Assembly: GCF_030684315.1 (NCBI RefSeq)
Contig: NC_081391.1
Coordinates: 26,350,888-26,414,887 of the forward strand
Length of the DNA stretch: 64,000 nt
DNA from: Stegostoma tigrinum
Taxonomy: Eukaryota
Direction of reading: 5' to 3'
Every line of letters starts with the position of its first letter. Position 1 is the stretch's first letter. The notes beneath the pieces are model-generated. The model did not search any database, was not told the DNA's origin, and saw only the letters and a program-made list of their open reading frames with translations. The translations under genes were made by a program, and so were the position numbers. This document shows positions 1 through 64,000 of the stretch, in pieces.

Positions 1-344
1 TTTACGTTAAACAGTAAAATGTTCAAGAATTCACCTCATCTCACACCACAAAACCTAGCGACAGATTATAGTTAACTCTTCATAATTCAAACTTTGGAGG
101 TGTGATTTCTGTCACTCCACACAAGTCAGAGGGAGCTTAGAAAATCTCCTCCATTCACCATAACAAAACTCCCCACTCTACCTCCCTCCAGCCACATTGC
201 TTCACATTCCTCTATCCCACATCGTCTCCCCAGCCACTCTCCTATCGTACATTTGCCGCTCCTCTCCTCAACAAATTTTACTGCTGGTTTGTTTAGCAAA
301 AAATCAGCAGCACTGGTTAAATAAGTGAGTGAGAGAAAATGTAG

Positions 345-3300
345 CTACAGGTCCACAGCCTCATCCACCACTTGCACCTCAAATACTTCAAACTGTGGCT
401 GGTAGTCCTCAGTTAAGTCCAATTCAGTACATCCATCTCGAAGCACTTGATTTTGAGGTCTCAAGATGGACGTGATTCGTGCCCGCAGACGACTCTCCCG
501 CTTCCTGCTGGCCCGGAGCTCCTTGGTGACCTTCTCAAAGGCCTCTTTCAGAGCCTCTGCCTTCATCTTCCAAACCAGTGGGCAGCCTACAGTGTAACTG
601 TGCTCAACAGGAATGTAGGCACCAGGTTTGGGAGGTGGATTGGGAATGCGAGCCATATACAACGCAATGGGGACAGGGTCCCTGTCATCATCCAGCTCCA
701 CTTGACAGTCAGGTGATTGTTCATTCAGAAGGACAGACTGAGGCAATGAGATGTCCTTGGAGGCTTCCTCTGTATTTCCAGCTGCCTCCAACTCAACAGA
801 CTGTGAATTCACTTCAATGAGATAAATGACAGCAGGAGTTGTGGCTTCTGGCTCCGGCTGGTTTATGGAGAGTGGTATGTCAGGAGTTGATGGTTCATAC
901 AAGCAGAGACTTTCACTCACTCTCTCTTGGGGATCAGAATAACCCAGAACAAAGGAAGAACCATCTTGAGAAATGCTGAAGGCCATCCCTGAGCTAGTGT
1001 CAGCATTCCTGAGATCAGGAGCAGGTAAACAGGCGCTGCCATCAGTGAAGCTGTTAGATAGATAGGAAGGAAAATAGCTGAAGGTTAATAAAAGGACAGG
1101 GAGTGACCAATTGTGGATATTTTAATGTCAGTTTCCTCCCCCTTTTCTCAAGAACTCTGGAGTGCTGTTCATTCTTCACTGCCTAACCAAAATGACCATT
1201 ATCTGATTGTTGGCATACAAGCAGTAGTTACTGAATACTTGACTGAGATGGCATCACAATGAGCTTGACTGTGCCCTCATTTAACATCTCATAAATAGGT
1301 AACTACTTTAAGATTAAGAGTCTTGGCTCACTTGTCCCTTCCCTAATCCAGTGGTTGGAGACAGGCAGCACTCACCTACCCCTGACAGGAAACCGCAGTC
1401 TCTACATCAACTATCTGGTCTCTAACACCCGAGCATGCACTAGCCATTTGCACCGAGTCAATGAACAGAGTAATAGAAGAAATACAAAAAGCATTTTTAG
1501 TTAAGATATTGATTTCGAGTGAACAGCGTAAATGGTTTCCAAGCAGTATACATCCTGTGAATCACACGGCTGAAGCAGTCACCAGAAGTTTCTCACCATT
1601 CATTGGTGCGTACAGACAATGATTTTGCATTGTGTCCCCCACTCAGCGCCACCTTTGCTTGAGGACATGGCTGAAATAATGTGGGGACAGCGTCATCTCG
1701 CAGGCGGTGATAACGACTGGGGAAAGAAAACAAGGAAAGCAGTGAATTTCCGCCACACACACACACATCTCCCCCCCCCCCCCCCCCCCACCCCACCGGA
1801 AATAAAGCTGGCCTCAATTGTAATGTGTTGGACCTGCGTGATGATGGACCACAGTGATCAGAGGAACCTGGGTCTGATGGTACAAGGCAACAGATTTGAA
1901 AGGCCAGGGTGATCCACCAAACTATGTTCTGATGTTTTGGGAGAACGGACTGGGATCTGTTGGACTGGTGATCAGGTGATCTGGGAACTGATAAACAGTG
2001 GTGATTAGGTGAGCCAAGATCTGATGAGCTAAGGGATCTGATGGACCTTGGCAATCTAAGAGACTGTAAAGATCATGTGGACAAGGATCTGAGTAATACA
2101 GCACAGAAACAGTCCCTTCTGTCCAGCCAGCCAAACATAATCCCAAACTAACTAGTTCCACCCGTATGCACTTGGTCCACATCTCTCCAAACACTTCTTA
2201 TTCATGAACTTGTCTAAATGTCTTTTAAAAGGTGTACCACTTTCTCTGGAAGTGCATTTCACACATGAACCACTCTATGTGGAAAAATTGCCACTCTTTT
2301 TTTAAATCTGTCTCCTCTCAACTTAAAAATATGCTCGCTAATCTTGAAGTTCCCCCACCCTAGGGTAAAAAATCCTACCATCCACTTTATCAATGCCTGT
2401 CATTATTTTATAAACGTCTATAAGGTCGTCCCTCAACCTCCTATTCTCCAGTGAAAGAATTTCCAGTCTATCCAGCCTCTCCTTAAAACTCAAACCCTCC
2501 ATTCCCAGCAAGATCCTGGTAACTATCTTCTGAACCCTCTCCAACTTAATAATTTCCTTTATGTAACAGAGAGACCAAAATTGCATTACGTAACTCCAGA
2601 AAAGGAGTCAGCATAACGTCCCAATTCCTATACTCAAAGGTGTGAACAATGAAGGCAAGCATGCTTAAACACCTTAACCATCCTATCTATATGTGACATA
2701 AACGTCAAAGCCTCGGTCTCTCTGTTCTAGAGCCCTACCCAAAGCCCGACTTCTAACCGTATAAGTCTTGCCTTTGTTCATTTTACCAAAATGCAATACC
2801 TCACATTTATCCAAATTACACTCCATCTACCACTCTTCAGCCCACAGGTGTGATACAATTGATCTGATGTTCCAGGGATTGGGCAAACCAGAGTCTATCA
2901 GGTCTTGGTGATCTGATAGACATGGATCTGGTAATCCATAGTAATCTGTGGAGCAGTGTGTAATAGAATCAGAGAATCCCTACACTGTGGAAGCAGGCCA
3001 TTCAGCCCATCAAGTCTACACCACAGCTCTGAACGGCATTCCACAATACCCCAACCCTATACCTATAACCATGCATTTCCCATGGCCAACCTACCTATAG
3101 CCTGCACATCTTTCAGGGCAATTTATCATGGCCAATCCATCAAACCTGCACATCTTTGATCTGTGGAGAGAAACTGGAGGATCCCTAGCACTGTGCAGTA
3201 GCAGTGCTAAACATTGAACCACCATGCCACTCAAATTATTAATGGGCTGTAGTGATTTGTTGAAGCAGGGCATATTGGACCAACATTTGACAGATGCTAC

Positions 3301-3661
3301 AAATTACCTCAGCCCCACAAGCTCAAAACAGTGTTTCTCAAAATGTTTTGAACAGAAATAGATGAACTGCGACGGTGGATCCCACGGAACTGTCCCATCT
3401 GGATTCTTGCGGCAACAATTCAGCAACCAGATCTCACGCTGATGTCTTCCCTTCTTGGGCAACCTAAGTAAAATGAAACTCATGAGAAGTGAACGTGACC
3501 ACAGTAAAATATGACTGGGTGGGGGATTAAACAGACCTCACTGAGGGAATCAACCTGAGGATAGGGAGAGGTCTCACTGACCTGTGAAACGTGACTCCAT
3601 TAATTCTCGAATCCTTAGTGTCCCGTGATGTGCAGCCCTCAGCCGAGCAGTGTCGGGGCAT
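345..3661 (-). CDS. THAP7: THAP domain-containing protein 7 (THAP zinc finger, HCF1-binding motif, coiled coil); coding exons 3582-3661, 3308-3463, 1597-1716, 345-1050; 353 aa
   Basis: Spliced translation [93 protein letters not shown] matches the THAP7 C2CH domain with AVPT box. C-terminus has [14 protein letters not shown] (EHSY HCF1-binding motif) and a coiled coil. All introns GT-AG; 1062 nt in frame. Confidence 0.92.
2080..2850 (-). mobile_element. CR1-like LINE 3' fragment in THAP7 intron
   Basis: Minus ORF 2338-2586 (QFWS...[27 protein letters not shown]...[14 protein letters not shown]) is a CR1 ORF2 C-terminus. Boundaries approximate. Confidence 0.8.
2965..3232 (-). mobile_element. 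Degraded SINE (HE1-like, CR1-type tail)
   Basis: Minus-strand head GGCATGGTGGTTCAATGTTTAGCACTGCT resembles a tRNA-derived A-box head; tail resembles CR1 3' ends. Family name from memory. Confidence 0.55.
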
Positions 3662-3829
3662 TGCTCTGACCCCTGCATGACATAAGAAGAGTTCACCAGA
3701 GTCAGACCACATTGAACCCCATAGCCAGTAACCGCTCTTTGCTTGCGCCCAAACACACCATCTATTCATTCACACACCCAAATGGAAGCATGCACCATCT
3801 CTCCCCGCAGGCAAACCCTACGAATCCTG

Positions 3830-4770
3830 CTACTCAGTCTCTCCTCTCCCGTCCCCCCACCCCATTCCCTTTACAATTACCCTTCACCTCCCATCTCTTA
3901 TTCCCCCCCCACCCCAAGCTGTCTCTTCTTTCTCACCCTGGTACAAATATCTCTCTCCCTCCTCATTACCTTCTACTCTATCATTCCCCTTCTTTCCTTT
4001 CTCTTCAATCATCCACTCCATCTCTGCCAGCCCAACCCCCTCCTTTCTGTCTTTTAACTCTCTTCTCCCCTTCCCAACCACCCCACACCTTTGCCTTACT
4101 CCATCACCTCACCTATTCCATCTTGCCTGTTCCCACAAGCTTCATCCCTTCCTTCCCCACAGTCCCCTACCCAAATCCAACCCCTCTCAATCCCACCATT
4201 TCACAATTCACCCTTCCAATTTCTCTAATGCCCCATCATCCCCCCCTCCAAATTCACCCTATACCCTATTCCCCTCTTCCTAACGCCACTCCTCATTACC
4301 CAACACTGACACCCACCGCAATTCCCTTCCCACCACCCAGGGTCTCCTTAATTACCCTCCCTCTGACTTTCTCTTCCTCCAGTCATCCCTATTACTTCCT
4401 TCCCTACTCCCACTTCTATATCCCACTCACCACCACCCACTAATCCCCACACATCACCTTTCTCCCCATCCCAATCCTTCCCATCCATCGTATCCAAGTC
4501 ACCCTCCACATACCCATCACTCTCTTGACCATAATCCCCTCCCATTTCCACCCCATATCATTCGTATAATGGCCCCCATTCCCACACCATCCATTTTCCA
4601 CCTACACCCCTCCCATCATCCCCTATCCCTCCATCCGTACCCTGCCCTGCCCCATGACTATAATCTCCTGTCGTTCCCTCATCACCCGACTCCTCGGAAC
4701 CACCCCCAAGCCTATATCCCAATTATCTCTACTCCCACCCCTCCCCCAACAACCCTCTTCCCTCACTCTG
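3830..4770. repeat. C/T-rich low-complexity tract (probable THAP7 5'UTR intron)
   Basis: Almost G-free plus strand; bounded by a minus-strand donor (GTGAGG, 4781-4786) and an acceptor near 3673. Confidence 0.6.
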
Positions 4771-4780
4771 TCCTCGTTGA

Positions 4781-5295
4781 CCTCACCAAAATGGCCGACC
4801 TAAGAGCCTCAAACCTACGTCACGGCACTCAGACGCAGGGCGGAATTGGGAGCAGGTAGCGTTCTTGCCTTCACGACAATGGAAAGCTCAGGTCCAGAAA
4901 TATTCGGGAAGACTCTGAGGAAATTCAGGTGGCTTCAATCAAGACAGCTACGTTTTTCCAGATCGCGATGTCGTTGCGCATGCGGAACAGGCGTTGTCGG
5001 TGGTATCCGCCTTGCGCCTTGACGTCGCCGCCGCGCTGCGCCATGACGCAAGGCCCGGCTGGAGACTGACTGGAGGTTAGTGTCGCCTGAGGGAGCGCGG
5101 CCCTGGGACCCTACCGGCCCAACAGAATGCAACCTAAAGAGTGCGGGTGCCAAGGCAGCCCAGGCCCTGACGATAATTCCGCCACCCCCTCCCCCCGCAG
5201 ACTACTCCAGTACATCAAGGAAAGCGGAGCGGGTCAGGGGTCAATGGCCTCGCCTCGGCAGCTCGCTGATTCGATAGTAGCAAGCACGTGACAGC
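4781..5295. promoter_or_regulatory. CpG-rich bidirectional promoter shared by THAP7 and ZBTB45
   Basis: CpG-dense stretch between divergent genes. YY1-like AAAATGGCCG 4788-4797, NRF1-like TGCGCATGCG 4975-4984, CRE-like TGACGTC about 5020, E-box CACGTGAC about 5285. Confidence 0.7.
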
Positions 5296-5337
5296 GTTCA
5301 CGCCCCCCCACCCCCCAAAAAACTCCATCACGACAAT

Positions 5338-6470
5338 ACCCCCCCGTCCCACGTGTGTGTGTGTGTGGGGGAGGGGAATATCCCCCCCGTCCCACTGCTG
5401 TGTGTGGGGGAGGGGAATATCCCCCCCCCGTCCCACTGCTGTGTGTGGGGGAGGGGAATATCCCCCCCCGTCCCACTGCTGTGTGTGGGGGAGGGGAATA
5501 TCCCCCCCGTCCCACTGCTGTGTGTGGGGGAGGGGAATATCCCCCCCCCGTCCCACTGCTGTGTGTGGGGGAGGGGAATATCCCCCCCGTCCCACTGCTG
5601 TGTGTGGGGGAGGGGAATATCCCCCCCCCGTCCCACTGCTGTGTGTGGGGGAGGGGAATATCCCCCCCCGTCCCACTGCTGTGTGTGGGGGAGGGGAATA
5701 TCCCCCCCCGTCCCACTGCTGTGTGTGGGGGAGGGGAATATCCCCCCCCCCGTCCCACTGCTGTGTGTGGGGGAGGGGAATATCCCCCCCCCCGTCCCAC
5801 TGCTGTGTGTGGGGGAGGGGAATATCCCCCCGTCCCACTGCTGTATGTGGGGGAGGGGAATATCCCCCGTCCCACTGCTGTGTGTGGGGGAGGGGAATAT
5901 CCCCCCGTCCCACTGCTGTATGTGGGGGAGGGGAATATCTCCCCCCCCCCCGTCCCACTGCTGTGTGTGGGGGAGGGGAATATCCCCCCCCCGTCCCACT
6001 GCTGTGTGTGGGGGAGGGGAATATCCCCCCGTCCCACTGCTGTATGTGGGGGAGGGGAATATACCCCCGTCCCACTGCTGTGTGTGGGGGAGGGGAATAT
6101 CAATCCCCCCGTCCCACTGCTGTGTGTGGGGCAGGGGAATATCAATCCCCCCGTCCCACTGCTGTGTGTGGGGCAGGGGAATATCAATCCCCCCGTCCCA
6201 CTGCTGTGTGTGGGGGAGGGGAATATCAATCCCCCCGTCCCACTGCTGTGTGTGGGGCAGGGGAATATCAATCCCCCCGTCCCACTGCTGTGTGTGGGGG
6301 AGGGGAATATCAATCCCCCCCGTCCCACTGCTGTGTGTGGGGGAGGGGAATATCAATCCCCGCCCCACTGCTGTGTGTGGGGGAGGGGAATATCAATCCC
6401 CCCCCCCGCCCCACTGCTGTGTGTGGGGGAGGGGAATATCAATCCCCCCCCGTCCCACTGCTGTGTGAGG
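5338..6470. repeat. ~40-44 bp minisatellite (C)nGTCCCACTGCTGTGTGTGGGGGAGGGGAATAT, ~27 copies
   Basis: Tandem unit directly visible with variable poly-C; 3' copies carry an extra CAAT. Confidence 0.95.
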
Positions 6471-6676
6471 GGGACGGGAACGACCACCATTACCCTCCCC
6501 TGCACAAAATCCTGTTGTGAGGGGAGGAGACAGCCCCACCTACATATGCCAGAATGACACCACCAGCCGCTTCCCTTTCTCCAACCCCCGTGTTGTTCTC
6601 ACACTCTCTCTGTCTTCATTTCCCCCATCCTCACTTTTTCCATTGGTTTGCAGGCAGTGCAGAGCAACTGAGCAGG

Positions 6677-9579
6677 ATGTCGGAGCAGCTTCACAGCATC
6701 AACCTCCAAAACTTTAGCAAGTCACTGCTGGAGACACTGAATTCCCAGCGCCTGGGTGGCCATTTCTGTGATGTAACAGTGAGGATCCACAACACAGCTC
6801 TTCGAGCACACCGCTGCGTTCTGGCTGCAGCTAGCCCTTTTTTCCACGATAAACTTTTGCTGGGTTACAGCGAGATCGAGGTTCCTCCCCTTGTCTCAGC
6901 CCAGACTCTACGGCGGCTGGTGGATTTCATGTACAGCGGCTCTCTGATGGTCTCTCACGTGGAGGCTCTACAAATCCTCACAGCAGCAAGTGTCCTTCAG
7001 ATTAAAACCATCATTGATGAATGTACACGCATTATTTCGCAAAATGCCTCACAAAAGACTCAGGGACTCCAACCATTAGTCAGCCAAAAGATGGACCTTT
7101 CTGATGAGAAAGAAGCCATTATTTGCCAGTCAGTCAGTGACCAGATCCACAAATTTTCTATGGGTTTAATTGAAACGGCATTGTCACCTCATGGAACAGA
7201 GAAAGACTTTGATTTTGTACGCGGAGGTACAAAGAACGTGGCAACAAGTGACACAGGGTACAAAGCTGAAGAAATTAGCCCTAATCTGAGCAGACAAGTT
7301 CCATCTACACGACAAAAGGGAGTTGGAGAACAGGCCATTGCTGACCAGGAGAATCTGTCTCTGATGGACACTGGCCGTAACAGTGAGGTACGTGCTCTAT
7401 GGTACAACACTGCAGCCAATCAGCGTCCAGAAATGCCATTGTTAGCACAAGGCAGCCACAGTCGCAAGCAGCGCCAGCCAATCCGCCTCCAGATGGCAGA
7501 TGGAAGTCAAGTGACCATCAAGGAAGAAGATGATGATCTCCTTTACTGTGGGGAGAGCATCTCCAGTGCAAGTGTCTCCGATCAAACTGCTGAGCATATC
7601 AACCAAAGTGAGCAAACTGAGGATATCTCTGAGACAAATGCCTTTGATCCCAATCAAAGCACAATGGGGGATCGAAGAGATTCTGCGAGTCATTTGAGCT
7701 TGACCGGCAAAGGGGATGAGCTGGAATTTTTCAATGCTAGTGATCTCTTACCTGAGGAACTGAAGTCCTTTTGGCATGGAGAGAAAGAGGAGAAGGAACC
7801 ATCCTTACCACAAAACCGAAAAGCAGACTGCAAGTCTCAACTTGATGCATCCTACCAACGGCCTTCAACATTCATGCAAGACTTTCTCCCAGCATCAGCT
7901 GTGCACAACAGTCCACGAAACCAAGGCTGCTCTGTGCAGTATGATGTTCAGGGAGATAATAATGCAGCCAGTGCTGCCAGTCACCGAAACCTCTTCCAGA
8001 TGAACGTTCCTCAGTCACCTCACCTTCCAGCTCTGCCGTCCACCTCACAGACATGTATACCCAGCATTTCAGCTCAGCCATCTTGCCAAAACCCGGCTGC
8101 GTTTCTAGATGGAGGCCAGACAGTCCCAGCTACCTCTCAGGCCAGTCACAGTTCCAGTGAAACCGAAAAGAAGCCCTATGGATGTGCACAGTGTGGGAAG
8201 ACATTCAGTTCCAGACAGAATTACGCCAAGCACATGTTTGTCCACACAGGTGGGTTCATCATCATTGTTCATTTTAGTTAAAACCATTCTTTCAATCCCA
8301 TTCTTTAACCCAGATGCTATTCCTAGGATGACTGGTGGAGAATAAATAGAGATTTAATTTAAGTTTTCTCCATTTCTTCCCTGAAGGTGCTGACTATCAC
8401 TGGGGCATAGTTCCTAAAGGTTTTGACTTTCACTGCTGTCATTTGCCATAATGAACTCAGTGAGAATAAAATGAGGCTGATCGTGATCATTAAACCTGTT
8501 GCTTTATATGGCCGTGGCTTTATGTAATACCAATAGATGAAAAGCAATCATCACATTCAGAATCAGATCCCCTCACTGACAGGAAAGCAAAGCACCCGAG
8601 CCCTCTGAGCGCCATCAAGACTTATTTTAAATTCTGTGTGATATGTACTAGGAGCACCTATATGTTACTGCAAATTTTGCTGTGGTGCAGCTATCCTCGT
8701 TGGATCAGCCAATGGAAGACCAGGCAGGAATGTCAAGGGTTGGGTGTTAGCTGAGCTGGAAATGGCTAGAATGAGAGTTCCAGGAAGCACAGATCTGGCA
8801 ATTATGGAAAACAAAGACCTGTGGATGCAGGAGCCTGGTTCTCCAGTTCTGGGCCATTTGCCATTTTTAAGAAGGATCAAACTGGAAGCCATCTCCAAGT
8901 ACGTCAAGTCCTGGCTCACTATTACTAGTTACTCGATGCTTTCTCCTCTCCTGGAGATGTTGAGACATATTGCAATATTGGAGGCTGGCCAGCCACCTTT
9001 TTAAATGACCAGGCTCCGAATATCCAGCAAAGTGACAAGGCAGTGGTCAGGAACAATAATTTTGTTTGGTTTTCCTTTATCCCTAGCCTTGTGATGCTGA
9101 TGGTGACCGCCGAGCAACACCACCCTCCACGCCTAATGCTGTTGCATCCGTTACTTAGCTCAGGTTGGCAATGAAAACTGAATATGTGCACGGTCTGCTG
9201 CTTCTCGCACATTAGGCCATCAGTTCATTACCTACTGAATGGTTTTTAATGATGTTCATTTTCTGCCATTGCAGTCTCACTTTTCTCTGATTTACTGACC
9301 TCATTTCTCCCCACCTCTGCAGGTGAAAAACCCCATCAATGCAGCGTGTGTTGGCGGTCATTCTCGCTTAGGGACTACTTGATAAAACATATGGTCACGC
9401 ATACAGGAGTGCGAGCGTACCAGTGCCCGGTGTGCAATAAACGTTTCACACAGAAGAGCTCCTTGAATGTGCACATGCGGCTGCATCGTGGTGAGAAGGC
9501 TTTCGAATGTCACGTCTGTAACAAGCGTTTCTCTCACAAGACTTTGCTGGAAAGGCACATGGCCACCCACATTATATAA
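6677..9579 (+). CDS. ZBTB45: Zinc finger and BTB domain-containing protein 45 (ZBTB20/45 family); coding exons 6677-8249 and 9323-9579; 609 aa
   Basis: BTB domain [26 protein letters not shown]..., [10 protein letters not shown] motif, four C2H2 fingers ending [11 protein letters not shown]. It lacks the fifth finger of ZBTB20. Acceptor TTGCAG at 6648-6653, donor G|GTGGGT at 8250, acceptor at 9322. Confidence 0.85.
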
Positions 9580-10477
9580 ACACGTGTGTGAGGCTGAACC
9601 AAGTAAATTCCACATGTGCTGGATTTACCTGGGATAATATGCATACTGAGCAGACCCACTTCATGCACACCAGGAGGTTGTGGTCAGAGTTATAAATCAG
9701 CTATACAGCAACGGTGTAAACACAGGATGGGATAGTTGAGAATACAGCGCAACATCCCCCCCACCCAACCCCCAAATAAAGCAAGGAAGCTCCCCAGATT
9801 GTTCAGTGAGTGTGCCATCCAGGTGAACGGAGAGCAGAAGGAGTCATTTTAATTCCCAGTCTATGTTGACGTAACTCACCTAGTCAGGATACCGAAGTTG
9901 GCATCTACACCAATGGGAGGAGAACTAGCCAAGGTTCTTGTGTGTTAATTTTGAGTATGGACAAAATCGGATTTAACTCTCACAGTGAAATATTACACAG
10001 GTATTTTCAACCCAGGCTTATGTTAGGGCAGGTCTCTTGGAGCAGCACATGGGTCGTAAATGTCCTGCAAACCCATTTCCAAAAAATAGTTGAATGATGC
10101 TGTTAAATTATGCATAGGAATCTGACAAAAGCTAATTGATCAGTGAAGTAAAAGCGTTATCAGAATAATCTCAGCTTTTGAGAGTTTGCAAACAGCAGTC
10201 CTGATGAATCTGCTCTAGTTTTATAGCTCATTGTGACAGCTGTTCACATTAGATCAAGCTCAAGTTATATTATCTTACTACATGAATTAAATAATAAATA
10301 AACAGCTAGCTAAATCAGTCATGCCATAATATTTTAAACATTGCATGGAATTTTTACTTTGTTAATTAATAAGATAACTGTGGTGTTCTGATGTGTTAGG
10401 GGAATTACAATTGAGAGTAAATTTCTGCTCAGTCACACTCACCATTTTCACCCTCTTCTCAATTTGATTAAAGTTGC

Positions 10478-10684
10478 ATCATTTAACAGTGCCAGTGATA
10501 ATGGGAACTGCAGATGCTGGAGAATTCCAAGATAATAAAATGTGAGGCTGGATGAACACAGCAGGCCAAGCAGCATCTCTCTGATGAAGGGTCTAGGCCC
10601 GAAACGTCAGCTTTTGTGCTCCTGAGATGTTGCTTGGCCTGCTGTGTTCATCCAGCCTCACATTTTATTATCATTTAACAGTGC
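10478..10684. mobile_element. Miniature PLE-derived hairpin insertion with intact hammerhead core
   Basis: ~50-bp inverted arms of the PLE terminus around CTGATGAAGGGTCTAGGCCCGAAACGTC (10581-10608); direct repeat ATCATTTAACAGTGC at 10478-10492 and 10670-10684. Confidence 0.85.
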
Positions 10685-12454
10685 ATTTTGTTTAGGAAAT
10701 TTTCCAGTCTGCGAAAGCACAGTCCTGTGACCCCGTCCCCTTCTCTTCTCACCACCACCTCCATCCCACTCCCTCCATACACATGCCTCCCACTCCTGCA
10801 GTTTATCAGTGATCACTCTCAGCAGATTCCTCAATGTCCCAGGCATTTGATTGTGTTGATAGAGCATCCTTCATTCACAAACCAGGCATGGGCTTCCTCC
10901 CCTCCCTGGTGCATATATCAGGGTTCTGCCTCAGGCAAGGAGGAATAGTATTTGTTCTCAATCTGACACTGGGAAGACCCAGTCAGTAATCCTTGGTAAT
11001 AGGCAGTTTATTTTAGTGAGCTCCTAGCCTGTCTACCGAGCTGATGCTAACATATTCTAAGGAGGCCAGGTACGCCACTGACTTGTAGCCCGACAATGCA
11101 GACCTTCAGAGCTGAGCAGTATCCCCTGTGGTTGGTCACACTGGATTTTGGTGTGTTAGTGAAAGGATAGTCAGTTTGTTTCCTATCCTGGTCAAAGACC
11201 TTGATTGGAGTTGTAAATGTGAAGAAATTGAATGAGGTAAGGACCCAGATTGCACTTGACTATCTCTTTCCCTTTCCTTTGGCACTTACTGTTCAGGTCA
11301 GTAGGTGCAAGCACTGAGAAGTGAACAGTCAATGCCTAATGATTGGAAGTCTTGTAGAAACATGAGACTGCCTTTGTAGGAGGAGGGAGAAAGGAGAATA
11401 AGCTAAGACAACTTGGTAGTGATATAAAAATCCCCAGTTTAATACTCTGCAAAAAACCACAGAAATGTCTACTATTTTGTCTACATTTGTGTGTATAAGT
11501 TGTACTTATTGGATCTGCAAGACTGGATAACAGTCTTGTACTTCAATACAAAGATAAATCACAACAAAGCAAGGAGTGATCCCAGGCCCTCAAAAACAGA
11601 GGGTCTATCAGGGAGCTCTGAGCTGGATTTTTAAATCATTTCCCTACATTCCCTCCTGACTAACTTGTGTTTGAACCTGATCTGCAGCATTGCTGAAACT
11701 GAATCTGAATCAGTTTTCTCGATACTTTACCCAGAGGTACAGATCTGTCGAGTTTTACAACCTTGCTGTGGCTCTGATTTAAAACCACATGGTGTGCTCC
11801 ACAGTGTCGGGTCTGGAATAGTATGCTATTCACTGTGGTATCACTGTTGATGATTGCTGATTAAATGTTTGCCAAGAATTTACATTTCTATATATTGCTT
11901 AACAATAAAATTAAGCAGCAAGATGAAGTAAATTTGACCCATTTAGCTTGATTCTACCAGTGCAGTAATATCTTGTGTATAATGGTTGGAATTGGTTGGT
12001 ACTGTGAAATGAGAAATTCTGACAGTTTCTAATCAATTATCCAAGGTTCTGATGGTTATTGGAAAATGTAGATGCTGCTGATCACATTTAATATTCCAGG
12101 CATATAAGCTGAAAACCTGTCATTGCCGAAAAATGTGCTACAGTAGGCATTCTCCTGACAAATCCTTCAATCTCCTAGCTAAAGAGATCCCATTATCAGA
12201 TTCCTGTCTTTTTGTTGCCCTCTCCCCATTTACCTGTCAATTTTATTATTGGAATCTGTTCGCCTAATGAGACTGAGATTCTCTGACAGTGGCTACACTG
12301 CAGTTGTGCTACAGAGTTCAAACCCATATTAAAGCCAAACCATTTCCACCACGAGTGCCTCAATGGGTGAGTTAGAAAACAGATGGTACACTGACTCACA
12401 AAGATAAGATGCTTGCATTTCCGAGCTGTGCTTTTGTATTCATGTCTGGCAGTA

Positions 12455-12582
12455 TAACTAGTCAGGGACAAAAACAAAGTTGCTGGAAAAGCTCGGCAGG
12501 TCTGCTGAGCTTTTCCAGCAACTTTGTTTTTGTTCCTGATTTACAGCATCCAGAGTTCATTTGGTTCTTAACTAGTCAGGGA
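12455..12582. mobile_element. ~100-bp hairpin insertion from a second PLE-like family
   Basis: ~32-bp inverted repeat ACAAAAACAAAGTTGCTGGAAAAGCTC / GAGCTTTTCCAGCAACTTTGTTTTTGT; 14-bp direct repeat TAACTAGTCAGGGA at 12455-12468 and 12569-12582; same terminus at 41860-41940. Confidence 0.75.
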
Positions 12583-15135
12583 ACCTGCTCCTGATGGCCA
12601 TCCATTGCCCTCTGCTGGATAGTGAGCGTATAGTAGCATTGTGCCCAACGTTGCCTCCAATTTTTCTTGTGTGGTCTGTTTGTTGCACTTTTCAGAATAT
12701 TCCAAATGAGAGACTGCTGTGCAGTTTAGATAAATTACAGGAGGTTAAAGTTAGTTCCCCACCTAGCTGCCTTCACGAATGGATGTTGGGGAAAGTTTAA
12801 CAACATTATTTATTCTAACCTGTAATTCATGGAATAGTAGCAGTATTGTAATCCCTCCCAGTTCATCTCCTCAACACTGGGGAAATACTTGTCCCTCCTT
12901 GTGAGTTGAAGCAGGGTTCTGAGCTTTCCTGTTTGGTGGTTAAATACTTGGTCATGGTGGCTGGGTATCTCCATCACTAAAAGAACAATTCTCAGATCTT
13001 TGATCTTATGTGAACCCTAATACATATTCTGCTACGTTTTCCGTCAAAACCACTTCGTGTAGTCTCACAAGCTTTCCTTCATTTTCTGTTGGTAAATATT
13101 CTTTGTGTCTGAACCCATGATGGGCTTCAGTATTCTATTTCACTCTGAAGGCGATCACATATCGGCCAAAATATCTATTTAATTTGGACTATTAGGTCCC
13201 AGCTGAAGTCAATTACTTGAGCCGTGAGAGAGTATCAGTCCTCCAGCTCTGTGTTTCAAATTAAGATGTATCGAGATTGCTGCTGCAGAGAAGCACAAGG
13301 ATGGAGGGTAAAGAACACTGATACGCCGATAAACGCTCAGTAGAGGTATTGCAGGGATGGAAGACAACAGAGAGAAACAAATAAAGCAAGAGATGTTATT
13401 GAGTAGGTTGTGGGTAAAGCTACATTTGTGTTTGTCAGTGAGAGGCAGTACCTTCAGGGACTGTATCCCAGTGGGAGTCAGCACTTTCAGGGACCGTGTC
13501 TCAGTGAGAGTTGGTATATTTATTCTCTTAATGAAGATTTTTCAACCTAGTCTTGATGTTTGTAAGGTGCTTAGGAAGTATTAAATACTTTATATTAAGA
13601 ATGTTTTTGTTAAGACACAGAGTAACATGCATGCAACTACATGTGTCTGTTATTCATAAGAATCCCCAAAAAATACATTTATGTAGATTGTTGCCTAAAT
13701 TTTAGTGCAGCAGATTGTGAGTGAAACTGTAGTCACCAGGGCTGACTGATCAGACTGATGTGGGTAATTCACTAGATAATCCAGTGTCACTGTTGATTTC
13801 ACTGATTTTTTTTCCTGGAGGTAGTTTATTCAAAACAACACCAACCTTTTTGACTCGGTCCAACTGGAAACGTGATGGAATGAAAGCTCCTGCTGAACTT
13901 TGACTTGCTATCGATGAATATCTGTCAAAATACATGAACTAAAAATACCCTTGTGTGCACAAAGGGAAGATATAAGAAAACGGAGATTGACTGGGCCTTT
14001 CTGTATTTGAGCCATGGTCCTGAACTTGTTAAAAACCCACTTGAACCTCACGATTCACTGTCAGTTGGGTGTATGGTAATCCTGGTCTGATTGTAATGAT
14101 TTCACACCAAGGCCAAACAGCTCTGCCCAAATTTTGATTTAAGTGACAGAATGTATGGACCCATTTGTCTGTGTCACACTTAACTCCACTACAATAAGAT
14201 GTTCTCCTGATCAAACACTCATAGCTGCCTCTATACCCATGAGTGTGTGCGTTCAGTCATTTAGCATTTAAATCTTTAATTAAAATCAGTAAATGTGGAT
14301 CATTACTTTTGTATGTTGTACCTGCTGTTGGCTGGACATGAGGTTGGACTATTCCTTTCACAACAGGCCATCAGATCTCAGGCAGTGTTACTGCTGTGCA
14401 AACCTTCTGATAGGTCATCCCATCCAAAACAGAACTCAAGCCATTCACCACCACTGTTTAGTAGAGAAGCATGTGGCTGTACTGCTGTGTCCGCAATTTC
14501 TTTCACAATTCAAGGGTGCAGTGATTTCACAGGCTACTGTTCATTGAAATCCAATGATAGCATTATAGTCCGTGTGCCACTCAATTAAATCATTCTGTTT
14601 TCCTAACTTTTTTGAAAGGTAACATTCATTTCTTAACCATTTGCTTTGCTGCTGAAGTTGTAATAACCAATAATATATTACTTTTTCTTTTGGTACATCA
14701 ATGTCACTTTTTAACAAACAAAGTCCAAAGTATGTATTCTATCCATGTCTCTTCAAATAGGTTAAAGCAAAGAATAAGGTATGTAATTAAAATATTGAGA
14801 GCACTGAAGTATGAAATGGAATTGTACACTGTATAACATGCTGGAGAAAGTAATTTAAAGTTGTGTAGGGAAGATTAATTAAATCATGTTGCCAGCAGGT
14901 TTGTATCTGATTCTATTCTGAATCATGAGGGTAATTGCCTGCAGTCTTTTGCGCTAGAGGTCCGTGAGACCTTCAATCCTGTGCTACTAGGTATTCATTA
15001 AACCAAATAATTCTGAACAATATTGACAAGGATGAGGATTTCCTCTTCACACGCCAGATGCTGGAATTTTCTTGATAATTCTGTTGAATTGCGAAGGTCC
15101 TGCTATTAGGTAGCTCTGTAAGTGTCAAACCAGTA

Positions 15136-17213
15136 GTAGCTATGCTGTGTGGAGCTGGATGAACTCAACAGGCCAAGCAGCATCTCAGGGGCACAAAAGC
15201 TGATGTTTCGGGCCTAGACCCTTCATCAGAGAGGGGGATGGGGTGAGGGTTCAGCAATAAATAGGGAGAGAGGGGGAGCGGACCGAAGATGGAGAGAAGA
15301 TAGGTGGAGAGGAGAGTATAGGTGGGGAGGTAGGGAGGGGATAGGTAAGTCCAGGGAAGACGGACAGGTCAAGGAGGTGGGATGAGGTTAGTAGGTAGGA
15401 GATGGAGGTGCGGCTTGGGGTGGGAGGAAGGGATGGGTGAGAGGAAGAACAGGTTAGGGAGGCAGAGACAGGTTGGACTGGTTTTGGGATGCAGTGGGTG
15501 GAGGGGAAGAGCTGGGCTGGTTGTGTGGTGCAGTGCGGGGATGGGACGAACTGGGCTGGTTTTGGGATGCGGTGGGGGAAGGGGAGATTTTGAAGTTTGT
15601 GAAATCCATATTGATACCATTGGGCTGCAGGGTTCCCAAGCGGAATATGAGTTGCTGTTCCTGCAACCTTCAGGTGGCATCATTGTGGCACTGCAGGAGG
15701 CCCATGATGGACATGTCATCTAAAGAATGGCGGAAGTGTCAGAGGATGATGCGTTGTATCCAGAGGTTGGTGGGGTGGTGTGTGAGAACGAGGGGGATCC
15801 TCTTTGGGCGGTTGTGGCGGGGGCAGGGTGTGTGGGATGTGTTGCGGGAAATGCGGGAGACGCGGTCAAGGGCGTTCTCGACCAGTGTGGGGGGAAAGTT
15901 GCGGTCCTTGAAGAATTGGACATCTGGGATGTGCAGGAGTGGAATGCTCCCACGCTGAGGCATTCCATTCCCGCACATCCCAGATGTCCAAGTTCTTCAA
16001 GGACCGCAACTTTCCCCCCACAGTGGTCGAGAACGCCCTTGACCGCGTCTCCCGCATTTTCCGCAACACATCCCACACACCCCGCCCCCGCCACAACCGC
16101 CCAAAGAGGATCCCCCTCGTTCTCACACACCACCCCACCAACCTCCGGATACAACGCATCATCCTCCGACACTGCCGCCATCTACAATCCGACCCCACCA
16201 CCCAAGACATTTTTCCATCCCCACCCTTGTCTGCTTTCCGGAGAGACCACTCTCTCCGTGACTCCCTTGTTCGCTCCACACTGCCCTCCAACCCCACCAC
16301 ACCTGGCACCTTCCCCTGCAACCGCAGGAAATGCTGCACTTGCCCCCACACCTCCTCCCTCACCCCCTCCCTCACCCCTATCCCATGCCCCAAGATGACT
16401 TTCCATATTAAGCAGAGGTTCACCTGCACATCTACCAATGTGGTATACTGCATCCTCTACATTGGGGAAACCAAGCAGAGGCTTGGGGACCGCTTTGCAG
16501 AACACCTCCGCTCGGTTCGCAACAAACAACTGCACCTCCCAGTCACGAACCATTTCCACTCCCCCCTCCCATTCTTCAGATGACATGTCCATCATGGGCC
16601 TCCTGCAGTGCCACAATGATGCCACCCAAAGGTTGCAGGAACAGCAACTCATATTCCGCTTGGGAACCCTGCAGCCCAATGGTATCAATGTGGACTTCAC
16701 CAGCTTCAAAATCTCCCCTTCCCCCACCGCATCCCAAAACCAGCCCAGTTCGTCCCCTCCCCCCACTGCACCACACAACCAGCCCAGCTCTTCCCCTCCA
16801 CCCACTGCATCCCAAAACCAGTCCAACCTGTCTCTGCTTCCCTAACCTGTTCTTCCTCCCACCCATCCCTTCCTCCCACCCCAAGCCGCACCCCCATCTA
16901 CCTACTAACCTCATCCCACCTCCTTGACCTGTCCGTCTCCCCTGGACTGACCTATCCCCTCCCTAACTCCCCACCTATACTCTCCTCTCCACCTATCTTC
17001 TTTTCTCTCCATCTTCGGTCCGCCTCCCCCTCTCTCCCTATTTATTCCAGTTCCCTCCCCCCATCCCCCTCTCTGATGAAGGGTCTAGGCCCGAAACGTC
17101 AGCTTTTGTGCTCCTGAGATGCTGCTTGGCCTGCTGTGTTCATCCAGCCTCACATTTTATTATCTTGGAATCTCCAGCATCTGCCCTTCCCATTATCTCT
17201 GTAGCTATGCTGT
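15136..17213. mobile_element. Penelope-like element, head-to-head inverted 5'-truncated copies (GIY-YIG region)
   Basis: Minus arm about 15149-15950 and plus arm about 15955-17200. ORF with CNRRKCCTCPH and [39 protein letters not shown] at 15136-15148 and 17201-17213. Confidence 0.9.
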
Positions 17214-17428
17214 CCCCGTTTGCTGGGGACATTTGTCTGGTGTTGGGTTATCCCTACATGGAGTGTTCTGCGTAATTGATCTGATTTCTGTAAAAGCAAC
17301 GGGTTTAGCGTGTACGGAGGCTCGAGTTCCCTGTCGTCCTACTTCCGCCGTACGTAGCCGTCATTTATCTACGTTCGTGCGCGATCTCTTCCGGTGTACT
17401 TGATGTCATTTCCTGCCATGCGGCGCAT

Positions 17429-17466
17429 TATAAGAGACCCCGTGGCGGCGAGTAGCCCTTTTCCCC
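17429..17466 (+). promoter_or_regulatory. RPS11 core promoter: TATA-like box and polypyrimidine (TCT/5'TOP) initiator
   Basis: TATAAG at 17429-17434, about 27 nt before CCCTTTTCCCC (17456-17466); YY1-like AAATGGCGG overlapping the ATG. Confidence 0.8.
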
Positions 17467-17481
17467 GGATTGAGGCGCGAA

Positions 17482-21062
<3,581 letters not shown>

Positions 21063-21088
21063 ATGATTGGTTGAGATGAGTCAGTCAT

Positions 21089-21094
21089 AATAAA
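21089..21094 (+). terminator. RPS11 polyadenylation signal
   Basis: AATAAA 27 nt after the stop, followed by a GT-rich element. Confidence 0.8.
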
Positions 21095-21218
21095 ATATGT
21101 GGACAAACCTTGTGTTGCGTGAAAGTGTGGTGTTAGTTTCCCATTGTTGGTGATACCAGCATTTCTAGGCCTCTTTACTGAGGCAAATCAGTATGACGTT
21201 CACATGTTTGCACCAGAT

Positions 21219-21224
21219 TTTATT
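21219..21224 (-). terminator. Candidate DHDH polyadenylation signal
   Basis: TTTATT on plus (AATAAA on minus), about 480 nt after the DHDH stop. Confidence 0.5.
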
Positions 21225-21701
21225 TTTTGCGATGAATTCAATCTTTGATTGGTGTGGTGCAGTTAAACATCAGAAACATGTACACACTGCACAGGACAGC
21301 CCCGATTAGACCTCCCAGGTGCTGTCACTGAATAGTACTCTTGGACCTGTGCTTGGGTTAGTTTTTTGAGTGCAGCAATGTTAAGTTTCATCTGATGGTG
21401 CTGGGGTAACTGTCAGTTTCTTAATTCTGACTCTACCATCTCTGCACTGGAATTGCAAGCTGTTTAGAAGAGAATTTCAACCAGGGTGCAAGGGGCTGGC
21501 CAGCATTGTGCTGTACAATGTTCTGTGATTAATTCTATAATTTGAGGTATGTTTCAATGGCAGTATTGTAGGATCCTCCATGCAGCAGCAGCCACTGAGT
21601 GCCTAGCTGTGGCTGTTTTGTTTTTAAAGCTTCCAGCAGCAGTGGGAGAATAGGGGGCAGCATTTTCATGTCATCTCACAGCACTGGGAGTTTTTCTTGC
21701 C

Positions 21702-24700
21702 TCAGGCTGTGTCTTGTGTGTATACTACCCCCAGCTGCCTTCGTGCTTCATCGAGAATGCTCATTATCAGCTCACTCTCAGCCAGCGGCAGCTCAGGACA
21801 CTCTTTAAGCCCTGCAATTAAAACACAAGTTAAAATAGCATCATCCTCCGACACTTCCACCATCTACAATCCGACCCCCCACCACCCAAGACATTTTTCC
21901 ATCCCCTCCCCTGTCTGCTTTCCGGAGAGACCACTCTCTCCGTGACTCCCTTGTTCGCTCCACACTGCCCTCCAACCCCACCACACCCGGCACCTTCCCC
22001 TGCAACCGCAGGAAATGCTACACTTGCGCCCACACCCCTATCCTAGGCCCCAAGATGACTTTCTATATTAAGTAGAGGTTCACCTGCACATCTACCAATG
22101 TGGTATACTGCACCCGGTGTGGCTTCCTCTACATTGGGGAAACCAAGCGGAGGCTTGGGGACCGCTTTGCAGAACACCTCTGCTCGGTTCACAATAAACA
22201 ACTGCACCTCCTAGTTGCGAACTATTTCAACTTTCCCCCTCCCATTCTTTAAATGACACGTCCATCATGGGCCTCCTGCAGTGCCACAATGATGCCACCC
22301 GAAGGTTGCAGGAACAGCAACTCATATTCCGCTTGGGAACCCTGCAGCCTAATGGTATCAATGTGGACTTCACCAGCTTCAAAATCACCGCATCCCAAAA
22401 CCAGCCCAGTTCGTCCCCTCTCCCCACTGCACCACACAACCAGCCCAGCTCTTCCCCTCCACCCACTGCATCCCAAAACCAGTCCAACCTGTCTCTGCCT
22501 CCCTAATCTATTCTTCCTCTCACCCATCCCTTCCTCCCACCCCAAGCCACACCTCCATCTCCTACCTACTAACCTCATCCCACCTCCTTGACCTGTCCCC
22601 TCCCTACCTCCCCACCTATCTTCTTTTCTCTCCATCTTCGGTCCGCCTCCCCCTCTCCCTATTTATTCCAGAGCCCTCACCCCATCCCCCTCTCTGATGA
22701 AGGGTCCAGGCCCGAAACGTCAGCTTTTGTGCTCCTGAGATGCTGCTGGGCCTGTTGTGTTCATCCAGCCTCACATTTTACTATCTTAAAATAGCAGTAG
22801 TTTCCTTCCTGAGTTCAGCTAAAATCTCGATACAATCCCAGTATACAATATCTGAATTTTGCAGAACAGTGACAAAAATCCATTTATTCCATAGTCCCCT
22901 CCAGCACAAACTATAATGAGGGGAAAGTCAGTCTTCCGGAATCTACTCTGAAAGTTTTTCCACATTTCCGTAATACCATTTAACATTTATAGGCAGAGCT
23001 ATTATGGCCTGATGGTGTAGATAATGGGACCAGTGCATTGTTCCTTACAGAAGGCGTTACCTCTCTGGAGACACTGCCTCACTTGGTCAGCTTCATACCG
23101 CAGGCCTGTGCTGTTTGTGAAGTTGAGAGGTTGAGACGGAACTGGCAGTGGGAACTCCTGGACATTGCCATTCACCACCAGACTTGTTGGGCACCACATA
23201 CAGCTTGGAACCTTGATGTGGGGGGGAAAAGACATGTCACAAAACAGCCAACTTTCTCTATTTGATTTTTGCTGTTACATCTGTTTTTTGGGATGATGCC
23301 ACATATCTGCAATTCTCTGCTCTCACCAACCACTGGTATTAGTATGAAGCCCAATATACAGGAACTGTCAAGGGAGTGACTAGATGAAGAGTGAAGGTAT
23401 ATGGTTCACCTGTACAACGTTACATTGGACCATGTGAAGAATGGACACATGCCAGGGTATGGGTGTTTGGAAGTGTCCAGAATTAAGCGCTACTGGGTGT
23501 GAGGTCCCTTGGTTAAATCAGACTGTGGTATTCTAGGGTGTTCAAGTACTGGGAGCCTGGAGATGATAAGTAGAAACTGGTTCTATCTGATTTTATAATA
23601 CAAGACCCATCAGTAAAAGCACATTGGATGGTGTTCTGCATATTCAAGGACTGAGAGGGAAACTTACTGTGATTGTCCCCTTGGTCCCACTTATGGTTGC
23701 CTGGTTAGTGAGCTGTATTGCCATGGATACAGTTATCATAGCCATTCGTTTTCTGGAGTATTTCAGCACAATGGTCACTGCTTCATCAACCCCTGCAGAG
23801 ATATCAGATAGTACCTGGTCAGGAAACAGATGGTTGTAGCTCAGTGGATATAAAGTAGTGTGTTTTGGATGGATGAGGGTATCATTTGTGTCCAGTACAA
23901 TTCCATACTTGCCCTTCTCAGTCAGGAATCCTGTGGCATGAATGGACTCTGGCTTTTCACCGTGGAATACCATGCAGACAAACTGCAGGCAGTAACAGCC
24001 AATGTCCAGCAGCACTCCACCACCCAATTCTTTTTCCACCAGCCGTGCAGTTTCCAACATGTATGTTCCAAACTCTGCTTTAACTATTTTAATCTCACCC
24101 ATGTTATCCTCTTTTAGCAGACCACGAATTGCCTCAGAGACAGGAAAAAAACGTGTCCATAAACCCTGTAAACACAAAACTTCAAGTCAGTTTGCAACTA
24201 CTGCCTGGCACATTCTCACAAGCAACTCAGTTCTGGATGTAACTCCTTCCCAAAACCAACTTTCTCCCTTGAAATTGACACATTCCCTAAGAAAGATAGA
24301 AGAAATACTGTTATATGTAACAGATGACTGTGGAACTGGAGGTACACTCGCAGGCCAGGCAACATCAAAAGAGTAGGAAAGTTGATGTTTTGGGTTGGGA
24401 CTGTGCAGAAATGGGAAGCGGGGAATGGAAATGGGAAATAAATAGAGCGGAGAGGAGGAGTCAGGAAGCTTGGTGGGATGGTGATATGTGAGTGCAGGTA
24501 GGGAGCGGTGAGGATTGGCCAGTGAGGTGGGAGAGAAAATGGTCAGGTCAAGGAGGTGGTGATGAGAGGGAGGGTCGGTCATGGCATGAGGCAGGGATTG
24601 GGGAGATTTTGAAACTGGTTAAATCCACATTTAGGCCATTGGGCCTCATATTCCTGAAACGGAATATGAGGTGCTGCCCCTCCAGTTTGCGGGTGGTGTC

Positions 24701-27700
24701 ATTGTGATAGTGGAGGAGCCCCAGGATGGACATGTCACCCAGGGAGGGAGGAGTTAAAATGGTTCACACTATTACAGAAGGTGTTATTTGTTGTGAACGA
24801 AACACAGATGATCTATGGTTTGTTATGTGCCTTGAAGAGAGGTGTTGGGGGACTGGAATTGGAAGTCTTGGAGGAGGTGGAGGGCTTGGGTAGTGCCTTG
24901 GATGTAGGTGGGGAGTTGCCAACACCTCATCTTCACTATAGACATCCAATCTCTGTACACCTATATTCCCCATGTGGTTGGCCTAAAAGTCCTCCATTTC
25001 TTCGTCTCCCACAGGCCCAACCAGTCCCCCTGCGCCAACACCCTCATCCACTTAACCAAACTCGTCCTTCCCCTTAACAATTTCTCCTTTAACTCCTCCC
25101 ACTTCCTACAGTCTAAGGGGGTGGCCATGGGAACCCGAATGGGCCTAACGTATGCCTGCCTCCTCGTAGGATACGTGGATCAGTCTCTCTTCCACAGCTA
25201 CACTGGCACTACCCCCACCTCTTCCTCTGTTACATCATTGACTGTATCAGCACCACCTCGTGCTCCCAGGAGGAGCTTTAACAATTCATCAACTTTACTA
25301 ACACCTTTCACCCCAACCTCAAATTCACCTGGACCATCTCTGATACCTCCCACTCCTTCCTGGACATCTCCATCTCTGGCATCTTTCCCTGCAACCGCAG
25401 GAAGTGCTCAGCCTGCCACTACACCTCCACCCTCACCACATTCAAGTCACAAAACAAACATTCTACATCGGACAGGGTTTCACCTGCACAGATTCAATGT
25501 GTTCTACTGCATCCGCTGCTTCCAATGTGACCTCCTCCACAACGATAAGACCAAGCAGAGACTCAGAGACCACTTTGTAGAGCGTCTGCGCGCTGTTCAC
25601 GGCAAACGACAACATTTTCAAGTTGCGAACCATTTCACCTCCCCCTCCCACTCCCTGGACAACATGTCCATCCTGGGCCTCCTCTCGTGTCAGAATGACA
25701 CCACGTGCAGACTGGAGGAGCAGCACCGCATACTCAGCCTCAGGAATCTACATCTGATGGCCTAAATTTGGATATTACCAGCTTCAAAATCTCCCAAACC
25801 CTGGCCTCAAACTATGACCAACCTTCTCTCTCATCCCCACCTCCTTAACTTGACAGAACCTGACCATCTTCTCTGCACCTATACGTCCCTCCCACCTCAC
25901 TGACCAATCCCCACCACTCCCTACCTGCACTCACCCAACACCATCCAACTTACCTTCCCCAGCCTCACCCTACTCTATTTATTTCTGAGCTCCCTTATCC
26001 CTCCCCATTTCGGAAGAAGTGTCCCAACTTGAAACGTTAACTTACTGCTCCTCTGTTGCTGCCTGATCTGCTGTGTTCATCCAGCTCCACATTGTGTTAT
26101 TTCTGACTCCAGCACCTGCAGTTCTTACTATCTCTCACTGTTACACGTAAACCCAAAGGGATTCTTTACCCAAAACTGTTCACTGCATTAGCCACATGGG
26201 CAGAACCAAAAGCATCAACAGGTTTCAATATTCTAATCTTAATTCATTTATAGTCTGGGCAGTAAATTCCAACTTTGCCACTGTTCTCACATCCCAAGAA
26301 TGAATTAAACAAAATGGCTGTTGCTAGCAAACCCAGTAATTAAGCGACATCACTAATGATCTTCAGGAAGGTGGTAGTGAGTTTTGCTGTTTCGGAAGTT
26401 ACTGTCATTCTAGCCTGATTTGGGCTGGTCCTTTATTGCAGTAGTAAGGGAGTGCGACACTGTTGACAGGTCAGTTTTCTAGATGATTAGTTTATTCATT
26501 CAGATCCCAAGTCTCCTTGAATAAGAGTGAAGCATTTTTCCCAGTTTCCAATATTTTCATCTCAAGCAGCACCATCAAAAGAGATGATTTATCTCAATGT
26601 GGGATGGTGAACAACTCTGTCATGTGTTTACATTCCACAATTTTAGGGATGTTGACAACAGCCAATGAAAAAATGGTACTTAATTTTACTATATTCAAGA
26701 AAGGAGGGAGAGAGTAAAACGAAATGACAGGCAAATTATCCTCATGTCAATTGTTGGGGGAAAAAAGCTGGATATGATCAAGAGAGTCTTAATGTAATAG
26801 GAAAAACATGGTGTAATTTGCTTCACAAACATTAATATTAAGAGTTTTCAGGAGGTAACTTTCAGGATAGATAAAGAGGAGCTAGTTAATGTAGTCTGCT
26901 TGGATGTCCAAAGGCATTCAATCAGGTGGCATCCAAAAGGTTAACACACATGACAAGAACAAGTGGAGTTTGGGCGATGTATTAGCACGGACTGAGAATT
27001 AGTTGAGGTCCAAGAAGTAGATAAGTAGGGTATTTTCAAGATGACATGCTGTGGCTAGTAGAGTGCTGCAACAATCTGAGGACTCAGCTATTTATAGTCC
27101 ATATTAATTACCCAGGTGACAATGCAGAGTAATGTATCTATGTTTGCTGACATACCTAACATCGGGATAGGTGGGAATGTAGGTTAAGAAAAAACAAGCT
27201 GTAAAAAATATAGACAGGTTAAGTGAGTGCTCAACAAGATAGTAAATGGCATATAATTTGGAGAAGTGTGAAAGTATCCACTGGTTGTGAGAATTTTAGA
27301 AAAGTCTTTTTGTGGAAAAAGATGTGAAACATGAAAATAATAATACTCCAAGAAACCTGACATTTCTAATGCTAGGAAGACAAAATGTCAGTCTGCAAAT
27401 ACAGCAAACAATCAGGAATGCACATTGCATTTGGCCTTTCTTGCAAGATCCTGGACAGACTAGGTTGAAAAGGTACTGAGACACAGTTTTCCCTGAGCTG
27501 GGCAATCTAGAAAATGGGGTCAGTCATTTAACACTGATGTGCAGAGAAATTTATTTGATTAAAAGTGTAGTATACAAGTAGTTCTGCTATAAGGCATGCT
27601 CGTTAACATGAATTAGCTGTAATGCAATTGATGAATAGTGGACACTGTTTGGATAACCTTCTCTTATACAGATATATCAACTTCCCTATAATGCAATTTT

Positions 27701-30327
27701 CTATAGCGCGACGTCACATGAAAATGCAACTATGCGTTGTAGGAGAACTACCTGCATCCCGTCCCAGATGATTGTGGGTGCTCTATCATTGAATATTTTG
27801 CGCAGTAAACGTGTATAATATGTTATGTTTGGAATCTGAAAATCAAAAGAAGCAGATGGATATAGGTGTGAAGTTCTATATGGTGCTCCTTTTGGAAAGG
27901 TCAGAAATTAAATTTGGAACAATGACCTCGAGACAGCTGGTCCCACAAAGGCCTGCAATTGAGTGCCTCGGAAAACTCCTGTAAGTGTTAATGCATATAA
28001 TGTCTATCCTGTTGAGTTTGCAACAGAGTAAACACATAAAAGGGATAGCAGGAACTGCAGATGCTGAAGAGTTCTGAGATAACAAGGTGTCGAGCTGGAT
28101 CAAGCAACATCAGAGGAGCAGGAAGGCTGACGTTTCGGGTCTAGACCCTTCTTGAAAAATGAGGGAGGGGAAGGGGACTCAAATAAATAAGGAGAGGCGG
28201 ATTGCAGATGAATAACCTGTCCCTCCTCCCACCTAACCCCTCCTCCCACCTCAAGCCCTACCCCCATCTCCTAACATCAACCCGCCCCCTTAACCTGTCC
28301 AAGATAATAAAATGTGAGGCTGGATGAACACAGCAGGCCAAGCAGCATCTCAGGAGCACAAAAGCTTAGAGACGTTTTGGGCCTAGACCCTTCATCAGAG
28401 AGGGGGATGGGGAGAGGGTTCTGGAATAAATAGGGAGAGAGGGGGAGGCAGACCGAAGATGGAGAGAAAAGAAGATAGGTGGAGAGGAGAGTATAGGTGG
28501 GGAGGTAGGAAGGGGATAGGTCAGTCCAGGGAAGACGGACAGGTCAAGGAGGTGGGATGAGGTTAGTAGGTAGGAGATGGGGGTGCAGCTTGGGGTGGGA
28601 GGAAGGGATGGGTGAGAGGAAGAACAGGTTAGGGAGGCAGAGACAGGTTGGACTGGTTTTGGGATGCAGTGGGTGGAGGGGAAGAGCTGGGCTGGTTGTG
28701 TGGTGCAGTGGGGGGAGGGGACGAACTGGGCTGGTTTTGGGATGCGGTGATTTTGAAGCTGGTGAAGTCCACATTGATACCATTGGGCTGCAGGGTTCCC
28801 AAGCGGAATATGAGTTGCTGTTCCTGCAACCTTCGGGTGGCATCATTGTGGCACTGCCTTAACCTGTCTATCCTCCCCGGACTGACCTATCCCCTCCCTA
28901 ACTGCCCACCAACACTCACCGTTACTGGCTCCATCACCGCCTCTTTGACCTGTCTGTCTCCTCTCCACCTACCTTCTCCTCTATCCATCTTCCATCCGCC
29001 TCCCCTCTCTCCCTATTTATTTGAGATCCCCCTTTCTCTCCCCCATTTCTGATGAAGGATCTAGGCCTGAAACATCGGCTTTCCTGCTCCGAAGATGCTG
29101 CTTGGCCTGCTGTGTTCACTCTGGGATCTGACTTGTCCAGGGTAATGCATGTATTCATACACAAGACACATTTTTAATCTGCCCGGGAATCATGGGATAG
29201 AGGAAGGGGGCAGTGAACTTGTGAAGTCCATAATTATTTTAAGGTGGAGTAGGGTTAAAGGATATATTCGCACATTTTACATGCTCTTATGTCCCTGGAG
29301 ATTTACTCTGCATCTAACCCCGTGCTGTCCCTGTCCTGGGAGCGTTTGTTGGGGACAGTGTAGAGGGAGCTTTACTCTGTATCCAACCCGTGCCGTCCCT
29401 GTCCTGGGAGTTTTTAATGGGGACAGTGTAGAGGGATCTTTCCCCAAGTTTATCTGTATCGGAAACTGACGCTGGGTCCCTGAGGTACTTTTTCAGCTCT
29501 GATTTGGTCTGTGTGTTCTCACTGTGTCTGTGTGCTCTCTCGAGTTACAGGTTGGAGAAACAGGAGCGAGATGCAGAGCCTGAACTCACCTCCATGAGGA
29601 AGAGGTTCTTGTCCCGGGCTGCACTGACCAGCTGCTGGACTTCGCGCAGATTCATGGCCAGGGGCTTCTCACAGAGAACATTCCTTCCAGCATTCAGCAT
29701 GAGTAAAGCCACCTTCAGGTGCTCGGGGTTAATGATACCCACGTAGACAATGTCTGGCAACAGAGTGGTAAATACAGTGACTTTTACAATCTGTTCCTGT
29801 CACACGTTCTTACTCACACTGCCACTATTCCAGTCAAATGTACAGCCATGCTGTTACTGTCACGCTCTACGTTCACACTTTATTTGTTAGGAGGCAGTTA
29901 CATTGCTGTGAGCCCGGAGTTACATGTAGGTCAGACCAGGTAAGGAAACCGCTCCCTTAAGGGCAGCTGGGCTTCTACAGCAATTGCCGGCTGTTACCTG
30001 CTGCCCATTGAGACATTTCGCTTTTATTGTGGAATAAATGCTGGCAGGTTGGGACAAGTCCCGACAATCCGAAGCTGGAGCCTGGATTGCTGCCACACAC
30101 AGGCCCCCTCACTCCCCTCGGGGTTGGGGGGGGGGGGTGGGAAAGGGACGTCTTTTCAGGCGGTTCCCTCTCCCTGATGGACAGCGTCGGAGCCCGAATC
30201 CCGGGAATCTCACCGACATCGGGATCGGCCGCCAGCTCTCGGTATGAACCGTACGATTTGGGGATTTGGTGTCGCTCCGCGAATTCCCGGGACCGGGAGG
30301 AATCCCGAGAGGCGATCGCCACCGCCT

Positions 30328-30359
<32 letters not shown>

Positions 30360-31154
30360 CAGGTCGGCGATACCGCAGCCCTCCGCCCTTTCCATCCCTC
30401 TGACTCTCCTCTCCGCAAAGCCTTCATCTCTCTCTCATCCCCACTCTCTTCTGTCCTTCTCTCTCCCAATCCCCTTCTCTCTTCCCTCTCGAAATACATC
30501 TCTCTTCCACTCACACACTCCCCCTCCTCTCTTTCTATCTCTCTCCTTCCCTCACTACCTCCCTGCCCCTATCTCTCTCTCTTGACCTTGGTCTTTTTTC
30601 CCCTTTCATTACTTTCCTTTCTCTCTCCCTATCCTTCTCTCCCTCTCTTCACCATCTCTCCTTCGCCATCTCCCTCTCACTATTTCACACTATCTCTCCC
30701 TCCCTGTCACTATCTCTCTCTCCCTCTCTCCCCTCTCACTATCTCTCCCTCTCTCTCACTCTACCTCACTCTCTCTCACCCTCACTCTCTTTCCCTCTAT
30801 CTCTCCCTCTCAGTATCTCTCCCTCCCTCTCTCACTATCTCTCCCTCCCCCTCACTCTCACTCTCTTTCCCTCTATCTCTCCCTCTCAGTATCTGTCGCT
30901 CCCTCTCTCTCCATCTCACTAACTCTCGCCCTCTCACTATCTCTCCCTCTCACTTTCCCTCACTCTCTCTCTCTCACTTTCTTTCCCTCTATCTCTCCAT
31001 CTCACTATCTGTTCCCTCTCACTATCCCTCTCTCTCACTCCTCTCCTCCGCCCGCTCCCAGTACCTGATGTTCCGATGCGGGGAGGGTTTTCAGCGCCAC
31101 CATGAAGTCGTGACTGATCCTGCCGGCTCCGCAGATTCCCCACCGAGTGGCCAT
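21702..31154 (-). CDS. DHDH: Trans-1,2-dihydrobenzene-1,2-diol dehydrogenase (Gfo/Idh/MocA family); exons 31065-31154, 30214-30325, 29590-29753, 23913-24165, 23668-23792, 23061-23211, 21702-21811; 334 aa
   Basis: [17 protein letters not shown]..., [65 protein letters not shown]. Exon sizes 90/112/164/253/125/151/110 sum to 1005 nt in frame. Intron 4 has a GC donor; the exon 6 acceptor is AAG. Confidence 0.93.
21830..22796 (+). mobile_element. 5'-truncated Penelope-like element in DHDH intron 6
   Basis: GIY-YIG region and terminus with hammerhead core at 22694-22721; TSD TTAAAATAGCA at 21830-21840 and 22786-22796. Confidence 0.88.
24307..26150. mobile_element. Older Penelope-like element, inverted arms with RT/GIY-YIG remnant
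   Basis: Plus ORF 24908-25765 (DIQSLYT...GVAMGTRMG) frameshifted; minus arm 24321-24925. TSD ACTGTTAYAYGTAA at 24307-24320 and 26137-26150 (2 mismatches). Confidence 0.85.
26650..27800 (+). mobile_element. Highly degraded CR1-like LINE ORF2 remnant
   Basis: Recognisable CR1 RT nucleotide motifs (TTCAAGAAAGGAGGGAGAG, TTGGATGTCCAAAGGCATT, TGTTTGCTGA), no intact ORF. Confidence 0.6.
27575..27754. mobile_element. Tc1/mariner (pogo/Tigger-like) MITE nested in the CR1 remnant
   Basis: 23-bp TIRs CAAGTAGTTCTGCTATAAGGCAT / ATGCGTTGTAGGAGAACTACCTG (4 mismatches); TA on the left flank, CA on the right. Confidence 0.7.
28040..29120. mobile_element. Nested PLEs: a young minus-strand copy (28300-28856) inside an older inverted PLE terminus
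   Basis: Inner copy flanked by TSD CCTTAACCTGTC (28288-28299, 28857-28868); the outer element has inverted termini. Confidence 0.8.
29298..29442. repeat. Two copies of the 70-bp satellite unit
   Basis: Same unit as 46746-47280. Confidence 0.8.
30400..31050. repeat. (CT)-rich low-complexity microsatellite in DHDH intron 1
   Basis: Degenerate CTCTCT/CTCACT/CTATCT tract. Confidence 0.9.
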
Positions 31155-31572
31155 CTCTCTCCCTGTCTCCCTGTCCCTGTCTCCCTGTCCCTGTCTCTGT
31201 CTCTCTGACCCTGTCCCTGTCCCGGTCTCTCTGTCCCTGTCCCTCTGTCCCAGTCTCCCTGTCCCGGTCTCCCTGTCCCTGTCCCTCTGTCCCAGTCTCC
31301 CTGTCCCGGTCTCCCTGTCCCGGTCTCCCTGTCCCGGTCTCTGTCTCTCTGTCCCTGTCCCTGTCCCGGTCCCTCTGTTCCGGTCTCCCTGTCCCTGTCC
31401 CGGTCTCTCTGTCCCTGTCCCTCTGTCCCAGTCTCCCTGTCCCGGTCTCCCTGTCCCTGTCCCTCTGTCCCAGTCTCCCTGTCCCGGTCTCCCTGTCCCG
31501 GTCTCTGTCTCTCTGTCCCTGTCCCTGTCCCGGTCCCTCTGTCCCGGTCTCCCTGTCCCTGTCCCGGTCTCT
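31155..31572. repeat. Hexamer array (CCCTGT/CCCGGT/CTCTGT)n directly upstream of the DHDH ATG
   Basis: 6-bp periodicity directly visible; reads (GGGACA)n on the DHDH strand. Confidence 0.9.
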
Positions 31573-31627
31573 GAACCCCGGGTCTGGGTGTGGGTCTGTG
31601 TGTGGAGTTGGAGCGGTCCTGCTCAGG

Positions 31628-31660
31628 TTTTTATGGAGACTGGGGCTCTCTGGGCCAATC
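31628..31660 (-). promoter_or_regulatory. Candidate DHDH core promoter (CATAAAAA TATA-like box and CCAAT)
   Basis: TTTTTATG at about 31628-31635 and CCAAT at about 31655; no transcript evidence. Confidence 0.4.
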
Positions 31661-31784
31661 GCTGAAAACGCTGCTGTTTGCAAAATCCTGCATTAATAAC
31701 TGACCGGGGTTTAAACCCGGATCACTCCGGCTCACACCAGCTCACCGGCTCCGAACTCGGCAACATTCTCAAATTTCCGCAAAC

Positions 31785-34210
31785 ACCCCCTCACTCCCAC
31801 ACCTTTTAATATCCCACCCAGTCTAATCCCACTCTCCCCCTCACTCCCACACCTTTTAATATCCCACCCAGTCTAATCCCACTCTTTCCTTCGCTCCCCG
31901 CTCCCTGTAATAACCCACTCAGTCTAATCCCACTCTCCCCCTCACTCCCTTTAATATCCCACCCAGTCTAATCCCACTCTACCCCTCACTCCACTCTCCC
32001 TTCAATATCCCACCATGTCTAATCCCACTCTCCCCCTCATTCCCTGCTCCCTTTAATATCCCACCCAGTCTAATCCCATTCTCCCCCTCACTCCCAAACC
32101 CTTTAATATCCCACCCAGCCGAATCCCACTCTCCCCCTCACTCCCTGCTCCCTTTAATGTCCCACCCAGTCTAATCCCACTCTCCCTCCTCACTCCCCAC
32201 TCCCTTTAATATCCCACCCAGTCTAATCCCACTCTCCCCTGCATTCCCTGCTCCCTTTACTATCCCACCCAGTCTAATCTCACTCACTCCCACACCATTT
32301 AATACCCGACCCAGTTTAATTCCACTCTACTCCTCACTCTGCGCTCCCTTTAATATCGCAGCCAGTCTAATTCCACTCTCCCCCTCACTCCCCAATCGCT
32401 GTAATACCCCACCGAGTCTAATCCCACTCTACCCCTCACCCACTCTCCCTTTAATATCCCACCCAGTCTAATACCACTCTCCCCCTCACTCCCTTTAATA
32501 TCCCACCCAGTCTAATCCCACTCTACCCCTCACTCCCTGCTCCCTTTAATATCCCACCCAGTCTAATCCCACTCTCCCCCTCACTCCCTTTAATATCCCA
32601 CCCAGTCTAATCCCACTCTCCCCCTCACTCCCTGCTCCCTTTAATGTCCCACCCAGTCTAATCCCACTCTCCCTCCTCACTCCCCACTCCCTTTAATACC
32701 CCACCCAGTCAAATCCCACTCTCCCCTTCATTCCCCGCTCCCTTTAATATCCCGCCCAGTCTAATCCCGCACTCCCCGCTCCCTTTAATATCCCACCCAG
32801 TCTAATCTCACTCACTCCCACACCCTTTAATGCCCCATCCAGTCTAATTCCCCTCTACCCTTCACTCCGCGCTCCCTTTAATATTGCACCCAGTCTAATC
32901 CCACTCTCCCCCTCACTCCCCAATCATTGTAATACCCCACCCAGTCTAATCCCACTCCCCCCCTCACTCCCACACCCTTTAATATCCCACCCAGTCTAAT
33001 CCCACTCTCCCCCTCGCTCCCACACCTTTTAATATCCCACCCAGTCTAATCCCACTCTCCCCTTCACTCCCCACTCCCTTTAATATCCCACCCAGTCTAA
33101 TCCCACTCTCCCCCTCACTCCCTTTAATATCCCACCCAGTCTTAACCCACTCTCCCCCTCACTCCCCACTCGCTGTAATACCCCACCCAGTCTAATCCCA
33201 CTCTACCCCTCACTCCCTGCTCCCCTTAATATCCCACCCAGTCTAATTCCACTCTACCCCTCAATCCGCGCTCCCTTTAATATCACACCCAGTCTAATCC
33301 CACTCTCCCCCTCACTCCCCAATCGCTGTAATACCCCACCCAATCTAATCCCACTCTACCCCTCACTCCGCTCTCCCTTTAATATCCCACCCATTCTAAT
33401 CCCACTCTCCCCCTCACTCCCCGCTCCCTTTAATATCCCACCCAGTCTAATCCCACTCTCCCTCCTCACTCCCCACTCCTGTTAATACCCCACCCAGTCT
33501 AATCCCACTCTCCCCTTCATTCCCCACTCCCTTTACTACCTCACCCAATCCAATCCCTCACTCCCCCTCACTCCCTGCTCCCTTTAGTATCCCACCCAGT
33601 CTAATCGCACTCTCCCCCCTCACTCCCCGCTCCCTTTAATATCCCACCCAGTCGAATCCCACTCTCCCCCCTCACTCCCCACTCCCTTTAATACCCCACC
33701 CAGTCGAATCCCACTCTCCCCTTCACTCCCCGCTCCCTTTAATATCCCACCCAGTCAAATCCCACTCTCTCCCTCACTCCCTGCTCCCTTTAATGTCCCA
33801 CACAGTCTAATCCCACTCTCTCCCTCACTCCCACAGCCTTCAATACCCCACCCAGTCTAATCACACTCTCCCCCCTCACCCCTCACTCCCTTTAATATCC
33901 CACCTAGACTATTCCCACTCTCCCCTTCACTCCCAGCTCCCTTTAATATCCCACCCAGTCTCATCCCATTCGCTCCCTCTCTCCCCGCACCCTCTAATAC
34001 CCCACCCAGTCTAATCCCACTCTAGCCCCTCACTGCCCGCTCGCTGTAATACCCCACCCAGTCTAATCCCACTGTCCCCCTCATCCCCCACTCCCTCTAA
34101 TACCCCATCCAGTCTAATCCCACTCTCCCCTTCACTCCCACTCCCTTTAATAGCCCGCCCAGTCTAATCCCACTCTCCCCGTCACTCCCCGTTCCCTTTA
34201 ATACCCCGCC
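31785..34210. repeat. ~50-bp satellite (CCCTTTAATATCCCACCCAGTCTAATCCCACTCTCCCCCTCACT...), ~50 copies
   Basis: Tandem unit directly visible, with shorter deletion variants. Confidence 0.95.
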
Positions 34211-34366
34211 CTGTCTGACTCCTTTGACCCTATTCATCACGTCTGTTTAAATGGGTCTCTCCGTTGCCCGAACTCCTGACTCTGTTTCTAATCTGATGGC
34301 ATTGTTCCCTGGGATTGTTTTGTTTGATTTTTGTTCTAATTCATCAGGACTGCTCAGTTTGAACCA

Positions 34367-36700
34367 ACAATCACTGAAATCTAAGACAATAAAATGTGAG
34401 GCTGGATGAACACAGCATGCCCAGCAGCATCTCAGGAGCACAAAAGCTGACGTTTCGGGCCTAGTCCCTTCATCAGAGGGGGGGATGGGGTGTGGGTTCT
34501 GGAATAAATAGGGAGAGAGGGGGAGGCGGACCGAAGATGGAGAGAAAAGAAGATAGGTAGTGGGAGGAATCGAAAGAGAAGTGTTTGAGGGTGAGGATGA
34601 GTTCGGCTAGGCGGATGAGGGTGTCGGTGGAGGGGGACTGGTCGGGCGTGCGGGACAGGAAGAAGCGGAGGGCCTTGAGGCCATCTGCATGCGGAATACA
34701 GGTGTATAGGGACTGGACGTCCATGGTGAAAATGAGGTGTTGGGGGCCGGGGAATTGGAAGTCCTGGAGGAGGTGGAGGGTGTGGGTGGTGTCACGGACG
34801 TAGGTGGGGAGTTCCTGAACCAAAGGGTAGAAAATGGACTCCAGATAGCTGGAGGTGAGTTCTGTGGGGCAGGAGCAGGCTGAGGCGATGGGTCGACCAG
34901 GGCAGGCAGGTTTGTGGACTTTGGGAAGGAGATTTCTATCTCCACCGACACCCTCATCTGCCTAGCTGAAGTCGTCCTCACCCTCAACCACTTCTCTTTC
35001 GATTCCTCCCACTTCCTACAGACTAAGGGGGTGGCCATGAGCACGCGCATGGGCCCCAGCTATGCCTGCCTCTTTGTAGGTTACGTGGAACAGTCCCTCT
35101 TCCGCACCTACACAGGCCCCAAACCCCACCTCTTCCTCCGTTACATTGATGACTGTATCGGCGCCGCCTCTTGCTCCCCAGAGGAGCTCGAACAGTTCAT
35201 CCACTTCACCAACACGTTCCACCCCAACCTTCAGTTCACCTGGGCCATCTCCAGCACATCCCTCACCTTCCTGGATCTCTCAGTCTCCATCTCAGGCAAG
35301 CAGCTTGTAACTGATGTTCATTTCAAGCCCACTGACTCCCACAGCTACCTAGAATACACCTCCTCCCACCCACCCTCCTGCAAAAATTCCATCCCCTATT
35401 CCCAGTTCCTCCGCCTCCGCCGCATCTGCTCCCACGATGAGGCATTCCACTCCCGCACATCCCAGATGTCCAAGTTCTTCAAGGACCGCAACTTTCCCCC
35501 CACAGTGGTCGAGAACGCCCTTGACCGCGTCTCCTGCATTTCCTGCAACAAATCCCTCACACCCCGCCCCTGCCACAACCGCCCAAAGAGGATCCCCCTC
35601 GTTCTCTACCTCACCAACCTCCGGATACAACGCATCATCCTCCAACACTTCCGCCATCTACAATCCGACCCCACTACCCAAGACATTTTTCCATCCCCAC
35701 CCCTGTCTGCTTTCCGGAGAGACCACTCTCTCCGTGACTCCCTTGTTCGCTCCACACTGCCCTCCAACCCCACCACACCCGGCACCTTCCCCTGCAACCG
35801 CAGGAAATGCTACACTTGCCCCCACACCTCCTCCCTCACCCCTATCCCAGGCCCCAAGATGACTATCCACATTAAGCAGAGGTTCACCTGCACATCTGCC
35901 AATGTGGTATACTGCATCCACTGTACCCGGTGTGGCTTCCACTACATTGGGGAAACCAAGCGGAGGCTTGGGGATCGCTTTGCAGAACACCTCCGCTCGG
36001 TTCGCAATAAACAACTGCACCTCCCAGTCGCAAACCATTTCCACTCCCCCTCCCATTCTTTAGATGACATGTCTATCATGGGCCTCCTGCAGTGCCACAA
36101 TGATGCCACCCGAAGGTTGCAGGAACAGCAACTCATATTCCGCTTGGGAACCCTGCAGCCCAATGGTATCAATGTGGACTTCACCAGCTTCAAAATCTCC
36201 CCTTCCCCCACCGCATCCCAAAACCAGCCCAGTTCGTCCCCTCCCCCCACTGCACCACACAACCAGCCCAGCTCTTCCCCTCCACCCACTGCATCCCAAA
36301 ACCAGTCCAACCTGTCTCTGCCTCCCTAACCTGTTCTTCCTCTCACCCATCCCTTCCTCCCACCCCAAGCCGCACCCCCATCTCCTACCTACTAACCTCA
36401 TCCCACCTCCTTGACCTGTCCGTCTTCCCTGGACTGACCTATCCCCTCCCTACCTCCCCACCTATACTCTCCTCTCCACCTATCTTCTTTTCTCTCCATC
36501 TTCGGTCCGCCTCCCCATCTCTCCCTATTTATTCCAGAACCCTCACCCTATCCCCCTCTCTGATGAGGGCCCGAAACATCAGCTTTTGTGCTCCTGAGAT
36601 GCTGCTTGGCCTGCTGTGTTCATCCAGCCTCACATTTTATTATCTTGGATTCTCCAGTATCTGCAGTTCCCATTATCACTGATACAATCACTGAAATCTA
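34367..36700 (+). mobile_element. Penelope-like (Neptune-type) retroelement: RT C-half + Cys linker + GIY-YIG endonuclease (ORF 34914-36329), with inverted 5' arm
   Basis: [58 protein letters not shown]...[17 protein letters not shown]. Inverted arm 34384-34935 carries DVQSLYT. TSD ACAATCACTGAAATCTA at 34367-34383 and 36684-36700. Confidence 0.93.
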
Positions 36701-37161
36701 GTTTGTTTATTCTCTTCTGGAATTGAAACTCTCTCGTGCCTTTGTCTCAAAGTTTCCTTTTCAGAAACTCAAGTGCTCAATGCAAAACCTGACGTCCTGG
36801 AAGTGACAGGCACACTCTGAATCTCTGTGACTGGAACAGACCTGCCTTAAATGCTGAATCCTCAACCAGATTCCCTGAATGCTTTGGTTTCTGCCCAGCA
36901 CAAACTCCACATCTCCAGCTATTTGAACATTAGTTTCTCTTTCTAATATTGAATCCGAAATATTTGTGGAACTTTGAGTTAATCAAGTTAATTCATTCAC
37001 CTTTAACTGCTTTCAGCAATTCTGTTCCACAAACCTGTTAATCTGTGGGCAAAGAATTCATGATCTTGAAACTCAGTTTGAAGGTCAGTCACACTGTGCC
37101 CATGTTGGCTCATTTTCACCTGTTTACATTTGGAGAAAAGGTGACATTTTCAGAACCTGAG

Positions 37162-38366
37162 AATTGTGAAAGGTAGATAATAAAATGTGAGGCTGGATGA
37201 ACACAGCAGGCCCAGCAGCATCTTAGCAGCACAAAAGCTGACGTTTCGGGCCTAGACCCTTCATCAGAGAGGGGGATGGAGTGAGGGTTCTGCAATAAAT
37301 CGGGAGAGAGGGGGAGGCGGACCGAAGATGGAGAGAAAAGAAGATAGGTGGAGAGGAGAGTATAGGTGGGGAGGTAGGGAGGGGATAGGTCAGTCCAGGG
37401 TGGACAGACAGGTCAAGGAGTTAGAATGAGGTTAGTAGGTAGGAGATGGAGGTGCGGCTTGGGGTGGGAGGAAGGGATGGGTGAGAGGAAGAACAGGTTA
37501 GGGAGGCAGAGACAGGTTGGACTGGTTTTGGGATGCAGTGGGTGGAGGGGAAGAGCTGGGCTGGTTGTGTGATGCAGTGGGGGGAGGGGACGAACTGGGC
37601 TGGTTTTGGGATGCTGTGGGGGAAGGGGAGATTTTGAAGCTGCAAGCCTCCGCTCGGTTCGCAACAAACAACTGCACCTCCCAGTCACGAACCATTTCCA
37701 CTCCCCCTCCCATTCCTCAGATGACATGTCCATCATGGGCCTCCTGCAGTGCCACAATGATGCCACCCGAAGGTTGCAGGAACAGCAACTCATATTCCGC
37801 CTGGGAACCCTGCAGCCTAATGGTATCAATGTGGACTTCACCAGTTTCAAAATCTCCCCTTCCCCCACCGCATCCCAAAACCAGCCCAGTTCGTCCCCTC
37901 CCCCCACTGCACCACACAACCAGCCCAGCTCTTCCCCTCCCCCCACTGCATCCCAAAATCAGCCCAGCCTGTCTCTGCCTCCCTAACCTGTTCTTCCTCT
38001 CACCCATCCCTTCCTCCCACCTCAAGCCGCACCTCCATTTCCTACTTACTAACCTCATCCCACCTCCTTGACCTGTCCGTCTTCCCTGGACTGACCTATC
38101 CCCTCCCTACCTTCCCCACCAATACTCTCCTCTCCACCTATCTTCTCTTCTGTCCATCTTCGGTCCGCCTCTCCCTCTCTCCCTATTTATTCCAGTTCCC
38201 TCCCCCCATCCCCCTCTCTGATGAAGGGTCTAGGCCTGAAATGTCAGCTTTTGTACTCCTGAGATGCTGCTTGGCCTGTTGTGTTCATCCAGCTCCACAC
38301 TTTATTATCTTGGATTCTCCAGCATTTGCAGTCCCATTATCTCTGATACAATTGTGAAAGGTAGAT
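37162..38366. mobile_element. Penelope-like palindromic insertion
   Basis: Inverted arms meet near 37645; TSD AATTGTGAAAGGTAGAT at 37162-37178 and 38350-38366. Confidence 0.9.
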
Positions 38367-38844
38367 TCATTACCAGACACACGTGATCTAGGAAGTGAAA
38401 GGGGATTCTAGTCTAGGATCAGCTCAGCCCAGTAACAGTCTTTAGGTTGTGTTAAGTTAATGGGAGCCTTTTGTTTAAAGGGTATAGTCAATCAGTGAAA
38501 GCTTCAGAATGATTCTGAAATCTCTTGGCTCCTATGTTGGCCATCCAGCATCTTGAATGTTCTTATTTTGGAAAGCAACTTTTTAACTAATGTCAAAATC
38601 CATGTCTTCACAAATGAGGAGCAGGCCTTTCAGCCCTTTAAGCACAGTCCACTGTTCAATATGATTATGGTGGATCCTCTATCTCAATGTCACATAGCCC
38701 TTGAACCCTACAATACCTAGAAATGTATCAACCTCTTGAATGGTCTCAGTGAGTCAGCCTCCAGCTTTCCATGGTTTCACATTCCACAGTTTGACTCCCC
38801 TCTGAATGAAGAAACGTTTCCTCATCTCAGTCCTAATGGTTTTG

Positions 38845-40015
38845 ATAACTTCGGTCAATGGGTGGAGGAATGGCAGATGGGTTTAATTTAGATAATTGCA
38901 ACATATTGCATTTTGGTCAAAGAAACAAGGACAGGACTTACACAAAAATAGGGCCTTGGGTAGTGTTGTAGAACAGAGACCTAGGCGTTCAGGTACATAA
39001 GTCTTTGAAGTTTAAATCACATAGTTAGAGTGACTAAGAAGGTGTTTAGCATGCTTACCTTCAGGCATTTGAGTATAGGAGTTGGGGCATCATGTTGAGG
39101 TTGTGTAGGGTGTTGGCAAAGTTTCTTCTGGAGCACTGAGTCCAGTTCTGTTTGTAGCGAAATAATATCCTTCCTACAACAGGGCAGAGGTTTCAGAAGA
39201 GATTTACTGGGATATTACCACCACTAGAGGGCTTGATTTATATGGAGAGGCTGGGATGTTTTTCATTGGAGTGCAGAAGGTTGAGAGGTGACCTTATGGA
39301 CGTTTATACAATAATGAGGATACAGGTAAAGTGAGTGGCAGGTGCTTTTTTTCTCTAGAGTGGGGGATTTCAAGACTAGGGGATCATACTTTTAAGGTGA
39401 GAGGAGAAATATTTAAAAATGACATGAGGGGCAATTTTTGTTTCACACAGAGAGCAGTTCGTGTGGAATGAACCTCCAGAGGAAGTGGTGGATGCAGGTA
39501 CAGTTACAACATTGAAAAGACATTTGGATAAGGACATGAATAAGTACATGAATAAGAGATATTTAGGGGAGATATGGGGGAATAAGGACATGAATAAGAG
39601 ATATTTAGGGGAGATATGGGGGAATAAAGACATGAATAAGAGATATTTAGGGGAGATATGGGGGAATAAGGACATGAATAAGAGATATTTAGGGGAGATA
39701 TGGGGGAATAAAGACATGAATAAGAGATATTTAGGGGAGATATGGGGGAATAAGGACATGAATAAGAGATATTTAGGGGAGATATGGGGGAATAAAGACA
39801 TGAATAAGAGATATTTAGGGGAGATATGGGGGAATAAGGACATGAATAAGAGATATTTAGGGGAGATATGGGGGAATAAGGACATGAATAAGAGATATTT
39901 AGGGGAGATATGGGGGAAGTGCAGGCAGGTGGGACAAAATACATTTGGAATTATGATCAGCGTGGACTGGTTTGATCAAAGTGCCTGTCTCCATGCTGTA
40001 TGACTCTATGACTCT
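38845..40015 (+). mobile_element. CR1-like LINE 3' fragment with an internal minisatellite
   Basis: CR1 C-terminal motifs (WNEPPEEVVDAGTVTTLKRHLDK) and a TGACTCTATGACTCT tail. Confidence 0.85.
39527..39918. repeat. 42-bp minisatellite, ~9 copies
   Basis: Unit GACATGAATAAGAGATATTTAGGGGAGATATGGGGGAATAAR. Confidence 0.95.
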
Positions 40016-41804
40016 TTCTACCCTGTATCCTGAGACTGGGACCCATGGTTCTAGACTCTGCTTTCAGAGAAACATCCTTTAGCTCTGAGATGCAGTTGGT
40101 GTTTTGTGCAAATTTGACATTTGCGCTTAGGTGGTTGTTATCTTTACTGTTTGAGAAAGGCAGTTACTGGTGAGCCTGATCGATGAATCGGAGCAGGCTG
40201 GCTAGTTATTGTGTCTCTGCAAGATGTTTGAAAGCATTGCTGATAATTCATCCCACTGTTCTGCTGTTAACCCAGCAGTCAGCACATTCTCCCCCCTCAA
40301 GTATTTATTCAATTTCCTTGCAGCTGGTCATTACTGCTTTCTGGCAGGGATCATAGAATTGTAGGAAAAACTGATAGCAGGGAGCTCCCCTCTATGTATT
40401 TCCTCCTCAATCAACACCACGAAAAGTAGATTCACTGGTCAGTACGCTATTGGTAGTTGTGGGAACTTATTATGTGTAAAAGAGAAAAGACCTTCCAGAT
40501 TTCAGAATATTGCACATGAATCCGTTTCAGCACTAGGACAGGAGCTGTTGTCTTTGTCAGATTTCAGTACTGAAGCATCCAGGGTCATCTTGAGCAGGGC
40601 TTTGCTGATAAAGTGGCAGATCACGTTCACGTTTGTGGATGACCATTTTGATGAAAAAGAAGACCTGCCATCAGCCCAAGGACAGCAGCTTTGTGAAACA
40701 GGTTCACAACCGTGTTATCAACTGGGAACGGCAATGAATAAAGCAGTTCTAAACTCTCCACATCCCAGGAAAAAGTTTAATAAACTCTTAGACTCAGTAA
40801 AAGTAACAGTTCAAATAAGTAATGCTGAAAGAGTTTGGGTTGGGTCAGTGCTGTTGAATAGTTTGATGATTTCTTTATTATAAGGGCTTCACTGTACTCT
40901 AAATGGTTCTAATTTCCATGAGACCAAACACAGAAAGCATGAAGCAGATAGTCAGTAATGGCCAAGACTGGACCCTTTCTAACAAACTATTATGAGCATT
41001 CCAATCACATGACTGCATTCCCATCGCACCAGGTTTTCCATCAATCTGTTCTCAAGATGACAGAAAGTAAGGGATGAGCCTGGATGAACAACCCATCACA
41101 GAACCCAGGGTTACCCGTCCTGCACAGAAGGTGAAGTCCATCCCACCTTCCTTTCACTGTCAGTGGGGCTTCTCCACTTGATGTGCCCCAACAGGAAAAG
41201 AGGAAGCTGTACATTGGGTTGTGTGATTGGGCCTGACCAGTGGAACAGAGTGGCCTTACTCCTTCCTCCATGCTGTGCAGTGTGAGGTGCCCAGGGTCAC
41301 CACTGGCAGGCAGGCTGTTTACTGTTTGTGATGTGATCGAGGTGTTTCTTTCCACTATAACATCGAACACAAACCTTAACATTCACCTCTGACCCAATAG
41401 AGTGGTGGCTGTTCCATTTAAATGAAACCAAGTAATTTTTAAAAGCACCTGAGGAATTTATTAGACAGTTTCTCTGCAGAGCCTTCACTCCCACCTGCTT
41501 CGAGCCCTCATGTTATCCACTGCCATCCTTCTCCCTAGAAACCAAATATCACAGTCACTCCTTCCTACTAGATTCTGTGATTCTGACTCTTCCAATTCAT
41601 ACATCACCTCCTGTCCCCCACCCCCAAAGGCCAGTTCCCCGTTCTCCGTCACTCACTTTCTACTCCTTGCCAGTTAGCACTCCCTCTCAATCTGCTCTCA
41701 CCCCATTAATCACCTTTACCTCCCAATCACACCTTCACCACACTCCCGCTCAGTAAACCCCTCTCTCCCTGTCACTTACCCCCCTCTCCCTGTCACTTAC
41801 ACCC

Positions 41805-41945
41805 TCTCAGTTCTCAGGAAGAGTCACCGGACCTGAAATGTTAACTCTGTTTTCTCCTTCACAGATGCTGCCAGACCTGCTGAGCTTTTCCAGCAACTTT
41901 GTTTTTGTTCCTGATTTACAGCATCCGTAGTTATTTTAGTTCTCC
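41805..41945 (+). mobile_element. PLE-like terminus (second family) with degenerate hammerhead core
   Basis: Shares its tail with 12500-12560; CTCAGGAAGAGTCACCGGACCTGAAATGTTAAC. Confidence 0.6.
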
Positions 41946-42199
41946 CTATCACCTTGGATCTCATTACCTAGATGTCTAATCTGTTAATGTCCAAACCTAC
42001 ACTAACCCCAGTGATCTAAAGCAGAAAAGGTTTTCCACAGATCATCACTCCATTATCCCAAGGTACAAACTGTACTCTCCCTTGACCATCCTGGCTCCTC
42101 TGATTGGCCCCTGCACACCCAGCCTCTGTCACTATGAAGGTGAAACGAACCATGTGCACTGTGCCTCTTGTCTGGAACGATATCCTTCATCATCAAGTC

Positions 42200-42925
42200 A
42201 ACACAGCGTGGAGCTGGAGGAACACAGCATCAGAGGAGCAGGAAAGTCAATGTTTCAGGTCGGGGAGAGGGGAGGGAGCTGGGAAGGTGATAGCTGTTGT
42301 ATGTAGGGGGTAGTGGAGATCGGTCGGTGGGAAGGGAAGGGCGGATAGGTGGGAGAGAAGATGGACAGGCTGTGTCAGGCCAAGGAGGTGGAGATGTGAG
42401 GGAGGGTTGGACTGGGATGAGGCTGGGGTTGGAGAGATTTTGAAACTGGTGAATTCTATGTTCAGGCCATTGGGCTTTAGACTTCTGAGGTGGAATATGA
42501 GGTGTTGTTCTTTGAGTTTGCTTGTAGCATAATTGTGACACTGGAGGAGGCCCAGGATGAACGTGTCACCAAGGGAGTGGGAGGAGAAGTTAAAATGGTT
42601 GGCAGTCAGAAGCTGGTGTTGATTATAGCGCAGATACACCAGGAATCGGTCACCGAGTCTGCGCTTGCTCTCACTGATATACAGGAGGGCACGTCAGGAA
42701 CAATGGATACAGTCGACCAGTTTGGAGGATGTACAGGTGACCCCCTGTTAGATTTGGCAAGTTTGTCTTGGGCCTTGGGGCGAAGTGAGGGGGAGGTGTC
42801 AGGAAAGGTGTAGCAACTCCTGCTGTTGCAGGGAAAGGTGCCGGATGTGATGGGGTTGGTGGGGAGTGTGGATGAGGGAGTCAGGGGGACAGCAAGCCCT
42901 ACAGAAGGCAGATGGGGTGGGGAAG
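42200..42925 (-). mobile_element. Degraded Penelope-like fragment
   Basis: Minus ORF ANHFNFSSHSLGDTFILGLLQCHNYATSKLKEQHLIFHLRSLKPNGLN. Confidence 0.8.
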
Positions 42926-43369
42926 GACTATCTAAAGAGAAATTAGGGAATCAAAGCTGGCATCATCAGCAAGGATCATGCCCCAAGAAAATACACTTTT
43001 CAAAAATTTGCTGATTCAGTTCAACTCCATTTGGAATCTCTACCTTCAGCACCTGCCATCAACTTCCTGATTCACTTCCTTCCACACTGTTCTTCGCGGG
43101 AATGTTGCTCATCTCTCAGTTTGTAACTTTGCAGCTTTCCAGATGCATTCCTGAGTTTCACTTCTGGATGATAAAGACTACTTCAGTGTTCCTGGACAGA
43201 AGCTATACATAATGATTCTCCTTCATAATTCACACCTTCGTTATACAACTCTCCTATGCATTGTCCCATTATCATCTCCCTGTTCCATGCACCCTCATCA
43301 CTTTGTCCTTTAGTCTTTTCTCTGTACCTCTGCACACAGCCCCATTTCAATCATCATCCATTCCATCCT

Positions 43370-44640
43370 GAATACCTCCATTGAACCTGCCTCCACTACT
43401 CTTCCAGACTTGAACCATTCACCTCACATTTGTTCTTTTGCAAAACACTTTAAATTTTACATTAGGGAACAGTTTCTCCCATCTATTTTCAATTCAGACT
43501 CCATTTTTTAAAATCTTCTATCAAATCTCCTCTCCAATCTTTCCTTTGACTGAAGTTTCTCATCCTTCTCAAGTATTCTCATCAATATATTTTAGTCTCT
43601 CCAATGCATTCACATCTTTCCTAAAAGCTGTGCTGCTGAGAACAATACACAGTGCTTCAGCGTGGGTCTAACCAATATCCTATAAAATTCATCATAACTT
43701 GTCTGCCCTTGCACTCTGTGCTCTACCTAATGAAACCTACAGTACAGTATGCTTTATTAACAGCTCTCTAAACCTGTCCTGTCCACTTTATGTAGCTATA
43801 CACCCAGATCTCTCTGCTCCTGAACACCCTGAAGAACTGTACCCTTTTTTTCTACTGTCTCTCCATACTCTTTGTACCAGTGCATCAGCTCACACTTCTC
43901 CACATTGAACTTCATCTGCCAACTGCCTGCCCACTCCACCAACTTATTAATGTCCTCATGAAGTGTTACACTGTCCATCGTTCAGTTTACAAGTCTCCCA
44001 AGTTTTGTGTCATCCACACACTTTGAAATTGTCCCTTGCACATTTATATATTTGTAATATATTAATCATTCATATACATTGAGAAAAGTAAGAGTCTCAG
44101 TACTACAAAACTTCCTCTAGCCTGAAAAATACCCATTCACCATTGATCTCTATTTCCTGTCACTCAGCGAGTTTGTTTCCACATGATTACTGGCCCTTTG
44201 ATACCATAGCCTACCAACTTCCTCTCAAGCTGTTGTGTGCCACTGCATCATACATATTTTGAATTCTATCTACACATCAATAGCATTGTCTTCACCAAGC
44301 TTCTCTGTTATCTCTTCAAATAATTCCAATAAATCAGTTGGACCCCATTTTCACTTAACAAAACCATGCTGGCTTTTCTGAAATAACTCACATTTTTCCT
44401 TCCGCTTATTAATTGTAGCCTGAGTAATTGTTCCTACCAGGTTGTCATCACTGGAGTTAAACTGACTGGTTTGGAATTGCTACCATTATCCTTACAACCT
44501 TTTAGAACAGGGCCGCAACATTTGTAATTCTCCAATTCTCCGACACCGCGCCCAAGTCAGAGAACAGTGAAAGATCATGACCAGTGACTGCAATTCCACT
44601 CCCACTTCCTTCAATATCCGCTGTGTATCCATTAGCCCAT
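43370..44640 (-). mobile_element. Degraded CR1-like LINE
   Basis: Minus ORF LHEDINKLVEWAGSWQMKFNVEKCELMH...QRDLGV. Confidence 0.8.
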
Positions 44641-45898
44641 CCTTACCAATTTTAAACATTTCTAATGACTGAGTTTCCTCTGTCTTCCCTCTGTCTTGTC
44701 CACATATTTACTTAATAACTTTTCAATTTCATTTCTTCCAGTTCTGACGAAGATCATGCTCTTGAAATATTCAGTCAGGCTTTAAATCAGTTCATTCCTT
44801 GCTTCCGGTTAGTCTCCAGTGAATTATCTCCTGAATATCTCAAATTCCACTTTAGGCAACTTATGAAGTTTAGCAAATTAATTTGAGCCGAATCTGGGCA
44901 GTTCAGCACAGAGTGTTCAGGGTCCATTGGGGGTGGTTGGGGAAGGGACAGGATGGGGTAGTTGGAGGGAGAGTTGTGACGAGGCAAAACCTGACCCCCA
45001 GCTGCTATTAGCTAAGGGGAGCCTCAACACACAGACTGGGCAGAGGTGAAATGTCAATGGGTGACCAGAGCAAGGGGTCAGTGCAGCATTGAACCTGTCC
45101 CCTGTAGTAAGCCATTGCTTGCCAGGGAGCTCGGGATGTGACAATAAGGACCAGATGAACTCACCCAGTCAACATTTAAAAAAGGATTTTTTTGGAACCA
45201 GAAACTAACATCATGAATTGACAGAGTATTAAAAACTCCTCACTCCCTCCCATCTCATGAACACCAGCACCAAACAGAGGCCTCGTTGCCAGAACCTTCC
45301 CTTTGATCAGGTTGGTTGGTGCTGGATCTGTCAACAATGCCTAAGATTAGAAAGTGATTGTTAATGATCGTGAATAGAGACTCTCAGGATCCAATGGGAT
45401 GATTTGGTCTTCCTTCAGCTTCACTGATATTAAACCAACAGCAACAATGAGTGAGTGAAGTAGATTATTTTGAATCACAGCTGACTGTGTCCTCCCATTC
45501 GGTCAAGTTATTGAAGGCAGTTGGGTAACACACCATGACCCCAAATCGCAAATAGAGGCTCCAGTCTGGTGATCCAATTACTTTGTTAATGTCAGTTCAG
45601 CAGCAGAGAGTGAACATGAATGAAGTGTGGTTCTCCTGGTGCGTTCACTCTGAGACACAGTTTATTAACTCTCCTCAATCAGCTACTTTTTGCTCAGGCT
45701 CAAACTCATGTAATCTTCAACAGCAGTGAATTGAATGTCATTGAGAGTTAGGGTTGTACAACCCGGGCTGGCCCCATCTGCTCCATATGGTGATCCAGGT
45801 GACTGGTGCATTTCCATTCTCCCAGTTTGGGATCTTTGTGCTGCACTGTTAACCCTGGATTATGGAGGCCACTGCAGACACTTGGCCCTTGTTGACTA

Positions 45899-46131
45899 CT
45901 GATTGGGTCAGAAGTCACACGGCACCAGGTTACTGTCCAACAGGTTAATTTGAAACCAGAAACTCTCAGAGTGGTGCTCCTTCATCACACTTCACCCGAT
46001 GAAGCAGCAGCGCTCCAAAAGCTTATGATTTCAAATGAACCTGTTGGACTATAATAACTTGGTGTTGTGTGATTTCTGACCTTGTCCAGCCCAGTCAATA
46101 CTGGCACTTCCACATCACGATTTCTGATTGG
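45899..46131. mobile_element. Short hairpin element (third family) inserted at the PLEKHA stop codon
   Basis: Imperfect inverted arms at about 45906-45987 and 45996-46082 plus tail; TSD CTGATTGG at 45899-45906 and 46124-46131; hammerhead-like CCGATGAAGCAGCAGCGCTCCAAAAGCTTA. Confidence 0.75.
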
Positions 46132-49100
46132 TACTTTCTCCTTGATTATTTTGGCCTGAACGGAGGTTGACTGAATCTTCATAATATCCTGAGTGTTGAC
46201 TGGCTGCCTCTGTGTGATGTTCTAAATTAAAAGTGCGCCCATGTTGTTGCCGCTTTGATTGACACTTGGTTTTCTCAGACTGTCCTGGGTCCTGGGGACT
46301 GTCTGACTCCTCCTCTTTTTCATGGAACTCAGCTAAAGCTTTAGCTGAAAAGCAAATAAAGGAAACAAATCACATTTCACATGGATCATTGAATCTGAAA
46401 TCAGACAATAACAAGATATCCATCTTTCCACCTGCATCACTCCATCATCACTCCATAAAACACCCAACGTCACCCTGTCCTACATCACCACAACATGCGG
46501 GGACGGGGCTGGCGCGGGGACGGGGCTGGCGCGGGGCGGATGTTTTTGCAGACAGCCAGCAGAGATAAATACCAAATGACCTTGTTCTGAATGAACCGTT
46601 TCTCTGATTTTCTGTCTCTGTCAAACATTACAGATCGAGTTCAGGCTTTTCTTTGACTTGGTGATATTTGAAATCAGTTTTTTGTTATTGTCCACTACGT
46701 GCTGTTGCTTCTGTGTATCTAACCCCCGTGAGCTGGCTGTGAACAGGGAGTGTTTGATGGGGACAGTGTAGAGGGAGCTTTACTCTGTATCTAACCCCGT
46801 GCTGTCCCTGTCCCTGGGAGTGTTAGATGGGGACAGTGTAGAGGGAGCTTTACTCTGTATCTAACCCCGTGCTGTCCCTGTCCCTGGGAGTGTTAGATGG
46901 GGACAGTGTAGAGGGAGCTTTACTCTGTATCTAACCCCGTGCTGTCCCTGTCCCTGGGAGTGTTAGATGGGGACAGTGTAGAGGAGCTTTACTCTGTATC
47001 TAACCCCGTGCTGTCCCTGTCCCTGGGAGTGTTTGATGGGGACAGTGTAGAGAGAGCTTTACTCTGTATCTAACCCCGTGCTGTCCCTGTCCCTGGGAGT
47101 GTTAGATGGGGACAGTGTAGAGGAGCTTTACTCTGTATCTAACCCCGTGCTGTCCCTGTCCCTGGGAGTGTTAGATGGGGACAGTGTAGAGAGAGCTTTA
47201 CTCTATATCTAACCCCGTGCTGTCCCTGTCCCTGGGAGTGTTAGATGGGGACAGTGTAGAGAGAGCTTTACTCTGTATTCAAACAGATGTCAGAGATTTG
47301 TTTTCAGTTTAAAATTGTAAAGGGAGCTTCAAACCTGTATCTAACCCCGTATTTTATCGCCACTGGAATGTTCGATAGGGACGGTGCAGAAAAGGCTTTA
47401 CTTTCAGTTTAAAGGAGTAGAGGTTCTGCTCCATATTCCAGCCCATGTTGTCCCTGCCCTGAGAATGAGAGACTGGGACAGTGTAGAAAGAGCTTTACTT
47501 TCTGTTTGACCCTGTGCTGTCCCTGTCTTTGATGGAGACTATGTCCAGGGAGATTTGCTTCCAGTTTAAAAGAGAGCTGGGGCCGGCATGGGGAGAATGA
47601 TGGCGGGGTAAGAAGCAGATTGCCAGGAGCTAGTGAATGTGGGAATTTGTCCCGCTGATTTCACCTGCCAGGGCTTTGCTGTGCTGTGACACTTCAGTGG
47701 CGAGACTGTAAGAGAGATTAATTATCCAATCCCTCTCTCTCTCTCCCAGTGGCATGGCTCGATCTGCAGGGGCCCAGTTCCCAGCTACACTAGGACTAAA
47801 ATTAAACAGAAATACGTGTTTACTTGATGTGAACTCATGTGCAGCGAGGCCAGAGACCCAGCTCTGTGATACCACAGCAAATGAGAAGAGTCTGAACTCA
47901 TTCATTTTAACTGAACCCCAAAATAACAGGGACACAGACCCCCCGAGCCCCAGAATAACAGGGGCACAGACCCCCGAGCCCCAGAATAACAGGGGCACAG
48001 ACACCCGAGCCCCAGAATAACAGGGGCACAGACCCCCGAGCCCCAGAATAACAGGGACACAGCGGCCCGAGACCCAGAATAACAGGGACACAGACCCCTG
48101 AACCCCAGAATAACAGGGACACAACCCCCTGAACCCCAGAATAACAGGGACACAGCCCCGTGAACCCCAGAATAACAGGGACACAGCCCCATGAACCCCA
48201 GAATAACAGGGCCACAGCTCCCTGAACCCCAGAATAACAGGGACACAGACCGCCCGAAGCCCGGAAGAATAGGGAGTGATCTGGGAGTGCAGTGGCTCAC
48301 GGGGACAGTCAACGAAGGCTGGAAATCCAAGATAATAAAATGTGAGGCTGGATGAACACAGCAGGCCAAGCAGCATCTCAGGAGCACAAAAGCTGACGTT
48401 TCGGGCCTAGGCCCTTCATCAGAGAGGGGGATGGGGAGAGGGAACTGGAATAAATAGGGAGAGAGGGGGAGGCGGACCGAAGATGGAGAGTAAAGAAGAT
48501 AGGTGGAGAGAGTATAGGTGGGGAGGTAGGGAGGGGATAGGTCAGTCCAGGGAAGACGGACAGGTCAAGGAGGTGGGATGAGGTTAGTAGGTAGATGGGG
48601 GTGCGGCTTGGGGTGGGAGGAAGGGATGGGTGAGAGGAAGAACCGGTTAGGGAGGCAGAGACAGGTTGGACCAGTCCAACCTGTCTCTGCCTCCCTAACC
48701 GGTTCTTCCTCTCACCCATCCCTTCCTCCCACCCCAAGCCGCACCCCCATCTACCTACTAACCTCATCCCACCTCCTTGACCTGTCCGTCTTCCCTGGAC
48801 TGACCTATCCCCTCCCTACCTCCCCACCTATACTCTCTCCACCTATCTTCTTTACTCTCCATCTTCGGTCCGCCTCCCCCTCTCTCCCTATTTATTCCAG
48901 TTCCCTCTCCCCATCCCCCTCTCTGATGAAGGGCCTAGGCCCGAAACGTCAGCTTTTGTGCTCCTGAGATGCTGCTTGGCCTGCTGTGTTCATCCAGCCT
49001 CACATTTTATTATCTTGGAATTCTCCAGCATCTGCAGTTCCCATTATCTCGAAGGCTGGAAATCCCTCTGTTAGTTGTGAATGACAAGAGACCTTTAGCG

Positions 49101-52100
49101 TTTGGAGCCTGGGGCAGCAGTGACACGGGGGAGGGGGAGGGGCGCGAATTTGGGAGTTTGGGGATTTGCGGGTCTGAGGTGGGAATAGAGCTGGCTTCTG
49201 AGACACAGGGCCATTGTGCAGTTAGTCACTGGGTGAATCTGAAAGGGGGAGGTTACGATGGTGCCATTCAGAGTGTGTGTCCCTTGAGGCCAGACTAACG
49301 TTCCATCAGAGATCAGACTGCGATGAAACCAAGAGAAGCAAAGCTGGCAGCCAGTCTGAAACACTGAAATTTATCAAAAACCCTATTTTATGAGACAGGT
49401 GGTTGTGACCAGGAATTCCAGACTGTCCCTCTCACTATCCATAGTCCTGACTCATGAAACTCAATCAGTGTCTTCCACTTCATCCGAACATATTGAGCAG
49501 ACAGTAGCTAAAAATTTCAACACCATCAATCATCAGTTAAACAGCTGATATCATCATAACAGACCCTGAACCAGTCTTATAGAAAACTGCATGTTAACGA
49601 CAAAAAACAGAGATTCAATAGTAATTTCTGAAAGCTTTCTGGGGAAGCAGCAGGGAGTGAGATTATCAAAGAGCTTGGAGAATCCCAATGGGTCAAAAGG
49701 CCTCTTTGGGTCCTGTCTGCTTCTGAGATTCCTCACCTGGTGTTTGCAATCATGGTCTTGATTTTCTGTGATGTTCTTTCCTTCTCCTGCAGTTGCTCTG
49801 GGCTAAGGGGAGTCTCAGGATTCACATCAATATATCGGGAGGTGATGACCACTGTACTGGGCTTACACTGAAAGGAAATTACCTCGTTATTAACTTGTAC
49901 TAACGTGTAGTTATAAAAGGTGAAAGAACTCATTGCTGCTGAATTTTAAATCAGTCATGTACGTGACACAGATACATCCTTGTTATGTTTAGGGGAACAC
50001 AGCAAGAATGAGGAGTTGAGTTCAGGAAAGGACTGGAGGATAAAAACCTACCTGGTTCACCAATGCCCTAAGGGTGGGAAGCTGCCATTCTTACCTGGTC
50101 TGGCCTACATGTGACTCCAGACCCACAGCAATGTGGTTGACTCTGAACTGCCCTCTGGGCAATTAGGGATGGGCAATGTATGCTGACCTGAGGTGGGCAT
50201 TTAGCACCACCTAATATGACCAAGCCAGACCATTCAGGTCTGCCCTCAGTCTCAGTAACAATACCAGTCAGATCAATGTAACTGGGACCTCATAGCTATC
50301 CTGCAATAACCTACATCTTGTTTAAGACCACAGTCCCTACATAACAGAGTCCCAGGTGGTTTTTGCCTTTCAACAGTAGGACCAACTGCATCTTGTCAAC
50401 TCAAACCAGAAGAGGCTGGAAGCAACAGATCTACGGAACAGCTCCTCCACCATGGGATCACCCTGTGATAGCACTTGGACACACCCACACCATATCCATT
50501 CCCACCCACACTCTTCCTCTGCCTCCCAGCTCCACCCAGATCCTCCATCTCTTTCTCACAATCACCAATTCTCTCTCCCACCCATTTTCCCCCTCCTACA
50601 GTTCCCTTGTGGCTAGGGCTCTAATCTTTATGAAATAACTTTTCAAATGTTCTGTGGCATACTCCTCACTCTGTGCTTAATCATGGCATCTGCTGCTCTG
50701 TTCCTGAGATACTCAAATACCAGGGGTCCGGTGTCATCACACTGCAACCACCAGTCCCTAAATATGACCCTGTCCCTCTTCCTGGTCAGAGTACCTCACA
50801 CGGAGGCAGAATCTTTGGAAGAACAGGAAGGAGCCTAATTGTCTGGACGTGCTCACCTCTTTTCTGACAATGCGATTGTTTTTTTGGGCCTGGCTTTCAG
50901 CTGTCGCTCTTGGTGATGACAATGTCGTTATCAATTTACTTGATGTGGTCACATTTGTAGTTTCAGGTGTCTCTGATGCAGTTGTTGGTTTGATGAGACT
51001 ATTTGGTGTGTATCCAGGTCTGGTTCGAGAGGGCACCACATCAGCAGTCACTGGTCTATTGGCCAGGAGGCTCACGGAGTTCAGCTTCGATGTCCTTGGA
51101 GAGGTTCCTCTCTGACAAGTCAATAAACATGGTCTGAATGAAAACTCAACGTTACTCACTGTTCACCTTCACCTTCAAACAACTGAATAACCTTACTCGG
51201 GTTCTTCCATACCCAATTGTAAAACGCATATAAAAGCACAATACCGTGGATGCTGGAAGTCAGAAACAAACACAGAATGCTACAGGAGCTCAGCAAACCC
51301 AACAGGCTCTGTGGAGAGAAGCGGAGTTAATGCCTCAAGTCTCGTTCAAATCTTCTTCAGAACTGCTCAGCAAATGACTTGGTTTTATCCCTTTATGTCT
51401 CCATCTCAATAAATATATAGAGTAGTTCAATTCTGTAAAGTCTTTCCATATAGAACATTCCAGCACAGTACAGGCCCTTCGGCCCTCGATGTTGTGCCAA
51501 CCTGTCATACCGATCTCAAACCCATCTAACCTACACTATTCCATGTACGTCCATATGCTTGTCCAATGACGACTTAAATGTACCTAAAGTTGGCGAATCT
51601 ACTACCGTTGCAGGCAAAGCGTTCCATTCCCTTACTACTCTCTGAGTAAAGAAACTACCTCTGACATCTGTCCTATATTTTTCACCCCTCAATTTAAAGC
51701 TATGCCCCCTCATGCTTGCTGTCACCATCCTAGGAAAAAGGCTCTCCCTATCCACCCTGTCTAATCCTCTGATTATTTGATATGGTTCAATTAAGTCACC
51801 TCTCAACCTTCATCTCACTAATGAAAACAGCCTCAAGTCCCTCAGCCTTTCCTCGTAAGACCTTCCCTCCATACCAGGCAACATCCTAGTAAATCTCCTC
51901 TGCACCCTTTCCAAAGCTTCCACATCCTTCTTATAATGCGGTGACCAGAACTGTACGCAATACTCCAAGTGCGGCCACACCAGAGTTTTGTACAGCAGCA
52001 ACATGACCTCTTGGTTCCGGAACTCGATCCCTCTATTAATAAAAACTAAAACACTGTATGCCTTCTTAACAGCCCAGTCAACCTGGGTGGCAACTTTCAA

Positions 52101-55100
52101 GGATCTGTGTATATGGACACTGAGATCTCTCTGCTCATCTACACTAATAAGAATCTTACCACGATGTTGAATTGATCTGTTACTTTCACCTCCGTGCTTA
52201 TTTCTTTGGACAGGAGTTCTCTCTCTCTTCTCCACGTATCCTTTCATCCTATCTCTAATACTGAGTCTCCACCTGGACCCCCTCCTGCTGGCCTCTTAAC
52301 TGCCCTTGATCTCTTCATTGTCAACTACCTTCATTTTTCTGCCCCCTTACCCAATCTAACCTGTTCCTCTCTGGACTTCCTGCACTCTGTTCTGTCGGGT
52401 CTATGCCTGACTATTATCAAACCTGTGGACAAAACTTGCTGTTGTCACCTAGTGAACTCTAGTTTGTAGAGGCTAAGCAACAAGTCACAGACAGTTCCTG
52501 TTATCTCCACCTCGACTGTAATGCATCACTAAACATCAAGTTATTATTTCCTGGACTGTCACCGACCTCATCTCCTCCAGACATCTTCCCTCCACATCTT
52601 CCCATCTCATGCGGTGTGTTTCTGATGAAGAGTTACCAGACTCAAAATTTTAACTCTACTTCGTTTCCACTGATGCTGTCACACCTGAAGAGTTTTGCCA
52701 TCAATTTCTGCTTCTGTTGTGGATATCCAGCATTCGTGCTTCTTTGTTTTATGTCAGTCTGTTTCTACCTTCTCCCAAAATCCACAAACAGCACTGACAC
52801 ACCTAACATCTCAGCCTTTTTCTGCCCTACTGAACTTAATTCTCTATATCTTGTCTGTATTTGCACCCCACCTCTTCTTTTTTACCCTCTCCCCACTTAT
52901 ATTCAGATTTCTCCTGATGCTTTACATTAGGTCCATGCATCCCAGTTTCCTAGCTCAACTGAATTTTCTTGAGCACGTACAATCCCTTGAAATGTTCATC
53001 CCCTGTTGGAATGGTCTGACAGTTCTCCAGAAGAAAATGCAGTTCTGAAGAAGAGTTACACCAGACTCGAAACATGAAACACTGTTTCTCTCTCCACTGC
53101 CACTGCTGAAGTTTCTCCAGCACATTGTGTTTGTTGTAAAACATACACGAGCCATTTCCGTGAACAAGTTTCTCTACGTCAGTCTGGTGAAACATAAACC
53201 ATTAAAAACAACCCCAGGACTTTCCAAACACGGGGAGAAATTATTGACCACTCCACAGCAGCTCCAGTTACAGAGTGATAGAGATGGGAAGGTGAACTAA
53301 GCAGATCAGCTGACATGGATTCCAGTTCAAAGACTGAACAGTATAAAACTGATTAAACATCAGTCACTGCCAGCAGGAAGAATGTCACACGCTGGGGAAT
53401 CCTTTGCCTGCGCTGTTACTCACTAACTATCCCAAACTGGTTTGTTTTCTCAAATTTACTGAAGAGATTTATATCTGAGACAAATGGAGTTTGACCTGCT
53501 CAGTTCAGAGAGGTGTCCATGTCACTGTGATGCTCCTCTGAGGGAGGGTGTTTTAACCCAGGGCATGCTCACCATTACAGGGGACACAGCCACACGCTGT
53601 TGGGACAGAGCGCCAGTACTGCGCCTCTCCTGAAGATGTGCTTCCTGGTGTCTCTTCATTCTCTCCATCTGCTCCTCTGCACTCATCTTCCCTTTCCTAT
53701 TTGGGCCAACAGTTCGTGTACGTTGTCCCTGGAGACACAGAGACACAACAATAACAGAATATTCTGTCTGAGGCTTGCTGCTCTCTCTATCTCATCGATT
53801 CTCCAAACGTTCATTGTGTTCCTGAATGGAGTCTCCTTGGGAAGACGCAGCTAACTCCCCCACACACTACACCCCACACAAACCCCGCGCACACACACAC
53901 AAACCCCACCCCGTGCACATACACAACCCCCCCCACACACACACACTATACACCCCACACAACCCCCCCGACACACACTATACACCCCACACAACCCCCC
54001 CGACACACACTATACACCCCACACAAACCCCGTGCACACTCACACAAACCCCACACCGTGCACATACACAACCCACCCCACACACACACACACTATACAC
54101 CTCACACAAACCCCCCGACACACACACTACACCCCACACAAACCCCGCGCACACACACACTACACCCCACACAAACCCCGCGCACACACACACTACACCC
54201 CACACAAACCCCGCGCACACACACACAAACCCCACCCCGTGCACATACACAACCCACCCCACACACACACACACTATACACCTCACACAACCCCCCCGAC
54301 ACACACACTACACCCCACACAAACCCCGCGCACACACACACACACTACACCCCACACAAACCCCGCGCACACACACACACACTACACCCCACACAAACCC
54401 CGCGCACACACACACACACTACACCCCACACAAACCCCGCGCATACACACACACAAACCCCACCCTGTGCACACACACAACCCCCCCCACACACACACAC
54501 ACTATATACCCCACACAACCCCCCCAACACACACTATACACCCCACACAAACCCCACCCTGTGCACACACACAACCCCCCCCACACACACACACTATACA
54601 CCCCACACAACCCCCCCTGACACACACTTTTCACCCCTCACAAACCCCGTGCACACTCACACAAACCCCACCCTGTGCACACACACAACACCCCCCACAC
54701 ACACACTATACACCTCACACAAACCCCGCGCACACACACATGATACACCCCACACAACCCGCCCCCCACACACACTATACACCCCACACAAACCCCACCC
54801 CGTGCACACACACAACCCCCCAACACACACACTATACACCCCACACAAACCCTGCGCACACTCACACAAACTCCACCCCGTGCACACACACTACCCCCCC
54901 AACACACACACTATACACCCCACACAAACCCTGCGCACACACACACACTATACACCCCACACAACCCCCCCCCACACACACTATACACCCCACACAAACC
55001 CTGCGCACACTCACACAAACCCCACCCCGTGCACACACACAACGCCCCCAACACACACACTATACACCCCACACAAAATCCACGCCCACACACACACGCA

Positions 55101-56311
55101 CACTATACCCCACACAAACCCCGCGCCCACATACACACACACAACACCCCACACAAACCCTGCGCCCACACACACACACACACAACATCCCACACAAACC
55201 CTCTGCCCACCCACACACACACACACACAAACACACAAACCCTGCGCCCACACACACACAGACACACAATACACCCCACACAAACCCTGCGCCCACACAC
55301 ACACAGACAGTACACCCCACACAAACCCTGCACCCACACACACACACACACAACAGCCCACACAAACCCTGCGCCCACACACACACAACAGCCCACACAA
55401 ACCCTGCGCCCACACACACACAACAGCCCACACAAACCCTGCGCCCGCACACACACTACAGCCCACACACACACTACAGCCCGCACAAACCCTGCACACA
55501 CACACACAACACCCCACACAAACCTTGCGCCCACACACACACTACAGCCCACACAAACCCTGCGCCCACACACACACACACACAACAGCCCACACAAACC
55601 CTGCACACGCACACACACCTCAGCCCACACACAAACCCTGCGCCCGCACACACACTACACCCCACACAAACCGTGCGCCCACACACACACTACACCCCAC
55701 ACAAACCCCGCGCCCACATGCGCTATACACACCACACAAACCCCGTGCCCACACGCGCTATACACCCCANNNNNNNNNNNNNNNNNNNNNNNNNNNNNNN
55801 NNNNNNNNNNNNNNNNNNNNNNNNNNNNNNNNNNNNNNNNNNNNNNNNNNNNNNNNNNNNNNNNNNNNNNNNNNNNNNNNNNNNNNNNNNNNNNNNNNNN
55901 NNNNNNNNNNNNNNNNNNNNNNNNNNNNNNCCCACACGCACTATACACTCCACACAAACGCCGCGCCCACACATACTATACACCCCACACAAACGCTGCG
56001 CCCACACACACTATACACCCCACACAAACCCTGCACCCACACATACTATACACCCCACACAAACCCTGCGCCCACACACACACTACACCCCACACAAACC
56101 CTGCACCCACACATACTATACACCCCACACAAACCCTGCGCCCACACACACACGACACCCCACACAAACCCTGCGCCCACACACACTACACCCCACACAA
56201 ACCCTGCGCCCACACACACACGACACCCCACACAAACCCTGCGCCCACACACACACTACACCCCACACAAACCCTGCGCCCACACACACTACACCCCACA
56301 CAAACCCTGCG

Positions 56312-56348
<37 letters not shown>

Positions 56349-59300
56349 CACCCCACACAACCCCGCGCCCACACACACACACAACACCCCACACAACCCC
56401 GCGCCCACACACACTCACACTACACCCCACACAAACGCCGTGCCCACACACGCACACACTACACCCTACACAAACCCCGCGCCCACATGCGCTATACACA
56501 CCACACAAACCCCGTGCCCACACACACTATACACCCCACACAAACCCTGCGCCCACACACACTATACACCGCACACAAACCCTGCGCCCACACACACTAT
56601 TCACCCCACACAAACCCTGCGCCCACACACACTATACACCCCACACAAACCCTGCGCCCACACACACTATACACCCCACACAAACCCTGCGCCCACACAC
56701 ACTATACACCCCACACAAACCCTGCGCCCACACACACTACACACCCCACACAAACCCTGAGCCCACACGCGCTATACACCCCACACAAACCCCACGCCCA
56801 CATGCGCTATACACCCCACACAAACCCTGCGTCCACACACACACACAACACCCCACACAACCCCGCGCCCACACACACTCACACTACACCCCACACAAAC
56901 GCCGCACCCACACACTCACACACTACACCCCACACAAACCCCGCGCCCACACGCGCTATACACACCACACAAACCCCGTGCCCACACGCGCTATACACCC
57001 TACACTACCCTGCAGCCACACACACTATACACCCCACACAAACCCTGCGCCCACACACACACAAAACACCCCACACAACCCCGCGCCCACACACTCTCAC
57101 ACTACACCCCACACAAACGCCGCGCCCACACACTCACACATTACACCCCACACAAACCCCGCGCCCACACGCGCTATACACACCACACAAACCCCGTGCC
57201 CACACGCGCTATACACCCCACACAAACCCTGCGCCCAAACACACTATACACCCCACACAAACCCTGCGCCCACACACACTATACACCCCACACAAACCCT
57301 GCACCCACACACACTATACACCCCACACAAACCCTGCGCCCACACACACTACACCCCACACAAACCCTGCGCCCACACACACACTACACCCCACACAAAC
57401 CCTGCGCCCACACACACACACCCAACACAAAACCTGCGCCCACACACGCTATACACCCCACACAAACCCTGCGCCCACACACACTATACACCCCATACAA
57501 ACCCCGCACCCACACACACTCAAAAACACACTACACCCCACACAAACGCCGCGCCCACACACTCACACACTACACCCTACACAAACCCCGCGCCCACATG
57601 CGCTATACACCCCACACAAACCCTGCGCCCACACACTATACACCCCACACAAACCCTGCGCCCACACACACTATACACCGCACACAAACCCTGCGCCCAC
57701 ACACACTATACACCCCACACAAACCCTGCGCCCACACACACTATACACCCCACACAAACCCTGCGCCCACACACACTATACACCCCACACAAACCCTGCG
57801 CCCACACACACTATACACCCCACACAAACCCTGCGCCCACACACACTACACACCCCACACAAACCCTGAGCCCACACGCGCTATACACCCCACACAAACC
57901 CCACGCCCACATGCGCTATACACCCCACACAAACCCTGCGTCCACACACACACACAACACCCCACACAACCCCGCGCCCACACACACTCACACTACACCC
58001 CACACAAACGCCGCACCCACACACTCACACACTACACCCCACACAAACCCCGCGCCCACACGCGCTATACACACCACACAAACCCCGTGCCCACACGCGC
58101 TATACACCCTACACTACCCTGCAGCCACACTCACTATACACCCCACACAAACCCTGCGCCCACACACACTATACACCCCACACAAACCCTGCACCCACAC
58201 ACACTATACACCCCACACAAACCCTGCGCCCACACACACTATACACCCCACACAAACCCTGCGCCCAAACACACACTACACCCCACACAAACCCTGCGCC
58301 CACATACACTACACACCCCACACAAACCCTGAGCCCACACGCGCTATACACCCCACACAAACCCCACGCCCACATGCGCTATACACCCCACACAAACCCT
58401 GCGTCCACACACACGCACAACACCCCACACAACCCCGCGCCCACACACACTCACACTACACCCCACACAAACGCCGCACCCACACACTCACACACTACAC
58501 CCCACACAAACCCCGCGCCCACACGCGCTATACACACCACACAAACCCCGTGCCCACACGCGCTATACACCCTACACTACCCTGCAGCCACACACACTAT
58601 ACACCCCACACAAACCCTGCGCCCACACACACACAAAACACCCCACACAACCCCGCGCCCACACTCTCACACTACACCCCACACAAACGCCGCGCCCACA
58701 CACTCACACATTACACCCCACACAAACCCCGCGCCCACACGCGCTATACACACCACACAAACCCCGTGCCCACACGCGCTATACACCCCACACAAACCCT
58801 GCGCCCAAACACACTATACACCCCACACAAACCCTGCGCCCACACACACTATACACCCCACACAAACCCTGCACCCACACACACTATACACCCCACACAA
58901 ACCCTGCGCCCACACACACACTACACCCCACACAAACCCTGCGCCCACACACACACTACACCCCACACAAACCCTGCGCCCACACACACACACCCAACAC
59001 AAAACCTGCGCCCACACACGCTATACACCCCACACAAACCCTGCGCCCACACACACTATACACCCCATACAAACCCCGCGCCCACACACACTCAAAAACA
59101 CACTACACCCCACACAAACCCTGCGCGCACACACACTCAAAAACACACAACACCCGACACAAGCCCTGCACCCACACACACTATACACCCACACAAACGC
59201 CATGCCCACACACACTATACACCCCACACAAACCCTGTGCCGACACACACTATACACCCCACACAAACCCTGCGCCCACACACACTATACACCCCACACA

Positions 59301-62286
59301 AACCCTGCGCCCACACACACACTATACACCCAACACAAGCCCCGCGCCCACACACTCTCACACTATACCCCACACAAACGCCGCGCCCACACACACTATA
59401 CACCCCACACAAACACCGCGCCCACACACACTATACACCCCACACAAACCCTGCACCCACAAACGCTATACACCCGACACAAACCCTGCGCCCACACACA
59501 CTATACGCCCCACACACACACCACACCCCACAAAAACCCTGCGCCCACACACACACTACACCCCACACAAACCCTGCGCCCACACACACACTACACCCCA
59601 CACAAACCCTGCGCCCTCACGCGCTATACACCCCACACAAACCCTGCGCCCACACACACTATACACCCCATACAAACCCCGCGCCCACACACACTCAAAA
59701 ACACACAACACCCCACACAAGCCCTGCGCCCACACACACTATACACCCCACACAAACGCCGTGCCCACACACACTATACACCCCACACAAACCCTGTGCC
59801 CACACACACTATACACCCCACACTAACCCTGCGCCCACACACACACTATACACCCCACACAAGCCCCGCGCCCACACACTCTCACACTATACCCCACACA
59901 AACGCCGCGCCCACACACACTATACACCCCACACAAACGCCGCGCCCACACACACTATACACCCCACACAAACCCTGCACCCACACACGCTATACACCCG
60001 ACACAAACCCTGCGCCCACACACACTATACGCCCCACACACACACTACACCCCACAAAAACCCTGCGCCCACACACACACTACACCCCACACAAACCCTG
60101 CGCCCACACACACACTACACCCCACACAAACCCTGCGCCCTCACGCGCTATACACCCCACACAAACCCTGCGCCCACACACACACACACACAAACCCTGC
60201 GCCCACACACACTATACACCCCACACAAACCCTGCGCCCACACACACTATACGCCCCACACACACACTACACCCCACAAAAACCCTGCGCCCACACACAC
60301 ACTACACCCCACACAAACCCTGCGCCCACACACACACTACACCCCACACAAACCCTGCGCCCACACACACTATACACCCCACACAAACCCTGCGCCCACA
60401 CACACTACACCCCACACAAACCCTGCGCCCACACACACTATACACCTCACACAAACCCCGCGCCCACACACACTGTACACCCCACACAAACCCTGCGCCC
60501 ACACACACTATACACCCCACACAAACCCTGCGCCCACACACACTACACCCCACACAAAACCCCCCACACACGCACACTCGAAGAATCCAAGGGAAAAGTT
60601 CAGGAAGTTTAAATTTCCAGTTCCCCTGCTCCCTGGGCCCTTTAGAAAGCCTCTTGGTTTTGTAGTTACTGCATTGTCTTGTATAGTTATTCAGGGAAAT
60701 ATCTCAAATAACGCCTGGGCAAGGGACCCCTCAATCACTCACACCGACCCCTGCTCCCCAATATGTCTCCCTTCCATCTCCCACATCTCCATCTTTATCC
60801 CCTCCTTATCTCCTCTCAGCCCCACAACACCCCCACCTCAATCCTCGCAATCGGATTCGCTGGCCTTGACAGCAGGTGGGGCTAGTGAGCCCACTGCAGG
60901 GAGGTTAATTCCCACTGGGCCCTGATTCCCCATGCAAGTGACCAGGGGGTGGGGGCAGGTGCTGTTCTACCCCACCGACTTCTGTTGGGCTCTGGGAGCA
61001 CAATCCAATGGAATGTGAGAGAGGGGTTTGGGATCCGGGGAAAGGTACCTTGTAGCTTCCATTTGAGGCTGGATCATGTTGAATGTCCGTATTAGTCTCT
61101 CTGTGTTTCTGTTTCTGTTCCCTCTGGGATGGGTGATGTCCTGCAGCAGGCTCACTGTATTCAGAATTGTTACACAGAGCATAATCCACCTCTCGGGGCA
61201 ACGGGGGCCTCTGAGGGACATCAGCCACTGCCTGCAGGGTAAGGCACAAACATAGAGAAATGGAATCCAGCTTCCCACAATATCCTCAATAAACAGCCTT
61301 TCCCCCCACTCTCTTCATATCACCAAAGCAGCTTCTTTCTATGTCCCTCAGCCTACTCAGCTCAAGCAGGGAAACCCTGTTTCCTGTTGTTGCTCATGTC
61401 CAATAATCCGCAGTGAGGCGATGATTCACACTGTCATTCGTTTGGTTCACTCACCTGGCCGTGGGGAGGCGACTGCCTACACATTGGAGCTGGCAGTGGG
61501 GGTAACAGAGCCGCGGTTTGTGGAGACACTCGGAGCAGCTCAGGCGACAGATCCCAGGCAGCGGGAGCTGTCAGTAACATCACTGCCAAGGAAAGGGTAA
61601 ACACAGAGAAATGGCTTCAAACAGGAGAAATACAAACATTGTTCCCACAGCTTTCAACACAGCCCACAGTCACACGAGATGAAGAGGCACAGGACCCTGG
61701 GATGTGTTGGGCAGTCAGGGCTAAGGAAACTCACACCATGGATTCTGTACAGTCAGGATCCCAGTGCTATAGGTTCTACAACAAAATGGATGCCATGACT
61801 GATAAATTCTTTAGGAAATTATAACAATACATATAGATTCTACAGGGTGTGACTATGACTACGTATCAAGGTGAACATTCGTGTGGGACCTCATACCCCA
61901 GTGAGGGTCAGTGTGTGAGTATGAGACCCTGTACCTCAGTGAGGGTCAGAGTGTGTGTGTGAGAGTGTGTGTGTGAGAGACAGTGTACCCCAGTCAGAGT
62001 CAGGCTGTGTGAAAGTAAGCCACTGACGTGTACTTGGGGGTGTATCACAGAGAATCTATTACAGCGACGGTCAGAGTCTGGACTGGTCAGTATCCTGGTG
62101 TCTGGTCGCCATGTCAGACTGGGTCTGGGTCCGTCTGTGGTTGAGGGGGTCAATACTCAGTGTTGGCACCTTCTTACCTGACTGTGGGTTTGACTCGATT
62201 GCAGCTTGGAATCTCTTCCTGTTGCTGCTGAGTCCTGAAAAGACATCATCGATCATCCAGAGGTCCCGCTGTGCCTCTCCTTGTTC
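46115..62286 (-). CDS. PLEKHA4: Pleckstrin homology domain-containing family A member 4-like (PLEKHA4/5/6/7 family), 3' part; exons 62178-62286, 61455-61582, 61049-61231, 53573-53728, 50857-51111, 49737-49867, 47665-47789, 46115-46344; 5' exons lie beyond the window
   Basis: Family motifs QRDLWMIDDVFSGLSSN, PQRPPLP, KGKMSAEEQMERMKRHQ, RYIDVNPETPLSPEQLQEK...KIKTMIA, WIINLSYSLATEVSQHSK. Exon phases join consistently. Paralog assigned by linkage to DHDH/RPS11 (inference); extra exons could have been missed. Confidence 0.72.
46746..47560. repeat. 70-bp satellite GGGAGTGTTAGATGGGGACAGTGTAGAGGGAGCTTTACTCTGTATCTAACCCCGTGCTGTCCCTGTCCCT, ~8 near-perfect plus degenerate copies
   Basis: Period 70 (GGACAGTGTA at 46761, 46831, 46901, 46971). 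Confidence 0.95.
47912..48250. repeat. ~31-bp minisatellite CCCCAGAATAACAGGG(G/A)CACAG..., ~11 copies
   Basis: Directly visible. Confidence 0.9.
48313..49065. mobile_element. Perfect PLE-terminus palindrome
   Basis: Arms 48326-48671 and 48674-49019 with a 2-nt spacer; TSD CGAAGGCTGGAAATCC at 48313-48328 and 49050-49065. Confidence 0.93.
51447..52160 (-). mobile_element. CR1-like LINE 3' fragment
   Basis: ORFs [41 protein letters not shown] and FFTQRVVREWNALP. Confidence 0.9.
52200..53135 (+). mobile_element. Degraded PLE remnants with two hammerhead-like termini (about 52622 and 53045)
   Basis: CTGATGAAGAGTTACCAGACTCAAAA and CTGAAGAAGAGTTACACCAGACTCGAAAC; a related minus-strand terminus lies at about 51235-51365. 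Confidence 0.55.
53857..60575. repeat. CA-rich ~33-35-bp satellite (CACACTATACACCCCACACAAACCCTGCGCCCA) of 6.7 kb in a PLEKHA intron
   Basis: Directly visible; source of the spurious His/Thr/Pro ORFs. Confidence 0.95.
55770..55930. other. Assembly gap (161 N)
   Basis: Run of N. Confidence 1.
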
Positions 62287-62459
62287 CTGATTGATTAAAA
62301 ACAATTCGAATCGCTGAAGTTACTTCACCAAATAACCAATCATCAGAGAGGACAGCCAAACTCTCCAGCCTGATCCTCAGGTAACAAGGTTTGGAGCTGG
62401 ATGAACACAGCAGGCCAAGCAGCATCAGAGGAGCAGGAAAGCTGACGTTTTGGGCCTGG

Positions 62460-62464
62460 TGCGC

Positions 62465-62501
<37 letters not shown>

Positions 62502-64000
62502 TGTATGTGTGTGTATGTGTGTGTGTGAGAGAGAAGGTGAGTGAGAGTGAGAATGTGAGAGTGTGAGTCAGAGTGAGAATGTGAGAGTGGGAGTGTGTGA
62601 GTGAGAATGTGTGAGTGAGAGTGAGAATGAATGAGTGAGAGTGTGAGTGTGAGCCAGAGTGAGTGGGAGGGTGGGTGTGAGTCAGAGTGAGGGTGTGATA
62701 GTGTGGGGGAGGGTGTGAGAGTGAGTGAGGGGGGTGATAGTGCGGGGGTGGGTGTGAGGGTGAGTGAGGGGGTGAGTGAGGGGGTGAGTGAGGGGGTGAT
62801 AGTGCGGGGGTGAGTGTGAGAGTGAGTGAGGGGGTGAGTGTGAGGGTGAGTGTGAGGGTGAGTGAGGGGGTGAGTGAGGGGGTGAGTGAGGGGGTGGGTG
62901 TGAGGGTGAGTGAGGGGGTGAGTGAGGGGGTGAGTGAGGGGGTGGGTGTGAGGGTGAGTGAGGGGGTGAGTGAGGGGGTGAGTGAGGGGGTGGGTGTGAG
63001 GGTGAGTGAGGGGGTGAGTGAGGGGGTGGGTGTGAGGGTGGGTGTGAGGGTGAGTGAGGGGGTGAGTGAGGGGGTGAGTGAGGGGGTGAGTGAGGGGGTG
63101 GGTGTGAGGGTGGGTGTGAGGGTGAGTGAGGGGGTGAGTGAGGGGGTGGGTGTGAGAGTGAGTGAGGGGGTGAGTGAGGGGGTGAGTGAGGGGGTGAGTG
63201 AGGGGGTGAGTGAGGGGGTGGGTGTGAGAGTGAGTGTGAGGGTGAGTGAGGGGGTGAGTGAGGGGGTGGGTGTGAGAGTGAGTGAGGGGGTGAGTGAGGG
63301 GGTGGGTGTGAGAGTGAGTGAGGGGGTGAGTGAGGGGGTGAGTGAGGGGGTGAGTGAGGGGGTGAGTGAGGGGGTGGGTGTGAGAGTGAGTGTGAGGGTG
63401 AGTGAGGGGGTGAGTGAGGGGGTGAGTGAGGGGGTGAGTGTGAGAGTGAGTGAGGGGGTGAGTGAGGGGGTGAGTGTGAGGGTGGGTGTGAGGGTGAGTG
63501 AGGGGGTGAGTGAGGGGGTGGGTGTGAGAGTGAGTGAGGGGGTGAGTGAGGGGGTGAGTGAGGGGGTGATAGTGCGGGGGTGAGTGTGAGAGTGAGTGAG
63601 GGGGTGAGTGAGGGGGTGAGTGTGAGGGTGAGTGCGGGGGTGGGTGTGAGGGTGAGTGAGGGGGTGAGTGAGGGGGTGAGTGAGGGGGTGAGTGTGAGGG
63701 TGAGTGAGGGGGTGAGTGAGGGGGGTGAGTGAGGGGGTGGGTGTGAGGGTGAGTGAGGGGGTGTGTGTGAGGGTGAGTGAGGGGGTGAGTGAGGGGGTGA
63801 TAGTGAGGGGGTGAGTGAGGGGGTGATAGTGAGGGGGTGTGTGAGGGGGTGATAGTGAGGGGGTGTGTGTGAGGGTGTGTGTGAGGGTGAGTGAGGGGGT
63901 GAGTGTGAGAGTGAGTGAGGGGGTGAGTGTGAGAGTGAGTGAGGGGGTGATAGTGCGCGGGTGATAGTGAGGGGGTGATAGTGAGGGGGTGATAGTGCGA
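62460..64000. repeat. (GT)n microsatellite grading into a 12-bp GTGAGTGAGGGG array, preceded by a short PLE terminus (62392-62458)
   Basis: Directly visible. Confidence 0.95.

Follow-up and report, generated by a model that had tools for sequence, protein, structure and literature searches.

The hairpin insertions of the window (the whole stretch of 64,000 nucleotides analysed here) are confirmed as truncated ends of Penelope-like retrotransposons (PLEs), laid out as an inverted copy plus a tail. This layout is not in itself new and is ordinary for PLEs: inverted pLTRs, a one-sided tail, target-site duplications (TSDs) and opposite-strand minimal hammerheads have been published (Arkhipova 2013; Cervera 2014; Craig 2021), and the available text of two of these papers gives an inverted 5'-truncated pLTR with a 30-40 bp tail as the typical PLE structure (PMC3846280, PMC8557442). 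What we add are three signatures, i.e.: coupled arm heads, outer arms with discordant lineage variants, and target microhomology at tail-less ends. These can be counted across a shark genome, allowing a choice among one-template, two-template and self-priming models.

Number and architecture of the hairpin insertions

All eight hairpin insertions of the initial annotation proved real, each coordinate being the first base of a direct repeat that flanks an inverted pair of arms. An unbiased inverted-repeat census of the window (arms of at least 30 nt, span below 3 kb) recovered the eight and a ninth at 28041-29118, while five block-shuffled windows gave 0, 1, 1, 0, and 0 hits. The distance between TSDs goes from 100 bp (12455) to 2300 bp (34367), in line with the announced 100 bp to 2.3 kb, and there are three terminus families, where at least three had been claimed. 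The one-sided extra tail, put earlier at ~30 nt, measures 34, 35, and 43 nt (one example per family). In 9/9 hairpins the two arms have their 3' end in common, all centres are distinct, with none common to any two of the nine, and palindromes at arm junctions are common.

Among the family 1 hairpins, that at 10478..10684 (TSD 10478-10492/10670-10684) has a tailed arm at 10493-10579 (-), a tail-less arm at 10577-10669 (+) and a 44-nt loop containing the hammerhead core at 10581. At 15136..17213 the left arm (15149-15947, -) shows an internal skip of ~390 nt at 15727-15730 and ends ~20 nt earlier than other tail-less arms; a 12-nt loop separates it from the right tailed arm (~15945-17200, +), and the cores lie at 15229 (-, damaged) and 17073 (+, intact). 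The longest one (34367..36700) turns at a 4-nt loop near 34931-34934: its left arm (-) consists of a 175-nt end plus ~380 nt of upstream reverse transcriptase (RT), and its right arm of a 10-nt head, a ~300-nt skip and then 34937-36683 with the tail (cores 34476, -, intact; 36560, +, with a 7-nt deletion). At 37162..38366, a left arm at 37179-37642 (-) and a right tailed arm at 37647-38349 (+) carry cores at 37267 (-, intact) and 38218 (+, damaged). The hairpin at 48313..49065 is perfect, with arms differing at 0/343 aligned bases, a 2-nt loop, the tail on the right and two intact cores (48422, -; 48923, +).

Family 2 is represented by 12455..12582, with a 2-nt loop and a tailed right arm, and family 3 by 45899..46131, with a loop of ~11 nt and the 43-nt tail on the right. 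Two hairpins belong to an older subfamily: 24307..26143 holds RT and GIY-YIG remnants and has internal skips in both arms, and the ninth hairpin (28041..29118, left arm tailed) is interrupted by another insertion. This last, at 28288..28868 (-; damaged core 28398), and that at 21830..22796 (+; intact core at 22694) are family 1 single-arm copies without tail or inversion. Both stop at the tail-less site, which can therefore serve as an element terminus by itself. The description of the hairpins as copies of the element end is too narrow for the long arms, which reach the RT ORF and carry internal skips.

Target-site duplications and empty sites

Exact TSDs flank six hairpins: 10478 (15 bp), 12455 (14 bp), 15136 (13 bp), 34367 (17 bp), 37162 (17 bp), and 48313 (16 bp). 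With the single-arm copies at 21830 (11 bp) and 28288 (12 bp), TSDs of 11-17 bp are found at eight sites, compared to 0 of 300 random position pairs subjected to the same search. Repeats of at least 8 bp appeared in 16 of these pairs and of at least 7 bp in 74, so that the exact flanking repeats at 45899 (8 bp) and 24307 (7 bp) are not, alone, above chance. A TSD around each hairpin, as first proposed, is well supported for the six at 13-17 bp and weakly for these two. Repeats at 28041, 41872, 42200, and 62396 were at chance level only, leaving the ninth hairpin without a convincing TSD.

In public contigs, the 10478 site is empty, with a single target copy, in both runs of a related species (organism B), which is what had been expected of an orthologous empty site. 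The 12455 insertion is filled in sample X1, while X2, a second sample of the same species, has the empty allele. Contigs of X1 and X2 run into 10478 from either side and into 15136 from the left, and contigs of X1 into both ends of 12455; a hairpin centre is spanned by 0 contigs in this comparison. These data support that the hairpins are true insertions with target duplication, and some copies are polymorphic.

Encoded protein and element class

The longest copy holds the open 3' half of a PLE ORF (34938..36329, +), with RT motifs at 35028, RYIDD at 35139, a CX4CxxC linker at 35793 and GIY-YIG at 35904. The latter has an internal CxxC and, with EH at 35985 and NHF at 36033, makes up a CCHH motif. 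The Pfam GIY-YIG match to this ORF (E 0.006) is below the curated cut-off; its 971 homologues include RVT_1 in many and GIY-YIG in some, the encoded protein is 93% like a zebra-shark protein, and a comparison with solved structures gave no match. RT, linker, C-terminal GIY-YIG, pLTR hammerhead, and the inverted truncated layout together bear out the Penelope-like identity.

A CX2-5CxxC linker between RT and EN plus a CCHH GIY-YIG is what defines Neptune/Nematis in the available text of PMC8557442. Judged by these two motifs, the longest copy is a Neptune/Nematis-type EN+ PLE. Neptune rather than Nematis is tentatively favoured, only by the vertebrate range of Neptune and by the mention of fish Neptune elements in Cervera and De la Pena 2014 (PMC4209133). 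Our literature search found no papers on these shark elements; Repbase/Dfam may already hold the family.

As in published EN+ PLE complex insertions, we find a head-to-head inverted copy, a tail at one end, a TSD around the whole, junction palindromes and internal deletions of the microhomology-mediated kind (PMC3846280, PMC8557442). The differences are the longer TSDs (11-17 bp vs 8-10 bp in the rotifer examples given there), the very high density, and the lack within the window of any direct tandem pLTRs or full-length copy.

Hammerhead motifs

We found 13 main- or older-family hammerhead cores in the window, seven of them intact; 12455 is without a core, and 24307 and 45899 have decayed cores only. 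The minus-strand cores announced earlier exist, with C3 at 34476, 37267, and 48422, the positions first given being the other core ends. Elements had been said to end in hammerheads, but the motif lies ~95-130 nt inside the element end. As claimed, the core belongs to the minimal type I hammerheads: one additional base separates A9 from G10.1, and a palindromic ACGU replaces stem III, in agreement with the minimal PLE hammerheads of PMC4209133 (extra base 9/10.1, G10.1-C11.1 pair, palindromic 15.2-16.2, no stem III). With 2 bp, stem I is as long as in D. virilis and shorter than the 4-5 bp of S. mansoni, and stem II is near-palindromic, unlike the minimal PLE hammerheads in the available text of that paper.

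The cores of any one hairpin occupy opposite strands, an arrangement already reported for Schistosoma, where hammerhead pairs are 100-700 bp apart (PMC4209133), and one that differs from the same-strand, head-to-tail tandem of a non-LTR retrozyme, a class we rejected on this ground. An Rfam search of the window at E<=5 gave no hammerhead match. Predicted folding forms stem II in 10478 (P 0.996), with stem I at P ~0 in all contexts folded; the core is predicted to be fully paired in 48313 and 37162, and to self-dimerise via alternative pairing. Given that 7/13 cores are intact, that stem I has 2 bp and that folding predictions for the long hairpins place the core within paired sequence, the hammerheads of these copies are unlikely to be working ribozyme units. 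The term ribozyme-bearing is doubtful as regards function.

Signatures in the arms and at their junctions

We compared 12 arms, all from this one window. The heads, or 5' ends, of the two arms of a hairpin tend to lie at matching element positions: among 5040 permutations of the seven head pairs, the observed one brings them closest together (2 of 5040 if 34367 is read less favourably). The coupling is not strict, with heads offset by ~190-195 nt in 37162 (~195 nt) and 28041, 70 nt in 24307, and 44 nt in 10478. In 10478 and 12455 the longer-headed arm is the tail-less one, so this arm cannot have served as the template for the tail.

In 15136, with strong support, the two outer arms differ in their lineage variants: they have 0 private variants in common over 587 columns, and are unlike at 9/26 events for which both states are known from other insertions (homoplasy predicts 1.6, P 4e-5). 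For 37162 the support is weak (6/34 events; 2.2 expected, P 0.03), and for 34367 discordance is absent (2/9 events, P 0.15). The inner arms of 15136, on the other hand, have a derived Leu>His in common, at a site with Leu in 100/120 homologues compared and in 12/12 of at least 58% identity. Other arms diverge by 4.5-7.8%, and the identical arms of 48313 have three private variants in common, fitting what one template or later homogenisation would leave.

Target microhomology of 1-4 nt was present at 9/9 tail-less ends examined (sum of 19 vs 6-8 expected, P 0.0003-0.005). At the arm of 10478, the tail-less site (position 10530) is also the commonest loose end listed (612 contigs in X1, 635 in X2). 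The short direct repeat seen at both end sites exceeds chance in family 1 (7 nt, shuffle P 0.006) and not in family 2 (P 0.34) or family 3 (P 0.07). A variant pair at columns 552-553 was found in 5/6 tail-less arms and 1/4 tailed arms, which are small numbers.

Origin of the inverted arms

The available text of PMC3846280 and PMC8557442 calls the origin of PLE inverted ends undefined. PAc, the Poseidon PLE of Anolis in an in vitro system, cuts and extends both strands, has two RT start sites flanking the tail, is predicted to be a dimer, and inserts without need for the hammerhead (Frangieh et al. 2024, PMC11167929); as described there, this explains the tail and not the inversion. The two start sites bound the PAc tail as our two end types do, although that tail lies in the ORF start and here no ORF runs through it. 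Use of both target strands is supported, by the two end types and by analogy with PAc.

We favour, with even confidence, a model in which the arms arise at integration: both nicked target strands would act as primers, and one copy would then be folded back and joined to the other. The GIY-YIG nuclease would make staggered nicks 11-17 bp apart, to judge from the observed TSDs and empty sites. Each nick would prime RT at one of two fixed pLTR RNA sites ~35 nt apart, giving the tailed and tail-less ends; both end types are observed here, and two-site, two-strand priming is extrapolated from Poseidon in vitro. The inner site would anneal through the 1-4 nt of target homology that we observe. One cDNA may then come to a halt, fold back at a mini-palindrome and be extended on its own sequence, a putative step that would bring the two heads, as observed, to closely matching positions in the element. 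The sense strand so formed would pair with the second cDNA, perhaps often made from another RNA; correct register would yield a seamless hairpin, and a register shifted by microhomology would leave an internal skip. Some hairpins may later have been eroded by deletions close to the centre, and the hammerhead, being part of the pLTR, would simply travel with it and is probably inactive in these copies.

This model is supported by the 11-17 bp TSDs, the empty sites, the tail-less single-arm ends, head coupling, the 15136 arm variants and end microhomology. Against it, arm discordance is strong for 15136 only, template sharing by the inner arms of that hairpin comes down to one derived site, ectopic conversion among very many copies could produce mosaic arms, and the head offsets count against a coupled fold-back. 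Loops of 2 nt on stems of 2-3 bp fit strand-to-strand annealing better than intrastrand fold-back, and PAc starts RT without target homology (PMC11167929). We discarded a fold-back of the tailed cDNA by itself, the tail-less arm being longer-headed in 10478 and 12455. The broader claim that all inverted PLE insertions derive from two templates, with a dimeric RT-nuclease priming both nicks at a pair of repeated terminal motifs and on two RNAs, followed by snap-back and splicing, we make only tentatively. If true, it would explain tail, inversion, coupled heads, internal skips and mosaic lineages together, and shark genomes, with many dated and partly polymorphic copies, would be a record of how PLE inverted ends arise.

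Closest to the initial idea is double copying of a single RNA, primed first at the inner nick and then at the tail-end nick, the second cDNA displacing the first. Both copies would stop where the RNA is broken at its 5' end and pair through a mini-palindrome, with arm differences arising from later mutation or ectopic gene conversion. We consider this rather unlikely: it explains the coupled heads, the 2-nt loops, the constant offset of the tail, the identical 48313 arms and the fact that the longer head can be on either arm, but requires conversion over ~580 nt in 15136 and probably a second tract in 37162, and gives no cause for the internal skips located where inner arm segments meet outer ones. 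Arkhipova et al. 2013 (PMC3846280) proposed self-priming, prior to integration, on an antisense or fold-back template; this would create a palindromic intermediate, from which nuclease resolution trims one end and leaves the tail. Junction palindromes are common here, as they are in the rotifers described there, Craig et al. attribute the tail to EN resolution (PMC8557442), and 48313 is a perfect palindrome; yet arms should be identical at birth, which 15136 contradicts, single-arm copies use the same tail-less end without inversion, and PAc generates both end types by RT initiation (PMC11167929), making this origin improbable.

That the hairpins are themselves mobile units, MITE-like or retrozyme-like, copied whole from hairpin loci and processed by the hammerhead, we regard as very improbable. 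Non-autonomous hammerhead-bearing PLE derivatives do exist in vertebrates (bioRxiv 10.64898/2026.07.22.740005), and PLE proteins are described as mobilising pLTR-bounded cargo in trans (PMC3846280). Against this stand the absence of a shared centre, the head-to-head arms (retrozymes are head-to-tail tandems), the opposite-strand cores with their predicted full pairing in 48313 and 37162, and the lack of a core in 12455. There is only a slight chance that some inversions, above all 48313, are assembly or polishing artefacts. The identity of its arms and the lack of contigs across any centre would fit; however, a read fold-back would not be expected to produce unique flanks, a 16-bp TSD and a tail on one side only, other arms have diverged, and sample contigs enter the insertion ends as given above.

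L1 twin priming uses one RNA, with the inverted part coming from upstream and not overlapping the direct part. The likeness lies in priming by both target strands, an inverted 5' segment, a retained TSD and junction microhomology. The product differs here, where both arms have the same 3' end, and an L1-type product was rejected for this reason. Of the twin priming invoked in the initial annotation, the use of both target strands survives and the L1 sense does not: arms overlap fully, and those of 15136 carry different lineage variants. Among the papers listed in our literature search, none applied twin priming to PLEs. MITEs form homogeneous families with symmetric terminal repeats and a fixed TSD length; with centres that all differ, asymmetric arms and ends, and flanking repeats of variable length (7-17 bp), these hairpins are not of that class, and MITE-like serves as a description only.

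Genomic setting

PLE-derived sequence makes up ~12 kb, about one fifth (19%) of the window, with boundaries set by hand. The asserted high density in and around genes is correct as to density, and a gene setting is seen for 6-30 kb only; in 34-62 kb, 0/118 frames (of at least 52 aa) gave host-family Pfam matches. The exons of a BTB/C2H2 zinc-finger (ZBTB-type) gene lie at 6521..9576 (+), followed by an RPS11-type ribosomal protein gene (17482..21062, +; intronic SNORD35 at 18523-18607), inside which no PLE insertion was found, the 15136 insertion ending 269 bp upstream of its start codon. A GFO/IDH/MocA oxidoreductase gene, presumably DHDH-like, occupies 23647..29799 (-), and the intron between its exons (23647-24186 and 29548-29799) holds 24307, 28041, and 28288. 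Long near-perfect hairpins in an intron and beside the RPS11 promoter matter for assembly, annotation and possible double-stranded RNA. Rfam miRNA matches at 48570-48780 reflect only the long hairpin.

Hairpin insertions and their target-site duplications

The hairpins are real, and there is good support for reading them as Penelope-like element (PLE) insertions. Comparison of the window, which is vertebrate DNA, with itself showed ends of one sequence family in both orientations. As the initial annotation had reported, eight hairpins, each named here by the first base of its flanking direct repeat, have a repeat that starts at that position and recurs beyond an inverted pair of arms (5'-truncated copies of the element end): 15 bp at 10478, 14 at 12455, 13 at 15136, 7 at 24307, 17 at 34367, 17 at 37162, 8 at 45899 and 16 at 48313. 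When 300 random pairs of positions were searched in this way, 0 had repeats of at least 11 bp, 16 of at least 8 bp and 74 of at least 7 bp; hence six of the target-site duplications (TSDs), originally put at 8-17 bp, are secure, whereas those of 24307 and 45899 are not. An unbiased inverted-repeat census recovered all eight plus a ninth, older hairpin (28041-29118), with 0-1 hits in each of five shuffled windows.

Single-arm copies, both without the extra tail of ~35 nt found on one arm, lie at 21830 (TSD 11 bp) and, nested inside the ninth hairpin, at 28288 (TSD 12 bp). The latter, a young copy (28288-28868) within a pLTR-like arm, fits reported PLE insertion into their own pLTRs. With boundaries set by hand, PLE-like sequence totals ~12.0 kb, or 19% of the window. 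Related families have left further single remnants, decayed PLE ends or GIY-YIG pieces, at 41780-41945, 42195-42930, 51247-51366, 52520-52780, 53039-53150 and 62390-62460; for the three tested (41872, 42200 and 62396), TSDs were at chance level.

Element identity and published structures

In 34367, an open frame in the right arm encodes RT motifs, a CX4CxxC linker and a GIY-YIG domain that has the CCHH residues; the left arm carries the next upstream RT segment, inverted. Among 971 homologues, those of Stegostoma (93%) and Rhincodon (88%) come closest, which makes a carpet shark the likely host. Judged by its sequence and by the definitions in the clade descriptions of Craig et al. 2021 (PMC8557442), the element is an EN+ PLE of Neptune/Nematis type, the two being taken together here.

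The architecture is already known. Arkhipova et al. 2013 (PMC3846280), where they treat structure, describe an inverted pLTR, a TSD and a 31-bp one-sided tail as typical, point out that junctions are head-to-head and palindromic, and put forward self-priming; Craig et al., in the corresponding part, extend the structure to all EN+ clades and call its cause undefined. In the experiments described by Frangieh et al. 2024 (PMC11167929), both strands are cut and extended, and two start sites flank the tail. A 2026 preprint (10.64898/2026.07.22.740005) deals, in its stated subject, with tandem retrozymes, of which kind the window hairpins are not; PMC6155905 served as a background source only. Searches of the literature, as distinct from repeat libraries and supplements, turned up no publication describing these shark elements, and the family is new or uncatalogued. 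What the hairpins offer is a set of junction statistics by which the origin of PLE inverted ends can be tested.

Empty sites in public contigs

Contigs from 4 of 24 listed runs were compared with window positions 9000-15230: two samples of organism A (S1, run X1, possibly the sample behind the window assembly, and S2, run X2) and two runs of organism B, a related species (~95% alike). In both organism B runs one contig passes directly from 10477 to 10670 and keeps one target copy, so 10478 is absent there, with the single copy that the initial annotation expected of an empty site. An S2 contig joins 12454 to 12569 while S1 contigs enter 12455 from both sides; this insertion is therefore polymorphic. 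In both organism A samples, contigs run into 10478 from either side and into 15136 from the left. No contig in the four runs crosses any hairpin centre in this interval. PLE termini are very abundant (142,393, 157,753, 35,761 and 23,871 matching contigs), and for the left arm of 10478 the commonest loose end among those listed is the tail-less terminus.

One organism B contig, whose alignment ends at 15123 with 268 further letters, may represent the empty site of 15136. At 10493-10673, each organism A run has 22-25 contigs in which a tail-less end is joined tail-to-tail to a tailed one across unknown letters; organism B has none. These could be tandem hairpin units, re-insertions at a TSD or circles.

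Origin of the inverted arms

Two end types lie ~35 nt apart, and the inner, tail-less type also terminates single-arm copies. Tail-less ends have 1-4 nt in common with the target in 9 of 9 examined (total 19 vs 6-8 expected), 24307 and 28041 being excluded because their ends are uncertain. In the main of three terminus families, the same 7-nt motif precedes both end sites (48985-49049; shuffle P 0.006), which gives the tail the look of a single repeat unit; the motif repeat was not significant in the other two families. The main and second families have a short mid-tail core in common.

The heads, i.e. the 5' ends of the arms near the hairpin centre, are coupled: in seven hairpins from the main and older subfamilies, whose heads lie 87 to 2045 nt from the element end, none of the 5040 possible pairings is closer than the observed one, which drops to second if 34367 is read without its 10-nt shared start. 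There, the first 10 nt of the right arm match the RT site of the left head, followed by an internal skip of ~300 nt at a 4-nt microhomology. Five hairpins have loops of 2, 2, 4, ~11 and 12 nt, and in four the heads are offset by 44, 70 and ~190-195 nt. Arms differ at 26/579 aligned bases in 15136, 36/464 in 37162, 9/168 in 34367, 1/46 in 10478 and 0/343 in 48313. Both states of a difference event are present in other insertions for 9/26 events in 15136 (1.6 expected by homoplasy), 6/34 in 37162 (2.2 expected) and 2/9 in 34367 (0.7 expected). The inner arms of 15136 both carry a Leu>His change; 100 of the 120 homologues compared have Leu at that position. The outer arms of 15136 have no private variant common to both.

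Simple fold-back of a tailed cDNA does not explain 10478 and 12455, whose tail-less arms have the longer heads, and simple joining of two cDNAs made independently does not explain head coupling. A combination fits these points as well as 15136 and 48313, and we give it an even chance of being right: both target nicks would prime reverse transcription, one cDNA would fold back and then be joined to the second, and skips would fall at the join. The model is weakest on the 2-nt loops, and on having just a single well-supported case of discordant arms and a single shared inner variant. That one RNA was copied twice into both arms would account for head coupling and for 48313, but it would require long conversion tracts in 15136 and seems rather improbable. 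Twin priming, invoked initially, does not apply in the sense known from L1, since both arms carry the same end.

Hammerhead cores

The main and older subfamilies contain 13 hammerhead cores, 7 of them intact, matching the minimal PLE motif described by Cervera and De la Pena 2014 (PMC4209133), who also described opposite-strand pairs separated by 100-700 bp and found little activity in vitro. Stem I reaches 2 bp at most, with pairing probability ~0 in all contexts folded; folding predicts that the opposite arm pairs with the whole core in 48313 and 37162; and hairpins offer no tandem dimer, as each has at most one core per strand. For these reasons, self-cleavage of these copies appears unlikely, although work on PAc, the Poseidon PLE of Anolis, shows that a protein can assist motifs of this type (PMC11167929). 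Hairpin 10478 is the only one whose core lies within the loop; there stem II is predicted to form (P 0.996) and stem I is not. On these folds it is the best candidate for a cleavage test. Within 10570-10640, its 44-nt loop is almost exactly the hammerhead, which the arms thus clamp.

Host genes and surrounding repeats

Pfam and Rfam identified a BTB zinc-finger gene, RPS11 with SNORD35, and an oxidoreductase gene with three insertions in an intron. The 2-kb inverted insertion at 15136-17213 ends 269 bp upstream of the RPS11 start codon. In RPS11 intron 4, 19215-19312 has box C/D-like ends and is a candidate for a second intronic snoRNA; Rfam found no match at this place. Many minisatellite arrays with periods of ~12-70 nt occupy 5360-6495, 30500-34200, 39454-40002, 46704-47348, 47878-48311, 53800-60200 and 62400-64000, with an N run at 55770-55930; a 31-nt array adjoins 48313.
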